A DNA stretch of 64,000 nucleotides from Candidatus Poribacteria bacterium (GCA_963663765.2 CAXXUA010000004.1:768001-832000); one strand, 5' to 3'; shown: positions 1 to 64,000, counted from the stretch's first letter. Notes: a model not told the origin generated them from the sequence alone. Numbers and translations: made by a program.

Positions 1-137
1 ACTCAAGGATTAACAACTGTGATAGAATTTACTCGATAAATTGAAAACTGAATAACTCTACCATTGGTTTGAAATGAGATGTTTCAATTGTTAGGATATG
101 ATACGATATAGATAAAAAATATGTTTTGAGAAGGACT

Positions 138-1238
138 ATGCTAATGAATCCTGTAAGAATAGGAGTTATCGGATGTGGTGCAGTTGCACAGGTTCAGCAT
201 TTGCCTAACCTGATTCATCTACACCGTGAGTTTGAAGTGCCAATTGTATGTGATCTTTCACTGGGTGCTGCACAAGCCGCAGCAAAGAGATTCCATATTC
301 CACATTTTGTCACAGATTACAAAGAGGTATTGGAAACCGATATTGATGCTGTGTTGCTGTGTCATGCTGATCCTAAGACTGAAGTTGCAGTTGCTGCTTT
401 TGAAGCAGGTAAGCATGTATTTATTGAGAAACCTGTTTGTTTTTCACTACAAGAGATTGATTTGATACTCACAGCACAAAAGCAAACGGGCAATGTTGGA
501 CAAGCAGGATATATGAAGGTGTTTGATCCAGCATTTCAATTTGCAAAGCGAGAGGTTGAACAGATGAACGACTATCGGTTTGTTCAGGTTAACCACTTGC
601 ATCCGAATAATAGGTTACATCTTAGTCAATTTGATGTGGAACGATTTGATGATGTTTCATCAGAACAATTACTACCTTTACAAACTGCGCGTGCCACAGC
701 GCGTATGCAAGCAATAGGTGCCGTGTCTGATGCGGTATCTCGTGCATTCTTTCTGCTTTCCGGGAGCATGATACACGACATCTACGGTTTACGTGTTATG
801 CTTGGACTACCGAGTGAGGTTATCAATGCTGATGTCTGGGCGGAAGGTGGTGGTGTGAACATTGTACTTGGGTATCCAAATGGTGCGCGTTGTGTTGCGA
901 CTTGGGTTGATTTACCGGAACTCTGGGACTTTAAGGAAACTTTGGAGATATATGGTAGCAGTAAACGCGTGCAGGTTTCGTATCCCTCAGGCTTTTCACG
1001 TGGAATTCTATCTGAGGTGACAATTCAAGGTATAGATGCAAATGGGACTACCTACACTAAAACACCTGCGATTGATTGGGAAAGTGCTTTTGTCCGAGAA
1101 CTACGACACTTCTATTCTTGTATTATGACGGGGGAAACTTGTATGACACCTATTGAATCCGCACGGGATGATATTCAACTCATTATTGATATTGTGGAAT
1201 GTTATAAGAATAGAACTCCTATTATGGTGAATAATTGA
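138..1238 (+). CDS. Gfo/Idh/MocA family oxidoreductase
   Basis: N-terminal GVIGCGAVA Rossmann motif, HVFIEKP motif, IHDI; ATG at 138 after AAGGA. Confidence 0.9.
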   Translation: MLMNPVRIGVIGCGAVAQVQHLPNLIHLHREFEVPIVCDLSLGAAQAAAKRFHIPHFVTDYKEVLETDIDAVLLCHADPKTEVAVAAFEAGKHVFIEKPVCFSLQEIDLILTAQKQTGNVGQAGYMKVFDPAFQFAKREVEQMNDYRFVQVNHLHPNNRLHLSQFDVERFDDVSSEQLLPLQTARATARMQAIGAVSDAVSRAFFLLSGSMIHDIYGLRVMLGLPSEVINADVWAEGGGVNIVLGYPNGARCVATWVDLPELWDFKETLEIYGSSKRVQVSYPSGFSRGILSEVTIQGIDANGTTYTKTPAIDWESAFVRELRHFYSCIMTGETCMTPIESARDDIQLIIDIVECYKNRTPIMVNN

Positions 1239-1240
1239 AA

Positions 1241-1560
1241 TATAGTAGACTATAGCAGGACTTACGCACCCAACGGTAGGCGCGCTTTGTAGGCGGGGAA
1301 TGCCAAAAGGCATTCATACCGTTGATTTGGCGCTGGAAACCGAAAAAATGCTGAAAATTACACCATTTTCGTCATAATTCTTCATCAAATCATGAAAACT
1401 GCGTAAGTGCGGTATAGAATTAATTGGACATTCTGTTAGGTTCGGTTAGGAAACCAAACCAACCGAGGGTGTTGAAACACTAACTGTTAGTTGTCTCCGT
1501 ATCTGCACAAACTAACAGTTAGTGCTACAAAATATCCTATTAATTATATGCTTTACTATA
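1241..1560. mobile_element. Degenerate TA-flanked MITE (family C) interrupted by a MITE-A copy
   Basis: Ends TATAGTAGACTATAG-AATTAATT ... AATTATATGCTTTACTATA resemble the ends at 10424-10629 and 54424-54548. Confidence 0.5.
1256..1412. mobile_element. MITE-A copy carrying a 35-nt hairpin insertion
   Basis: TIR CAGGACTTACGCA / TGCGTAAGTGCGG, 5-bp TSD TATAG; 157 bp versus 122 bp for empty copies. Confidence 0.9.
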
Positions 1561-1587
1561 TACTATATATAGCTTCTAAATGAAATT

Positions 1588-1833
1588 CAGGACTTACGCA
1601 GTTTTCATGATTAAGAGAAGAATAATGACGAAATTGTCAGTATTTTTCGGTTTTAAGCGCGCTTACATGAAGATTAATTTAATAATTCGGTAATAGATAT
1701 TTCTCACACGGTAGGCGGGGAATGCCTTAATGGCATTCATACCGTTGATTTGGTGCTTTGTAAGCGCGCTGTTTGGTCTTGATGTGCCAGCCGCGCTTAC
1801 AAAGCGCACCTACCGTTGTATGCGTAAGTCCTG
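1588..1833. mobile_element. MITE-A copy with nested insertions
   Basis: Perfect 13-bp TIRs, 7-bp direct repeat TGAAATT on both sides; interior has a family-B-like end at ~1668 and a 35-nt unit at 1717-1751. Confidence 0.85.
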
Positions 1834-1838
1834 TGAAA

Positions 1839-3932
1839 TTATTCTTCAGCTGTTTCAGTATCAACTTCAACATCTGCAGGAAGAACTTCTAATTCGATTT
1901 CTGTATCACCCGTCACGATGAAGCGATTGATGATCAATGCTGTCCCTGTAATAGGTATCGGACGTGGTGTTGGATCCATTTCTTCCATCATTTCTTCTTC
2001 GTCAACGATGTCAATTACTTCACCATTTTCAGGAGGAGTTTCACCGTTATCAGGAGGAGTTTCACCGTTATCAGGAGGAGTTTCACCGTTATCAGGAGGA
2101 GTTTCACCATCCCCTGGAGTTTCGCCGTCATCTGGAGGCATAACACCATCACCTGGTGGCATTCCTCCCCCAGCGATTCCCTCAAATATCGCTTCAAAGA
2201 ATTGTTCAAAGAAATCTTCAAATAATCCTTCTATAGAGTCCATACCAAGTCCAGGTTCTTCCTCCTCTAAAGTAGCGAGGGTTGCGAGAACCAATCCTCT
2301 ATCATATTGGAGATCCTTTAGTTGACCGATGAGTTGATCCAAATTCTCTGGAGACTGAGCAAATGGACTTCCAAAAGGATTGAATCCATAATCCGTGGCT
2401 GCAGCCATAGATAGACTTGCTTTTCCAGTTTGGAAGTTTTCAGGTATATATAGTTTCACTTCTCTGTACATATTCCGGCTTTGTCCTGCAGCACTCCAGT
2501 GCGGTAGTGTTTCGAGGACGAAAGTTGCAACTTCACCTTGTTTGACTTCCCCGATGACGTGGATGTCTTTTATTTCTGTATGCAGGATATATGGAAGGTC
2601 AGCAATATAGATGTTGACTTCATCTATGGTTGCTCTACCAGCACCATTTGCGAGTATGTTTGTAAAAGACCCGATAATTCTACTCATTCTTGCCAATACA
2701 GTTTCATAGGGATCAGGTGTAATTGAACGGAAAGACTCAGTATAGACTTCATCAGTCTCCTTGAAACTGATTTCCACATGTGCTTCAAGAGTTCCGGTAC
2801 TAACTTCACTACGTATTGCGTCTAATGACGTGGCAGCAACAATAGGTATTGCCAATTCTTCCTGACCATAAGCAACTTTGTGTTTTGTTTCAATTGGCAG
2901 TTGACTATTTACTGGATGATATGCGACATTAACGTCAATCATTGAGGGTAATTTACCCAATTCACCAACAATTCCTGCTCTTAGGTCTTTTGTAATTGTT
3001 CCTATTGGATTACCATAAGCGGAAGCAGATTTATATGCGATTCTTGTATTAGGAACAATTCCATCAACAACAGCTCTGTAGGTGGGCATAGATGCCTGAC
3101 CTCCAAGGAACATGTCGTGGCCGAATGCGACGAATTTATCGTCGTAGACTTGTGTTACAGTTCCAAAACCCCCGATGTTAACAATATCACCCGTAGCAGC
3201 AAACACACCGATCATGTCACCAGCGGTTAGGTTTTTTGAAGCGTTTGCGGGTGGTGCACCGGGTGCTCCGCCGATGCGTGCGTAGAATTCAACATTATTG
3301 TATTGTGTGCCTTGAAGGTGTGATGACAGTTGTCCTAATCTATTGGCATCAACACCAGTAATTGTAACCGGTGTTTTTATAGAAGTGAATGTTGAGTTGA
3401 TGGCAGCTCCGGGTGCGCCAGGTGGGTTCAAGAACTCACCGAAGGTTACATGTTCTAATGTTGCTTCCATTGCATCGATGGGGGTAACCCAGAACCGGTG
3501 TGGTGCTGCTGCCCAATAATCACCATAAGACAGTGCACCGAAGACTTTGCCTTTTATTCCGACTGGACTTCCGGACATACCTTGTGCAAGTCCACCCATC
3601 GCTGTTATAGCTTCATCTGTCAGGACACATTCATAAAGTGGGAATCCATAACCAGAGGGTTGGACTCTTCGGAATTCTGCTTCAAATATTACCTTGCTTG
3701 TGCCCTCAATTGCCGTAATAACTTCAACTGGAGTTTTTGTTGCAAGTCTGCGAACTTCATCTTCATACATACTTTCGAGTGTTACTTCACCAACCAATGG
3801 TGCAGCGTTAAACTCATCTGTAACATCAACAATTGCTGGATTTTCAATTTGTGCTTGTTCTTCATCAGGTGAACAACCTAACTGACCTAAAACCAAAATT
3901 GCAAATGCTACTAAAACAAAAAAACGTTTCAC
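1839..3932 (-). CDS. Lipoprotein with SpoIVB peptidase S55-like domain and acidic Pro-rich C-terminal repeats
   Basis: Signal peptide with LGC lipobox; QGMSGSPV catalytic serine motif; FVAFGH motif. Confidence 0.8.
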   Translation of the reverse strand: MKRFFVLVAFAILVLGQLGCSPDEEQAQIENPAIVDVTDEFNAAPLVGEVTLESMYEDEVRRLATKTPVEVITAIEGTSKVIFEAEFRRVQPSGYGFPLYECVLTDEAITAMGGLAQGMSGSPVGIKGKVFGALSYGDYWAAAPHRFWVTPIDAMEATLEHVTFGEFLNPPGAPGAAINSTFTSIKTPVTITGVDANRLGQLSSHLQGTQYNNVEFYARIGGAPGAPPANASKNLTAGDMIGVFAATGDIVNIGGFGTVTQVYDDKFVAFGHDMFLGGQASMPTYRAVVDGIVPNTRIAYKSASAYGNPIGTITKDLRAGIVGELGKLPSMIDVNVAYHPVNSQLPIETKHKVAYGQEELAIPIVAATSLDAIRSEVSTGTLEAHVEISFKETDEVYTESFRSITPDPYETVLARMSRIIGSFTNILANGAGRATIDEVNIYIADLPYILHTEIKDIHVIGEVKQGEVATFVLETLPHWSAAGQSRNMYREVKLYIPENFQTGKASLSMAAATDYGFNPFGSPFAQSPENLDQLIGQLKDLQYDRGLVLATLATLEEEEPGLGMDSIEGLFEDFFEQFFEAIFEGIAGGGMPPGDGVMPPDDGETPGDGETPPDNGETPPDNGETPPDNGETPPENGEVIDIVDEEEMMEEMDPTPRPIPITGTALIINRFIVTGDTEIELEVLPADVEVDTETAEE
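2030..2125. repeat. In-frame 21-bp tandem repeat encoding GETPPDN
   Basis: CAGGAGGAGTTTCACCGTTAT about 4 times plus degenerate flanking units. Confidence 0.9.
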
Positions 3933-4343
3933 TAATTTACTCCTAACTTAGTTTTAATTCTAAATCATTTAATTTAGAAAAATTAATTATATTAGCAGTC
4001 TACCAGAAAACTGAATTAGTTTAATAATAATGTTTTTAGTAGACATATAACAGTAGTTTAATGTCTATATATGGTAGATTTTGGAAATAAATACACATTC
4101 AGCATAGGCAGTATAAGCGTGAGGCATTCTGATTCTGCATTGGTTAGGAAACCTCACTAACCTTATGTCAATAGTGTTAACCGATTTCCAACATTCACCA
4201 TAAATGAGACATTAGTTTAAATAAAATAACGGGAATATATTGAAAGACTTTACCTAACTATTACTAACTATACTTGAGAATTATACCTTATAGATTAAGG
4301 TAATGCAATAAAATATACACAACAATTCATGAGTAGTATTTTC

Positions 4344-5108
4344 TTACCATGCAACCCAACCTCCATCAACAGCAATGGTTTGGCCGGTAACCCAATTTGC
4401 TGCGTCAGAAGCTAAGAATAGCACTGCTCCAACTACTTCGTCTACTTCCCCAACACGTCCCATAGGTATCCGTCGAACGACGTCTTCATAGAATTCTTTT
4501 CGTTGTAGTAGGACATCTGCAAGTGGTGTTCGTGTGAAAGCGGGTGCGACAGCGTTGACGGTAACATTGTGTGGTGCCCATTCAACTGCGAGTCCTTTGG
4601 TGAGAAGTACGACACCCCCCTTACTACCGGAATACGCTGTACGTAGTGGTCCACCAACTAAGCCCATTGTTGATGAAATATTTATAATCTTTCCACTTTC
4701 GCGTTCAATCATAGGTTTGACAAGTTTTTGTGTGAGAAAGAATAGTCCTTTGAGATTGAGATCGTAGATTGCGTCCCAATCTTCTTCAGTAAGGTCTAAA
4801 GCGGGTTTTGGTCGATTGGTACCAGCATTATTGACGAGGACATCAACGCGTCCCCATACATCCAAAGCTGCTTTTGCGCCGTCCTGTACTGATTTCATAT
4901 CACTCACATCAAACACCACAGGTTGTGCTTCTCCGCCATTTTCACGTATCTCTTCAGCGACTTCATCAAGGTCTGATTTTGTGCGGCTGTTAAGAATTAC
5001 TTTAGCCCCCATCTGTGATGCTGCTAATGCAATACCTTTTCCTATTCCTTTACCAGAACCGGTAATCAACATTACTTTTTCGTTCAATTCAAATCCTGGA
5101 AATGCCAT
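4344..5108 (-). CDS. SDR family oxidoreductase
   Basis: TGSGKGIG, NNAG, YSGSK catalytic motif, VDGG. Confidence 0.92.
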   Translation of the reverse strand: MAFPGFELNEKVMLITGSGKGIGKGIALAASQMGAKVILNSRTKSDLDEVAEEIRENGGEAQPVVFDVSDMKSVQDGAKAALDVWGRVDVLVNNAGTNRPKPALDLTEEDWDAIYDLNLKGLFFLTQKLVKPMIERESGKIINISSTMGLVGGPLRTAYSGSKGGVVLLTKGLAVEWAPHNVTVNAVAPAFTRTPLADVLLQRKEFYEDVVRRIPMGRVGEVDEVVGAVLFLASDAANWVTGQTIAVDGGWVAW

Positions 5109-5126
5109 TTAGTTCCTCCTTCAATT

Positions 5127-5280
5127 TACAGTGTCTCTCTAAATCATTTGTGGGGTAAGGTTTCTGTACCTCTCCAGGTCTTGGGAACAGAAACAATGGG
5201 TAGGTACAGAGACCCATCCCTACGTAGAAGTTAGAATATCAGAAATGAACCGTTTTTAATGATTTATGAGATAGGTTGTA
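5127..5280. mobile_element. MITE family H copy with internal REP-like pair; supplies the folD stop codon
   Basis: TACAGTGTCTCTCTAAAT ... ATTTATGAGATAGGTTGTA; right end identical to copies at 6226 and 21010. Confidence 0.7.
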
Positions 5281-6142
5281 GTTTTTTGCATTCATAAAGT
5301 TCAGAATCTGTGTAATTACATGCTAATTTTAGAGTGTTTTCCAATAACATAGCTCTTGTCAGTGGACCAACTCCTCCTGGAACAGGTGTAAGATATCCTG
5401 CTATTCCTTTGACCTTTTCAAATTTGACATCGCCGACAAGTCGATCCTCAACTTTGTTTATACCAACATCTATGACGGTAGCTCCTGGTTTTACCATGTC
5501 CGCTGTAATGAACTCTGGTTTTCCGATTGCAGCAACAAGGATATCAGCTTGCTTCGTAATCTCTGCGAGATATTTTGTGCGTGAATGACAGTAGGTTACT
5601 GTTGCGTTACGATTTAGCAGCATCACACCTACGGGTTTTCCCACAAGATGACTTCTACCAACACAAACAGCATGTTTTCCTTCAATTGGTTCTCCAGTGA
5701 GTTCAATAAGTCGTATAATACCCGTTGGTGTGCAGGGAGTAATTCCCTCTCTGTTTATGAATAGGTTTGCTAAGTTTAGGGGAGTTAATCCATCAGCGTC
5801 CTTGTCTGGTGAGATTGTATCTATTATTTCTTGTTCATCAATAGTAATTGGCAGCGGCATTTGCACCAAAATACCGTGAATATCTTGGCGATCATTTAAT
5901 TCCTTTACCATTTCAATCAGTGATTTTTGTGTTATATCGGCGGGCAGTTTTTGGACTTCAGAATGAAAATGTACTTTTTGGCAATCGCGTTGTTTGTGTT
6001 TAATGTAGAGAGTTGAGGCAGGATCGTTGCCAACTTGGATGACAGCGAGTCCAGGAATAATGTTTAGTTTTTTGAGTTTTTGACGGATTTGACTACGGAT
6101 TCGTTGTGCAAGACAAGTTCCGCTTAGAATTTCGGAAGACAA
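5264..6142 (-). CDS. folD: Bifunctional methylenetetrahydrofolate dehydrogenase/cyclohydrolase
   Basis: GILVQMPLP, KDADG, PCTP, GRSHLVGKP, TPVPGGVGP motifs. Confidence 0.96.
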   Translation of the reverse strand: MSSEILSGTCLAQRIRSQIRQKLKKLNIIPGLAVIQVGNDPASTLYIKHKQRDCQKVHFHSEVQKLPADITQKSLIEMVKELNDRQDIHGILVQMPLPITIDEQEIIDTISPDKDADGLTPLNLANLFINREGITPCTPTGIIRLIELTGEPIEGKHAVCVGRSHLVGKPVGVMLLNRNATVTYCHSRTKYLAEITKQADILVAAIGKPEFITADMVKPGATVIDVGINKVEDRLVGDVKFEKVKGIAGYLTPVPGGVGPLTRAMLLENTLKLACNYTDSELYECKKLQPIS

Positions 6143-6225
6143 TTCGGTTTCCCCAAAAAAGATGGTGTATTTACATTATATATCTAATTGAGGTTTTTGC
6201 GCAAGAATAAAGTTCAGGTATTAAT

Positions 6226-6327
6226 TACAGCGAATCTCATAAATGCAATTTTGTTCAAATTCACAGGATCGCGTGTCTGGTAAATCGGGGTTAGAAACTC
6301 CTCCTACCATTTATGAGATAGGTTGTA
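6226..6327. mobile_element. MITE family H copy (~100 bp, TA-flanked)
   Basis: Imperfect TIR TACAGCGAATCTCATAAAT / ATTTATGAGATAGGTTGTA; near-identical to 21010-21110. Confidence 0.75.
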
Positions 6328-6333
6328 TTTACA

Positions 6334-8307
6334 CTAATCGGTTTTTAATCGTTTTAGTCGTTCTTGTATAAAGGTTAGAACGGTTTCTTGGCTTTGAAAT
6401 CCGAGTGTTCCAGCTTCATCAATAGCAATTTGCATTTGAATAGGATTATCTGTTAGCATTTTTTCAGCATTTTTGTAATATTCTTCAGCTTTTTTCTTTT
6501 CACTGTTTTCTTGATGCAAAACTGCTAAATAGATATATGCTGCAGCAAGGCGTGGGGAAACAGTCCGGGTTCTGATAAACTCCTCAAATGCGTAACGTGC
6601 ATCAGCAAAACGTTGATCTTCAAAATGGACTCTTCCAATGCGAAATTGTGCTCTATCTGCGTAACTATCCTTATATCCACCTGTCAGATAGAGTTCTCGT
6701 TCTGGATAAGCGATAGTTGTATGGTAAGCTTTCACTGCTTCATCGTATCGTTGTAGTTTTCTATAGATTTCACCTACTTGGAATGTTGCCATCATGGCTT
6801 GCAGCGTATTTGGATGCTGTGAAGTGATTGCGTTGAATGTTTGTAGCGCAGAATTAGGCTTTTCAAGTATTTCCGTATTTATGATACCTATGCGGTAGAG
6901 TGCTTCAGCAGCATACGGGGAAGTGGAATATGCTTGTATTACATCATTATATAGTTCAACAGCCTTTGCATAGTCAAGTAATTCGCGCTCATAGATAGTA
7001 GCGATTTGAAGTTGTGTTCTGACTTTTACATTTGTATCTACAGCATTGTTCTGTATTTGTGAAAGTAGGTTCTGTATCATTGCGAGGTGTTTTAGTGAAT
7101 ATAGTTGAACGTCAACTTTTTTAGCAAATTGTGATTTCGGGTCAGTGGCTATAAGTTTTTGTGCTATGATTAATGCCTTGTCATATTGTTTTTCTTTTAC
7201 AGCATTCTCAAATTTTTCATATTCATACTTTGGAATAGTTTGTGAGAGCGAATTTATTTTTTCTTTAATCAATTCTTTTACTTCTGAAACGTTCTTGTCA
7301 TACATTGAAATCTGTCCAAGGTATACAGGATCAAGTTTCGGAAGGTAGACGTTCAGGAATATTTTGTAAGCGTTTTGTGCTTCCGTATAGTCTTGCAATT
7401 GTTCATAGCATGTACCTAACCAATAATAAACTGCATGCATATTCCAGAAGTTAGGATACTTTTCAACTATAGAATTATATTCATTGATAGCAGTTTGATA
7501 TTTCTTATCTTCGCGTTGTAGATTTGCGATATGGAATAGAGCTTCAGCGGCGAAGTTAGTGGTAGGAAAATTGTTGGCGACATTCTCATATGCTTCAACA
7601 GCCAGAACTAATTGATGAAGTACTGTGTGTCGGATGTGTGCGATTCGCCATTGTGCTTCTGGTGCTAACTTATCAGTAGGAAAATTCTCAAGTAAATCCT
7701 CATACATTTCAATAGCGCGTTCCGGTTGATTGAGTTGTGTGTGAGTCCGGTAAAGTTCTGCAATTTGAAATTGTGCGACTGCTTCTAAAGGCGTGCCTTT
7801 ATATGTGTTGACAGTATTTTTTTGTATCTCTAAGTTTTTTAGTGAGGTGCGAATATCTCGTATCTTACGTTGTCCGATCTCATATACAAAATGTGTTTCA
7901 GGTGCCATTCCAATTAGTCTTCTGAAACTATCAATAGCTTTCTGATATTCACCCATCCGACTATACACATCACCCATCTTTAGATATGCGAGCAGAATTT
8001 CAGCTATAGGGAGACCGTCAGCTCTCATACGAATAATTTTTTCATAGGTTCTTATAGCTTCAGGATATTGGTGAGTATAATTATAATACGTTTCTCCGAG
8101 TTGATGATAGAGTCTACTCCGAGTTTCAACATCTTTTGAGGATTCAGCGAGAGTTTCCAATTTTGAGACTGCTTCTGGAAACCGACGTTCCTTAATTAAA
8201 TCGTTGACTTCATTATCCTGTGCTTGCGCATTTGGGAATACCAATAGGCATAAACATAGGACAGAATATACAAAGTGGTTGAGAAAGGATGAATAATTCA
8301 TTTTCAT
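6334..8307 (-). CDS. Secreted tetratricopeptide-repeat protein
   Basis: Signal peptide (AQAQ), many TPR-like units ending in FP/YP-x-x-x-x-A-x-E-A. Confidence 0.85.
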   Translation of the reverse strand: MKMNYSSFLNHFVYSVLCLCLLVFPNAQAQDNEVNDLIKERRFPEAVSKLETLAESSKDVETRSRLYHQLGETYYNYTHQYPEAIRTYEKIIRMRADGLPIAEILLAYLKMGDVYSRMGEYQKAIDSFRRLIGMAPETHFVYEIGQRKIRDIRTSLKNLEIQKNTVNTYKGTPLEAVAQFQIAELYRTHTQLNQPERAIEMYEDLLENFPTDKLAPEAQWRIAHIRHTVLHQLVLAVEAYENVANNFPTTNFAAEALFHIANLQREDKKYQTAINEYNSIVEKYPNFWNMHAVYYWLGTCYEQLQDYTEAQNAYKIFLNVYLPKLDPVYLGQISMYDKNVSEVKELIKEKINSLSQTIPKYEYEKFENAVKEKQYDKALIIAQKLIATDPKSQFAKKVDVQLYSLKHLAMIQNLLSQIQNNAVDTNVKVRTQLQIATIYERELLDYAKAVELYNDVIQAYSTSPYAAEALYRIGIINTEILEKPNSALQTFNAITSQHPNTLQAMMATFQVGEIYRKLQRYDEAVKAYHTTIAYPERELYLTGGYKDSYADRAQFRIGRVHFEDQRFADARYAFEEFIRTRTVSPRLAAAYIYLAVLHQENSEKKKAEEYYKNAEKMLTDNPIQMQIAIDEAGTLGFQSQETVLTFIQERLKRLKTD

Positions 8308-8344
8308 ATTTTATTGTTTTGTATTCAATCAGAGTAATATACCT

Positions 8345-8466
8345 CAGGACTTACGCACCCAACGGTAGGCGCGCTTTGTAAGCGCGCTGGAAACCGAAAA
8401 AATGCTGAATATTACACCATTTTCGTCATAATTCTTCATCAAATCATGAAAACTGCGTAAGTCCTG
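8345..8466. mobile_element. MITE-A, empty 122-bp reference copy
   Basis: TIR CAGGACTTACGCA / TGCGTAAGTCCTG, 6-bp TSD ATACCT, internal GGTAGGCGCGCTTTGTAAGCGCGC hairpin. Confidence 0.93.
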
Positions 8467-8591
8467 ATACCTAAATGTTCAAATAAACAATTTCTGTTGT
8501 CATGTTCGGTTTGGAAAACGCACATTTTGGGGTATATAGATTAATATCCAAGAAAAAAGCGATTATGAGATAGGTCATAGAAAATGTTGAT

Positions 8592-9209
8592 TTAGAAATC
8601 GGAGTTAACATTTTTTAGATGTTTATTTGCGATATTTGCTAAATCTGTGCCTTGTGCACGTTCTTTAACACGATTGAGTTGACTGACAGTATCCCACGAA
8701 TCAGAGTTGCGTAGATGTTTATTGCGTAGGGAATCTTCCATACTTCTTTGAATGTCTTGGCGTCGGTACTGTTCTATATGTGCGTCTGCTGTGTCAAGTC
8801 CATTTGCTACATACTCGGACTTATTTTGCAACGGATTTCCTACAAAAAACGCGATAGAAATTACTGCAGCGATGAATAAGCAAACGCTTGCCACCTTCTG
8901 CTGCTGCAAAATGAACATGAACCTTGAAAAATAGTCTGTGAACCGAGACAACAGTGAAGGATTTTCTACTGGTACTTCAGCAAGTTTTCTGTAGAGACGC
9001 ATTTCAAGGTTGTGAGGTGCGATAGGATGCGGTATAAAATCCCCCTCAGCTGCGTCAACAAGGTGAAGCACACGTTCAAAGTCTTTTACCTTACTGGTGC
9101 AAGAATTGCACATGGTTAAATGGTTTTCAAAATTAGGTACCAAAGCGGAATCTAATTCACCATAGGCATAATCAATCGCTTGTGCTTCAAATTTCTTACA
9201 TTTAGGCAT
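8592..9209 (-). CDS. Zinc-finger (HxxxCxxC) anti-sigma factor
   Basis: HLTMCNSC motif, one TM helix, directly downstream of the ECF sigma factor. Confidence 0.88.
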   Translation of the reverse strand: MPKCKKFEAQAIDYAYGELDSALVPNFENHLTMCNSCTSKVKDFERVLHLVDAAEGDFIPHPIAPHNLEMRLYRKLAEVPVENPSLLSRFTDYFSRFMFILQQQKVASVCLFIAAVISIAFFVGNPLQNKSEYVANGLDTADAHIEQYRRQDIQRSMEDSLRNKHLRNSDSWDTVSQLNRVKERAQGTDLANIANKHLKNVNSDF

Positions 9210-9231
9210 GGACTTCCTCCTATATTACGTT

Positions 9232-9813
9232 CTATATCTCATTGTTTTCCCAAAGCGGTTGTAGTATCGTCTGTAATTTTTTCATTGCGCGATGTAGATG
9301 TATTTTTACTGTTCCTTCTGCCATTCCAAGTGTTTCTGCGACTTCTTTTATCTGTAGACCTTCATATCGTGTTAACATAAAGACTGATTTTTGTTTTGAT
9401 GAGAGTTCGTCAACTGCTTCGCGGATGATGCGTCCTTTTTCTTTATCTTCTAAGTGTTTTTCAGGATTGCTTGAGATGTCCGTTGCGACAAGTCTTTTCT
9501 CAATAATCTCCTCATCTTCAAATATAAATTCTGGTTTTCTTGCTTTAGAACGGTGATAATCGATGGAAAGATTTGAGGCAATTGTATATAACCATGTAGA
9601 GAATTTTGCTTTTGGCTGCCATGAAGCGAGTGCACGGTATGCTTTGAAAAACACCTCAAGCGTTAGTTCTTCTGCATCTTCGTAATTTCTGACAGAACGT
9701 AGGAGATACCCGAAGATTCTACGTTCGTACCGTTTCATTAAGGTGTCAAATGCCTTCTGGCTACCCGCCTTAAACTGTGTTACGAGGATTTCATCGTCAA
9801 TCATTGTGTCCAT
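9232..9813 (-). CDS. ECF sigma-70 family RNA polymerase sigma factor
   Basis: DAEELTLEVF, FSTWLYTIA (region 2); EVAETLGMAEGTVKIHLHRA (region 4). Confidence 0.95.
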   Translation of the reverse strand: MDTMIDDEILVTQFKAGSQKAFDTLMKRYERRIFGYLLRSVRNYEDAEELTLEVFFKAYRALASWQPKAKFSTWLYTIASNLSIDYHRSKARKPEFIFEDEEIIEKRLVATDISSNPEKHLEDKEKGRIIREAVDELSSKQKSVFMLTRYEGLQIKEVAETLGMAEGTVKIHLHRAMKKLQTILQPLWENNEI

Positions 9814-10004
9814 ATTTTTTGCCAGACTTTCTTTTTGTTTTGAACAACTGATTCTTGTAACGTTTATATTTTTGATTCAGTTTACAAATTATAGGATTTT
9901 TTGTCAAAATTATACATTATTTTTGACAAACATTCAAACAACAGAAATTCTTGGGGGTGTGTAAAGTTTTGGTTACTGTGTGTAGGGGCGGGGTCTCCCC
10001 GCAC

Positions 10005-10307
10005 CATAAGCGTCAATTTAAGGATTTTGACGTATTGTGGGAGGGGTTTTCAACCCCGAATTTATGCGCTTTTCCTCTCAATTCGGGGTTGAAAACCCCT
10101 CCCACAAGAGAAATGACAACACTTTTTTCTTAAATTGACGCCTATGGGGCGGGGTCTCCCCGCACCATAGGCGTCAATTTAAGGATTTTGACGTATTGTG
10201 GGAGGGGTTTTCAACCCCGAATTTATGCGCTTTTCCTCTCAATTCGGGGTTGAAAACCCCTCCCACAAGAGAAATGACAACACTTTTTTCTTAAATTGAC
10301 GCCTATG
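10005..10307. mobile_element. Two tandem 142-bp MITEs inserted in a REP hairpin
   Basis: TIR CATAGGCGTCAATTTAAG / CTTAAATTGACGCCTATG; copies 10005-10146 and 10166-10307 separated and flanked by 19-bp GGGCGGGGTCTCCCCGC(A/C)C. Confidence 0.88.
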
Positions 10308-10423
10308 GGGCGGGGTCTCCCCGCCCGAACAGAAACTTTACGCGGGCGAGAAAACCTCGCCCCTACGATGTCCACAGTTCCCTTACGTCAAGCAAGCTTG
10401 ATAGAAACTTTAGATACTTCTTT

Positions 10424-10629
10424 TATTGTGAAATATACAATTAAGTTTACACTTTTTCTGTAGGCGGGGAATGCCAATAGGCATTCATACCCGGGGAATA
10501 CCTTAATGGTATTCATACCGTTGATTTCTTGATTTCGATCTCCGAATCGCGACTGAACGCCTTGATAGTCGGGAATCGGAGTTCCCTCCTACCCCTGAAA
10601 GTGTAAAAATAATTCTAAAATCCACTATA
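10424..10629. mobile_element. MITE family C copy with REP pair and doubly nested 35-nt unit
   Basis: Imperfect TIR TATTGTGAAATATACAATTA / TAATTCTAAAATCCACTATA. Confidence 0.6.
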
Positions 10630-10873
10630 ATATCAGGGTTTCTACAAAAACTTTACACACCCAATTCTTGGAAACCCTTGTGAAGTGTTGTATCTGATCC
10701 ATTATTTTCATTATTAAGGGCTGTTATCTATAAAATTATTTGTTGCTTTATGAGTTTTAATTGGATGTATTGTTTAAAAAATGTTTCCAAATGGACACTT
10801 TTTTCGTTTTTTTGGTAACATTTTAAAATGGTTGTATACCCTGTTATAGAAAGGATTAGTAAGTGCTTCTTAC

Positions 10874-11094
10874 CCTACACTCCGCACTTGTTTTAATACA
10901 TTTTTATAATATTGGGATAAACCCGCATCACATAAGGATTCGCACATTATAATGGAGATTATGAGTTATATATTTGAGACAACCCAACTTGCTATTTTGT
11001 CATTTTAAAATTGAAAATGTTTGCTAAATGTAGTTTCCACACGGGTTTATCAAATTATTATTGAAAAACGCAAATCAGAAGTGCGGAGTGTAGG
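10874..11094. mobile_element. IS1634-like MITE (family F, 221 bp)
   Basis: Perfect 16-bp TIR CCTACACTCCGCACTT / AAGTGCGGAGTGTAGG, 6-bp TSD TCTTAC; family name inferred from end sequence. Confidence 0.85.
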
Positions 11095-11355
11095 TCTTAC
11101 TGTTCTTGAAAAATATTTTTCCGTGTAAGTGTAACATTTTTATCTCTTGTTTTTTCGGGGGTCAGAATGTGTCATTTTTGTAAAATCGCTATTATATTTT
11201 GTTATATATCTGATATGTAATATATATTGTAACATAAATAATAGTGTGTGTCAGGTCTTTATTATATAATTTATTGAGGGTGTGTGAAGTTTTCATTGTA
11301 TTATCAGATTAAATCAGATAAAATAATACAAAACACTATTTGTGGAGGTTATTCC

Positions 11356-12375
11356 ATGACAGAGACACAAGAAAAACCGAGAGTGATTCCAGCGTCAGAA
11401 ACAGCAGAACAGATGACAAAAGCAGCTGCGAATTTCTTGGACGTTCTGACACCTGTTTTGCGAGAAAAAGCATGCCAACCTTTTGATGGTAATGAAAGGT
11501 TTCGTTGGCATTATATTCCAATTGAGATGTGGGAACGTCAGGGAGTGTCATTGATAGAGTTAGATGCTAAACAGCAGGAAGCTGCGTTCTCACTTATGCA
11601 AAGTGGGTTGAGTTCTAATGGATACGAGAAAGCACGTGCTATAATTAACTTGGAGAAGATACTCGGAGCAATTGAGAAAAAAACGGGAGATACAAAACTT
11701 GAACGTAATCCAGAATATTATTATTTCACTATTTTTGGTGATCCGACTGGGAACGGTACTTGGGGTTGGCGTACAGAAGGACATCATGTCTCGCTAAACT
11801 TTACGGTCGTCAATCGTGAGTTGATTTCACCAACACCTTTTTTCTTAGGTTCGAACCCTGCAGAGGTGCTTGAAGGTAACGAAAAAGGATTACGTGTATT
11901 GTATGCTGAGGAAGAACTTGCCCGTCAACTATTGACGAGTTTCACACCCTATCAGAAAACTCATGCTGTTATCAATACAGAAGCTCCTGCGGATATTCTC
12001 ACACGCAATGCGCCAAAGGTTGAGTTTGATGCGGTTGAAGGTTTTGCAGCGGAAAATATGCAAACCTATCAGCGCGAACTTCTTATACAATTAGTTCATG
12101 AATATATTGATCGGTTACCGGATGAGGTTGCCAAGATAGAACGTCAAAAACTCCAAGATGGAAGTATCAACGACATTCATTTTGCTTGGGCGGGTGGGGA
12201 AGAACGTAGAACACCTCACTATTATAGAATTCACGGTCCGTTTTTCTTTGTTGAATACGACAATACTCAGAACAATGCAAACCATATCCATTCGGTTTGG
12301 AGACACATTGAGGACGATTTTGGTTTGGATCTGCTTCGGCAGCACTATCACAAAACTGACCATCACGATCATTAG
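11356..12375 (+). CDS. DUF3500 domain protein
   Basis: WGWRTEGHHVSLN, YYRIHGP, EYDNTQNNANHIHSVWR; ATG 11356 after GGAGG. Confidence 0.9.
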   Translation: MTETQEKPRVIPASETAEQMTKAAANFLDVLTPVLREKACQPFDGNERFRWHYIPIEMWERQGVSLIELDAKQQEAAFSLMQSGLSSNGYEKARAIINLEKILGAIEKKTGDTKLERNPEYYYFTIFGDPTGNGTWGWRTEGHHVSLNFTVVNRELISPTPFFLGSNPAEVLEGNEKGLRVLYAEEELARQLLTSFTPYQKTHAVINTEAPADILTRNAPKVEFDAVEGFAAENMQTYQRELLIQLVHEYIDRLPDEVAKIERQKLQDGSINDIHFAWAGGEERRTPHYYRIHGPFFFVEYDNTQNNANHIHSVWRHIEDDFGLDLLRQHYHKTDHHDH

Positions 12376-12391
12376 ACAAGTGTCCGAAATA

Positions 12392-12419
12392 ACAAAGCCG
12401 CCGGTATAGGCGGCTTTGT
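12392..12419. terminator. Probable bidirectional rho-independent terminator
   Basis: ACAAAGCCGCC-GGTATA-GGCGGCTTTGT stem-loop between convergent genes. Confidence 0.75.
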
Positions 12420-12444
12420 CTATAGGATCATATACAAATATTTT

Positions 12445-13311
12445 TTACCAGACAGATTTTATTCTGCCCCAGGTAGTTGTTGCCTTATTGTCAGGTTCAA
12501 CAGATGTAACTGGATCGGGACTTAGAATTACTAAACCTGTATTCTCACTCTGTTTTGGACCATTGACGATACAATCGGTATACCAACCACTCCACCCCTT
12601 TTGTCCTGGAGTATCTGAATCACCGTCATTAACGCTGACAGCAAAACCGAATTCGTAACCTTCAGAGAATTCTCCACCTTCAATTTGCAATTCCTCTGCA
12701 GAAAATCTGTATTCGTAATAGGTTTCCTTATCGTCTTCGTTTCGGGTAATAGCGACATTTTGACCTGCGACAAGACCAGGACTACCGTGTGTACTTTCAT
12801 TATGTAAAATGATGTCTTGTGCGTTGCCGCTTATGGCAGCGTTATATAGAAAGAGTCTTAGTCCGGCTTCACGCATTCCAGTTGGTTCAAAACCGATTTG
12901 CGCGCTATCGCCATTCCATGCAGCACCACCATTCTGGTGTTCGTCATCCGTAACAGCGATTGCAAGATAAATTGCATCGGGTTCCCAGACGATTGCAAAA
13001 CAGGTTCTGTGGTCATCACGGTTATTCCATATTCCGCCACTCCATTCGCGGAAAACATAGATTTCACCGTCATTACCAGCAAATTCTACTTCGCAAAATG
13101 GTTCATCATTTGTACCTAAAACTGATTCAACGACACCTTCCCATCCTTCTTCATCATTAAGTACACCGTCAATGTCAATAGTAAGGTCATCAGATTTTTT
13201 AGGTGCATTATATACATCATGTGTTTCGCTTCGCCACTGTGCGTCAACATTGATTGTAAACAAAGTTCCAGTTGCAAATAGTGCAATAATCATCACAACA
13301 AATTTTTTCAT
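12445..13311 (-). CDS. Secreted CBM9/DOMON-like sugar-binding protein with C-terminal TWGxxK motif
   Basis: Signal peptide, IDGVLND, IYLAIAVTDD, WNGDSAQ, VNDGD; ends KATTTWGRIKSVW. Confidence 0.75.
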   Translation of the reverse strand: MKKFVVMIIALFATGTLFTINVDAQWRSETHDVYNAPKKSDDLTIDIDGVLNDEEGWEGVVESVLGTNDEPFCEVEFAGNDGEIYVFREWSGGIWNNRDDHRTCFAIVWEPDAIYLAIAVTDDEHQNGGAAWNGDSAQIGFEPTGMREAGLRLFLYNAAISGNAQDIILHNESTHGSPGLVAGQNVAITRNEDDKETYYEYRFSAEELQIEGGEFSEGYEFGFAVSVNDGDSDTPGQKGWSGWYTDCIVNGPKQSENTGLVILSPDPVTSVEPDNKATTTWGRIKSVW

Positions 13312-13427
13312 AGAAAATCTCCTATAATAATTGATGTTTGTTTTTTGGGCAGAAAAGACTGCCCAGCCAGATTAAGTAGCAAATTCTATCGCTACGATTT
13401 ATTTGGTCATAGCCTCTACGAAAAACG

Positions 13428-14264
13428 TCATTTAGAGGCTTTAACTCTCCCCCAAGTTGTAGTTAGTTTGTTTCTTACATCCACAGCAAGTTCATCAGCT
13501 GAAAGTCTGACGAGTCCTGTATGTTCGCTTTGTTTTGGTCCCTTGACGATGCAATCTGTATACCAACCACTCCAACCTTTCTGTCCGGGAGCATTATCAT
13601 CTCCATCATTTACACAGATTGCAAGACCGAATTCAAAACCTTCTTCAAAATTGTCGCCTTTGTTAATTTCATCAGCTGTAAATTTGTATTCGTAATAGGT
13701 TTCATTTTCATTTTCATTTCGAACTACAGCGACATATTCACTATCATTAAGTCCAGTACCACCTGGTCTTTCATCGTGATAAATGAGGTTTTTTGCATCG
13801 TTGTCTAAAGCGACATTATAGAGTAATAATGCTAACCCACCATCGCGCTTACCGGACATTTCAAATCCAAGTTGTACACTGTCGCCATTCCAAGCACCTC
13901 CAGAATTCTGATGATCATCATCAGTAACACTGATAGCAAGATAGATTGCATCTTCATCCCATACAATTGCGAAGCATGTCTCATGATCTTCTGGACCGTC
14001 CCATGTCCCTCCATTTGCTTCCCATACTTCTTCCTTGCCACCAGCATCAAATTCAACACCACAGAAGGGTTCTCCATTTGTACCAGTAACCGATTCAATT
14101 ACATCTTCCCAACCTTCATCGTCATCCAGTTCACCATCAATTGTAATATCTGCGGGTATTTTAAGTGCGTTGTAAACGTCGTGTGTATCACTCCGCCATT
14201 GTGCGTGTGCAGTTATACTTGTAATCAAAAACAGTAGTGTAATTACAATGAAAAACTTTCTCAT
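13428..14264 (-). CDS. Secreted CBM9/DOMON-like sugar-binding protein, paralog of 12445-13311
   Basis: Same motifs; shared PGQKGWSGWYTDCIV; ends KLTTTWGRVKASK; ATG 14264 after AGGAGA. Confidence 0.75.
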   Translation of the reverse strand: MRKFFIVITLLFLITSITAHAQWRSDTHDVYNALKIPADITIDGELDDDEGWEDVIESVTGTNGEPFCGVEFDAGGKEEVWEANGGTWDGPEDHETCFAIVWDEDAIYLAISVTDDDHQNSGGAWNGDSVQLGFEMSGKRDGGLALLLYNVALDNDAKNLIYHDERPGGTGLNDSEYVAVVRNENENETYYEYKFTADEINKGDNFEEGFEFGLAICVNDGDDNAPGQKGWSGWYTDCIVKGPKQSEHTGLVRLSADELAVDVRNKLTTTWGRVKASK

Positions 14265-14393
14265 TATTTTTCTCCTTAGTTTGTACTTCAATGTATATCT
14301 CAAATTGCATGAACCATTAGCATTATGCAATTTTACTATAGTTTTATATTTTAACATATCTTTTTAGAAACGTCCACAAAAAGACATCGTTTA

Positions 14394-14597
14394 CAGGGTT
14401 ATTCAGCTATTGGTTTTTTGGTAGATATTTAAAACATTCGTGAATTAGAAACGTAGTCCAATAGAGCGTATGCGAAACCCGATATGTATTAATTGTGGTT
14501 ATCATGTCGGATTTCGCATAAGCTCTACCCGACCTACGATGTATACTCTAAATGAAATTCATCGACGACAAAGAATGCTTAAAACTGAATAACCCTG
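14394..14597. mobile_element. MITE family D copy with internal REP pair
   Basis: TIR CAGGGTTATTCAG / CTGAATAACCCTG; flanked by a 19-bp imperfect direct repeat (16/19). Confidence 0.8.
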
Positions 14598-14631
14598 CAC
14601 AATAAGACATCGTTGGCAATCAATATAAAGG

Positions 14632-16167
14632 TCAACGGTCTTCAATTGTTTTGTCTACCTCATCACTGCCTACGCAGAGAATATATCTGTCGCTTGATCC
14701 GATGTATAGTTTTTCGTTTGCGATGGCGGGTGAAGAAATGAATTTCAAGCCAGCTCTAATTGTCCTTGCATTGTATTTCCACAATACATCTCCATTTGCG
14801 ATATTTAGGCAATAGATCATCCCCGCTTCTGAGGTAACATACATTGTATTTTTCGTTACAGCAGGTGATGAGAGGACAGGACTGCCCAGAGGTTTTGTCC
14901 AGTGAATTTCTCCATTTGTGGCTTTGAGTGTGTAAACGAAACCATCTCGAGAACCGAATGTTACATAATCATTGTGAACGACAATTGCAGTAAGAACTCC
15001 GTCGCCTGCCTTATATTCCCAAACTATATCCCCGTTTTCTATGTTTAATGCGACTACTTTACCTTTAGGGTTTGGACCACTTTCAGCAAAAGTGGCTGTG
15101 CTAAGTCCGAAATAGACTAAGTTCTGATGTGAACTTGGATTTCCCCAGACAGAATACGGCATGGGTTGCGACCAGATTTCCTTACCTGTTTGTGCATCCA
15201 CAGCATAGATTTTATAGTCACCGTAGCCGGTACCGAAGAAAACCTTACCATCCTTTACCAGTGGGGACATGTCCGCATGTACTGCAGGGAAGTGCCAAAT
15301 TTGTTCACCAGCGAGTGCGTCAATACAGTAAACGCCATCTGCACCTGCTGTGAAGTATAGCCGACCTTTCGTGATGAATGGTGTTGACTCTACATGACTT
15401 GCGGTAGTGAAACTCCAGATAGGATCGCCTGTTTGCGCATCAAGACATCTGAGTTGGCACCCGCTATCTTCATGAAAACCTTCACCGATGTAGACTCTAC
15501 CTGCAACAACTGCGGGTGATGATGCGATAGCGATGTCAGAATCGTGTTGCCAGACAATCTCTTTTGTGTCAGTGTCAATACAGTAAGTTGTACCGCTGGA
15601 AGAAAAGAATCCGCCAATTGCTGCGCCGATATAAAGACGGTTACCGACGACTGCGGGTGATGAAAAGAATTGAACCATTTTTCTATTTTCAGCACTGAAT
15701 ACCCAAAATAGAGTTCCGTTTGCTGGACCGGGTAAACCATCAACATTGCCAGTACGATTTGCATCACCTCTAAATGTTGGCCATGTGTTCCCTACTCTGA
15801 TTTTGTTTTCATCTTGTTGTAGTTTGGTAACATCAACAGTTGGTGAGTTCTGTTTGATACCATTTTCAAGGACTTGGAAAGTTATCACTGCAAGTGCAAT
15901 TAACACAACAAGACTAACAAGCGAAACAATAGTTCTACGTACAGTGAAGAAATCGCGCACTTTGTAAAAGACCATCTTGGTTGTGTCTCGTGCGAATACA
16001 AGGGATGTGATTATTGCGACGCCGACAAATGCAAGTATCTGGGGAATGATACTAAGCAGTGCGGTCAAAGGACCAATCAGTTGTGGTATAACAGCATCTG
16101 CAGGAGCTGCAAAACAGACAGGAACTGATAATAAGCTTAATGTTAGTAACCAAGTGGTTTTTGACAT
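14632..16167 (-). CDS. PQQ-binding-like (BamB-type) beta-propeller membrane protein
   Basis: WPTFRGD; repeated SSPAV...LY.G...C.DA.TG...W blades; N-terminal hydrophobic segments. Confidence 0.85.
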   Translation of the reverse strand: MSKTTWLLTLSLLSVPVCFAAPADAVIPQLIGPLTALLSIIPQILAFVGVAIITSLVFARDTTKMVFYKVRDFFTVRRTIVSLVSLVVLIALAVITFQVLENGIKQNSPTVDVTKLQQDENKIRVGNTWPTFRGDANRTGNVDGLPGPANGTLFWVFSAENRKMVQFFSSPAVVGNRLYIGAAIGGFFSSSGTTYCIDTDTKEIVWQHDSDIAIASSPAVVAGRVYIGEGFHEDSGCQLRCLDAQTGDPIWSFTTASHVESTPFITKGRLYFTAGADGVYCIDALAGEQIWHFPAVHADMSPLVKDGKVFFGTGYGDYKIYAVDAQTGKEIWSQPMPYSVWGNPSSHQNLVYFGLSTATFAESGPNPKGKVVALNIENGDIVWEYKAGDGVLTAIVVHNDYVTFGSRDGFVYTLKATNGEIHWTKPLGSPVLSSPAVTKNTMYVTSEAGMIYCLNIANGDVLWKYNARTIRAGLKFISSPAIANEKLYIGSSDRYILCVGSDEVDKTIEDR

Positions 16168-16191
16168 AGGATCAACTCCGTTTAGGATGTA

Positions 16192-17361
16192 TCATTTCAA
16201 AGAATCAACTGCGTATCGGGTAAGATTCTCAATCAATGGTCGATTTTTTGAAGTATTTGATTTATTGTCGTTACGCATGTTTGTAATGAGATACATACCT
16301 TTTCCGTATTTTAGTTTTGCTACAACGATTTCCTTACCATTGTTAGTAGTTGCAAGCACTTCAAACTTGTCGTTCCACCCACTCCAAGAATCATCAAGCG
16401 AAAGTTGTCCAGAACGGATGTGATGTGGTGCTTTAAACAGATTACCTGCTTTTTCTGTGGGTTGAAAATCATTCCTACCTGTGCTTTCAACACCTTTCAG
16501 TGGTTCTGTTAACCAACCGATTCCGCTAGGTCGGTCATCATCGTTGTCCTGTCCAGAGACAATAACAATGCCGCCATCTTTAACAAATTCCTTAATCTGT
16601 TTTTCCTGATTTTTATTTAAGTGGTACCTACCATCATCAATTGCGCGGTACCCAAGCCATAATATATCAGTGTCGTCAAGATCTGACAAGTCACGTTCGG
16701 TTGTTTGTTCACATGCTATCCAACGTTTACCGACTTTATTGATTCCGGAAATAACCGGATGTTCTTCTTGATAGTTTCTTCTGTTCAATAGAAAGAGTCG
16801 TATGACACCGTCTTTTAGTAGTGCGCGGAGTTCTTTCTGAAGTTCAGGTGTAGAATCTCTACGTGAAACCTTGAATTGATTCAATTTCACTTCTGTATGT
16901 GTAAAATTCCATCTAATCCAACCTCTTTCCTTGTGTTTTGCAACCTGAAGTTGGAACCATATTCCTCTTGTATGTGCGAGACAATCAATTCGATCACCTT
17001 TTTTTAGATAACAGACAATAATCGGATCACCCTTTCTGAGTAATTTGTCAATCTCAGCACGATGATCTTTTTCACCTTTAAAGACATCATATCGAATTTT
17101 TATCACATCAAATTCACTCTTGCCTTTGATATTTTCCTCAACCTTAAAATCAGCGGTTTTTCGTTTAGTGTTTACATCTGAAATCGTTGCGAATACAACG
17201 TTACTGCTCTCACTGACAATTTCAGGGATAGTGTAAGGTCGGGAGATGTATGCATCTGTAATTGATTGTGCGAAAGTGAGAAAACAGACAGTAAGAATTA
17301 CCAATAAGTTTACATGTTTTCGTTGTATTTTATATTGATATGACAAATTATGGTTTTTCAC
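16192..17361 (-). CDS. Secreted hypothetical protein with possible C-terminal class I glutamine amidotransferase-like fold
   Basis: Signal-like N-terminus; IKEFVKDGGIVIVSG and YGKGMY patterns; GTG start after GAGG. Confidence 0.55.
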   Translation of the reverse strand: MKNHNLSYQYKIQRKHVNLLVILTVCFLTFAQSITDAYISRPYTIPEIVSESSNVVFATISDVNTKRKTADFKVEENIKGKSEFDVIKIRYDVFKGEKDHRAEIDKLLRKGDPIIVCYLKKGDRIDCLAHTRGIWFQLQVAKHKERGWIRWNFTHTEVKLNQFKVSRRDSTPELQKELRALLKDGVIRLFLLNRRNYQEEHPVISGINKVGKRWIACEQTTERDLSDLDDTDILWLGYRAIDDGRYHLNKNQEKQIKEFVKDGGIVIVSGQDNDDDRPSGIGWLTEPLKGVESTGRNDFQPTEKAGNLFKAPHHIRSGQLSLDDSWSGWNDKFEVLATTNNGKEIVVAKLKYGKGMYLITNMRNDNKSNTSKNRPLIENLTRYAVDSLK

Positions 17362-17407
17362 AAAATTCCTCCTATATCATGGTGAAACTGAAAATAATTA
17401 TACCTTA

Positions 17408-17595
17408 TACCAATTCAAATAAATCTTGTCTCATTAAGGAATTCTACTGTTTACTGGCAAGGGGTTACTCTCTTCGGTAGGAGCGACCCGGGGAATGCCA
17501 AAAGGCATTCATACCGTTGATTTGCCGGTCGCGACCGGGAGGTCGCTCCTACCAGATTTCCGCTGCTAATGAGACATTATCACATGAAAATGGTA
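17408..17595. mobile_element. MITE family G copy with 35-nt unit inserted in its REP
   Basis: TACCAATT ... AAATGGTA ends, TTA on both sides; aligns to empty copy 43878-44030. Confidence 0.85.
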
Positions 17596-17780
17596 TTATT
17601 TTAGTTAGCTGCTCTGGCAGGTGTGCTATTAATTTTCGCTCTTGTATTATTCGGTAGGAGTAGCCTCCAAATCAAGTAATCAACGGTATGAATGCGTGTA
17701 TGGCATGCCACAGGTCGCTTCTACCTGTTAAGTGTGTAATTTAATTCCAAGATATACTATAAACAAAAGTCTTCACATAT

Positions 17781-18101
17781 CTATTTGAGTTTTACAGCAG
17801 TACCAGTTGCTGTTACCATCAACATGCCGTTGTTTGCACCGAGTACTTGATAATCAATGTCAATTCCGACGACTGCATCAGCCCCTTTCCGTTGTGCAAT
17901 TTCTTGTAATTCCATTATAGCAGTCTCGCGTGCATCTTCAAGTTTGCTCTCGTAGGTTTTTGATCTTCCCCCGATCATATCAGTAATACCAGCCATAAAA
18001 TCACGAAAGATATTTGCTCCCATGATTGCTTCGCCAGTTACTAAACCCAGATATTGTCCTATATCTCTACCTTCAATAGTGTTTGTCGTTGTGGTTATCA
18101 T
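17781..18101 (-). CDS. YbjQ/UPF0145 family protein
   Basis: [33 protein letters not shown]; start overlaps the upstream stop (TAATG). Confidence 0.93.
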
Positions 18102-19246
18102 TATTGTGATCTCCCTCTTGCTGTAATGTACCACACAGATTCGACGATTTCATCGCGGATCCCGTAATACTTGTCATGAAGATTAACAGTTGTACAACAG
18201 TGTGTTGGTAAAATCTCCAGTTTTTCTCCCGGTTTTAGTGAAATCTCAGCGTTTGAGTTGCGATTAAAGACTTGGTTAGGGGCTTGGTCAGAGACTTGCA
18301 TTATACCGTGTTCTTCGGATAGATATTCCATTTCAAGTTCTGGATAATCTATTGGTTGTGGAATTCCAAATTCCTCCGTAAGTACTTTCTTACCAGTGTC
18401 AACAATAATTCGATCTTGTGTTGGACGGCTGACGACAGTTGACAAGACAGTCAAAGCACAATCAAATTTATCACCGACGCCTTGTACGCCGCGATAGTTA
18501 GCATCCATAAAGACATAGGATCCAGCCTGTACCTCTGTTATTTCGGGTATGCTACCAGTTATGTCATAAGTTCCAGTTCCTCCACCACTCAAAATTGAAA
18601 CTTCAATGCCATTATTGATAAGAAGATCTGCTGTATTGAATAGACTTACCATTGCAGTAAGTGTAGCGTTTTTTCTATAATACTTTCCATTCTGTGTTAC
18701 GAGATGTCCCTCATAAGCCATCAAACCCTCAAACTTTAGCTTTGGACATTTGTTTACCTGTTGTGCTAATTTTAGAACTGGGTCTCTGGGTTCAACACCG
18801 CAGCGATTCATACCAATATTAATTTCAATCAAAATCCTTATTGTTACACCTTTTGCTGATGCTGCTTCAGATAGTTCTTGTACATTTTGAACGTCGTCCA
18901 CAGCGACCATTATCTCTGAATGCTTTGCGAGGTTAACAAGACGAGCAATTTTCTGTGTTCCAACTATTTGGTTTGCGATGAGTACATCACGTATACCTGC
19001 ATGAACGACTGCTTCTGCTTCTCCCAATTTTGCACATGTTACACCTATCGCTCCAGCTGCTATCTGTTTATGTGCGATTATCGGTGTTTTATGTGTTTTT
19101 ACATGAGGTCTTAGATTTGCATTTACTGTATCAAAATAACTCGCCATTTTCTGGATATTCGCTTCCATTTTATCCAGATCAATTAACAGTGCAGGTGTAT
19201 CTAAATCCGTTTTGTGTCTACCTATATAATGATTGGTGTTGTGCAT
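18101..19246 (-). CDS. DSD1-family PLP-dependent enzyme (D-threonine aldolase/D-serine dehydratase-like)
   Basis: [12 protein letters not shown] lysine, [26 protein letters not shown]. Confidence 0.9.
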
Positions 19247-19256
19247 GTAACACTTC

Positions 19257-19379
19257 CAGGACTTATGCAAAAAACGGTAGGCGTGCTTTTTAAGCTCGCT
19301 GGAAACCCTTAATAATGTTGATAATTACATCATTTTCATCACAATTCTTAATTAAATCAAGTATACTGCGTAAATCCTG
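19257..19379. mobile_element. MITE-A copy
   Basis: Slightly degenerate TIRs, 5-bp TSD ACTTC. Confidence 0.85.
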
Positions 19380-19384
19380 ACTTC

Positions 19385-20338
19385 TTATAGTTGTTGTACA
19401 GGATTCGATAGTGTTCCGAACCCTTCAATATCTATCTTAACAACATCCTTTGGTGCGAGAGGTAAATCATTGGGTACAATTATACCAGTACCAGTGGAAA
19501 CGACAGTTCCGAATGGGATTGGGTTGTCTCGCATCAGAAATTCCGTGAGTTGTTCAAATTTCCAGTTTATTTGTGATGTGTTGACTTCACCTGTATAGAC
19601 TTCCTTTTCGTCCCGAATGATAGTGCATTTCATTTCAAGATTGTAGGGATCGTCAACTTCAGTGGTCGTAAGAAACATTGGTCCGAGTGCACAGCAACCG
19701 TAAAAGACCTTTGATTGCGGTAGATATAAAGGGTTTTCGCGTTCAATATCCCATGCGGAAACATCATTACAGAGTGTGTAACCAAGTATCTCACCTTCAG
19801 CATTTAGAATATAAGCGAGTTCTGGTTCAGTTGCAGTGAGTTTGGAGTCGCTTCGTATCCCGATATGTCCATTTGGACCGATGGTACGTGCTTGTGTTGC
19901 TTTGAAGAAAATCTCTGGTCTATCGGCGTGGTATACGCGGCTATATATATCTTGTTCAGAATCGTCATCTCGCATGTCAGCACTACGTTTGTAAGTTACG
20001 CCGCATCCCCACACCTCAGGTGCATCAATTGGAACAAGTAAGTGTGGTATATTCTCATCTGGAAACACATCCAATTTCTCTAAAGATAATCCGTAGTCTT
20101 CCTCAATTTCTGGTTCGGTATGGTGAAGTCTTGTGAACCGCATAGGAGGAGGTGCAGATACCTTTTCTTGTATATCAGCAAGGAGTACGCCAAGAGATAT
20201 CCGTTCTTCTTGTGCAAGTTTTAGTACATCTAAAACACTCGGTGACTCATCACTTGTTACATCAATTACGTGGTATTCACGTGTAACAACCCCGACTCGT
20301 TTACCTAAATTGGGTAAATGAAATTGGATCAGTTTCAT
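19385..20338 (-). CDS. Fumarylacetoacetate hydrolase family protein (2-keto-3-deoxy-pentonate dehydratase-like)
   Basis: EVWGCGVTY, RPEIFFK, EPEL, NDVSAWDIERENPLYLPQSK, STGTG. Confidence 0.88.
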   Translation of the reverse strand: MKLIQFHLPNLGKRVGVVTREYHVIDVTSDESPSVLDVLKLAQEERISLGVLLADIQEKVSAPPPMRFTRLHHTEPEIEEDYGLSLEKLDVFPDENIPHLLVPIDAPEVWGCGVTYKRSADMRDDDSEQDIYSRVYHADRPEIFFKATQARTIGPNGHIGIRSDSKLTATEPELAYILNAEGEILGYTLCNDVSAWDIERENPLYLPQSKVFYGCCALGPMFLTTTEVDDPYNLEMKCTIIRDEKEVYTGEVNTSQINWKFEQLTEFLMRDNPIPFGTVVSTGTGIIVPNDLPLAPKDVVKIDIEGFGTLSNPVQQL

Positions 20339-20350
20339 AGTTCTCCAACA

Positions 20351-20968
20351 CTATTTTCCCGATGGTATCAAAGAGTTCTTTTCAAGAAATGCGATAACTT
20401 TCTCTGCGGATTCTTTAATTGAAAGTTCTGCTGTATTAACAGCGACTTCTGGTATTGTTGGTGCTTCATAAGGTGCGCTGATACCAGTAAATTCTTTGAT
20501 TTCCCCAGACCGTGCTTTTTTGTACAATCCTTTTGGGTCACGTTCTTCACATACATCAAGCGGACAATCAACATAGACTTCCACAAATCTATTATCAGAT
20601 ATTAATTCCCTTGCTTGGTCACGGTCGGCGCGGTAAGGTGAAATAAATGCTGTCATCACTATCGTGCTTGCATCTACAAAGAGTTTAGCGACTTCACCGA
20701 CACGTCGTATATTTTCTTCTCGGTCCTCTGGAGAGAACCCTAAGTTTTTGTTCAACCCATGACGGACATTGTCTCCATCAAGTACATAAGTGTGATGGTT
20801 GCGCTCGTGTAATAGATATGCTACTGCGTTTGCTAAGGTAGATTTTCCTGAACCTGATAGACCTGTGAACCAAACGACACATCCTTTTTGGTTAAGCAAT
20901 TGTTCGCGATCTTCTGCTGTGACGGTTGTTTCATGCCACGTAATATTAGTTGATTTTTGTACTGACAA
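20351..20968 (-). CDS. cysC: Adenylyl-sulfate kinase
   Basis: WFTGLSGSGKST, LDGDNVRHGL, RDPKGLY, FTGISAPYE. Confidence 0.96.
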   Translation of the reverse strand: MSVQKSTNITWHETTVTAEDREQLLNQKGCVVWFTGLSGSGKSTLANAVAYLLHERNHHTYVLDGDNVRHGLNKNLGFSPEDREENIRRVGEVAKLFVDASTIVMTAFISPYRADRDQARELISDNRFVEVYVDCPLDVCEERDPKGLYKKARSGEIKEFTGISAPYEAPTIPEVAVNTAELSIKESAEKVIAFLEKNSLIPSGK

Positions 20969-21009
20969 TAGTTGTTCCTCGTGATTTCCTGATAATTCTT
21001 TGATATAAA

Positions 21010-21110
21010 TACATCGTTTCTCATAAATGCGGTTTTGTTCAATTTCACAAGAATGTGTGTCTGGTAAATCGGGGTTAGAAATTCCTCTACCATTTATGAG
21101 ATAGGTTGTA
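21010..21110. mobile_element. MITE family H copy
   Basis: Near-identical to 6226-6327. Confidence 0.75.
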
Positions 21111-21298
21111 GTAAGTTCTAAATTCTGTTTTCAAGACAGTGTGGTTGAAGTTGAATGAATATATAGACGTTTAATTAAATAGTATATCAAATGTAAGTGC
21201 GAAGTGCAAATTTATATTGATCTGAGGGTATGTATAGTTTTTGGTATCTTGTCTGAACCAGGATTTTCTAATCAAGAATCAACGGTATGAATACCTTA

Positions 21299-21618
21299 TG
21301 AAGTTTAATAAATAAATTAGGTAATGCTATCTAACCCACCATGGTAGGCGTGCTTTGTAAGCGCGCTGGCACATCAAGTCCCAACAGTGCGGTTAGGAAA
21401 CCGTACCTACCGGGTTTGGGAAAACTTATACTATCCGTTTAATAACTTCAGGACTTACGCAGTTTTCATGATTTGATGAAGAATTATGACGAAAATGGTG
21501 TAATTTTCAGCATTTTTTCGGTTTCCAGCGCCAAATCAACGGTATGAATGCCTTTTGGCATTCCCCGCCTACAAAGCGCGCCTACCGTTGGGTGCGTAAG
21601 TCCTGAACTTAATCTTTA
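21299..21618. mobile_element. TA-flanked MITE (family B) inserted in the loop of a 35-nt unit and itself interrupted by MITE-A
   Basis: TA-TGAAGTTTAA ... TTAATCTTTA-TA; removing it restores GGTATGAATACCTTATGGCATTCCCC. Confidence 0.7.
21449..21605. mobile_element. MITE-A copy with 35-nt unit; inverted twin of 1256-1412
   Basis: Perfect TIRs, 5-bp TSD AACTT, same insertion at the same position. Confidence 0.9.
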
Positions 21619-21804
21619 TATGGCATTCCCCAGGGTATGAATGCCTCATGATATTCCCCGAGTCGCTCCTACCGAGAGGTTTCTCTATTCAAAATCCGAG
21701 TATATAGGAAAACGAGATAATCCTGCTATAGGAAAAATGTAATTGACTTTACCTTCGACATCTGATAGTATAATATTTCAAATAAATACTTTAGGAGACT
21801 TTTA

Positions 21805-22587
21805 ATGCATAAAAAGTTTATTACAATCGGGATCACTGCAATATTACTTTTAACAGTCAGTTACACTTATGCTTTAGAACAAAAAGATATCTTAGTTTTT
21901 TATTCGTTTGATATTCTTGATGGTAATATGATCAAGGACGAATCTGGAAAAAATCATGATGCCGAGTTAGTTGGAAATGGTGAACTCGTAGATGGAGAAT
22001 TTAATAAAGCAATCCATTTAACAGGTGGGGTCGTACATTTGAGTAATGCTAACGATGTTGTCAAACCCATCAGTGAGAATGGTGAATTTACGTTGGCAGC
22101 ATGGTTCTATTTAAATAGTCATGCGAATTATGATGGTATCGTATCAATTGAGGTGCCAGGTGGAGATTGCTGCGAATTTCGTATGATGGTAGATCCCAAT
22201 TTCAAGCCGTTTTGGGATGCAGCACATCATGTGGATAGAAAGTTGGATAATTTTACATTTGAATTAAATAAATGGTTCCACTACGTTTTAGTCGCTGATG
22301 GTAAGGATGGAAAAATTTTTGTTAACGGTGAATTTGTCGGATCGCAGCAAGAAAATTTTGAGTTTCCAAATTATGAAGAGGCATCAGTTTTCATTGGTGC
22401 GGGAGAAAGTCTCAATAGTCATAAAGTTGAGGACGCGCTTATTGATGAAGTCGCCATCTATTCAAAAGCATTGACTGAAAAAGAAGTTCAATCCTCTATG
22501 GAACTGGGTGTTAAGGGAGCTCTTGCTGTTGAAGCAGAACATAAATTAGCTCTTACTTGGGGCCAACTGAAATCAGAAAATAAATAA
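21805..22587 (+). CDS. Secreted LamG/concanavalin A-like domain protein with C-terminal TWGxxK motif
   Basis: Signal peptide, FTLAAW, WFHYV, IDEVAIYSKALT; ends KLALTWGQLKSENK. Confidence 0.85.
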   Translation: MHKKFITIGITAILLLTVSYTYALEQKDILVFYSFDILDGNMIKDESGKNHDAELVGNGELVDGEFNKAIHLTGGVVHLSNANDVVKPISENGEFTLAAWFYLNSHANYDGIVSIEVPGGDCCEFRMMVDPNFKPFWDAAHHVDRKLDNFTFELNKWFHYVLVADGKDGKIFVNGEFVGSQQENFEFPNYEEASVFIGAGESLNSHKVEDALIDEVAIYSKALTEKEVQSSMELGVKGALAVEAEHKLALTWGQLKSENK

Positions 22588-22707
22588 CTTCAATCATTTT
22601 GAGCTGGTAGGATTAGATAGTTTTAACATTTATTATATATTTTTTTGAGAAAATCGCGACCGGGAGGTCGCTCCTACTACGATACTTTTTTATTAAAATA
22701 TTAGGTA

Positions 22708-23443
22708 CAGGACTTACACAGTTTCTTGATTTAATCAGGAATTATGATGAAAATGATGTAATTATCAGCATTTTTACAGGTTTCCGGCGCGCTTACAAAG
22801 CACGCCTACCGTTGGGTGCGTAAGTCCTGATTAGATACAGGACTTACACAGTTTCTTGATTTAATCATGAATTATGATGAAAATGATGTAATTATCAGCA
22901 TTTTTACAGGTTTCCAGCGCGCTTACAAAGCACGCCTACCGTTGGGTGCGTAAGTCCTGATTAGATACAGGACTTACACAGTTTCTTGATTTAATCAGGA
23001 ATTATGATGAAAATGATGTAATTATCAGCATTTTTACAGGTTTCCAGCGCGCTTACAAAGCACGCCTACCGTTGGGTGCGTAAGTCCTGATTAGATACAG
23101 GACTTACACAGTTTCTTGATTTAATCAGGAATTATGATGAAAATGATGTAATTATCAGCATTTTTACAGGTTTCCAGCGCGCTTACAAAGCACGCCTACC
23201 GTTGGGTGCGTAAGTCCTGATTAGATACAGGACTTACACAGTTTCTTGATTTAATCATGAATTATGATGAAAATGATGTAATTATCAGCATTTTTACAGG
23301 TTTCCAGCGCGCTTACAAAGCACCAAATCATGTAATCAACGGTATGAATTCCTTATGGTATTCCCCGGGTATGAATCATGGAGCGTGCCATACGCGCATG
23401 CTTCTTTAGGCATTCACCGCCTACCGTTTTTGCATAAGTCCTG
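22708..23443. repeat. Head-to-tail array of five MITE-A copies (130-bp period)
   Basis: Units start at 22708, 22838, 22968, 23098, 23228; linker ATTAGATA; array flanked by AGGTA; last unit carries nested 35-nt units. Confidence 0.92.
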
Positions 23444-23483
23444 AGGTAATTGAATCTTCCTGTTGAAGTGGGGACAGTCATTT

Positions 23484-23936
23484 ATGAAATTCGGATTTTT
23501 ATCACGTATATTTGAAGGTGCTATGAGCATTGAAAAAACTTACAACCAATGTGACAAAGCGTTAGGTGCTTTACGTTCTTATAACGAAAAACAGCAGCAG
23601 GAAAATGTTCCATATTCCGCCTCAGAAAAAACAGAACTTGATAATGTGGTTAACATTGCTATAGAAAATGCAACGCGACTTGTTGAAAAGGAAGGAGAAC
23701 GGAATTGGCCTGGCGTTTTTCGTGAAATGCACAAGAACTTGGCAAATATATATCTGGAACTTGAGGAATATGATAAGGTTCGTGAAGCGTGTGAACGGCT
23801 GCAAAATTATGGAGAAGTCGGAAAACTGGATGCTGAGGAAGTTATTAAAAACCTCAGTGAAAGAGAAAATGGCGATTCAACATCTACTGACACTGCGAAT
23901 CAACCCCGTCCTCCATCTCAAAGTTCAATTCTATAA
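23484..23936 (+). CDS. Hypothetical helical (TPR-like) protein
   Basis: Only long ORF in the interval; NLANIYLELEEYDK is TPR-like. Confidence 0.6.
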   Translation: MKFGFLSRIFEGAMSIEKTYNQCDKALGALRSYNEKQQQENVPYSASEKTELDNVVNIAIENATRLVEKEGERNWPGVFREMHKNLANIYLELEEYDKVREACERLQNYGEVGKLDAEEVIKNLSERENGDSTSTDTANQPRPPSQSSIL

Positions 23937-24197
23937 TGTTGGTTATCTATAACAGAATAAACGTCGTTATAGAGACAATCAAGTTTATATATCCTTCCTT
24001 TTAGCATAAATATCAGCAACATATATAGTAGGCTTTAGAATTAATTTCACATTATGTTAGGCAGAATACGCATGTGGTATTCTGTTTTGGTTATGAAATC
24101 GCATTTACCGTTGGAAATGATAAAATCCGTTAATTTTGTATGAGTGTCCCAAGACTTATATTACCCAGTGTTATGCTTCTTTATACTTCTATGAATA

Positions 24198-26084
24198 ATG
24201 GTATTTTTAAATCCTGTTGCGTTCTACCTATTAGCAACTATCCCGATTGTATTTGCGTTGCATTTTTTGAAGTTACGCAGACAACGATATGTTGTGTCAA
24301 GTATACTACTCTGGCGTACAAGTACTGAGGATCAGAAAGCGAATGTACCATTTCAACGACTTCGGAGTTGGTTGGTGCCGTTTCTCCAATGCTTGTTTCT
24401 ACTCCTCATCGTTACCAGTGTTGCGCGTCCTGCTTTGCGAATACCGGGTATCATACACGGAAAGATCATTTATATCGTTGACAATTCTGCCAGCATGCAG
24501 TCAACAGAGATGGGAGAAACCAGACTTTCACTCGCCAAAAAAGAGGTACTGAAACAGATAATACAGGTTTCTGCAAGTGGCGGTATCATGATAATGGTAA
24601 CACATCCATCAACGCAGCATGTTCATCAAACATTTACTACGGATATACAGAAACTGCAGACAGCGATAGAGCACATCCCATCAACACACATTGGTCATTA
24701 TTCTACATCCGTATTTGACCTTGCATCACGTTATGTAGACACAGATCAGGATCAGATTGTTTTTGTTAGCGATTCTATTAAAAATATTCCTACCACATCT
24801 ATTCCTATCAACGCTGTACCTATAGGAATGACTGCTGAAAACATTGGTATTGTTCAATTCTCTATTGAGCGAATGGCAGACCAATACACAGTACTTGCAA
24901 GGATTCAGAATTGGACTGATTCAGAAAGGGAAGTAGACACACGATTAGAGTTGGAAAGTGAAAAACCGATATCTGAAAAAACAGTGAAAATTCCAGCCGG
25001 AGAGGTACAAACCGTATTGTATTCACTCAGTGCTAAAGATTTGGAGGGTATTTCCATAAGTCTCCATCTCGTTGATGTGGCGGACGACTTTGTTGCGGAC
25101 AACAGAGCTTGGGCAATCCTGCAACCGAAACAGCAATTCCGTATCCTGCTTGTAAGTGACCGAAGTCAACCGTTTTTGACACGACTATTGAGTAGTGCAG
25201 GAGACAACATTGAACTAAAGTCAATATCCACTGCTGAATTCCAATCAACAGGGGATACGGATGTTGTAATATTTGATGGAGGAATCTCTAAGTCAAATAA
25301 CTTTATTAACAATACTGGAAGGGAAAGCATTATCTTTATCAACCCAAAAAGTGCCTTACCAATTCTAACTGAAACCGCTTATGATGTTATTTCAACACCT
25401 GTCTCCGTTATCAAAGAGGAAAAAACGCATCCGATTATGCAAGGTATCTCTTTGTTGGGTTTACACATAAAAGAATCTGTCAATAGAGAAATACCGACAT
25501 GGGGTAATGTCATTATTGAAACGGAGAAGGGGCCTTTAATTTGGCTTGGACAAGATGTAGGACGACAATTATTAGTTTTTGAGTTTGACGCTTTCAATCC
25601 AGAAATCTCATCTTTTCCCATCACCATACCAGATGTTGCACTTTTTGTGTATCAATACTTGGAATGGCTTGAGTCCAGAACTGCTCCGATTCAATCCCTT
25701 GCAGTTCAACAAGGAGTTGATGGAATGAGTTTTCGGACAGGAGAGAAATTGAAAATTGAACTACCCAAAAGTGTAACAGGAATTATACAAGTGAAAAAAC
25801 CTGACGGGACTATAGTTAATTTGGAAAATGATGTATTCACAGAAACAGATCAAGTTGGTGTTTATTCAGTGTATGTTGAAAACGTCTTATATGACCGATT
25901 TGCGCTGAACTTACTTGATGAAACAGAATCCACTCTCTCATCCATCAACCCAGAAATCAACATACAAAAACCTGTAGATAATATAAAAACGTTGAAACCA
26001 CTCATGCAAGAGGTATGGCAATGGGTTGTACTATTCGCTGTCGGTTTCCTCTTGTGTGAGTGGTGGTGCTATCACCGAAGCTAA
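24198..26084 (+). CDS. BatA-N/VWA domain membrane protein
   Basis: FLNP BatA N-terminus, ARP, DNSASM MIDAS motif, C-terminal TM ending EWW. Confidence 0.88.
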   Translation: MVFLNPVAFYLLATIPIVFALHFLKLRRQRYVVSSILLWRTSTEDQKANVPFQRLRSWLVPFLQCLFLLLIVTSVARPALRIPGIIHGKIIYIVDNSASMQSTEMGETRLSLAKKEVLKQIIQVSASGGIMIMVTHPSTQHVHQTFTTDIQKLQTAIEHIPSTHIGHYSTSVFDLASRYVDTDQDQIVFVSDSIKNIPTTSIPINAVPIGMTAENIGIVQFSIERMADQYTVLARIQNWTDSEREVDTRLELESEKPISEKTVKIPAGEVQTVLYSLSAKDLEGISISLHLVDVADDFVADNRAWAILQPKQQFRILLVSDRSQPFLTRLLSSAGDNIELKSISTAEFQSTGDTDVVIFDGGISKSNNFINNTGRESIIFINPKSALPILTETAYDVISTPVSVIKEEKTHPIMQGISLLGLHIKESVNREIPTWGNVIIETEKGPLIWLGQDVGRQLLVFEFDAFNPEISSFPITIPDVALFVYQYLEWLESRTAPIQSLAVQQGVDGMSFRTGEKLKIELPKSVTGIIQVKKPDGTIVNLENDVFTETDQVGVYSVYVENVLYDRFALNLLDETESTLSSINPEINIQKPVDNIKTLKPLMQEVWQWVVLFAVGFLLCEWWCYHRS

Positions 26085-26666
26085 CCCTTCAAGAACCCGA
26101 ACTACCAATGTCTCTTTCCGCATTGCACCGGCAAATCTCGTAACCATTTTGCCATTATAAAATAAAATATAGGTTGGTGTGCCACGTATATGATGTGCTG
26201 TTGTTTGCACTGGATTGTCATTAACTTCTAACTTTGCTACTGTAAAAACGTCACGATACTCTAAAGCAACTTCAGAAACCACCGGTCTCATCAATATACA
26301 GTAAATTCAGTAGACTGAGTGGAATTCAACTAAAATGGGAAGTGATGCATTATTGAGAGTAGCGTTAAAAGTTGCGTCAGTGATTTCAAGCGGAAAGCCA
26401 GAATACTTACCAAAATGGCTTGCTATCAATTGCAGATCAAGTATGTTGATATCACCATCACCGTTTATGTCTGGATTAGGTGTCTGATCTTCTACTGGTA
26501 TCTCACCAAATTGTGAAGCGACATAGACTAAATCAAGGATGTTAATGACTCCATCCGTATTTACATCAGATGCAAGTAGACTATCAAAATCTGTTTCATC
26601 TTGAGCAGAAACTACAGAAAATAGACAAATTGCAAGCAATAAACATATCCATTTTTTCATAAGCAT
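26031..26666 (-). CDS. Candidate selenoprotein: signal peptide + dockerin-type domain + thioredoxin (UxxC) via TGA readthrough
   Basis: ORFs 26307-26666 and 26031-26294 share a frame; junction reads LVEFHSVY-TGA-IYCILMRP; DVNTDGVINILDL and DINGDGDINILDL repeats; IRGTPT cis-Pro motif. Confidence 0.8.
26273..26289 (-). promoter_or_regulatory. Putative bacterial SECIS hairpin
   Basis: GAGACC-GGT-GGTTTC stem-loop starting 17 nt after the TGA, with G at the start of the loop. Confidence 0.55.
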
Positions 26667-26672
26667 TTTCCT

Positions 26673-28040
26673 TTACATAAGCAATAGATAGGGATTTTGA
26701 ATATATTTGGACACGTTTTGAAGGAACTGTGCGGCAGGTGCACCGTCCACTATACGGTGATCAAACGTCAAGCTGAGTGCTAACATGCTCCGTATTGTGA
26801 TTTCATCTTCGTGGACAATAGGTTTCTTTGCTATCCGACCAACACCGAGAATTGCACACTCAGGTGGATTGATGATCGGTGTAAATGCATCAATACCAAA
26901 ATTACCGAGATTTGTTATCGTGAAAGTACCACCTTGCAGTTCACCTGGAGTGAGTTGATTGTTACGTGCCTTGTCTGCTAAGGTTTTTACCTGTTCGGAG
27001 ATAGCACGCAAACCGATCTGATCAACGCTTCGTATTACAGGTACGACAAGACCATCTTCTAATGCTACTGCAACTCCGATGTTGATGTCTGATAACAACT
27101 CAATCCCTTCTTCTGTGAGTATAGCATTTAGTCTTGGGTGTTCCCGTAATGCTGCAGCAACTATCTTGACTAGTAGATCGGTATAGGTAAGGTTAACTTC
27201 GTCCTTTTGTAGTTCGTCATTGAACAGTGTTCGTAATTCAACGAGTGTTGTCGCGTCAACTTCTGTGTGCAATGTGACACTTGCATTCGTCTGCAGGCTC
27301 ATTGTCATGCGTTCTGCAATAATCTTCCGCATGCCGCTAAGTTTAATCACTTCTGATTCAATAGTTTCAGGACGAAATACTTGCGGGGGTATCTTATCGG
27401 TGACTTGGAGTACATCATCACGTACAATTCTGCCATCTGGACCGGAACCATTGATTGTTGTGAGGTCAAGACCGAATTCCTTTGCTAACCTCCGCGCAAG
27501 AGGCGAAGCTTTAAGGCGCGTTGATTCAGTAGAAACCTGTCCTCTGGTCTCAATAAAACGGTGGACATCATCTTCAAGAATACGACCCCCCGGACCAGAT
27601 GGTTTTACATGTGTTAAATCAATTTTGAGTTTCTCTGCTAACTGTTGAGCAGATGGAGATGCTTTGGTTGGGATTGTCGTTTGGGTAGGACGTAGTGGCG
27701 GCGTTTTTGTTGCAGCAGAAGATGTTGATTCAGTCTGCTCAGGTGCTTCTGACACAGGTAATGCAGTTGCAGTATTTGCCACTATACGTTCAACTTCCTC
27801 TCCTGGTGCTGCAATAATCGCTAACAACGCGTTGACAGGGACATTGCTGCCTTCTTCTGGCAGTATCTGAGCAATAATGCCGTCCATAGGAGCTTCCTGC
27901 TCATGAACAACTTTGTCTGTTTCAATCTCCAACAGGGGTTGTCCTTCGGTAACGGTATCTCCTTCCTTAACAAGCCATTTTCCGATTTTTCCCTTTGTCA
28001 TTGTTTGATCCATTTGAAGCATTCTTAGTTCAACAGCCAT
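26673..28040 (-). CDS. Dihydrolipoamide acyltransferase (2-oxoacid/acetoin dehydrogenase E2)
   Basis: Lipoyl ETDKV, two E3-binding domains (SGPGGRI, GSGPDGRI), TITNLG, FDHRIVDG. Confidence 0.93.
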   Translation of the reverse strand: MAVELRMLQMDQTMTKGKIGKWLVKEGDTVTEGQPLLEIETDKVVHEQEAPMDGIIAQILPEEGSNVPVNALLAIIAAPGEEVERIVANTATALPVSEAPEQTESTSSAATKTPPLRPTQTTIPTKASPSAQQLAEKLKIDLTHVKPSGPGGRILEDDVHRFIETRGQVSTESTRLKASPLARRLAKEFGLDLTTINGSGPDGRIVRDDVLQVTDKIPPQVFRPETIESEVIKLSGMRKIIAERMTMSLQTNASVTLHTEVDATTLVELRTLFNDELQKDEVNLTYTDLLVKIVAAALREHPRLNAILTEEGIELLSDINIGVAVALEDGLVVPVIRSVDQIGLRAISEQVKTLADKARNNQLTPGELQGGTFTITNLGNFGIDAFTPIINPPECAILGVGRIAKKPIVHEDEITIRSMLALSLTFDHRIVDGAPAAQFLQNVSKYIQNPYLLLM

Positions 28041-28049
28041 CAACTTCTC

Positions 28050-28364
28050 CTATTTTCTTGATGTATCCTCCATAGGTTTTTCTATGAGTTGTAAGAGGCG
28101 TTCTAAGTTCTCATCTTTTTCCAGAATGAGGGCAATTTTTTGGTATTGATCCCCTTTGAAAAACGCCTGCACAAAAGGACTAAAGGCAATCAGCAACTGT
28201 GATCCCAAAAAGTTCAGCGGTTTCCCTGTTTCAAGGAAAATAATTGCCGGTGCGGTAAGATTGCGGCGTTTAATCCATAGTGCCAGTTTTTCTAACAAAG
28301 CGTGTTGTTCTTCTTCCGGTATATCTTCAAGTATACTCGGAATTTCTTGGTTTGGGTTGTACAT
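28050..28364 (-). CDS. Conserved hypothetical protein
   Basis: Co-oriented, tightly packed ORF; PAIIFLETGKPL pattern. Confidence 0.7.
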   Translation of the reverse strand: MYNPNQEIPSILEDIPEEEQHALLEKLALWIKRRNLTAPAIIFLETGKPLNFLGSQLLIAFSPFVQAFFKGDQYQKIALILEKDENLERLLQLIEKPMEDTSRK

Positions 28365-28410
28365 TATATGTACCTACACGATACAATAGGAGTGTAAGAT
28401 TTTCTCAGTC

Positions 28411-29451
28411 TTATATTTCTAAATCGTTTAAATAATCGGCAATGTGCTTTGGTTGACCATCCAGTGTTGTTTCAATTGCGGCGATAACAAGAACGAAACT
28501 CTTGATGTTGTCCTCAATCCGCGTTGCTGAAGGTTTGCCGCCATCAAGCCAGTTCAAAAACTCATCAAAAAGGAAATGATGTGCATGATAACGCATTTCT
28601 GGAGCATTATACACTTCACTTTCTCCACCAACTTTATGGATAGTGATTTGATCATGGTCCGAGATTTCTACAGTGCCTTCCTCAAATTCAGCGCGGTAAT
28701 GTTCATAATTCCATCTTTTAGTGAGGCCTGCTGCTGAGCTGTTGCCCTCGTAGGCAGCATGAACCCCGTTGTTCATTCGCATGAGATAATATCCGCTGGA
28801 ATAATGCTTGAAACTTGACCATTCTGGATTCCAACCGAATCCTAACAAAGTTTCACAATCTCCACCAGAGAGAAATCTTAGCATGTCAAGGTGATGTACA
28901 GATCCCTCAATGAGGAGCGGGTAATTCATATCGTGTCGCCACGCCTTGCTCCAAGACTTGTAGCGACGTAAGTCGCAGGCATACCATCCAACTATATGCT
29001 GTAATCCTCCCAAGCGACCTTCCTCACGAATACGGACAATTTCCTGTTTATTGTTATTATATCGGTAGTTTTGTATAATCACACAAGGCAAACCAGTTTT
29101 CTGTGATGTGCGTACCATTGCTTTTGCTGCGTCTAAAGTATCGGCAATCGGCTTTTCACATAAAACTGGCATACCGTTTTCCATAGCTGCAATTGCAGCA
29201 GGACTGTGAAATTTAGGTGGGGTCGCCACACCACAGAAATCTGCTTTGACCGAGGCACACGCTTCATTAAAATCTGTAAATAGTTGCGATTTACTTAAGC
29301 CTAAATATTCACGCTGCGTTTTTAGGACTTCAGGATTGATGTCTGCTACACCTACAAATTCTACACGGTCACCAAAATATGTGCTGAAGTGGTCTATCCA
29401 GCGACCCCCCATTCCACTTCCACCAATCATCAAACATGTTTTCTTAGCCAT
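28411..29451 (-). CDS. Gfo/Idh/MocA family oxidoreductase
   Basis: IGGSGMG, CEKP, QNYRY, SVHHLD. Confidence 0.9.
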   Translation of the reverse strand: MAKKTCLMIGGSGMGGRWIDHFSTYFGDRVEFVGVADINPEVLKTQREYLGLSKSQLFTDFNEACASVKADFCGVATPPKFHSPAAIAAMENGMPVLCEKPIADTLDAAKAMVRTSQKTGLPCVIIQNYRYNNNKQEIVRIREEGRLGGLQHIVGWYACDLRRYKSWSKAWRHDMNYPLLIEGSVHHLDMLRFLSGGDCETLLGFGWNPEWSSFKHYSSGYYLMRMNNGVHAAYEGNSSAAGLTKRWNYEHYRAEFEEGTVEISDHDQITIHKVGGESEVYNAPEMRYHAHHFLFDEFLNWLDGGKPSATRIEDNIKSFVLVIAAIETTLDGQPKHIADYLNDLEI

Positions 29452-29476
29452 AAATGTCCTATCTGAAATACAATAT

Positions 29477-30517
29477 TTACAAATCCAAATCACTCAGATA
29501 ATCTGCAATCTTCTTCGGTTGACCATCCACTGAGGTTTCCATCGCAGCGATGACGAGAACAAAACTCTTGATGTTGTCTTGTATGCGTGTTGCTGAAGGT
29601 TCATCACCATCAAGCCAATTGAGGAATTCATTAAATAGATATGTGTGCGCATAATGTGAGATTGGTGGTGCTTCATATACCTCTCTTTCGCCACCTACGC
29701 GATGAATCGTTATCTGGTTACCGCCTCCTATTTCAACTGTACCTTCCTCAAATTCTGCGCGGTAATGTTCACCGTTCCAACAATTGATGATTCCCGCTGC
29801 AGAACTGTTTCCTTCATAAGAGGCGTGGACACCGTTATCCATACGCATTAAATAATATCCGCTTGAAAAGTGCTTAAAACTTGACCATTCTGGATTCCAA
29901 CCGAAACCAACTAAGCTTTCGCAATCACCACCAGAGAGGAATCGAAGCATGTCAAGGTGATGTACAGAAGCCTCAAAAAGCAAGCTAAAATCCATATCAT
30001 GGCGCCAGTCCACCCCCCACGATAGATAGCGACGATAGTCACAAGCATATCTTCCAACAACATGCTGGAGCCGTCCTAACCTACCTTCTTCACGGATTCG
30101 GACTAATTCCTGTTTGTTGTTTGCATAGCGATAGTTTTGTATGATTGCACACGGTAAACCGGTTTTCTGTGAAGTTCGCACCATCGCTTTCGCTGCGTCT
30201 AAAGTGTCTGCTATTGGTTTTTCGCTGATCACTGGCATACCGTTTTCCATTGCTGCAACTGCTGCAGGACTATGAAAAGGTGGGGGTGTTGCCACTCCAC
30301 AAAAATCTGCCTTGACCGTTGCACACGCCTCGTTGAAGTCGGTGAATAGTTGTGATGAACTTAGTCCTAAAGCTTTGCCTTGTGCTTCAAGGACATTCGT
30401 TTTTATATCTGCTAAGCCGACAATCTCAACGCGCTCACCGAAATTGTTTGTGAATTGACGAATCCAACCACCAGCCATTCCGCTGCCACCAATCATCAGA
30501 CATTTGAGTTTAGCCAT
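29477..30517 (-). CDS. Gfo/Idh/MocA family oxidoreductase, tandem paralog
   Basis: IGGSGMA, SEKP, SVHHLD; highly similar to the neighbour. Confidence 0.9.
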   Translation of the reverse strand: MAKLKCLMIGGSGMAGGWIRQFTNNFGERVEIVGLADIKTNVLEAQGKALGLSSSQLFTDFNEACATVKADFCGVATPPPFHSPAAVAAMENGMPVISEKPIADTLDAAKAMVRTSQKTGLPCAIIQNYRYANNKQELVRIREEGRLGRLQHVVGRYACDYRRYLSWGVDWRHDMDFSLLFEASVHHLDMLRFLSGGDCESLVGFGWNPEWSSFKHFSSGYYLMRMDNGVHASYEGNSSAAGIINCWNGEHYRAEFEEGTVEIGGGNQITIHRVGGEREVYEAPPISHYAHTYLFNEFLNWLDGDEPSATRIQDNIKSFVLVIAAMETSVDGQPKKIADYLSDLDL

Positions 30518-30618
30518 ATTTTCTCCTTATGAAACTATGGTAGATTTATGAAATATAAGTAGTTTGCTTAATAATATACGACAATTTTATAAATATTGCT
30601 TGTTTTTCTTTTTTTGGA

Positions 30619-31083
30619 CAGGGTTATTCAGTTTTAAGAGTATTCTGTTCTTAAGATTTACTGAAAGTTAATACCCAGGTCCGGTTTCCTAACCGAATTT
30701 TACGCATCAATTTTAATTTATTGAAAACTGAATATCGCGCTTTAGTCCCGTAGGGACGATATGTGTATAGATAACGAATACCCTCCCAATGTCTTTAGTC
30801 CCGTAGGGACGATATGTGTATAGATAACGAATACCCTCCCAATGTCTTTAATCCCGTAGGGACGATATGTGTATAGATAACGAATACCCTCCCAATGTCT
30901 TTAGTCCCGTAGGGACGATATGTGTATTCTTCTATGTCGTTCCTACGGAACTCTATTGGGATTGAAAACATTTTCTATAAACATATCGTTCCTACGGAAC
31001 TAAAGACATGGACAAGATGGTATTACAAAATATTAACGGTATAACAAAATACTATCAAAAATATTGAAAACTGAATAACCTTG
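30619..31083. mobile_element. MITE family D copy with amplified GTCCCGTAGGGAC repeats
   Basis: TIR CAGGGTTATTCAGTTTT / AAAACTGAATAACCTTG; inverted relative of 44046-44533. Confidence 0.8.
30741..30927. repeat. 53-bp tandem repeat (about 3.5 units) with GTCCC-GTA-GGGAC hairpin
   Basis: Units at 30741, 30794, 30847, 30900, followed by two inverted arms. Confidence 0.9.
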
Positions 31084-31288
31084 TTTTTAGGGAGTGTAAA
31101 GTTTTTTACAATGTGTCTGAACAAGGATTTTCATGATCATCAAGTGATCCAAATTACTTTTTCAAGTGTTTCTACTCGTGTTGGTAGGAATGAACTCCCT
31201 GTCACGACTGTTTGATACATTCCCCGGGTCGCTCCAACCGAAAAAAACAAGGGTTACAAACTCCTCCCACAAGAATATCAAACTACAA

Positions 31289-31410
31289 CAGGACTTACGC
31301 AGTTTTCTTGATTTAATCAAAAATTATGATGAAAATGATGCAATTATCAGCGTTTTTATGGGTTTCCAGCGCGCTTACAAAGCACGCCTACCGTTTTTGC
31401 GTAAGTCCAG
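31289..31410. mobile_element. MITE-A copy (122 bp)
   Basis: TIRs present, 5-bp TSD TACAA. Confidence 0.9.
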
Positions 31411-31554
31411 TACAAATGAATGCCTCTGTAGTTATGAGATGTCTTTGTAGAGTGTCTAAATCAGGATTTTCAAATCAAAGGCATTCATTCCATTGATTTA
31501 GAGGATGTTCCAATAGGTATAATCCCACTTCCCATTTATGCCAGCGACATAAGT

Positions 31555-32094
31555 CTAAGTGTTTAGATTTTCCCGCATGATTCTACCACGCAAGACATAA
31601 TCATCTTTACCATGTCTTACACGGTCAAATTCCGCTTCATTTACTTCTCTTCTTACCACTGCAGGCACACCCATTGCGATTGTTCCGGGAGGAATTTCCT
31701 GTCCTTCACGTACAAGTGTTCCTGCTGCAACTATAGCACGTTCCCCGACTTTGCAGCCTGTCAAGAGGATCGCACCCATTCCAATTAATGCTTCATTACC
31801 GATTGCACAACTGTGAAGAATTGCGCCGTGTCCAATAGTAACATCATCACCGATGTGACACGGTATTTCTTTGTCCATGTGTACCACAGTACCGTCCTGT
31901 ATGTTCGTGCGGCAACCGATAAAGATCGGTTCAAGATCACCCCGCAGCACACAGTTAAACCAAATACTTGAATCCTCGCCAATTTTCACATTGCCGATGA
32001 TCATCGCCCCTGGTGCAACAAAGACTGAAGAATGTACTTCTGGTGTTATTCCCTCATATTCTATAAACATTTTACCATCCTTGACAAGAGACAT
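31555..32094 (-). CDS. Gamma carbonic anhydrase family protein
   Basis: VLRGD, TNIQDGTVVH, TIGHGAILHSC hexapeptide repeats; start may be 32070. Confidence 0.92.
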   Translation of the reverse strand: MSLVKDGKMFIEYEGITPEVHSSVFVAPGAMIIGNVKIGEDSSIWFNCVLRGDLEPIFIGCRTNIQDGTVVHMDKEIPCHIGDDVTIGHGAILHSCAIGNEALIGMGAILLTGCKVGERAIVAAGTLVREGQEIPPGTIAMGVPAVVRREVNEAEFDRVRHGKDDYVLRGRIMRENLNT

Positions 32095-32127
32095 AGAATC
32101 TATTCGTGTGGTTTGAAATACAAAATA

Positions 32128-33768
32128 TTAATTAACGACCAACAATTTGCGTAGGTATTCAACACCTACTTTATACGAAATTGCTAAGATTCCCCAAAGA
32201 ACACTAAGCGAAATTAGAAATAAACCCATATTACTCATGTTCCAAAATATTATGGGTATAATGATAAATGCTACATTAATAAACAAAGTTGTTGTAAAGG
32301 TAACGACCCGTAAAAAAGGTTTGGGTTTGTTTGCCAATTCAGCCATCCACGGTAATGTGCCTATTGTTGTATTCAAGGCACATGCAGTTGGTAATGCTAA
32401 CATAGGAGTCACAAGAAATATCATCCAGTTCTCAACAGGAAATCGCAACACGAGTATAGAAATGAATGACCAAAATTCCGCATATATGAACGCACAAAAC
32501 AGAGATGTCAGATATTTACTTGTATAGACCAAAGTCGGCGTGATAGGCGCAGATTTCATCATCCACCATGTCTTTGCTTCATCTCGTAGTCCGTTACAAC
32601 TAATTCCAAAGGTGATTAGCAAACTATATAGTATAATTTGAACCGTGAGAATTGTTGTGTTGTTTGACAATGCATAGTTACCCTCCACATAAATAATTCC
32701 TATATGAACGACCAAAAAAAGAGTTAGCATAATAATTGCAATCAAACGTCCAGTACGTCTGATGAATACAAAAAAATCTTTCATTATCATTGCATGTAAC
32801 TTACCACGTAAGAAATTGATAGAAAATTGACTCAGTTGAGAAACTGTTGTGTTTACTTCTACGCGAACAGACCTGCGTTTAGATTTTAATAGTCTGATGT
32901 TTTCCCAACCACGTTGGTAAATCCATTGTGCAGTTAGCAATGCTAATACTACAGAAACAACCATAATACAAATTCCAACAAGAATCAGTTGTGACCGCAC
33001 CCAAACCGTAGATTCTGTTCCCCAACTCAAAAGGAAATTTCCCATCCAATTGAGTGGAGACCACGCAGCATTAGTTCCTGTTGAGTTGGTGGAAGCCCAT
33101 TTCAAGAAAAAGTTCTTGAACGGTAGTTCGTCCGTACCAGATATCAATGTGAAGGATAGCAAGAAACCAACAATCACACCAATAGCCTTTCCGAACACCT
33201 TTAAAGTGGTAAATAATCTTGTAGATGAAAAAAATCGTACCATTACCATCATGCTGATTGTTACATAACTTGCTATGATTATAAGTATGCACAAAGCCGC
33301 TGGTATTAGAACAACATAGTAATGCCAAGGAAATTCTGAAATCACACCAAAAACAACCCATGGCGGACCCAAAAAACAGAGAATACTCATTACACGTGAA
33401 ATAGTAATATGAATGAACTTATTGCTGAATATCGTGATAGGTTTTATAGGTGCAGCATGCAACAGATGTGTTTCCTTTGCTTCATATAGAATATCTAAAG
33501 AACTTTCCATCAACTCCTTTACGATGACAATAATTCCAAACACCATGAAACCGTTTATAACACTTAAAAGTAACGGTTCCGGTGCATTGTTAGACCGTAA
33601 GTGCTTAAAAAGTGAATATCCCAAAAATGACAAAGCAACGATGAAAACAAGGTAACCGATCCCCTTAAAAACGTTTTTTCGCCAGACTTGTCCATCTTTG
33701 GTGAAACTGTTCAACCATGCTTGGTAATCTGCTCTTAGCAGTGTTTTGGTGTTTTTCGAAAAATCCAT
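32128..33768 (-). CDS. Putative ABC transporter permease
   Basis: Many TM helices in two repeated halves; follows the ABC ATPase. Confidence 0.8.
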   Translation of the reverse strand: MDFSKNTKTLLRADYQAWLNSFTKDGQVWRKNVFKGIGYLVFIVALSFLGYSLFKHLRSNNAPEPLLLSVINGFMVFGIIVIVKELMESSLDILYEAKETHLLHAAPIKPITIFSNKFIHITISRVMSILCFLGPPWVVFGVISEFPWHYYVVLIPAALCILIIIASYVTISMMVMVRFFSSTRLFTTLKVFGKAIGVIVGFLLSFTLISGTDELPFKNFFLKWASTNSTGTNAAWSPLNWMGNFLLSWGTESTVWVRSQLILVGICIMVVSVVLALLTAQWIYQRGWENIRLLKSKRRSVRVEVNTTVSQLSQFSINFLRGKLHAMIMKDFFVFIRRTGRLIAIIMLTLFLVVHIGIIYVEGNYALSNNTTILTVQIILYSLLITFGISCNGLRDEAKTWWMMKSAPITPTLVYTSKYLTSLFCAFIYAEFWSFISILVLRFPVENWMIFLVTPMLALPTACALNTTIGTLPWMAELANKPKPFLRVVTFTTTLFINVAFIIIPIIFWNMSNMGLFLISLSVLWGILAISYKVGVEYLRKLLVVN

Positions 33769-33807
33769 TTTATTGGGTCATACCAGTATTTTATTGTAAG
33801 AATACTC

Positions 33808-34584
33808 TTATGCCTCAGCAGTGAGATCAAGAAAAATATCTTCTAATGTTTTTGTCCGATGTTCTGAGGTAATACCGGATGGATGTGTATACCTGTCTCT
33901 TTTCTTATTCTGTAATTCTGATAAAGTTCCGACAGCAACAAGTCTACCCTTACTAATGATACCAACTCTATCACAGATACGTTCAGCAATTTCAAGAATA
34001 TGCGTTGTCATGAAGACTGTTGACCCTTGTTCACAACGTTGACGTAAAATTTCTCTGACAGTACGAGCACTTTTTGGATCTAATCCGCTTGTAGGTTCAT
34101 CAAGGAAAAGTATCTGAGGATGGTGTATCAAAACAGAAATGAGTAGGATTTTTTTCTTCATCCCGTAGGAATAACCTTTTATTAGGTCATCAGCAGCATC
34201 AACGAGTTCAAGTTGTTCAAGCATCTCACCCATTTCATCTTCTGCTTGTTGTGGTGTCACTTCATATAAATCTGCAATCATACGTACAAACTGTCTTCCA
34301 CTTAACGCTTCGTATAGTTGGGGTGTATCAGGCATCAGACCGAGAATCGCTTTTGCTTCTAAACTCTGATCTTGGATATCGTAACCCCCGAGTGTGGCAG
34401 TACCAGAAGTCGGACGCAGTAAACCCGTTAGCATATTGATGGTAGTAGTCTTTCCTGCTCCGTTGGGACCGAGAAAACCAAATATTTCACCGGAATCTAC
34501 GTTCAGCATGAGTGCATCGACCGCACACAATTCACCGAAATATTTCGTCAGATTATGCGTTTCAATCATTTTGACTACTGCCAA
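33808..34584 (-). CDS. ABC transporter ATP-binding protein
   Basis: GPNGAGKTT, YSYGM signature, FLDEP, TTH; start may be 34569. Confidence 0.95.
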   Translation of the reverse strand: MAVVKMIETHNLTKYFGELCAVDALMLNVDSGEIFGFLGPNGAGKTTTINMLTGLLRPTSGTATLGGYDIQDQSLEAKAILGLMPDTPQLYEALSGRQFVRMIADLYEVTPQQAEDEMGEMLEQLELVDAADDLIKGYSYGMKKKILLISVLIHHPQILFLDEPTSGLDPKSARTVREILRQRCEQGSTVFMTTHILEIAERICDRVGIISKGRLVAVGTLSELQNKKRDRYTHPSGITSEHRTKTLEDIFLDLTAEA

Positions 34585-35236
34585 GAATATCCTTTTTTAA
34601 TGCTGCAAGTGCTTCATCAACGTTAAAACCTTCTTCCTTTTTATTCATGTCCTGATTGTTTTTTCGTTGTCTACGTTTTTCCCAAACTATTGCTTCTGCT
34701 TCTGCATTTCTCAGTTCCTTTTCAGCTTGATGTATAGCGATTCTTGCATCAGATAGTTCAAATTCAGCTAATAACTTATTGAAGTTTGCACGGGATTTTG
34801 CTTGTTGATGACGTTGAGATAGGTTATCAAGGTCGACTGATGTGGATCGAAACTGTTGATATATCTCCTTAAGGGCAGCTATTAGGTCTGCTACAATTGC
34901 TTCTTGAGCATGTATTTGTGTTTCTAATTCATTTACTCTATTCTGATGCTGATATACTCTCTGTTGTGCATCATTATTAGTTTCTGAATCTTGAGTCTGA
35001 GAAACTAACTCAGCTTTTTCACGCGATCTGTTTAATGTTTGAACAGCTTGTTGGTATTCTGTCTTGAGTAGCTGTTCTTTTGCAATTTCTGTAGCAACAA
35101 ACGTCTTCGCTTCTTCAATGCGCATTTTCATTTCATCAGTTGCACTATCAACATTGTTTTCGTTACTTTCTGCGGAATCTATGAATTGATTGATGCCGTC
35201 TTTGAGTTGTTCTGATATCTGCTTTAGTGTTTTCAT
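34562..35236 (-). CDS. PspA/IM30-like coiled-coil protein
   Basis: Long coiled coil, C-terminal VDEALAALKK; ATG 35236 after GGAGG. Confidence 0.7.
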   Translation of the reverse strand: MKTLKQISEQLKDGINQFIDSAESNENNVDSATDEMKMRIEEAKTFVATEIAKEQLLKTEYQQAVQTLNRSREKAELVSQTQDSETNNDAQQRVYQHQNRVNELETQIHAQEAIVADLIAALKEIYQQFRSTSVDLDNLSQRHQQAKSRANFNKLLAEFELSDARIAIHQAEKELRNAEAEAIVWEKRRQRKNNQDMNKKEEGFNVDEALAALKKDILGSSQND

Positions 35237-35330
35237 GAGTACAATACCTCCAAGATGTATCACGTTAAAAAACATTGACTTCTTTAAAATAGAGACATTT
35301 GAAAATATTAAGATAGAGAATACTTAAATG

Positions 35331-36203
35331 CTACAACGATTCATAATTAGCATTTACAAGTTCTATTCCATAGATTTTTAGTCTACGCATGATACTATGA
35401 ATAGCGGGGATATTGTTATCAATCAAGATAGAAGATCGGCTATTTAAAGCTGCCGCTTCCCCGAATGATCCACTACCAGCAAAAAAATCCAAAACCGTAT
35501 CCCCAGGAGATGAATGCACTTTGACGATTCTATTGAGGATTCCAAGAGGTTTCTGTGTCGGATACCCAGTTTTTTCCTGTCCATTCGTACTGACAATTGT
35601 GTGCCACCAAACATCAGTAGGAGTTTTCCCGCGGGCTGCCTTCTCTTTTCCTACCAATCCTGGTGCCATATATGGAATCCTGTCCATTTCTTCATAGTGA
35701 AAAGTGTAATCTTTTGGTGATTTGACGTACCATAATATGTTGTCATGTTTCGCTGGCCATCGCGATTTTGACCTACCTCCAAAGTCATAAGCCCAGATGA
35801 TTTCGTTCACAAAGCAGTCGCGTCCGAATACATCGTCAAGTACCACTTTGCAATAATGCACTTCCCGGTAGTCAATATGCAAGAAAAAACTACCGTTAGG
35901 TTGTAGGACACGGTATGCCTCTTCAAAACGGGGTCGCAAAAACTTCAAATAAGCATCCGAACTCTCAAATTTGTCAACGTACTTCCTTGTTTTTCCCTTG
36001 TTAGTCCGATATGTTTTTCCTTGAAAACCTATTCGGTCACCTTTATCATCCTGTTCCACCTGTATTTCTGTGTGAAGTCGGTATTTTCCAGTGTTAAATG
36101 GAGGGTCTATGTAGATAAGATCAACACTCTCATCATCGACATATTCCTGAAGAATGTTAAGGTTATCCCCATAATAGAGATGATGTTTTGAATTACAGAT
36201 CAT
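35331..36203 (-). CDS. Site-specific DNA methyltransferase (N6A/N4C, beta class)
   Basis: IDPPF catalytic motif precedes LDFFAGSG SAM motif; YPTQKP. Confidence 0.92.
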   Translation of the reverse strand: MICNSKHHLYYGDNLNILQEYVDDESVDLIYIDPPFNTGKYRLHTEIQVEQDDKGDRIGFQGKTYRTNKGKTRKYVDKFESSDAYLKFLRPRFEEAYRVLQPNGSFFLHIDYREVHYCKVVLDDVFGRDCFVNEIIWAYDFGGRSKSRWPAKHDNILWYVKSPKDYTFHYEEMDRIPYMAPGLVGKEKAARGKTPTDVWWHTIVSTNGQEKTGYPTQKPLGILNRIVKVHSSPGDTVLDFFAGSGSFGEAAALNSRSSILIDNNIPAIHSIMRRLKIYGIELVNANYESL

Positions 36204-36375
36204 TGATATTTCGTTGATGCAAAAAGTATTGCTTTTATTGTGATTTTACTTTTTTGTGGAAAAATTATATCAGAGTATGTATAATTTATCAACTATATTG
36301 TCTTTCATATTTGTAAACTTTCAAACAGATGTGTAACAGACGTGTATTGTCAGTCGGATTGAAAACATACATAAT

Positions 36376-36603
36376 CAGGACTTACGCAGTTATATTGATT
36401 TAATCAAATATTATTAAGAAAATGACGTAATTTTGAGCATTTTTATGGTTTCCAGCGTGCATACAAAGTACCAAATCAAAACCTCAATGTTACAAATACC
36501 ATTTAGGTTTTTGGTCAATTCAACGTCAAATGCACGTAAGGCATTCTGCGGATATCAATACCATTTAGGGATTCCCCGCCTACAATTTAGAACGAAAGTC
36601 CTG
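36376..36603. mobile_element. Degenerate MITE-A copy with several nested 35-nt units
   Basis: Left TIR intact, right end AAGTCCTG, TAAT repeat on both sides; interior ends ATTCCCCG-CCTAC. Confidence 0.75.
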
Positions 36604-36659
36604 TAATAGTAAGAAACAAATCACTTTATTAAAGACAATAAAAGTAGGAAAATACAATC

Positions 36660-37787
36660 ATGCGAATATTTTGTAAAATTATCCTTCTCATCATCTTTAT
36701 TATCCAAATTGGTTGTAGTGTTATTCTTTTTGATAAACCAAGTCGGGAGACGGTTTCGCAGTTAAAACAAGAATACGCTGTCAAATTAGCTTCTACATGG
36801 AAAGCTGATCAAGCCGATGAACTATTAAAAACGTTTAACTCTATTTTTTTAAACGCTGAAGATGTAAATAAAAGTACGACTTCTTCTGTCTGGAAGATCA
36901 GTAAAGAAGTCTTAGAAGAGGATATCTACATTGAATCTGTACAGAACATGGAACACGTTACTGTAAGTAGTGATGTTTTTGTAAGTAAAGAATCTAATGA
37001 AGAAAATTCTCAAGAAGAAAATTCCCAAGAAGTAGTCTTATCTAATCAACGACTTTATCGGGTTGTCGCACAATTCATGACGAAGAATTGGACAAATACG
37101 CCTGCAGTAAAACTAATTCTGAGAGATGGCACAGACAGAAATGCAATAGAATTCGTGCTGAAAGAAATGTACGGACTGAGCTTAGTTCGTAAAGAGACAC
37201 CTGAAGCAGAAAATATCGGTCAAAAACTACAAAAATACATAGGCAAAATACACTTAACACAATTCAAAAACAAAGAACTTATGCAACTCATGTCTGTTTA
37301 TGATAAATTCCCTAAAGGACTAAACAAAATTCCTAAGTTAAAATACCTTGCTCTGAGTCAGAAGGCACCGTACGCAGGTTCAGCGTGGATAGTTGCAGAT
37401 TGTGTGGAGTATGCTCACTTTACTTTTCGCATAAAAAATCAGAATGAGTTTCAACGTATAATCATTCATGAAAAAGCACATTTTCTATGGGAGTATGCGC
37501 TAAATGGCAAGCTCAGAACACAGTGGTCAGAACTTGGCGGTTGGTACAAAGACCCAAATAATAAGAATAGATGGTTAAAATCCAAAAGCCGAAAAGAATT
37601 TGTTACTGCTTATGCATACTCAAAAAATCCAAATGAAGATTGGGCAGAAAGTGTAGCATATTATCTTATCCATCCTGATAAACTTCGTTCAGTCTCACAA
37701 ACCAAGTATGAATTTATTGACCGTGTCATGGAAAAATATAGTGATGGTAGGGTTTCATTCAAACGATTGCAACAATTGGAAGATTGA
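36660..37787 (+). CDS. Putative lipoprotein with zinc metallopeptidase-like domain
   Basis: IGC lipobox-like site; HEKAH (HExxH) and downstream YAYSKNPNEDWAE. Confidence 0.65.
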   Translation: MRIFCKIILLIIFIIQIGCSVILFDKPSRETVSQLKQEYAVKLASTWKADQADELLKTFNSIFLNAEDVNKSTTSSVWKISKEVLEEDIYIESVQNMEHVTVSSDVFVSKESNEENSQEENSQEVVLSNQRLYRVVAQFMTKNWTNTPAVKLILRDGTDRNAIEFVLKEMYGLSLVRKETPEAENIGQKLQKYIGKIHLTQFKNKELMQLMSVYDKFPKGLNKIPKLKYLALSQKAPYAGSAWIVADCVEYAHFTFRIKNQNEFQRIIIHEKAHFLWEYALNGKLRTQWSELGGWYKDPNNKNRWLKSKSRKEFVTAYAYSKNPNEDWAESVAYYLIHPDKLRSVSQTKYEFIDRVMEKYSDGRVSFKRLQQLED

Positions 37788-37887
37788 CCCGGATTATACA
37801 TTTATCTTGACGAGACTTATGTTATTGTGTAAAATTGTGGTGTATGCAGAATCATAGAAAAAAATAGATGCTATTGGAGGATGCTAT

Positions 37888-38301
37888 ATGAGTGTCTTAC
37901 TCGGATTAGACGTAGGGGATGTAAGGATTGGCGTAGCAGTGAGTGATGTTCTTGGTAGTGGCGCGCACCCGTTATGTACACTGACTCGCACTAATCGACA
38001 ACGGGATATCACTGCAATCGGAGATCTGGCATCTATACACAACGTTGAACGAATCATCATAGGTCTGCCAATTTCTCTTGATGGAACCATAGGCACACAA
38101 GCAGAGAAAATACAGAAATTTGGCGCGCGTCTTTCCAAAGGACTCCAAATTCCAGTTGAGTTTCAGGATGAAAGGTTTACAACCACAGAAGCAGAAGATA
38201 TTTTGGATAAAGTAGAAATGGATCCCAAAGAACGAAAAAAAATCATTGACCAAGTATCAGCTGTGATTATATTGGATGAGTATCTTCAAAATAATAATTA
38301 A
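37888..38301 (+). CDS. ruvX: Holliday junction resolvase-like RuvX/YqgF nuclease
   Basis: LGLDVGDVRIGVAVSD, IGLP, DERFTT, IDQVSA. Confidence 0.94.
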   Translation: MSVLLGLDVGDVRIGVAVSDVLGSGAHPLCTLTRTNRQRDITAIGDLASIHNVERIIIGLPISLDGTIGTQAEKIQKFGARLSKGLQIPVEFQDERFTTTEAEDILDKVEMDPKERKKIIDQVSAVIILDEYLQNNN

Positions 38302-38386
38302 GAAAAGAAAGGATTGGGTTTTCATAGTTTGCTAACTTGATGCAACAAGATTAGTATTATATACAGTTATAATATGGAGGTATGCA

Positions 38387-39427
38387 ATGTTCCTGCATAA
38401 AATCAGAACAGTTTTGGCTCGGAAACGAGTACAACAGGTTGGCATTGACATACTCGGTTGCATCGGAATTACCTGCTTCTTCATCGTAATGATTGGTTCA
38501 TACTACATTGCTCCAATTGCATCATCAGAGGAGTTAGTAGAAATAACAGTTGAACCTGGTAGCAGCACAACAACTATTGCAAACCTTCTTGTAAAAAACG
38601 ATTTAATCCGAAGTCCATTTGCGTTCAAACTCACAGTACGATATGAAGGTATTGGAAAACAACTACAAGCAGGAAACTATCAACTCAGTCGGGATATGTC
38701 ACTCCCGCGGATTATTGATGAACTCAAAAAAGGACAAATTGAGTATAGGACTTTCACTGTTCCTGAAGGAATTACAGTATTGAAAATTGCTGATCTTTGG
38801 GAAGCTTCTAACTTAGGTACGGTAAATGATTTTATTGAAGCAATGCAAGCACCAGAATTGCTGGCAAAGTATGTACCTGAAGGAACTTCAGCAGAAGGTT
38901 ACCTGTTTCCAAACACTTACAAATTTTCAAAAGGAAGTAATGCTGAAGTAATAGTTAATATGATGTTGACTGAATCCCATAAGATATGGACTGAGACAAT
39001 GGCAGAAGATGCAAAGTCATTAGGATTAACACGACATCAAGTGATGACACTTGCTTCTATTGTCCAAAGAGAAGCAGGTTCAAAAGATGAGATGCCATTA
39101 ATTGCAGGTGTCTTTCACAACAGACTGAAATCAAACTGGAAACTGCAGGCAGACCCTACCGTGCTTTACGTATTAGGAGAACCTGATCGCTTACTGACAA
39201 GAAAAGATTGGAAATATCAATCCCCTTATAATACGTATTTACACAAAGGATTGCCACCAGGTCCTATCGGAAATCCCGGTATGGATGCTATTTTAGCCGT
39301 TTTGAAACCAGAAAAAACATCTTATTACTATTTTGTTGCAATAGAAAAGGGAAAACACCATTTTTCCAAAACACTCGCAGAACACAATCGAATGATATAT
39401 GAGATTAAGAGAAGAAAAGTTAACTAA
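38387..39427 (+). CDS. mltG: Endolytic transglycosylase
   Basis: TVPEG, EGYLFPNTY, LASIVQRE, LQADPT, SPYNTY, GLPPGPI. Confidence 0.95.
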   Translation: MFLHKIRTVLARKRVQQVGIDILGCIGITCFFIVMIGSYYIAPIASSEELVEITVEPGSSTTTIANLLVKNDLIRSPFAFKLTVRYEGIGKQLQAGNYQLSRDMSLPRIIDELKKGQIEYRTFTVPEGITVLKIADLWEASNLGTVNDFIEAMQAPELLAKYVPEGTSAEGYLFPNTYKFSKGSNAEVIVNMMLTESHKIWTETMAEDAKSLGLTRHQVMTLASIVQREAGSKDEMPLIAGVFHNRLKSNWKLQADPTVLYVLGEPDRLLTRKDWKYQSPYNTYLHKGLPPGPIGNPGMDAILAVLKPEKTSYYYFVAIEKGKHHFSKTLAEHNRMIYEIKRRKVN

Positions 39428-39477
39428 CATATTCCGATGAACTTTATTACAACTCGTTTGTACTATTTTCATAAACA

Positions 39478-39599
39478 CAGGCCTTACGCAGTTTTCATGA
39501 TTTGATGAAGAATTATGACGAAAATGGTGTAATTTTCAGCATTTTTTCGGTTTCCAGCGCGCTTACAAAGCGCGCCTACCGTTGGGTGCGTAAGTCCTG
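39478..39599. mobile_element. MITE-A copy (122 bp)
   Basis: TIRs present, 5-bp TSD AAACA. Confidence 0.9.
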
Positions 39600-39634
39600 A
39601 AACATATACAATTGAACGGAGTCAAACATAATAT

Positions 39635-40945
39635 ATGGGTATAGTTGAATCGCAACAAACACTTCATTCCGATATTACAATATCTGGTGTTGGACTGATG
39701 TTGGGTGCACCTGTTGACCTGACACTAAAACCAGCAACTGCAGACTCTGGTATTGTGTTTCAACGGATTGATCAACAAGGCACATCTGAGGTGAAAGTCT
39801 GTCCAGAAAATTGGGTAGATGTCCTCCCACGCTGCACAAGTCTGCAAGACAACGGCACAACAATTAGCAGCATTGAACATCTTATGTCTGCACTTGCAGG
39901 ACTTAGGATTGACAATGTGAAAATAGAGCTCAACGCACAAGAACCTCCTGCCCTTGACGGTAGTGCATTAGCCTACATTACAAAAATTCAAGAAGTAGGA
40001 CTGAAGCAGTTGGAAATCCCACGTCGATACATTGAAATTACAGAACCTATTGCTATTTCCGATGAGAATAAACAACTGATATTCCTACCATCTGATACAT
40101 TTGAAATTACCTTTGCTTACGATCATCCTGGTACTGAACCCCAATTCGCTACTTGGAAAATGACTGAAGAGACCTATATCAACGAAATTGCCCCCGCACG
40201 CAGCTTCTGTTTTGAATCAGAAATTGAAGCATTACAGTCTTTAGGAATTGGGAAGGGGGCAAGTTATGATAACGTCCTTATCGTTAAAGCAGAAGGAGAG
40301 ACCAGTTCCAAGTTACGCTTCAAAGATGAATATGTCCGACACAAAACTCTTGATCTCATCGGTGATCTTTACCTCGCAGGACATTTACCTAAGGCTCAGG
40401 TTATCGCAATGCGAACTGGACATCAATTCCATGCACAATTTGTTCAAGCATTAGCAGAAAAAGGTATATTGGATACACTAAAAACGAATGAAAGTAAAGT
40501 AATCCAGACAGTTGAAGCAAAAGATATATACCGAATTCTTCCACACAGACACCCGATGTGTTTGGTTGACCGAGTCATTGAATATGAAAACGGTACACGT
40601 GCAGTCGGTATAAAAAATCTAACCTATAACGAACCTATATTTGAGGGACATTTTCCCGTACAGCCTGTGATGCCGGGAGTTTTACAGGTTGAGGCACTTG
40701 CACAACTCGGTGCATGGTTGTTACTGCAGGAAATCGGCGAAGAGGATCAACTCGGGTATTTTCGTTCCATCAGCAAAGCAACCTTTAGAAAAACTGTCAT
40801 CCCAGGTGACCAACTACGATTAGAAGTTGAAATTGTACAACGTCGCAGTAATTTAGCACGTATTATGGGTGAGATATATGTTGATGGTGCACTTGCAACT
40901 GAAACTGAATTATCCATTGCTCTTGCATCAACAGAAAAAAAATAG
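39635..40945 (+). CDS. lpxC: Bifunctional LpxC/FabZ
   Basis: IEHLMSAL, HKTLDLIGD (LpxC); LPHRHPM, GHFP, MPGVLQVEALAQ (FabZ). Confidence 0.93.
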   Translation: MGIVESQQTLHSDITISGVGLMLGAPVDLTLKPATADSGIVFQRIDQQGTSEVKVCPENWVDVLPRCTSLQDNGTTISSIEHLMSALAGLRIDNVKIELNAQEPPALDGSALAYITKIQEVGLKQLEIPRRYIEITEPIAISDENKQLIFLPSDTFEITFAYDHPGTEPQFATWKMTEETYINEIAPARSFCFESEIEALQSLGIGKGASYDNVLIVKAEGETSSKLRFKDEYVRHKTLDLIGDLYLAGHLPKAQVIAMRTGHQFHAQFVQALAEKGILDTLKTNESKVIQTVEAKDIYRILPHRHPMCLVDRVIEYENGTRAVGIKNLTYNEPIFEGHFPVQPVMPGVLQVEALAQLGAWLLLQEIGEEDQLGYFRSISKATFRKTVIPGDQLRLEVEIVQRRSNLARIMGEIYVDGALATETELSIALASTEKK

Positions 40946-41014
40946 ACAAAAACTTCACTGGTTTCCATGTATAAATCTATCAATAGTCATATCATTAAAA
41001 AGTAGAGGCAATTT

Positions 41015-41845
41015 GTGACAGAGACAAACATTCATCCAACAGCAATTATATCACCAAATTCAGAACTGGGAGAAGGCGTTCAAATCGGTCCTTATTCACT
41101 TGTTGAAGACTATGCCCAAATTGGTGCAAATACCGTCATAGGTCCCCACGTGCAGATTGATAAGTGGACAACAATCGGTGAAAATTGCAAAATCTATTTC
41201 GGAGCCACACTCGGTAATCCCTCAAAAGACCTAAAGTATAAGGGAGAACGAAGTTTTGCTCGCATCGGGAATGGAAATGTGATACGTGAATATGTCTCTA
41301 TTTCTCGCTCAACTTTTGAAGATGGTGAAACAGTTGTCGGTGATAATAATCTTCTCATGAATTGGGTCAACATCGCTCATGATTGTATCGTCGGTAGCAG
41401 AATAATTATGGCAAATTTCGCTTCTCTTGCAGGACACGTAACAATAGAGGATGATGCACGACTTGGCGCTTATGCTGCACTACATCAGTTTGTTCGTGTC
41501 GGTAAAATGGCGATGGCAGGTGGCTGCTCTAAAATTGTCCAAGACATCCCACCTTTTTCACTTTCCGCTGGTCAACCTGCCCGTGTACGAGATCTCAATC
41601 GCCTCGGAATCCGCACATCCCGGATTAATCCGTTATCCAAACTTTCCCCTGAAACATTTGAACTCCTTAAGAAAGCTTTCCGTCTATTATTCCGTTCTGG
41701 GTTGCCTTTGCGGCATGCTGTGGCAAAAGCAAGAGAGGAATTACCCCAAGACCCAGAAGTCGAATATCTCCTACAGTTTATAGAAACCTCCCAACGCGGC
41801 ATCGGGTTTAGCCATCCGAATCGTCCTGTAAAAGGTGATGGATGA
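41015..41845 (+). CDS. lpxA: Acyl-ACP--UDP-N-acetylglucosamine O-acyltransferase
   Basis: Hexapeptide repeats, DLKY, IREY, AHDC, LAGHV, HQF. Confidence 0.95.
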   Translation: MTETNIHPTAIISPNSELGEGVQIGPYSLVEDYAQIGANTVIGPHVQIDKWTTIGENCKIYFGATLGNPSKDLKYKGERSFARIGNGNVIREYVSISRSTFEDGETVVGDNNLLMNWVNIAHDCIVGSRIIMANFASLAGHVTIEDDARLGAYAALHQFVRVGKMAMAGGCSKIVQDIPPFSLSAGQPARVRDLNRLGIRTSRINPLSKLSPETFELLKKAFRLLFRSGLPLRHAVAKAREELPQDPEVEYLLQFIETSQRGIGFSHPNRPVKGDG

Positions 41846-41918
41846 GAATTGTTGTAAAAGCAATATTTTAAGGGTGGTAAAAATTAGCTAAAGATACCAA
41901 TACGTTTAGGAGAAAACC

Positions 41919-42782
41919 ATGGAGAACCTAAACGACTTTGTACTCAGACGAAAGAAGTACATGCCTATTTTCACAAAAGCGACTGGAAAAACAACAGTTT
42001 ATATTGAAGGTTATCCTTGTTCAGATGATAAACCTATAGCAGAAACCGACTTTCATGCAGAACAAATTTTTACACTCTCTGATCAACTCAAGCGATACTT
42101 CGCAATAAACGAGTTTGTTCACATAGCTGTTGACAGTTTTATCTATTACAGTGAAGGGGACATCACATAATGTGTCGCACCTGACATCTACATCGTGTTT
42201 GGTGTTGAAAAATACCCCTTACGGCGCAGTTTCTATACGTGGGCAGAGGGGGCAGCACCTATTGCTGTATTTGAGTTTCTCTCCGATTCAACAGCACGTC
42301 AGGATCGTGATAGAAAAATTGATTTGTATCTGAATGATATTGGTGTGCAAGAATACTTTATCCATCAACCACAACTGAAAAGACCCGCAGAATTCCGGGG
42401 GTGGCAGCGGAGTTCATCGGGGAAAATCGTTGAGATGGAACCGGATGCGGAAGATGGTTTGTTCAGTGAAGCGTTAAATCTCTGGTTTCGCGGGAAGGAC
42501 GATCATACAACGCACGTAAGACTTTTGCGTCCTTATCTGCTAGATGGCACACCGATTACAACATCTATGGAAGAAGAACACCTACGGTTGCAAGAAAAGC
42601 ATCTCCGAGAGGAAGCACAACACCTCCAGAAGATTGCGGAAACGATTGCAAAAGAGGAAACTGAACGCAGTCAACAAGCAGAAACAATCGCAGCTGAAGA
42701 AACCAAACGCAGACAGGAACTGGAAAATGAGTTAGAAAAACTTTGCACCCAAATTACTCACGGACAAAAAGAGACAACTTAA
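41919..42782 (+). pseudogene. Uma2-family (PD-(D/E)XK) endonuclease-like gene with in-frame TAA
   Basis: AETDFH ... YYSEGDIT-TAA-CVAPD ... FEFLSDST ... GVQEY continues in frame; coiled-coil tail. Confidence 0.8.
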
Positions 42783-42977
42783 AGCGGGAAAGACCATTTG
42801 CACCAGTGATTGAATATCTCATGAGTACTTCTAAAAACATTTAAGTCCTGTATTGGATTTAGTCATCTGTCTTATACTGTAAGTGACGTTCGCATAAATA
42901 AGCTGTGGAGTTGTTAGAAACTTTCAATAATCGTCAGATTGTTTGACTAATAACTAAGACCTACTGAATTTTTTACG

Positions 42978-43871
42978 ATGAACAAAGAGTCCTTAAACCA
43001 CCTACTAACACAAGAAGAACGAACCCACTTTGAAAAACAGGGATACCTCTACGTCCCAAACGCATTATCCTCTGACATGGTAGAACACCTAACAAATAAA
43101 GTAGATAAAATACATAGCAATGCACTCGCAACAGGTATAGCAAAACCCAGTACTCACTGGGGTTTCTCAAACTTCTTAGACAAAGATGATGCATTCTTAG
43201 ACCTTATTGACCTACCAACAACATTCCCAAAAGTATGGGGAATCTTGGGATGGAATATCTATCTATACCATGCACACATGCATATCAAACCACCAGCACA
43301 ACCAGATGCACAAGATCGTGACGGATGGTTGGAATGGCATCAAGACAGTGGACGCGTAAACATAGAGATGGAGACACACCCACGTCCACGCTTATCCTTG
43401 AAAGTCGCATATTTCCTAACAGATGTCTCCGAACCCGGTCGTGGAAATTTCTACATCCGACCCGGTAGCCACTATTCAGATGTACCTCTCCCAGAACACG
43501 AAATCAGTCGTGACCCGCGCGAAAAAACAACGTTGGGTATTCCAAAAGACGCAATACCTGTTTGCGTAAAACCCGGGACAGCAGTCCTATTTGACAGAAG
43601 ACTCTGGCATTCTCGCAGCCCAAATACATCCACAATGACTCGCAAAGCACTGTTCTACGGTTATGGATATAGATGGATACGACCAAAAGACGATATGACT
43701 GTAGAACACCTATATGAACGCTGCGACCCAATACGTCGACAAATTCTTGGCGATGCAGTCAAAAACAACGGTCGTTATGTACCAACTGATGAAGATGTTC
43801 CTCTACGCGGATGGTTAATTGAGCATTTAGGAAAAAATGCAGTCCACTCACAGTTCCCACTCGGTACCTGA
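42978..43871 (+). CDS. Phytanoyl-CoA dioxygenase (PhyH) family protein
   Basis: WHQD, PGSH, LWHSRSPN, terminal R of the 2OG-Fe(II) site. Confidence 0.92.
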   Translation: MNKESLNHLLTQEERTHFEKQGYLYVPNALSSDMVEHLTNKVDKIHSNALATGIAKPSTHWGFSNFLDKDDAFLDLIDLPTTFPKVWGILGWNIYLYHAHMHIKPPAQPDAQDRDGWLEWHQDSGRVNIEMETHPRPRLSLKVAYFLTDVSEPGRGNFYIRPGSHYSDVPLPEHEISRDPREKTTLGIPKDAIPVCVKPGTAVLFDRRLWHSRSPNTSTMTRKALFYGYGYRWIRPKDDMTVEHLYERCDPIRRQILGDAVKNNGRYVPTDEDVPLRGWLIEHLGKNAVHSQFPLGT

Positions 43872-43877
43872 TACTTA

Positions 43878-44030
43878 TACCAATTCAAATAAATCTTGTC
43901 TCATTATGGAATTCTACTGTTTACTGGCAGGGGGTTACTCTCTTTAGTAGGAGCGACCTCCCAGTCTCGACCTGGAGGTCGCTCCTACCAGATCTACGCT
44001 GCTAATGAGAATTGTCAATTAGAAATGGTA
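43878..44030. mobile_element. MITE family G, empty 153-bp copy
   Basis: TTA-flanked TACCAATT ... AAATGGTA; internal GTAGGAGCGACCTCC ... GGAGGTCGCTCCTAC palindrome. Confidence 0.85.
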
Positions 44031-44045
44031 TTACATCTATCCAAA

Positions 44046-44533
44046 CAGGGTTATTTAGTTTTCAATATTTTTGATATTTTTTTGCTATGACGATAATATT
44101 ATGTGTTGTCATCTTGTCTGTGTCTTTAGTGGTTCTTTCGGCAATTAATTTTAGCATAAAATAAAAGTCCAATGCTGAAGAACCCAGTAGTCATCCGTTT
44201 AAGTAGGAGATCATCAATGGAAACATATAATAAATACATAGCAAGAAAAACATATAGTCCCGTAGGGACGATATGTTTATAGAAAAATGGTATCTATCCT
44301 TCTTGAGTTCCGTAGGAACGGCATAGAAGAATAAACATATCGTCCCTACGGGACTAAAGAGCTGTGGAGGGTACTTGTTTTCTATAAACATATCGTCCCT
44401 ACGGGACTAAAGAGCGATGTTCATGTTTCAATAATCTAATACTGATGTATAAGGTGTAGTGAGGAAACTGCATTTGGCTATTAACTTTCAGTAAATCTCA
44501 ATAACAGAAAACTCTTAAAACTGAATAACCCTG
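44046..44533. mobile_element. MITE family D copy with GTCCCGTAGGGAC repeats
   Basis: TIR CAGGGTTATTTAGTTTT / AAAACTGAATAACCCTG. Confidence 0.8.
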
Positions 44534-44543
44534 ACCCCATCCC

Positions 44544-45420
44544 GGTAGGCGTGCTTTGTAAGTGCGCCGATAAACACAGGATTGGCAAGGGCGCGCTTAC
44601 AAAGCACGCCTGCCTTGAGTGAGAATGGCAAGGGCGCGCTTACAAAGCATGCCTGAAGGGGAGTGCAGTTGGGGGGTGCGCTTACAAAGCACGCCTGCCT
44701 TGAGTGAGAATGACAACGGCGCGCTTACAAAGCACGCCTACCTTGAGTGAGAATGACAACGGCGAGCTTACAAAGCACGCCTGCAGGTGAGTGCAGTTGG
44801 GGGGTGCGCTTACAAAGCACACCTGCCTTGAGTGAGAATGACAACGGCGCGCTTACAAAGCACGCCTGCAGGTGAGTGCAGGTGGGTGGCGCGCTTACAA
44901 AGCACGCCTGCAGTTTTTGGGAGAACGGAGCGCGCTTACAAAGCACGCCTGCAGGTGAGTGCAGGTGGGTGGCGCGCTTACAAAGCACGCCTGCAGGTGA
45001 GTGCAGGTGGGTGGCGCGCTTACAAAGCACGCCTGCCTTGAGTGAGAATGACAACGGCGCGCTTACAAAGCACGCCTACCTTGAGTGAGAATGACAACGG
45101 CGAGCTTACAAAACACGCCTGCAGTTTTTGGGAGAACGAAGCGCGCTTACAAAGCACGCCTGCAGTTGGGGGTGCGGGTGAGTGGGGGCGCGCTTACAAA
45201 GCACGCCTGCAAGGTGTGCGGGTGAGTGGGGGGCGCGCTTACAAAGCACGCCTGCAGGTGAGTGCAGGTGGAGGGCTCGCGGACAAAGTACGCCTGCAGT
45301 TGGGTGGCGCGCTTACCAAGCACGCCTGCAGGTGTGTGGGTGAGTGGGTGGCGCGCTTACAAAGCACGCCTGCAGAGGGGTGCGGGTGAGTGGGTGGCGC
45401 GCGGACAAAGCACGCCTGCA
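44544..45420. repeat. REP-arm array: one inverted arm then about 20 direct copies of GGCGCGCTTACAAAGCACGCCTGC
   Basis: Period mostly 41-46 bp; linkers drawn from a few recurring types; repeat equals the hairpin inside MITE-A. Confidence 0.92.
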
Positions 45421-45569
45421 GTTAGTTATGGCGTGGCACAGAGACCCCGCCCTACAATAGGTGAATGAGTAGTTTGTGCAAAAACTTTACACACCCCTAT
45501 CCAAAAACCAAATTTGCCATTTTTTCTTGAATGTGGTATCCTATATCTTCAAGGAGGAATACCAAACCT

Positions 45570-46328
45570 GTGGCATCTATAAACGATATAGCAAACGAAT
45601 TCATTAGAGAAGAAATTGAAGAATTCTTGGAACGACCTGATGAAATAGACTTTTTCATAGAGATGTTTACACAAGCATCACCTGAAATGCAGGATATTTC
45701 TGCTGCACTCATTGATGGTGACCATCACACCGTAGACGAATTGACTGAAAACGCACTCGCAGAAGGCACTGAAGCGTTGGAGATAATGGATGATGGACTC
45801 ATCGCTGGTATGGGTATAGTCGGTATAAAGTTTCGCGAAAATTTCATCTTCGTACCAGAAGTACTCGCATGTGCCCGCGCAATGAAAGCAGGGATGACAC
45901 ACATTGAACCGATACTCTCCGAATCTGGAATTGAACCAATCGGCACGGTCATCATGGGGACTGTCAAAGGTGACCTCCATGATATTGGCAAGAACCTTTG
46001 CATCATGATGTTACGTGGTTCAGGATTTGTCGTACACGATCTCGGTGTGGATACCTCTGAAGACGAATTTATTGAAGCCGTTGAAGAATACGAAGCTCCT
46101 ATTTTAGGGATGTCCGCCTTATTAACCACAACTATGCCAAACATGGGCAAAACAATAGATGCATTCATTGATGAAGACCTACGCGAAGAAGTAAAGATAA
46201 TGGTCGGTGGTGCACCGGTCACACAAACTTTCGCAGACGACATGGGTGCAGATGGATACGGAAAAGATGCTCTTGAATGTGTGACTTTAGCAAGACACTT
46301 CCTTGAGGAAACTGATGAGGAATGGTAA
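45570..46328 (+). CDS. Corrinoid (B12-binding) methyltransferase protein
   Basis: GTVKGDLHDIGKN, SALLTTT, MVGGA; cap domain FVPEVL; GTG after AAGGAGG. Confidence 0.93.
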   Translation: MASINDIANEFIREEIEEFLERPDEIDFFIEMFTQASPEMQDISAALIDGDHHTVDELTENALAEGTEALEIMDDGLIAGMGIVGIKFRENFIFVPEVLACARAMKAGMTHIEPILSESGIEPIGTVIMGTVKGDLHDIGKNLCIMMLRGSGFVVHDLGVDTSEDEFIEAVEEYEAPILGMSALLTTTMPNMGKTIDAFIDEDLREEVKIMVGGAPVTQTFADDMGADGYGKDALECVTLARHFLEETDEEW

Positions 46329-46343
46329 CACACAAGAATATAT

Positions 46344-48287
46344 ATGAAAAAGATTGACAAAAACGAATACGAAAAACGACTCAATAAAATAACGAAAATC
46401 TTTGAAGAACTTGTCGTCCACGCTGATGAACAAGCAACCTACCGTTGTCCATATAAGAACCGATTTGACCACTGCACCGCTAAATTCGGTTGTAGAAACC
46501 AACGAAAAATACAAGAAGGTACTGGACTCCTTTGCGTCGGAGACGACAAGTTAGATTATCGCAATGCTTGGGAAGTTGATGAATCTGAGGGAATTGCACA
46601 ATTTGAAAAATCAAAAGGCACAATTACATGTGACGGAAAAGTCTACCAACTTACACCTGGAAAAACTGTCTTTGATTACGCAGACGATTTGGCTGTACAA
46701 GTACCTACCTCATGCTTTCGCACAGGCCAGTGTCATGAGTGTATTGTTGAGATTACACGCGGCCTGGAGAGCCTACAAACCAGAAACGAAGCCGAATCGT
46801 TCCTTCGAGGAAACTACCGACTCGCTTGTCAGTCAGTAGTTCTGGATGTAGATGCTGACATTGAATTCTCTCCGCTACGACGCACACCAAGAATTCTTAC
46901 ACATATCACCTCAGAAATTATAAACAAAAAAGGTGACCCCACTAAATCACTGAACCCACTTGTCACACATCAAGAGGAAATTGTCTATTATGACAATGAA
47001 CCAGTAGACCGATTTCGTGGAAACATATACGGACTGGCAATAGACATCGGCACAACCACTGTCGTTGTAAATTTGGTGGACTTAGAAACTGGAAAGACTG
47101 TTTCAGTCAGTTCCTTTGAAAACCCGCAACGATTCGGTGGAAGTGATATAATGCACAGAATCTCTTATGATGGAGAATTTGAAGGTGAATTGCGAAAATC
47201 GCTCATTGCAGCTTTGAACAGCCAAATTATGGAAATGTGTGAAAAACATAACTTTGTACGACAAGAGATTTATGAAATCGTTGTTGCAGGGAACACAACG
47301 ATGCGTGATATCTTCTTCAGACAGGACGTACAGTCTATCGGACAAAAGCCGTATAAGTCTCTCATTGAGCATGAAAGTCTCAACGGTACTCGTTCAACCA
47401 CCTCTCTCACTGAAAAAGCACGCCGCTTAGGTATTCGTTCAAATCCAAAAGCAATGGTCTACAGTTTGCCCCTAATAGCAAGTCATGTCGGTGCAGATGT
47501 CGCAGCAGATTTGGTTTCAATCAACATGCAAGCACAAGACGATATTGTGATGTTAGTTGATGTCGGTACTAACACGGAGGTAGTCGTTGGTAATTCAGAA
47601 CGCATGGTCGCGGCATCATGTCCTGCCGGTCCAGCCTTTGAAGGCGGTGGAATTCAATATGGAATGCCCGCATATCCCGGTGCAATCGAATCGGTCAAAT
47701 GGAACAACGGTAAAATCAGTTTTGAAACAATTGATGCAGAAAAACCACAAGGTCTGTGTGGTTCAGGACTCATTTCTCTCTTAGCAGAACTCCGCAGGCA
47801 TGAACAGATGAGTCCAAAAGGTGTATTTGCAGAAAGAAAACAACAGGTCATGCACATACTACCTGAACACGGAATTACCTTCTCTCGCGAAGATGCAAGT
47901 AATTTAGCACAAGCAAAGGCAGCAAACTACTGTGGGCAATATATAGTGCTTCGTCATTTTGGGTGTTCTCCGCAGGAAATCAGCAAACTCTATTTAGCGG
48001 GTGGATTTGCTAACTACGTCAACACCAAGGACGCAATAGAGATAGGATTTCTCGCTCCAGTTCCTAAGGAACGAATTGTAAAAATCGGAAACGCTGCTGC
48101 CTGGGGTGCGAAAACGATCCTATTATCAAAAGATAAACGCAAAGAAATTGAATCGTTGGTGAAAAACATTGAACATATTGAACTTGAAACTACACCAGAT
48201 TTTTTTGATGTGTTCGTTGAAGGGTGTCAATTCAAACCAATGCCTACGGAAATTACCAAAACACAGGAGAAAAAACAGAAAAAGTGA
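46344..48287 (+). CDS. ASKHA-domain reductive activator of corrinoid protein (RACo-like) with 2Fe-2S domain
   Basis: CFRTGQCHEC ... RLACQ ferredoxin; DIGTTT, DVGTNTE, AGPAFEG, GLCGSG, LAGGF, GNAA. Confidence 0.9.
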   Translation: MKKIDKNEYEKRLNKITKIFEELVVHADEQATYRCPYKNRFDHCTAKFGCRNQRKIQEGTGLLCVGDDKLDYRNAWEVDESEGIAQFEKSKGTITCDGKVYQLTPGKTVFDYADDLAVQVPTSCFRTGQCHECIVEITRGLESLQTRNEAESFLRGNYRLACQSVVLDVDADIEFSPLRRTPRILTHITSEIINKKGDPTKSLNPLVTHQEEIVYYDNEPVDRFRGNIYGLAIDIGTTTVVVNLVDLETGKTVSVSSFENPQRFGGSDIMHRISYDGEFEGELRKSLIAALNSQIMEMCEKHNFVRQEIYEIVVAGNTTMRDIFFRQDVQSIGQKPYKSLIEHESLNGTRSTTSLTEKARRLGIRSNPKAMVYSLPLIASHVGADVAADLVSINMQAQDDIVMLVDVGTNTEVVVGNSERMVAASCPAGPAFEGGGIQYGMPAYPGAIESVKWNNGKISFETIDAEKPQGLCGSGLISLLAELRRHEQMSPKGVFAERKQQVMHILPEHGITFSREDASNLAQAKAANYCGQYIVLRHFGCSPQEISKLYLAGGFANYVNTKDAIEIGFLAPVPKERIVKIGNAAAWGAKTILLSKDKRKEIESLVKNIEHIELETTPDFFDVFVEGCQFKPMPTEITKTQEKKQKK

Positions 48288-49282
48288 AACCCTTTCGTGA
48301 ACGTTTAAAATCTGATACACCAATTCTTTTCGATGGTGGATTTGGGTCGCAACTCTTTGCACGCAACATTGAACTTGCAAATAGTGCATTAGCAAATAAA
48401 TTACATCCTAATGATGTTGTCGGTATTCACTTAGACTATATCAAAGCAGGTGCAGATGCTATCGGAACAAATACGTTTGTTGTTTCTCCTCTCCACTTGC
48501 AAATGGCGGGACAGGATAAATCCGATGCACAAAAACTCACAAAACTTGCAGTACAACACACAAAGGATGCGATTGAAGAGAGCAATAAAGATATTTATAT
48601 TGCAGGTTCTGTCGGTCCATCACCTGGTGCAATTGAAGCTGATAGCGGGGATACCATCTTCGGTATCGCAAATGATGAAGTGCGCGAAGCACACAAACTG
48701 GTTATAAACACACTTGCAGAATCTGGTGTGGATTTTCTGTGTTTGGAAACGATGTTTTCCGCAAAGGAAGCTGCTATAGCAGTTGACATAGCGCGAGAAA
48801 CCGAACTCCCCATAGCCATTAACATGACATACAAATGTACAACAGATCGAAAAACTGGTGAAGTCATATATAAAACTGACTGGGGACATTCCGCTTCAGA
48901 CTTACTCCAAATCCTTGCCAGTGGGGAATTCTCAAAGGGAGACTCACTGATAAATAGCATTGACATCATAGGACTAAACTGTGGTGCAGAAACAAAACAG
49001 TCAGAACATTCTGGGATGCCTTATGCAATCAATGGCACTCAGCAACTGCACGATACTTTCACAACATTAGGTATAAACGGAATACAAATGATGGCGTATC
49101 CAAATGCCGGTATGCCTGAATTGGATAAAAATTACGAAACTGTCTATACACAGTCTGCTGACGAAATGAAAACATACATACCAGAACTCATCGCTGCTGG
49201 AGCATATATCATTGGTGGCTGTTGCGGTACAACTCCTGAACACATCAAAGCCTTCCGCCAAGTTATTGATGCTAACACATAG
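48284..49282 (+). CDS. Homocysteine S-methyltransferase family protein (MetH N-terminal-like)
   Basis: DGGFGS, TNTF, GLNC, PNAG, GGCCGTTPEHI; GTGA overlap with upstream stop. Confidence 0.9.
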   Translation: MKPFRERLKSDTPILFDGGFGSQLFARNIELANSALANKLHPNDVVGIHLDYIKAGADAIGTNTFVVSPLHLQMAGQDKSDAQKLTKLAVQHTKDAIEESNKDIYIAGSVGPSPGAIEADSGDTIFGIANDEVREAHKLVINTLAESGVDFLCLETMFSAKEAAIAVDIARETELPIAINMTYKCTTDRKTGEVIYKTDWGHSASDLLQILASGEFSKGDSLINSIDIIGLNCGAETKQSEHSGMPYAINGTQQLHDTFTTLGINGIQMMAYPNAGMPELDKNYETVYTQSADEMKTYIPELIAAGAYIIGGCCGTTPEHIKAFRQVIDANT

Positions 49283-49311
49283 ATGTCAACCAACTATACA
49301 CAGAAATACAC

Positions 49312-49932
49312 ATGCGTACACGTGTAAAAATATGTGGAATAACAAACCTATCAGACGCAGAAACTGCAATCACAGCAGGTGCAGACGCACTCGGTTTCAT
49401 CTTTGTACCAGAAACACCACGGTATATTAAACCAGTTGATGCATCAAAAATAATCAGGAAGTTACCACCATTTATTACAACCGTAGGCGTTTTTCGCAAT
49501 GAAGAACTAACAGAAGTTGACATAATTGCAGCAGAATGTGGAATCACATCAATACAATTACATGGCAAAGAAACTCCTGAATATTGCCACCATCTGTTAA
49601 TTCCCGTCATCAAAGTTATTGAATTACAAAACGAAAATGATTTACATACCATAACAAAGTACACAGTAAGTGCTTGTCTCGTAGATAAACCAAAGTCTAT
49701 CCCAACGGGGACAATCAATTTGGAACTTGCTAAGAAGGCGTGTGGGTATACAAACAGACTGATCCTTGCAGGTGGTTTAACACCAAATAATGTCGCAGTC
49801 GGAATACGTCGTGTCAAACCTTATGCAGTTGACGTAGCAAGTGGTGTTGAAGCAGCAAAACGTAGAAAAGACCCGAACAAAATAGTTGCATTTATGCAAG
49901 CTGTAAGAGAAATTGATAGACAATTATATTAA
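49312..49932 (+). CDS. trpF: Phosphoribosylanthranilate isomerase
   Basis: VKICGIT, QLHG, LAGGL, VDVASGVE. Confidence 0.95.
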   Translation: MRTRVKICGITNLSDAETAITAGADALGFIFVPETPRYIKPVDASKIIRKLPPFITTVGVFRNEELTEVDIIAAECGITSIQLHGKETPEYCHHLLIPVIKVIELQNENDLHTITKYTVSACLVDKPKSIPTGTINLELAKKACGYTNRLILAGGLTPNNVAVGIRRVKPYAVDVASGVEAAKRRKDPNKIVAFMQAVREIDRQLY

Positions 49933-49948
49933 ATAAGTCAACTGAGTC

Positions 49949-50449
49949 ATGAAAACAATTACGTTAACATATAAAAGGCTGCCAGATCGGATCAATTATT
50001 ATGAACAGCAACTGTTATATGCTGATGATGACGTAATTGTTACAACTCAAAAAATAAAACCTTCAAGTCAAATCGTCATAAATGAAAAAACTGTGTTAGG
50101 TGATAATTTCACTGCAATCTGGTTCGTTTTTTCTGCTCTATGGTACGACATCGGTAAAATTTACAATCTAAATAATGAATGGACAGGTTATTATTGTGAT
50201 ATTATACAACCAGTGAACCGTTCTTCTAATAATTTTGAAATTGTAGACCTATTTCTTGATTTATGGGTATCACCTGATGGCAGTTATGAAGTCCAAGACG
50301 AGGATGAATTTGAAACTGCACTTAGGGAAGGCACTATCACCAAAGAACTGGCAAGTAAAGCTCGACATGCATTAGACGACTTAATAGATAACGTTACATC
50401 AGGTAATTTTCCACCAGATTTTGTAAGAAACTATGCATTGAAAGAATAA
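49949..50449 (+). CDS. DUF402 domain protein
   Basis: GYYCDI, DLFLDLWV, DEDEF. Confidence 0.85.
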   Translation: MKTITLTYKRLPDRINYYEQQLLYADDDVIVTTQKIKPSSQIVINEKTVLGDNFTAIWFVFSALWYDIGKIYNLNNEWTGYYCDIIQPVNRSSNNFEIVDLFLDLWVSPDGSYEVQDEDEFETALREGTITKELASKARHALDDLIDNVTSGNFPPDFVRNYALKE

Positions 50450-50463
50450 ACTGGAGTCATAAG

Positions 50464-51672
50464 ATGTCAATATTAGCAATAAATGGCGGTGAACCGACCC
50501 GAACGAATCCCTATCCTACATGGCCTTCGCTTGATAACATTGACATTAAGGCTTTTGAAAGCATCTACAACAGCAGACGTTGGGGGGTCGGGGGAACGAA
50601 AGTTACTGAATTTGCACAGCAATTTGCGGATTTTCAAGGGGCAAACTATGGTGTGTGTGTCAATAGTGGAACAACAGCACTCTACGTCGCATTGAAAACT
50701 GCAGGAGTAGGGCCTGATGATGAGGTAATCACCACCCCATACACCTTCCAAGCGACCATAGTAGCAATTCTAATGACACACGCAATACCTGTCTTTGTGG
50801 ACACTGCACCAGATAATTTTTTGCTGGATCCTTCCAAAATTGAGGATGTAATCACCGATAAAACCAAGGTAATCCTACCAGTTCATATCGCAGGTTATCC
50901 TGCAGATTTAGATGCACTCGTTGAGATTTCCGAAAGGCATAATATCAAACTCATTGAAGATTGCGCGCAGGCACACGGTGCAGAGTGGCGAGGTAAAGGT
51001 GTCGGAAGTTGGGGACATATCGGGTGTTTCAGTTTCCAAACATCAAAAAATCTCTGTGCTGGAGAAGGTGGAATCGTTCTCATAAACGACAGAGAACTAT
51101 ATGAACGCGCATGGGCATTACACAACTGCGGACGTACACCTCCTGACGCGGAATTTGGAAATATAGAACCATTCGGTGGAAACTTCAGAATGACTGAGTG
51201 GCAAGCAGCCATATTGCTCTCACGTTTGACACGGCTTGAAGAAGAAACGAACTACAGACACATGAATATGCGTTGGTTAGACGGTTGGTTTGGTGAAATC
51301 CCCGGCATAAAAGTCACACGCCTGGACCCACGCGCTACACGCTGCGGTTCTCACGGATACAAAGCAATCTTTGATTCTGAAGAATTTGAGGGAATCTCCC
51401 GTAAGACATTCCTTGACGCAATACGTGCTGAAGGCATCCCTATGGGGTATTGGTATACAACACCGATGTACCGTGCTTCATTTCTAAAATCCAACCTTTT
51501 TGGTCAAAACCTTGACTATTCCAATGTTCACTGTGCCGAAACTGAAAAAATATGCCAAACTGGACTCGCCTTAAGTCAAAACGTCTTGCTCGGAACAGAA
51601 GAGGATATGGAAGACATCATTAAAGCCACCGTTAAGATCCGCAGAAACGTTGGTGAATTAAAGAATGAATAG
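50464..51672 (+). CDS. DegT/DnrJ/EryC1/StrS family aminotransferase
   Basis: NSGT, EDCAQAHG, FSFQTSKN, GEGG, NFRMTEWQAA. Confidence 0.92.
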   Translation: MSILAINGGEPTRTNPYPTWPSLDNIDIKAFESIYNSRRWGVGGTKVTEFAQQFADFQGANYGVCVNSGTTALYVALKTAGVGPDDEVITTPYTFQATIVAILMTHAIPVFVDTAPDNFLLDPSKIEDVITDKTKVILPVHIAGYPADLDALVEISERHNIKLIEDCAQAHGAEWRGKGVGSWGHIGCFSFQTSKNLCAGEGGIVLINDRELYERAWALHNCGRTPPDAEFGNIEPFGGNFRMTEWQAAILLSRLTRLEEETNYRHMNMRWLDGWFGEIPGIKVTRLDPRATRCGSHGYKAIFDSEEFEGISRKTFLDAIRAEGIPMGYWYTTPMYRASFLKSNLFGQNLDYSNVHCAETEKICQTGLALSQNVLLGTEEDMEDIIKATVKIRRNVGELKNE

Positions 51673-51772
51673 TAATTCCCATATTAAACGAAGAAAACTT
51701 TATTATTTTTACTATCCTTTTCATGTTTAAAAGACTCTATAATATCAAATGCCATAATTAAGGAGATTTGAA

Positions 51773-52327
51773 ATGAGTAACGAACGTGAGACCCAAAAGG
51801 AAATTCGCAGAATCGTTAGAATGTTAGAAGCAACGACAAAACATCTTGATAAAGCTTCTATATTAGACAATTTATCCAGTGGAGAAGCAAGGTGCATTCA
51901 ACAATTCAACAATGCATTAGGTCGCTTATACGATTTAGAAGTACTACCAGAAGGATTGTTTGAACCCTTAAACGAGGATGCGTCTGTCGGGGATATAAAC
52001 CAGGCATATCATCAAGTCGCAAACTATCTCAAAGAAGGCATGGGTTTCGATTTTGACTTTGACTTCAAGAAAGAGAAGGAAACCATCGGCAATGTGATGA
52101 AAGATGTCGGCGACGTGGTAGCACGCTCCATCTTCAGCATGAGTGAATCTACGTCAGAGGACGATGTTTCCGCTGATCCTACAATTGAAACGATTGAAAT
52201 TGTTGAGGATGACCAACAGAATCCTATTGAACCACGTCTTGAAAAACTGGAAGAACAGATGGAAACTGTCGTCCAACTTTTACAGAAACTTCAATCAAAA
52301 AAGGTTAAGAAAGATGGTAAGAAATAG
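51773..52327 (+). CDS. Hypothetical protein
   Basis: AAGGAG RBS, 184-aa ORF with C-terminal coiled coil. Confidence 0.7.
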   Translation: MSNERETQKEIRRIVRMLEATTKHLDKASILDNLSSGEARCIQQFNNALGRLYDLEVLPEGLFEPLNEDASVGDINQAYHQVANYLKEGMGFDFDFDFKKEKETIGNVMKDVGDVVARSIFSMSESTSEDDVSADPTIETIEIVEDDQQNPIEPRLEKLEEQMETVVQLLQKLQSKKVKKDGKK

Positions 52328-52497
52328 CATACACACTACCCGCGTATGATGAAGTATTGTCAAGTATTCCGCTGTAACAGGTGTAAGCGCGCTGAAAAAC
52401 ACCTATAAATTGAAGTTGTTACATCTCTCAATAGGGCGGAATTCATCTAAATACTTCATCGCAGCGCGTGTAAGAACTTTATCCTTTGTTTTTCATG

Positions 52498-54405
52498 CTA
52501 CCAATGCTTAAAAGAGTACATCCGTTGTCCTAAAGACAAACCTAAAATTGCCCAAATGCTGCCCATCACAAACTCCCCAAGCATTGCACCAAAAAACAAG
52601 GGGAGTGTCTTGCGATATGCACCAATTCCTCCATGTCTAACAAGTATAGACTTTATAACCCACGCAAGAAAAACAGGAAACCACAACCTACCAAAATTCC
52701 AATTACCAGCAAGCGGATACGCAAGCGGGTGCAACTGCCACCAGATAAACCGCAAACGCATATAGAGCGTACTAAGCGTCAACAATATACCGAATCCAAA
52801 GAACCCAAGATGTCCAAATTCTGTATCCGATGGCAATGTCAACCAACGTTGGAGGTCACTGAATGCTTCTTGACCCCGCCATGTCCCCAAACTACCATGT
52901 TGGTATCCCGCATGTAAGAATGCAACAAACCCAATCATCAACCCAATGACCGATGCACCCCACATAACCCACAGCAGTTGACGACTGTTGATAGAACCTT
53001 TATCCGCTAACTTAAATCCCTCCAACTGATTCGGCATCGGTTGTGATCGGTAATTACGAGTAAAGCCATACAGAAATGCAAATCCTGTCAAAGTCTGTGC
53101 ACCTATTTTCCTTGATCCAAACAGTGAAGTCAGGAAAAAGCCTGGTCCGGCACGATGAAAATCTTGTGTAGGAGTACCAAGTTCAGCACGCATCCGTGTG
53201 AATGCTAATACAAGTATAAAGTGAATACTGAAGAAACCAAGCACTCCCCACCAAGACATACCGGCTTTCAAGCAGAAACCAAACACTATGGAAATGCTCA
53301 TCAGAAAACCTAAAAATGCAGCGCGATACCCTATCGGTTCACCTTCAGAATTCAGATCAGTTTTCATACCAACTATATTACGGAAAACTTTCCACAAATG
53401 CTTATGTGTAATCCATAGTGCGAAAAAACATAGACCGAAATAAGCACCAAGTGATTGCTTGTCAATGTGCGGATAACCGGGAATCTGATTGAAACCTGTC
53501 ATTGACCCAAACACAAGTTGTACCTTCCAAAACAGATAGAACAACCAGCAGGATAACGACAAATCAAGCGGCATTAAAAAACCGATCCCAATTGCATAAG
53601 GGTTCAGATGTATAGGAGTTGACCCAATAGCGTTTAGCGGTTTCTCCGTGAAAAAACGACCAATATCATGTCGAATAGGAATACCAGGAACAAAAGGGAA
53701 AAGGAAATTCAGTCCGTTCAGTAAGTCCAAGCCTAATCCGATACCGATACCAATCCAAAGGAGGCGATTCTTGTAAAAAACACTACCTTTCGTCATCTCA
53801 AAAGGAAGTAGAATTATCGGGTAACTTAGTTTCTCATGTTCAATCCACTGCTTGCGTAGGATCGCACTGAGCATCATCATAGAAAAAGCAAGTGCAGCAA
53901 AGAAAAGACCCCAGAACAACATAGGTGTAAGCCATGCACGAATGTGGTCTATTTCAAATAAATTTGATGTGCCTTCATAATAACCTGTCAAAGCACCCCG
54001 ATCCATCACCGCAATCCAGTCAGGTATGTATCTGAAAAAGAGGGATTGCCATTCGTTTTCAGGTGTAGCGAACCAACTCGCATGCCCTAACACACACATC
54101 GTTGCTTGCAACAGATCATGTCCGCAAACAACACAAGCCAAAGTTACCATCAGATAGATCGTCAGCATTTCCGCTTGTGAAAGTTTCCATTTCGGTAGAA
54201 AGCGTGTGAGAAACAGGTTACAAATTGCTACAAGAAACAGCGTAAAAATGGCGTTGAACAGAATCGCCATCGTGGTGGGATATTGCGTCGTCCATACCGT
54301 TTCTGTTTGGACAACAAGATAGATATTTAGGGGAAGTGTTAGCAGCCCTAAGACTATGGCGCGCCATGTGATATTTTCGGTTGATAGGCGGGAGGGATTG
54401 TCCAT
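52498..54405 (-). CDS. Polytopic membrane protein (OPT-like, probably DUF6785/DUF6784 type)
   Basis: Many TM helices; QWIEHEKLSYP, RMRAELG, WWQLHPLAY, GAMLGEF; family label from memory. Confidence 0.65.
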   Translation of the reverse strand: MDNPSRLSTENITWRAIVLGLLTLPLNIYLVVQTETVWTTQYPTTMAILFNAIFTLFLVAICNLFLTRFLPKWKLSQAEMLTIYLMVTLACVVCGHDLLQATMCVLGHASWFATPENEWQSLFFRYIPDWIAVMDRGALTGYYEGTSNLFEIDHIRAWLTPMLFWGLFFAALAFSMMMLSAILRKQWIEHEKLSYPIILLPFEMTKGSVFYKNRLLWIGIGIGLGLDLLNGLNFLFPFVPGIPIRHDIGRFFTEKPLNAIGSTPIHLNPYAIGIGFLMPLDLSLSCWLFYLFWKVQLVFGSMTGFNQIPGYPHIDKQSLGAYFGLCFFALWITHKHLWKVFRNIVGMKTDLNSEGEPIGYRAAFLGFLMSISIVFGFCLKAGMSWWGVLGFFSIHFILVLAFTRMRAELGTPTQDFHRAGPGFFLTSLFGSRKIGAQTLTGFAFLYGFTRNYRSQPMPNQLEGFKLADKGSINSRQLLWVMWGASVIGLMIGFVAFLHAGYQHGSLGTWRGQEAFSDLQRWLTLPSDTEFGHLGFFGFGILLTLSTLYMRLRFIWWQLHPLAYPLAGNWNFGRLWFPVFLAWVIKSILVRHGGIGAYRKTLPLFFGAMLGEFVMGSIWAILGLSLGQRMYSFKHW

Positions 54406-54423
54406 ACTTATGCATTGTTTCAA

Positions 54424-54548
54424 ATAGTAAAATCCATAATTACTTGGACACGACGGTAGGTTCGGATTCCTAACCGAACTTGTAAACATCTTGCTGTTAG
54501 AAGACGCACCTTAAAGGGAATGTAGACATATTTTTGGATTTCACTATA
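54424..54548. mobile_element. Degenerate MITE family C copy with REP hairpin
   Basis: ATAGTAAAATCCATAATTA ... TTTTGGATTTCACTATA; GTAGGTTCGGATTCCTAACCGAAC inside. Confidence 0.55.
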
Positions 54549-54554
54549 ATAGAG

Positions 54555-54789
54555 CAGAACTTACGCACCCAACGGTAGGCGGGGAATGCCTAAATGGCAT
54601 TCATACCCGCCGAATGCCATAGGCGCATTCGGCGTTGATTTGGGGGAATGCCAAAAGGCATTCATACCGTTGATTTCTTGATTTCTTGATTTGGTGCTTT
54701 GTAAGCGCGCCGGAAACCTAAAAAATGCTGGAAATTACATCGTTTTCGTCTTAATTCTTGATTGGATCATGAAAACTGCGTAAGTCCTG
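54555..54789. mobile_element. MITE-A copy with triple nested 35-nt units
   Basis: 5-bp TSD TAGAG; three hairpin heads and four TTGATTT tails at 54581-54692. Confidence 0.88.
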
Positions 54790-54796
54790 TAGAGGA

Positions 54797-56731
54797 TTAG
54801 AAAGCTCTTTCAATGCCGTAGAAAAGTTGGGGTTGTAAGGAAGGAGTAAAAGGCGGATCAAGCGGATAAGCAAGTTCAAAACGAAAAATACCCGCATCAC
54901 TTACTTGAGAGAAACTTCCTCGGATACCAAACCCAACACTTCTTTTAACATCTCTTATTTCAAACGAATTCCATTTTTCCCATATATAACCAAAATCCGC
55001 AAAAACCGTTCCGCTCAACACAAGTCCAAGATCAACTGTCCGATTCCTAATAAATGGTCTTGAAAAGAAGGTCGCAATCTTTGTCAGTCCATCATTTATC
55101 TTTTCAAAAAATGCACCTCCACAGAGAGTCCGGCTTTCCATACTAAATAGCATCATCTTTTCACCACTAAACTGCCGAAGACCATAGCCTCGTAGACCAT
55201 TAAAAGCGCCAAGGATCACCTGACTTTCACCGCGCAACCCAAACTGCATATCCGTCTTAAACTGCATAACAAACGTCTGTTGGAAATCAAATAAACCATC
55301 TTTTCTGAATCCTTCGTCAACTCTATAAATGTCACCTGTCTTAAATACATCACGTAAATACCAAGAACTACGCGCTTGAAAAATAGAATCCGATATTTGA
55401 TTAGTAAAACTTGTAGCATAAGTCATTAACGTTGACCCAAAAACATGGTTAAGATACACCCATCCGGTATTGTACAAGAAACCAACATAAGTTTCTGATC
55501 TATCTGCACCGTAAAGTGGAGATGCATATCCAAATGAAACACTATATTGAGACCCAGAAAAAAAGTCTTCATCTCCTCCCATTGACCGAATAAACCTTGT
55601 TTGGTGATACTTTACATTTTTGCGACCAACCATAATGCCAATGTATGTGAGGTTGCTGTCTTTCGGTGCAGCTGCAGACATAGTGATGGATTCAATCGGT
55701 TCATACTCCGTACGTTGGGAACTCGACCATAACCCAACATAATTTTGGTGTTCTCTACTACCAAAATACCGTTGAATACCTGTAGAAGACCTATGAATTA
55801 CCTGCTCAAATGTATCTGTTTTCATGCCGTTTTCAAACCAACGCACATGATTGATCTGTTCCGATATAGTGAAACCCGCACTCCAACGACTCTTCAAGGT
55901 ATATTGTGGACGTTCAAACAAAACACTCCATGAATCCCCTTCACGTTTCTGAACGTATTCACCATTAAAGTTCCAGTGAGAACTCACAAGACGAGGTATC
56001 CTATATTTCATGGTAATAAATCCACGCGGTTTTTCATCAACTTCACTTATACGCTCATATCTTATCTCTCCACCTTGTCCAGAACCAAAAAGATTGGGTT
56101 CCCTAACTTCCGCAAGAAAATAATGACTCTGATTGTTTATACCCGGATCTAATGCACCTGTCAGCGAAAAGAATTCAGTAATTGTAACATCAATCGCAAC
56201 TTTTTCTGTTTTTTCATCCCACTTAGGTTCTATCTTTGCTGCACCGATATAGCCTATCTGACGCAAAATCCTTTCACTTTCAATCTTATCTGGTTCGGTA
56301 TAGATGTCACCCTCTTCAAAAAGGAGTTCACGTAGAATGACATTATCATTCGTCTTAGTATTACCGGTCAGTGATATTTTACCTATTTTCCCTTCATCAA
56401 TTTCAATAGTAATATAAATGCCATCATTGAATTTTTTCGGTATATTCTTCACTTGTGCAAAAGTAATATCTCTGTTTTTGTAAAATTGAGTGATGTTTTC
56501 GTTATCTTTTTTCAATGTATCTGCATTATACTGCTTACCCACTTCGGTAACCATCAAACTGAGAATTTGCTTTTGGGCAAACGTATGATTTCCTGTAATA
56601 ACAATATCACGAACTACGTTCGCTTGTTCTCCAAGCACTGACTTTGCATTAAGACAAATTAGTACTGCAATGATGAGAAACATATAGAAAAACTTAATAA
56701 TGTTTTCGGATTTGCATAAACAACGAGTCAT
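54797..56731 (-). CDS. Omp85/BamA-TamA family outer membrane protein with POTRA domains
   Basis: ITGN and TGNTKT POTRA starts, LRGY, FADFG, GFGIR, terminal F. Confidence 0.85.
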   Translation of the reverse strand: MTRCLCKSENIIKFFYMFLIIAVLICLNAKSVLGEQANVVRDIVITGNHTFAQKQILSLMVTEVGKQYNADTLKKDNENITQFYKNRDITFAQVKNIPKKFNDGIYITIEIDEGKIGKISLTGNTKTNDNVILRELLFEEGDIYTEPDKIESERILRQIGYIGAAKIEPKWDEKTEKVAIDVTITEFFSLTGALDPGINNQSHYFLAEVREPNLFGSGQGGEIRYERISEVDEKPRGFITMKYRIPRLVSSHWNFNGEYVQKREGDSWSVLFERPQYTLKSRWSAGFTISEQINHVRWFENGMKTDTFEQVIHRSSTGIQRYFGSREHQNYVGLWSSSQRTEYEPIESITMSAAAPKDSNLTYIGIMVGRKNVKYHQTRFIRSMGGDEDFFSGSQYSVSFGYASPLYGADRSETYVGFLYNTGWVYLNHVFGSTLMTYATSFTNQISDSIFQARSSWYLRDVFKTGDIYRVDEGFRKDGLFDFQQTFVMQFKTDMQFGLRGESQVILGAFNGLRGYGLRQFSGEKMMLFSMESRTLCGGAFFEKINDGLTKIATFFSRPFIRNRTVDLGLVLSGTVFADFGYIWEKWNSFEIRDVKRSVGFGIRGSFSQVSDAGIFRFELAYPLDPPFTPSLQPQLFYGIERAF

Positions 56732-58809
56732 TATGTTTCCCTTGCGATTGTTGCACTAGCACGATTAGATAGATAACCTTCAATAAGTAAAAGACAAACA
56801 GCTAATACAAGTAATTCACCCCATATTTCCCTACCATGCCTTTTAATGTCTAATGCGTCAGTATCCAAGTTGCCGTTTTCAGTGGTGAATTCTACTTGTG
56901 CATCAACTTGTTTAGACGCTTGTTCAAGAGGTATTTGTGTCAAATCTGCTTCATCTACAGAAGTGTTTACTGCAAAATAATCTCTAATAAGTCTATCTTT
57001 TGTTTGTATGTCAACTTGATACAAACCAGGAAGTTCAGTTGATTCAAAACGGATAGACCCATCCTCAGCAATTGGGACAGCGACCATATCATTTTCCTTC
57101 AGTGCCTCAACGCGTTTTATCCATGCACGTCCACCAGTATTCTGCGGATAACTCGCAATATATGCATCTCCAACGGTGATGTTTTTCTGCATACTGCTAT
57201 GCATGACATAAAGCACACTATGTTGGATAAGTGGTAGGAAATACGGATTTACCAGCAATTCGTTCCCATCTTGCTGTTGTTGAAGACGACAGTTAAAGAA
57301 TAAAATATGGCTATTATCTTCACGTCGTTCAATTAGGAAGGGTGTATTATCCCCATACCGTGCAATTACGTTGGCATCAGCAGCTGGGGTTACTGTTATT
57401 GCTTCGTAAAATCTTGGTCCATATTGACCAGAAAATACGTTCTCAGAGAAAATCTCAAAGATAGGATGTGCCTCCTCAAATTCACTGACCTGTTGCGGAA
57501 TCTGCCATGCTATTGATTCACCAAATTGAACGGGTAACCACGATAGTGTATTCACATTGGAAGCAAAAACGATAATGTCTTTCCCCTGACGAATAAACTC
57601 ACGTAACTGCGCGCTGCTCTTAGCAGTAATCTTTGGCATATCTGCAAGTAATATAACGTCAAAATCTTCCAATGGATAAGCCTCAAACTCGTTAGGACTA
57701 CACGCTACCGGGTGTATCATTGATGTTCTTTTTTGTACTACGGTAGTCTGATCACTTGCTAATGGATTTAATGCCAATATCAGATATTCAGACTGTTCAC
57801 TAACACAAAGCACCCTAATTTCACCAAGTGAATTATATGAAAAGTAGCGTCTGTTATCTGTATTTAAGCGGTCATCTGTCAACGAAAAGTATCCAGTATG
57901 TATTCCAGGTGTAGAAAGTGTTTGTGTAAATGTGGTCATGATTGATTCACCTGCAGTAACTGAAAAAGTGTGTGTTTTTTTCTTCTGATCCCCAAGAAAT
58001 AGCGTTAAAGTCGTTTGATCAATCGCGGCTTCTGAATAATTCTTTATAGTCACGCTCAAATGCAATGGTAAATCCACACCGATAAGTTGGTGTGAAGGTA
58101 GAATTTCTTCAATATTTGTATTATGTCGGCTTCCTGTATTGACAGGTAATAAAACAATTCGTGCACCAGACCGATTCGGTACAAAACCAGTATTAGTCCA
58201 ACCGTTTCTAGCAAAATCTGAAATGATGTATATCTCTTTATTCTGTTGGGTGGATTCATTTAGAATTTCATGTGCGAATTCAATACTCGGTTGAACGATT
58301 GTTGATCGGTAGGATAAACCAGATTTTTGGAGTTCTGCAATCACACTTTCTATATCTGGTGTGAGTTGCCTAAAAATTGGTTGTGGTATATCGGACATTA
58401 AGATAAGTGATGCAGAATCCCCATATCGAAGAGAACGAAGCACATCAATTGCTAACGTCTTGGCTTTATCAAACCAAACACCATCTACATCTTCATATTT
58501 CATGCTATAGGAATTATCTAAAATGATGACCACGTCGGTCTTAGCACGCACTGCCGCAAGTGGTAATCCAAGGGTAAGGAAGGGACGGGCTAAAGCAAGA
58601 GCAAGTAATGCAACAATTAACATACGCAACAGAAGAATCAGCAGCTGCTTCAATTGGAGTCTACTCACATTCTGACGATGTGCAGCGACTAAAAACATCA
58701 AACTACTGAAATCTACTGTTATGGCTTGACGACGACTCCAAAGATGGATCAACAGGGGGATACCTGCAGCGATTAAACCAAAAAGAAATAGCGGATTAAG
58801 AAATGCCAA
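56731..58809 (-). CDS. BatA-N/VWA domain membrane protein
   Basis: AFLNP...PLLIHL, LARP, DNSYSM, ISDF, C-terminal TM. Confidence 0.88.
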   Translation of the reverse strand: MAFLNPLFLFGLIAAGIPLLIHLWSRRQAITVDFSSLMFLVAAHRQNVSRLQLKQLLILLLRMLIVALLALALARPFLTLGLPLAAVRAKTDVVIILDNSYSMKYEDVDGVWFDKAKTLAIDVLRSLRYGDSASLILMSDIPQPIFRQLTPDIESVIAELQKSGLSYRSTIVQPSIEFAHEILNESTQQNKEIYIISDFARNGWTNTGFVPNRSGARIVLLPVNTGSRHNTNIEEILPSHQLIGVDLPLHLSVTIKNYSEAAIDQTTLTLFLGDQKKKTHTFSVTAGESIMTTFTQTLSTPGIHTGYFSLTDDRLNTDNRRYFSYNSLGEIRVLCVSEQSEYLILALNPLASDQTTVVQKRTSMIHPVACSPNEFEAYPLEDFDVILLADMPKITAKSSAQLREFIRQGKDIIVFASNVNTLSWLPVQFGESIAWQIPQQVSEFEEAHPIFEIFSENVFSGQYGPRFYEAITVTPAADANVIARYGDNTPFLIERREDNSHILFFNCRLQQQQDGNELLVNPYFLPLIQHSVLYVMHSSMQKNITVGDAYIASYPQNTGGRAWIKRVEALKENDMVAVPIAEDGSIRFESTELPGLYQVDIQTKDRLIRDYFAVNTSVDEADLTQIPLEQASKQVDAQVEFTTENGNLDTDALDIKRHGREIWGELLVLAVCLLLIEGYLSNRASATIARET

Positions 58810-58933
58810 CTATGAACTACTCCTAACCGATACAGATTCTATTAGGGTGGTACAGAGAAGAATTGTACTGTATTTCTCAAACTTGTCAATCCAGTATTGA
58901 TGACTATTTGTCAGAGAAATCCAAAATAGAATT

Positions 58934-60436
58934 TTATTTATTAGATTCAACAACTGCAATTTCAAGCTGATTCAGAGTACGGAAAACACCTTCAGTGTAT
59001 TCTATCATCGTATTTGATTCAACCACTTTTCCCGCAAGTTGAATGTGATTCGCATCAGCAACGATCTGTCCTATCGTAGGATCCATTTGCACCCACTTAC
59101 CAACATAAACTTCGGGCCAAAAATGATAGTAAAACGCGTTCCTCATAAAGACAATACCAGAACAGATTCGTGCGGGAATCCCAACCGAACGCGCCATCGC
59201 TATCATCAAAACAGTGTGTTCTGTACAATCACCAGCACCAGTTTTTAAGGTCGTCAGTGCTGAACTATAACCACCGCTTAGCTGCTTTTCCTTAATAGAT
59301 TTGTAGACCCAGTTAGATAGCTTCTTTGCTGCACGCCAAGAGTTACTTTCACCATCTAAAATTTCTAACGCTTTAGCATGAATGTCGACATCTTCTGCTT
59401 CAATATAAACTGATGACGAAAGATATTCTTGAAGTTCTTTATCTTGAATTGGCAATTCTGGACAATTCGCCTCATCCACATCTGCTACCTTAATGGTTAG
59501 CGTTCCTTTCCGTTCTGAATCTATCTGAAGTTTCTGCCGACTGTCTGTCACAATAGCTTTCTCGAGTTCACCCTTTGTCAGTTGAACATTGGCTACAAAT
59601 TGTTTTGCTCCCCGCTTAGGTCTATTACCAGTAGGAACAATCCGAGTTTTCAGAACTATATCCACTACTTCAACCGCACCAAGAGCTGTTTTACTATCTG
59701 TTTTATTTGCTGTATATGATTGTCCCATCATATCGGTCGAGGTTTTGTATAATGTGCCATCTTCTGAGACCCATAAACGTGTAGTAATACCACCCATAAT
59801 TTCTAACTTTTGTTCCAGAACAAAAACAGGAATTTCTTCAGATTGATAGGTGAAATGTACTTCATCTATAATGCTCATTTCAGACTTTACAGCTTGAAGT
59901 AGATCAAAACTGAAAGTATTGTAGTTGAGTTTTTCACCTATTTTTAAATCCTTTTTTGACATTAAATTGTCAATCGCAAGTGTATCTGAAACTGTATCTG
60001 GGGGAATTGAAATCTCTGATTCTGTTGTCGTCTCATTGATTGTCGTTGCTATGTATGCTACACCATCTTTAATTTTTCCTTCAATCTGTTTGAATCCTGA
60101 TTCATTAGAGGTAGATACGAAGTAACGTGGTTTAAAATCAGCATCCAAATACTCAATGCGATTTGTCTCTATTTTCATTGTTCTACCAAGTCCCTTTAGT
60201 TGCATCATTATATCTGTATTGCTTCGCAACATTTCCTCACCCTGATATTCGGCTTCTTCAAGGTATAAACGCATGTATCCAATTTTTTGTCCCTGCATGT
60301 TCAGGTTATACCAATGTTCTTGCGGATATTTTGTTGACTCACCATTTTCCACCTTTTCACTCTCCACTGCATTACAAATTTGGATTAACACCAACGACAA
60401 TAATGTAAATAGTGTAAATAATTTTGATAGTTTCAT
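58934..60436 (-). CDS. Secreted transglutaminase-like protein
   Basis: GDCTEH, GIPAR, YHFWPEV, WVQMDPT catalytic triad. Confidence 0.9.
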   Translation of the reverse strand: MKLSKLFTLFTLLSLVLIQICNAVESEKVENGESTKYPQEHWYNLNMQGQKIGYMRLYLEEAEYQGEEMLRSNTDIMMQLKGLGRTMKIETNRIEYLDADFKPRYFVSTSNESGFKQIEGKIKDGVAYIATTINETTTESEISIPPDTVSDTLAIDNLMSKKDLKIGEKLNYNTFSFDLLQAVKSEMSIIDEVHFTYQSEEIPVFVLEQKLEIMGGITTRLWVSEDGTLYKTSTDMMGQSYTANKTDSKTALGAVEVVDIVLKTRIVPTGNRPKRGAKQFVANVQLTKGELEKAIVTDSRQKLQIDSERKGTLTIKVADVDEANCPELPIQDKELQEYLSSSVYIEAEDVDIHAKALEILDGESNSWRAAKKLSNWVYKSIKEKQLSGGYSSALTTLKTGAGDCTEHTVLMIAMARSVGIPARICSGIVFMRNAFYYHFWPEVYVGKWVQMDPTIGQIVADANHIQLAGKVVESNTMIEYTEGVFRTLNQLEIAVVESNK

Positions 60437-60496
60437 GTGTCTTGTTCCTTGTATAGTTTGGTTTATTCCGGGAGTAATAACCCTAATGATGTCCTT

Positions 60497-61069
60497 TTAT
60501 GTTACCGTTGCCATTGCAACTGTATGGGTGTTCCGCTGTTTTACCTTACGATAGTTTCCAAAAATATCCAAGAATTTCCGTTTGATAAACTGGCGAAGAC
60601 CCGAAATAGTAACTACATAGATCCTACCATTCGGCTTTAGATGGTGTCTTGCATCAGTGAAAAACAGATGTAGCAACTCATTACCAGTTTTTGCTGGTAG
60701 GTTTGAAGCAATTACATCAAATTGGATATTGGAAAGATGACTAAATCCGTTGCTAAGGAACACCTCACAATTTTGGAGTTGATTCTGTTTTACGTTCTTT
60801 TGTGCATAGTCTACCGCAACAAAATCTTTGTCTACCATATAGACTTCTACAGATTGAAAACACTTTCCGATAGTAATACCAACAGCTCCATAGCCACATC
60901 CAAGATCAAGACATGTATCACCACTGTTTATATGTAACTGCTCAACTAAAATCCGTGTTCCAGCATCAATTGCTTTCGGTGAAAACAGGCCCCACGTTGT
61001 TGTAAAGGTCAAGTCATGGCCACGCAATTGTGTGTTAAATGATGTTTCAGTCGGTATTTCTGGTGTCAT
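60497..61069 (-). CDS. Class I SAM-dependent methyltransferase (RsmC-like, small)
   Basis: GLFS, IDAGT, LDLGCGYG, SNLP. Confidence 0.88.
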   Translation of the reverse strand: MTPEIPTETSFNTQLRGHDLTFTTTWGLFSPKAIDAGTRILVEQLHINSGDTCLDLGCGYGAVGITIGKCFQSVEVYMVDKDFVAVDYAQKNVKQNQLQNCEVFLSNGFSHLSNIQFDVIASNLPAKTGNELLHLFFTDARHHLKPNGRIYVVTISGLRQFIKRKFLDIFGNYRKVKQRNTHTVAMATVT

Positions 61070-62430
61070 TACTGTTCTAATAACTTCACTAAATCTTTGC
61101 GAGTTGTCGGTATACTCAAATCCATAAGGTAAATATGAAAACTGTCGTTCCTATCGGAAGCAAACGCCAAATATCTACCGTCAGGGGAGAACGTTGGTTG
61201 AATCGATCTACCTATACCACTTGTAATTTTACGTTCATTTTTTCCATCAACATCAACGAGATAGATTTCCCAGTCGTTATCTCTTGAAGACATAAACGCA
61301 ACCGTTTTGCCATCAGGTGAAACTGTTGGATTGTAACAACCATATCTGTTTGGATTGAGATGTTTTAAGTTTTTCCCATCAATATCTATCATAAAAAGTT
61401 GATTAACACCATTGTGGGAAGATACAAATACCAACCGTTCTTCATCTGGAAAAAATGTTGGACTACCATCGTCAACATCGTTGAATGTAATCCGTTCAGG
61501 TGTAATCTGTTGAGGGATTATCCCTGTAAGTTCTATATCCTTAAATTCAAGCAGATATAATTCCAAATTGTCATCAGTACTTGATTCGTAAACAACCTTC
61601 ATTCCTGAAGGTGATGATCTTGGAGCTCGAGTGCCAAAACTGATGGGTATCACAGCGCGAGTCACTTTGCTATGGATATGTGTCATGTTTAAACCCGCGT
61701 ATGTTGATGTTGAACCACTACCAAGGATGCCAACTTTGACTTCACGCGACGATTTCGATTCACTACTATACAAAAGAAAATTTGGATTCTTCAAAAATGT
61801 AGGAGCACTATCGTTGAAATCCGTTGTATACGTTACACGGCGAAGGATGCGTCCGTTAATATCCATCAGATAGATATCATCATTGTCAAGACGAAAGGAG
61901 GAATACGCAATCTGTGTACCATCAAGGGAGAAGGTCGGGGAATAATTGTCTGATTCACCATTGGTAAGTTGCTTTGTCTTATAGCTATCTCCAACCAATG
62001 AGATTATTTCGCGCAATACTTCTGGGTCAGATGTTCCTTTGTGAATAGTATTTAGCAAACGAAATGCAGATGTTCTATTACCAATCCTTAAATATGTTCG
62101 TGCTAACTCAAGGCGAGCTTCAAGACGTTTATCAGGTTGCGATGTATAGAGTTGTGATGTTCTTTTGAACTGTAAAATGGCATCATCGGAACGATTTAAC
62201 TGGTTGTATACTCGACCCAGTAACATCCGTGCTTCTGGATTGTTCGGTTTCTTATCTATAATTGTTTCCAATTTGTTAACCGCAGTTTCTAACTTTTCCT
62301 CCTCAATGAGTTTCTCAATTTTATTCAAACCGTTATCTTGACACCCAAACACTACAACTATAGAAATTACAAAACTGAAACAAAATAGAAAAGCACAATT
62401 TAGATTAACATTTTGAGTTGCAATATGCAT
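61069..62430 (-). CDS. TPR + TolB-like (PD40) beta-propeller lipoprotein
   Basis: FGC lipobox-like site, N-terminal TPRs, repeated P.FSPDG motifs. Confidence 0.85.
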   Translation of the reverse strand: MHIATQNVNLNCAFLFCFSFVISIVVVFGCQDNGLNKIEKLIEEEKLETAVNKLETIIDKKPNNPEARMLLGRVYNQLNRSDDAILQFKRTSQLYTSQPDKRLEARLELARTYLRIGNRTSAFRLLNTIHKGTSDPEVLREIISLVGDSYKTKQLTNGESDNYSPTFSLDGTQIAYSSFRLDNDDIYLMDINGRILRRVTYTTDFNDSAPTFLKNPNFLLYSSESKSSREVKVGILGSGSTSTYAGLNMTHIHSKVTRAVIPISFGTRAPRSSPSGMKVVYESSTDDNLELYLLEFKDIELTGIIPQQITPERITFNDVDDGSPTFFPDEERLVFVSSHNGVNQLFMIDIDGKNLKHLNPNRYGCYNPTVSPDGKTVAFMSSRDNDWEIYLVDVDGKNERKITSGIGRSIQPTFSPDGRYLAFASDRNDSFHIYLMDLSIPTTRKDLVKLLEQ

Positions 62431-62466
62431 TTTGGTTGTACTGAATTATGGAATTTTTAAATAAAA

Positions 62467-62624
62467 CATGACTTACGCACCCAACGGTAGGCGGTGAATG
62501 CCTAAATGGCATTCATACCGTTGATTTGGTGCTTTGTAAGCGCGCCGGAAACCCAAAAAATGCTGAAATTTACATCGTTTTCGTCTTAATTCTTGATTGG
62601 ATCATGAAAACTGCGTAAGTCCTG
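62467..62624. mobile_element. MITE-A copy with one 35-nt unit
   Basis: 6-bp TSD ATAAAA; unit at 62493-62527 directly after GTAGGC. Confidence 0.88.
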
Positions 62625-62667
62625 ATAAAAATTCTGGTATCAATCCGTTTAGGAGTGTCAATATCTA

Positions 62668-63114
62668 TTAGTATCTTCCACGCCATCCTTCACGCACTGC
62701 ATATATCCAACATATTATTGCTTGAAACGTTGCAGTTATTTTTAATATCCAGTTGGGTTTAAACATAATAGTTTTACCATTGTCCAGTGTCCAAATTGCA
62801 ATAGAATTGTCGGTATTCTCAACTCTTTCAACATCGGAGTCTGACGAAATATCTTTGTGATTTGCAGGATGAAAGCGGGTTAAATCACCCCACTCCCTTA
62901 CTGGATAGGAATTGAGATAGAACAGACCGATTGCAGATACAAAAACAATCAATACAATAAATCCTTTGATAAATTGGTTGAGATAAAACTGGCCAAGTCC
63001 AGGTAATATAGCAGACAGAATCATTGCTGTATAGGAACGCGACGAGTGAGGTGGATCCTGTTTTCCTACATGAGTAGTATAATCTGAACTATGTGCAGCA
63101 ATAGAACCTTCCAT
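62668..63114 (-). CDS. Hypothetical membrane protein
   Basis: LSAILPGLGQFY motif and TM helices. Confidence 0.7.
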   Translation of the reverse strand: MEGSIAAHSSDYTTHVGKQDPPHSSRSYTAMILSAILPGLGQFYLNQFIKGFIVLIVFVSAIGLFYLNSYPVREWGDLTRFHPANHKDISSDSDVERVENTDNSIAIWTLDNGKTIMFKPNWILKITATFQAIICWIYAVREGWRGRY

Positions 63115-63117
63115 TAA

Positions 63118-63486
63118 TTAGGCTTCTCCTTGCGCTACAAGATAAACACCAATACAAATAACTATTGCACCTATGATGCGTACTCTTGGAATAGATTCTT
63201 TGAATAACCACCATGAAAACGGAATCACCATGACATAACCTAAACTCAACATAGGATATGCAATACTAAGCTTAACACGGGATAAGATTACTAACCAAAC
63301 AAATGTAGTAAATCCATAGATGGAGATACCACCCAAAACATACGGATTGAAGATAATTTGAGAAAGTTTCGGATACAGTTCACGAAAACTGCTGATAGAC
63401 CCAACTGTGTTGACTCCTTTTTTAAGTAAGATTTGGCCCAAAACAGTTAAGAGAACGTTAAAGCATAAGAGTAAATAGTCTTTCAT
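63118..63486 (-). CDS. SMR/EamA-like small membrane transporter (ArnE/ArnF-like)
   Basis: GQILLKKG, LSIAYPMLS, LFKE; four TM helices. Confidence 0.85.
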   Translation of the reverse strand: MKDYLLLCFNVLLTVLGQILLKKGVNTVGSISSFRELYPKLSQIIFNPYVLGGISIYGFTTFVWLVILSRVKLSIAYPMLSLGYVMVIPFSWWLFKESIPRVRIIGAIVICIGVYLVAQGEA

Positions 63487-63546
63487 AGGAGTATTATACC
63501 ACATGTCAAGACTTTTTTTCAATTCTATAACAATTTGTCAATAGGA

Positions 63547-64000
63547 GGGTGTGTAAAGTTTTTGGCAAATGTGTTGTCAGAATCACGGATTACTCAAATA
63601 AAACAGGAACCTTACGTATTATGTCTGAATCACAGAGGACACAGAAAACGCGGAATGTGTTTTTTTGCATCATTACCCTCTTGGTAGGAGCGACCTCCTG
63701 GTCGCGACCGTAAGGATACAATGAATCAAAACGGTCGCGACCAGGAGGTCGCTCCTACCAGCGCGGTGTACGGTCGCGACCAAGAGGTCGCTCCTACCAG
63801 CGCGGTGGACGGTCGCGACCAGGAGGTCGCTCCTACCAGCGCGGTGTACGGTCGCGACAAGGAGGTCGCTCCTACCAGCGCGGTGTACGGTCGCGACAAG
63901 GAGGTCGCTCCTACCAGCGCGGTGTACGGTCGCGACCAGGAGGTCGCTCCTACCAGCGCGGTGTACGGTCGCGACAAGGAGGTCGCTCCTACCAGCGCGG
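63547..64000. mobile_element. Left part of an IS256-like MITE (family E), truncated by the window end
   Basis: GGGTGTGTAAAGTTTT end matches 9955. Confidence 0.7.
63732..64000. repeat. 39-bp tandem array of a REP arm (7 units, runs off the window)
   Basis: CGGTCGCGACCAGGAGGTCGCTCCTACCAGCGCGGTGTA repeated; inverted partner arm at 63683. Confidence 0.92.

Follow-up and report, generated by a model that had tools for sequence, protein, structure and literature searches.

HT elements of a Candidatus Poribacteria sponge symbiont: short hairpin-and-tail insertions within other palindromic repeats

In a 64-kb window of DNA (the whole stretch analysed here, 64,000 nucleotides) from the Candidatus Poribacteria MAG G000, a sponge symbiont with a 6.35 Mb assembly that is 97.8% complete, a small hairpin followed by TTGATTT recurs inside other hairpin-forming repeats, which raises the question of how so short a sequence comes to be placed there. 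The initial annotation proposed a minimal mobile unit that is moved in trans by a Y1/RAYT/IS200-like enzyme or a recombinase. The description of the unit as minimal, non-coding, orientation-specific, trans-dependent and free of TSDs was borne out, while the enzymes named for its movement (Y1/RAYT, IS200/IS605 TnpA, IS110) found no support.

The unit, here called the HT element, consists of a hairpin GGGGAATGCC-loop-GGCATTCATACC (a block of 26-27 nt) followed by GTTGATTT, 34-36 nt in total, and can be written as GGGG-AATGCC-loop-GGCATT-C-ATA-CC-G-TTGATTT-G. In the 64-kb window the motif GGAATGCC-N3-6-GGCATTC was matched seven times versus never in 100 shuffles, and GGCATTCATACCGTTGATTT with up to three mismatches eleven times with zero expected. 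The genome as a whole (6.35 Mb) holds 642 HT hairpin units in approximately 298 loci; single hairpins make up 367 of 461 arrays, and where an array has several units these are in direct, not inverted, order. All four stem subfamilies, designated alpha to delta, share the invariant TTGATTT tail; the stems of beta, gamma and delta differ, and the frame C / ..CG-TTGATTT-G is common to all. Arrays are built from C-hairpin and C-TTGATTT blocks and include a nested form H-C-H-G-T-C-T. Nearly all units (621/642) lie outside ORFs of at least 150 aa, without orientation bias relative to flanking genes, and divergent intergenic regions are enriched in them (29% versus 12%). No Rfam family matched the 64-kb window at gathering threshold. 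Being intergenic, independent of gene orientation and without Rfam match, the HT element is not a transcript signal. It is non-coding, does not encode the enzyme that mobilises it, and ranks among the smallest insertion elements seen.

Most of the window loci listed at the outset contain intact units or arrays. On the plus strand, single alpha units lie at 1295-1329 (AAAA loop, 35 nt, GGGG..TTTG), inserted at GTAGGC^GCGC in site 2 of a 118-nt TIR-MITE (1256-1412), at 1717-1752 (TTAAT loop, 36 nt), at GGTAGGC^GTGC of the host-A REP, at 17489-17523 (listed as 17490), behind GTAGGAGCGACC of the host E palindrome, and at 62493-62528, where a GGTG variant with TAAAT loop occupies MITE site 1. A further single alpha unit with AAAA loop fills MITE site 2 on the minus strand (21532-21566). 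Other loci are composite. Behind TTCTGTAGG at 10466-10535 (plus strand), a hairpin with AATA loop is followed by a compensated-stem hairpin (GAATACC/GGTATTC), GTTGATTT and CTTGATTT, and in MITE site 1 at 54581-54693 (plus) we find an alpha hairpin (TAAAT), a gamma element, a second alpha hairpin (AAAA), GTTGATTT and two copies of CTTGATTT. This gamma element (54608-54642, plus), CGCCGAATGC-CATAGGC-GCATTCGGCG+TTGATTTG, is the variant stem with TTGATTT tail that had already been noticed. On the minus strand, a 95-nt composite in MITE site 1 (23324-23418) consists of a unit with a second hairpin (GCATGC..) in its loop, followed by a GAATACC-type unit and by two tail octamers; a hairpin unit behind GTAGGAGCGACT is followed by a second, interrupted unit (21622-21660); and a diverged unit (CATACAC loop) with GTTGATTA and CTTGATTT stands behind GTAGAAGCGACC (17669-17712). 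Two listed loci hold less than a unit: 21268-21295 (minus) is the right half of one with a loop that another MITE (TIR ..AATCTTCA) interrupts, and the locus at 36473 is a remnant (36471-36510, minus) with a TTGATTTGG tail beside a degenerate MITE arm and no intact hairpin. The remnants suspected near 31216 and 31472 correspond to the 9-nt CATTCCCCG at 31216 and to a degenerate copy at 31480-31499 (plus) with 2 mismatches in 20.

That these units are insertions follows from filled and empty copies of the same repeat. Alignment of 1256-1412 with the reference empty site, an unfilled 118-nt MITE copy at 8345-8466 (plus), leaves a 35-nt gap, and alignment of 17408-17595 with an empty copy of the host-E-bearing repeat at 43878-44030 (plus) a 34-nt gap. 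Filled/empty comparisons also confirmed the lack of a TSD and the junction shift of 1-2 nt that had been described. Genome-wide, empty sites number in the hundreds and cover seven host classes; of 459 loci tested, 12 had between them 19 empty paralogous sites with flanks that were 91-100% identical over at least 220 nt on each side. The HT unit is a discrete 34-36-nt insertion without target duplication. As a rule it lies between the C and the G of a CpG (C^G), at the base or within the loop of another palindrome (GTAG-type REP, MITE or related hairpin) or of one of its own copies. Pure insertions of 35-36 nt occur at C^G and of 34 nt at CC^T and C^C, and in one host the insertion comes with a 2-nt replacement (AG). 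The hairpin arms are inverted repeats as in DDE-MITEs, but the filled/empty pairs, with at most 1 nt of ambiguity, show no duplication, which sets the element apart from that class.

The statement that copies always follow GTAGG or GTAGGAGCGAC describes most of those in the window, but genome-wide other contexts are common: among the 642 units, 243 follow G(T/C)AGG-type flanks and 41 GCGACC, and the remainder occur in at least six further contexts, including nesting behind another unit (151), the loop of a related hairpin (72) and tandem arrangement (37), with 42 units unclassified. With respect to the GTAGG tag, orientation did prove to be fixed, with 252 forward insertions versus one in reverse at the same CpG. 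Exact unit boundaries are repeated in at least nine non-homologous contexts. Genome-wide copies are neither random in position and orientation nor descended from one or two ancestral events, because the same variants recur in up to eight unrelated contexts (the two commonest in eight named contexts each, 9 of 140 variants in at least three) and the host repeats differ between species.

The inserts are better conserved than their carriers, with divergences of 1.8% and 0.5% versus 6.5% and 5.9% for the carrying backbone, and 66 of 70 double changes in the stem restore pairing. This last figure is the unbiased one, since the 100% pairing in a separate covariation table is circular, its input having been pre-filtered for perfect pairing. 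Stem pairing is kept through compensatory changes, and the tail is invariant.

A large part of the HT copies has clearly accumulated passively. In the 118-nt MITE the loop at site 1 is nearly always of the TAAAT type and that at site 2 AAAA, and given this site specificity the recurrent filled/empty differences are more readily explained by precise loss or by gene conversion than by new insertions. Gain or loss has been recurrent: fifteen pairs of MITEs have an identical 118-nt backbone and a different fill state, representing by reading at least seven distinct backbone types. On the backbone tree, the fill state of site 1 is unclustered (70 changes versus 68.5 when shuffled) and that of site 2 clustered (24 versus 38.3). 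Identical units form tandem arrays (7 x 27 nt in G000, 7 x 35 nt in the genus relative G064), and runs of mutated octamers point to local duplication. Most of the present copies would have arisen passively, by three routes: amplification of host MITEs and REPs, local tandem expansion of 27-nt hairpin blocks, 8-nt C-TTGATTT blocks and whole 35-nt units, and gene conversion or precise loss among the host repeats. The genes of genus relatives share 70-85% identity, which makes these genomes too distant for an orthologous comparison of intergenic regions; in a metagenome scan, the nearest relative had at most 59% protein identity. Logan contigs break at every repeat, and the 'joints' seen in them derive from other copies and are uninformative on polymorphism at HT loci.

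Replication-strand bias was considered as a further line of evidence and dropped. The C-rich strand is preferred 399:243, with regional strand domains of approximately 70:30; GC skew, however, tracks gene orientation, there is no difference between MITEs with and without an insert (67% versus 59%, p=0.43), and the closed genomes G062 and G064 lack a clean two-arm (two-replichore) pattern among the hits listed.

The HT element was found in all 18 genomes of the genus, with 2 to 468 copies each, and in the one genome of the sister genus, and a search of 41 further genomes of the order found no copy; the loci listed from a public scan (at least 80) are all in Poribacteria MAGs. Its hosts change between species. 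The main host REP of G000 has no copy in G064 and one in G001, genomes with 186 and 120 HT copies respectively, which carry the element in other repeats, G064 in several contexts and with several loops, and G001 largely within one MITE-like host. A literature search on extragenic palindromes and miniature repeats of Poribacteria returned no relevant report, and in a full-text search three element-specific strings did not occur in the 20 papers listed, and two 10-mers occurred solely in unrelated papers.

These patterns bear on an explanation without any dedicated machinery, in which a few illegitimate events, during template switching or during repair at stalled hairpins, would have been followed by hitch-hiking on MITE and REP amplification, slippage and gene conversion, and conservation would reflect some function for the host, for instance as a protein-binding or replication-related site. 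The site-specific loops of the MITE and the clustering at site 2, the tandem arrays and octamer runs, the concentration of G001 copies in one host, the conservation of the element above its carrier, and the divergent-intergenic enrichment together with the strand domains can all be read in its favour. We nevertheless regard it as rather unlikely. It does not readily account for boundaries that are exact in so many non-homologous contexts, for four stem subfamilies within one frame, for an orientation of 252:1 at a CpG, which is itself symmetric, for discrete variants, compensated stems included, that are repeated across contexts, or for copy numbers that range so widely within a genus whose hosts differ; the lack of orientation relative to transcription and of a clean two-replichore pattern in G062 and G064 also speaks against it.

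If an activity in trans is responsible, the first candidate would be a hairpin-recognising HUH Y1 enzyme, RAYT or IS200/IS605 TnpA, that cuts and pastes the HT element as a REP/PATE-like single-stranded DNA. Absence of TSDs, fixed orientation and precise gain and loss are hallmarks of Y1 elements such as IS608 and ISDra2, and the first two of these, apparently precise gain and loss and a maintained hairpin are seen here as well. G000 indeed encodes Y1 proteins (six PF01797 hits, including one intact RAYT and two damaged ones), and the commonest HT targets are the GTAG-tagged REPs that flank the RAYTs. Several results, however, speak against this model. RAYT loci, both G000's own and 30 across the order (one of them G000's again), are flanked by GTAG-type REPs with GTAGG repeats, near which hairpin and tail are only sporadic, and no Y1/RAYT gene bounded by the hairpin and TTGATTT, as the initial annotation had envisaged, was present at the RAYT/IS200 loci examined. 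Three near-identical IS200/IS605 copies, aligned without the fourth Y1 locus (L094), end in TTAACACTATTCCG.. and ..GGGTACTAYGAC, which, like their flanks, are unrelated to the HT unit. Left flanks of HT units end in ..TAGG, ..CCATA, ..GACC, ..ATCC or ..TCTC and have only a C in common (415/461), not a single fixed tetra- or pentanucleotide. Finally, three of 17 genus relatives (G001, G010 and G064) have no PF01797 hit and no RAYT homologue, yet carry 120, 136 and 186 HT copies, of which 48-69% are exact, as high a share as in Y1-bearing genomes, and G064 retains its diversity of contexts and loops; conversely, G009 combines 21 Y1 hits with 8 copies, and G053 34 Y1 hits with none. Y1 gene number does not co-vary with HT copy number, and we consider mobilisation by a Y1 enzyme improbable.

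A non-autonomous IS110/IS1111 derivative that reaches REP hairpins via a bridge RNA is barely conceivable. Members of the IS110 family have neither TIRs nor TSDs and frequently insert into REPs, features that would suit the HT element. But the DEDD transposase (PF01548) gave no hit in G000, with controls positive in 6 of 14 genomes, so that the IS110-type gene with hairpin and TTGATTT ends suggested at the outset was not detected in this genome, and a 35-nt unit is too short for a bridge RNA. Nor was a longer, gene-carrying element with the same ends found: a master element with the hairpin arms as TIRs was considered and rejected, as most of the 38 orphan right ends, when read through, proved to belong to units with another MITE in their loop. 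An IS110 origin is effectively refuted for G000.

Spread through RNA, with the hairpin transcribed and copied back into DNA, is very improbable as well. This route was reportedly proposed by Elhai and co-workers (Elhai et al., in 2008) for the small dispersed repeats (SDRs) of cyanobacteria, which the HT element resembles in being very small, nested and built on a compensated hairpin; PMC4390886 describes SDR5 as inserted precisely inside HIP1. Against this route, the HT element shows no gene-relative orientation and no Rfam match, and no RVT_1 reverse transcriptase was detected in the 97.8%-complete G000, while control genomes were positive.

A wider search for the mobilising enzyme covered the gene families that rank highest near HT elements, among which there was no multi-copy transposase-like family. 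The top-ranked family consists of WD40 paralogues (three members named). Other high-ranking ORFs overlap each other in several frames and were taken as artefacts of repeat arrays. In a search for IS91/Y2 the control genomes were silent.

In the reading that we prefer, HT elements are lineage-specific, non-coding micro-elements, self-contained insertion modules that are mobilised in trans and have largely been amplified by host repeats. It is plausible, if short of probable. An activity supplied in trans would recognise the hairpin by its structure and the tail by its sequence, and the unit would most likely insert as single-stranded DNA into hairpin-forming targets while these are transiently unpaired. 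Against it count the non-uniform junctions, the nested H-C-H-G-T-C-T form, which no single insertion event into a lone element can generate, the clustered fill state of MITE site 2, the clearly passive share of the copy number, and the search near the elements, which found no mobilising protein.

A bolder proposal, which we think rather unlikely, is that HT elements join the SDRs as a second, independent case of mobile DNA below 40 nt, and that a chromosomal activity, neither HUH/Y1 nor reverse transcriptase, reads the bulged hairpin and the unpaired TTGATTT tail and splices the unit into CpGs exposed in extruded hairpins. If true, this would be a transposition or integration chemistry not described before, with the coupled C-hairpin / C-TTGATTT grammar as its footprint. 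To our knowledge, the precise insertion of non-coding elements without transposon-like ends has been an open question since the SDRs were described in 2008. The HT family would offer an independent system with clear boundaries, a tail that does not vary, four stem subfamilies that co-vary, copy numbers from 2 to 468 within one genus and many closed genomes; given these advantages, comparative genomics could name the responsible gene, and biochemistry could begin with a 36-nt oligonucleotide. For assembly, HT repeats matter in that they break short-read contigs of sponge symbiont MAGs and inflate spurious ORFs.

Among known systems, attC sites have complementary boxes RYYYAAC..GTTRRRY that close a hairpin; in the HT unit no AATCAAC lies 5' of the hairpin to pair with GTTGATT, and the tail is unpaired. 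IS1397 and ISKpn1 are REP-targeting, autonomous IS3-family elements of approximately 1.4 kb with TSDs. The HT element inserts, like these, in loops or stems of palindromic repeats but is only 35 nt long and non-coding. Closer parallels exist with IS200/IS605 elements and PATEs, which have hairpin-defined ends, no TIRs or TSDs and a specific orientation, ISDra2 having TTGAT as its target. The HT element shares the hairpin, the lack of TIRs and TSDs, the orientation, seemingly seamless presence and absence, and a motif containing TTGAT. Its TTGATTT, however, belongs to the inserted unit, 3' of the hairpin, and is not a pre-existing target as in ISDra2, and as far as tested the resemblance is a coincidence; the ends of resident IS200/IS605 copies, a single fixed tetra- or pentanucleotide target and co-occurrence with Y1, which would characterise a PATE, are all lacking.

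The REP/BIME and RAYT system provides a further comparison (Bertels and Rainey, 2011, PMC3116915). HT units resemble REPs and BIMEs as extragenic imperfect palindromes of 20-40 nt that occur in hundreds of copies (642 units) and form mosaics with other repeats, and RAYTs and GTAG REPs co-reside with them in G000. By the definition of Di Nocera et al. (2013, PMC3733652), a REP carries an unpaired GTAG or CGTC tag at one end, whereas the HT unit reads C-GGGG..ACC-G-TTGATTT and its opposite strand starts with GGTAT. Rather than being a REP with a cognate RAYT, which was not seen at the RAYT loci examined, the unit inserts into REPs, and unlike a REPIN it is a single hairpin, not an inverted doublet.

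The cyanobacterial SDRs (SDR1-8), 21-27 nt in length, are said to have been described by Elhai et al. in 2008 from Nostoc punctiforme and its relatives. HT elements differ from them in occurring in Poribacteria, in an obligatory, invariant tail of 7-8 nt and in CpG junctions, and G000 differs from SDR-bearing cyanobacteria in having no detected reverse transcriptase and nearly no HIP1 (29 copies). Yet judged by the general features of SDRs, the likeness extends to a size below 40 nt, nested occurrence within MITEs, tandem short repeats and its own copies, precise insertion at fixed positions inside other repeats, a compensated hairpin and restriction to one coherent clade. By this analogy, the HT element would best be read as a trans-mobilised micro-element resembling the "small dispersed repeats" of cyanobacteria.

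The element, a hairpin with a TTGATTT tail of 34-36 nt in all, occurs in the window far above chance, and its description in the initial annotation proved correct: the exact hairpin GGAATGCC-N3-6-GGCATTC was found seven times and GGCATTCATACCGTTGATTT (≤3 mismatches) eleven times, with none expected for either from dinucleotide-preserving shuffles. When each locus was read, intact units or arrays were located on the forward strand at 1295, 1717, 10466, 17490, 54581-54693 and 62493 and on the reverse strand at 17669, 21532-21566, 21622-21660 and 23324-23418, together with a half unit at 21268-21295 (reverse). The positions listed previously, including the 21270-21660 area, 21533 and 23325, fall on these loci with the exception of 36473, which like 31216 and 31480 holds remnants only. 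A separate MITE with ends TGAAGATTAAT../..ATTAATCTTCA, seen at window 21268-21660 (reverse) and genome-wide, enters hairpin units in their A/T loops and the host REP in its TTTGTAA loop, and thereby divides units into orphan halves. Between window positions 1201 and 21200, short-read contigs from four public sponge runs end at each repeat cluster, and bins with repeat clusters exceed unique sequence in summed word depth by a factor of tens to hundreds.

In the source genome (G000; 6.35 Mb in 15 contigs, with the window at G000:C4:768001-832000) the 18-nt core occurs 630 times at ≤3 mismatches, 409 of them exact, and a hairpin-level search yielded 642 units, which form 298 loci once units ≤3 kb apart are merged. 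A scan of public genomes with the full 34-35-nt pattern returned at least 80 loci, and among the matches listed all were Candidatus Poribacteria MAGs. With ≤1 mismatch in a 20-mer, the element was detected in 18 of 18 sampled genomes of the genus and in the one sampled from the sister genus, and in none of two from another genus of the family or 39 from three other families, all of these being samples rather than censuses; copy number ranged from 2 to 468 per genome, G000 having the highest. It is a genuine insertion micro-element, abundant and lineage-specific. Complete 35-nt units repeated head to tail with a period of 35 were observed at G064:C1:1044373-1044602 (seven copies) and G010:C91:2467-2591 (four copies) in two related genomes, and this array type is rarer in G000 than in the species of these examples.

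Each unit has the layout C.H.G.T.G, in which H is GGGGAATGCC-loop(3-7)-GGCATTCATACC and T is TTGATTT; the hairpin consists of a 7-bp stem (GAATGCC/GGCATTC), an ATA bulge facing one G, and a CGG/CCG closing. The 461 arrays parsed contained one hairpin (367), two (83) or more (11), had a C 5' of GGGG in 415 cases, and followed the grammar C.H.(C.H)n.G.T.(C.T)m.G, with GTTGATTT as first tail octamer (377 times) and CTTGATTT as later ones (213 times). Hairpin and tail numbers are coupled, one of each being found 232 times, two of each 64 times, one hairpin with two tails 81 times and two hairpins with one tail only four times. Where whole units follow in tandem the linker is G (GATTTGGGGGAATG, 34 cases, versus none for the C-linked form). 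Starting from a single element, we could not arrive at the nested form by one simple insertion, as this would need a G to C change between H and T, and the product predicted for a simple nested insertion at the H-T CpG was seen once. This odd block grammar may hold a clue to the mechanism.

Both sides of the 7-bp stem were changed in 70 cells across the 642 units and the pair was restored in 66 of these, while the 174 single changes comprised 48 G-U and 126 broken pairs. Compensatory changes were found in six of ten stem pairs across genomes, in an alignment pre-filtered for pairing and hence informative only for the existence of such variants. Beside the main (alpha) stem, three further subfamilies, all built on the frame C / CG-stem-loop-stem-CG / TTGATTT / G, have stems of their own, namely beta (CG(A/C)CAAATGC..GCATTTGGCG, about 65 copies), gamma (CG(C/A)CGAATGC..GCATTCGGCG, about 10) and delta (CG.CAGAAGC..GCTTCTG.CG, about 15). 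Compensated stems and different stems in a shared frame together suggest that the stem is recognized as a structure and the tail as a sequence. Beta occupies the C^G of a further repeat, TTTAGTCCC^GTAGGGACGAT, of which empty copies are present; a tandem array at G000:C5:1704790-1705030, with a repeat of ~55 nt carrying TTTAGTCCCGTAGGGACGATATGTTTAT, represents the empty form of the beta-carrying site.

Many empty sites are present in G000 for each of seven host classes: GGTAGGC^GTGCTTTG, TTTGTAAGC^GCGCTGGA, AATGCCATAC^GCGCATT (in a related hairpin's loop), CGCTCTACCC^GACC, GCGACC^TCCCGGTCGC, GAGACCC^CGCCC and AATCC^TGAAAAT. The insert is exactly GGGG..TTGATTTG at CpG sites (35-36 nt, with a G ambiguity of 1 nt) and 34 nt long where the junction is CC^T or C^C; one host shows a replacement of 2 nt (AG). 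The two filled/empty pairs named initially align with clean gaps of 35 and 34 nt. A flank-based search of 459 loci, requiring ≥220 nt of homology either side, identified 19 empty paralogous sites matching 12 filled loci, one pair having flanks of 350 nt each with 100% and 99% identity. The initial annotation had noted no clear target duplication and a fixed orientation relative to the host GTAG. No duplication was found at any filled/empty site compared, and at one and the same CpG, which is itself symmetric, 252 units were forward and 1 reverse relative to the GTAGG tag.

The alternative raised initially was passive spread of one or two ancestral insertions by host MITEs. Within a 118-nt TIR-MITE (GGACTTACGCA..TGCGTAAGTCC; 260 candidates, 256 aligned) there are two insertion sites, GGTAGGC^G being filled in 75 copies and GTAAGC^G in 37, and loops are site-specific, nearly always of the TAAAT/TAAAC type at site 1 and AAAA at site 2. 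On a low-resolution backbone tree (FastTree; 250 rows after removal of those with >10 gaps, 118 columns) fill was clustered at site 2 (24 changes, where shuffles averaged 38.3 and spanned 32-41) and unclustered at site 1 (70 vs 68.5). Fifteen pairs had identical backbones and unlike fill, with at least seven distinct backbone types among the pairs listed, and inserts diverged by 1.8% and 0.5% versus 6.5% and 5.9% for their carriers (4-10 times less). The site-specific loops and the clustering at site 2 are evidence for a large passive component; the lack of clustering at site 1, the identical-backbone pairs and the low insert divergence count against purely passive spread. In our reading the recurrent differences in fill reflect precise loss or gene conversion, and not new insertion there, because the loops are site-specific.

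Independent insertion is demonstrated elsewhere, by variants in unrelated contexts and by different hosts in other species. The two commonest unit variants each occupy eight named non-homologous contexts, and nine of 140 variants occur in three or more (contexts set by regular expressions, leaving 42 units unclassified); the compensated stems GAATACC/GGTATTC and GAATGCT/AGCATTC likewise recur in several. The main host REP of G000 has no copy in G064 (186 elements) and one in G001 (120 elements); in these two genomes the elements lie, also at C^G, in repeats of the AATCCGCG and GGGAACTC types among others. Of the two outcomes that the initial annotation held against an insertion unit, random orientation is contradicted by the near-absolute bias and pure passive descent by these contexts and hosts, and a large passive share stands.

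A Y1 (RAYT/IS200-like) enzyme had been suggested as the mover, and this was not supported. PF01797 matched six loci in G000: three near-identical IS200/IS605 copies (G000:C5:687134-690487, C3:286218-289571 and C5:549367-552720; tnpA 139-152 aa, tnpB 370 aa), a fourth Y1 locus, one intact and one frameshifted RAYT. The conserved ends of the three copies, TTAACACTATTCCG.. / ..GGCAGTGGGTACTAYGAC, aligned with the fourth locus left out, are unrelated to the element. The intact RAYT-like gene (locus L095, G000:C4:620161-623487, outside the window; E=1.3e-10) lies among more than 40 GTAGGAGCGAT hairpin repeats on its upstream and downstream sides, spaced 37-40 nt; the frameshifted one (G000:C10:24985-25277, contig end) adjoins GCAGGCGTGCTTTGTAAGCGCGC arrays, and a damaged third copy, a 40-aa N-terminal fragment found by local tblastn (G000:C5:1704569-1704700), adjoins GTAGGAGCGACC repeats. 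Thirty RAYT loci across the order, including one from G000, are flanked by GTAGG repeats instead of the hairpin and TTGATTT tail. Nor do Y1 gene numbers track element copy number: G001, G010 and G064 have no PF01797 match and no RAYT homologue, and carry 120, 136 and 186 elements (81, 94 and 89 exact), the Y1-bearing G002 (two matches) and G059 (four) carry 190 and 219 (74 and 102 exact), and G009 (21) and G053 (34) carry eight and none. As a caveat, a single MITE-like host holds most of the elements in G001, and these may be passengers; those of G064 show several contexts and loops. An IS110-type recombinase, also suggested, found no support, as PF01548 had no match in G000 with responsive control genomes; the same was found for reverse transcriptase (PF00078). 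For PF04986 (IS91) the control genomes themselves gave no match.

No transposase-like multi-copy family was among the highest-ranking gene families near elements; WD40 ranked top, and we take others to be repeat-array artefacts. The WD40 paralogues of G000 (~170 ORFs matching one another at ≥35% identity) are clustered, for example at G000:C4:1160421-1165376, C6:46328-48695 and C6:363454-373825, and 17% of them, versus 8.8% of all ORFs, lie ≤400 nt from a hairpin unit. With crude ORF calling, 621 of the 642 units fall outside any ORF of ≥150 aa; the units are over-represented in divergent intergenic regions (29% vs 12%), and their orientation is independent of neighboring gene direction (e.g., 101:98 in ++ intervals). 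Rfam families gave no match in the 64-kb window. Units in G000 cluster by strand, with no tie to replication established: empty MITEs share the clustering, and in G062 and G064, both closed genomes, the listed hits as we read them do not fall into two clean arms.

Full-text searches of the literature revealed no account of the element sequence or of any such repeats from Poribacteria. By their defining tests the element is not a tagged REP, REPIN, PATE, DDE-MITE, IS110 derivative or attC site. The nearest known kind is the Nostoc family of SDRs, or 'very small mobile repeated elements', which passages of PMC3116915 and PMC3733652 list with other short palindromic repeats whose origin is not known; SDR5 is cited in a passage of PMC4390886 as precisely inserted within HIP1. 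HIP1 (GCGATCGC) has only 29 copies in the 6.35 Mb of G000. The Poribacteria element shares the behavior of the SDRs but differs in belonging to another phylum, in its obligatory tail and in its preference for CpG junctions.
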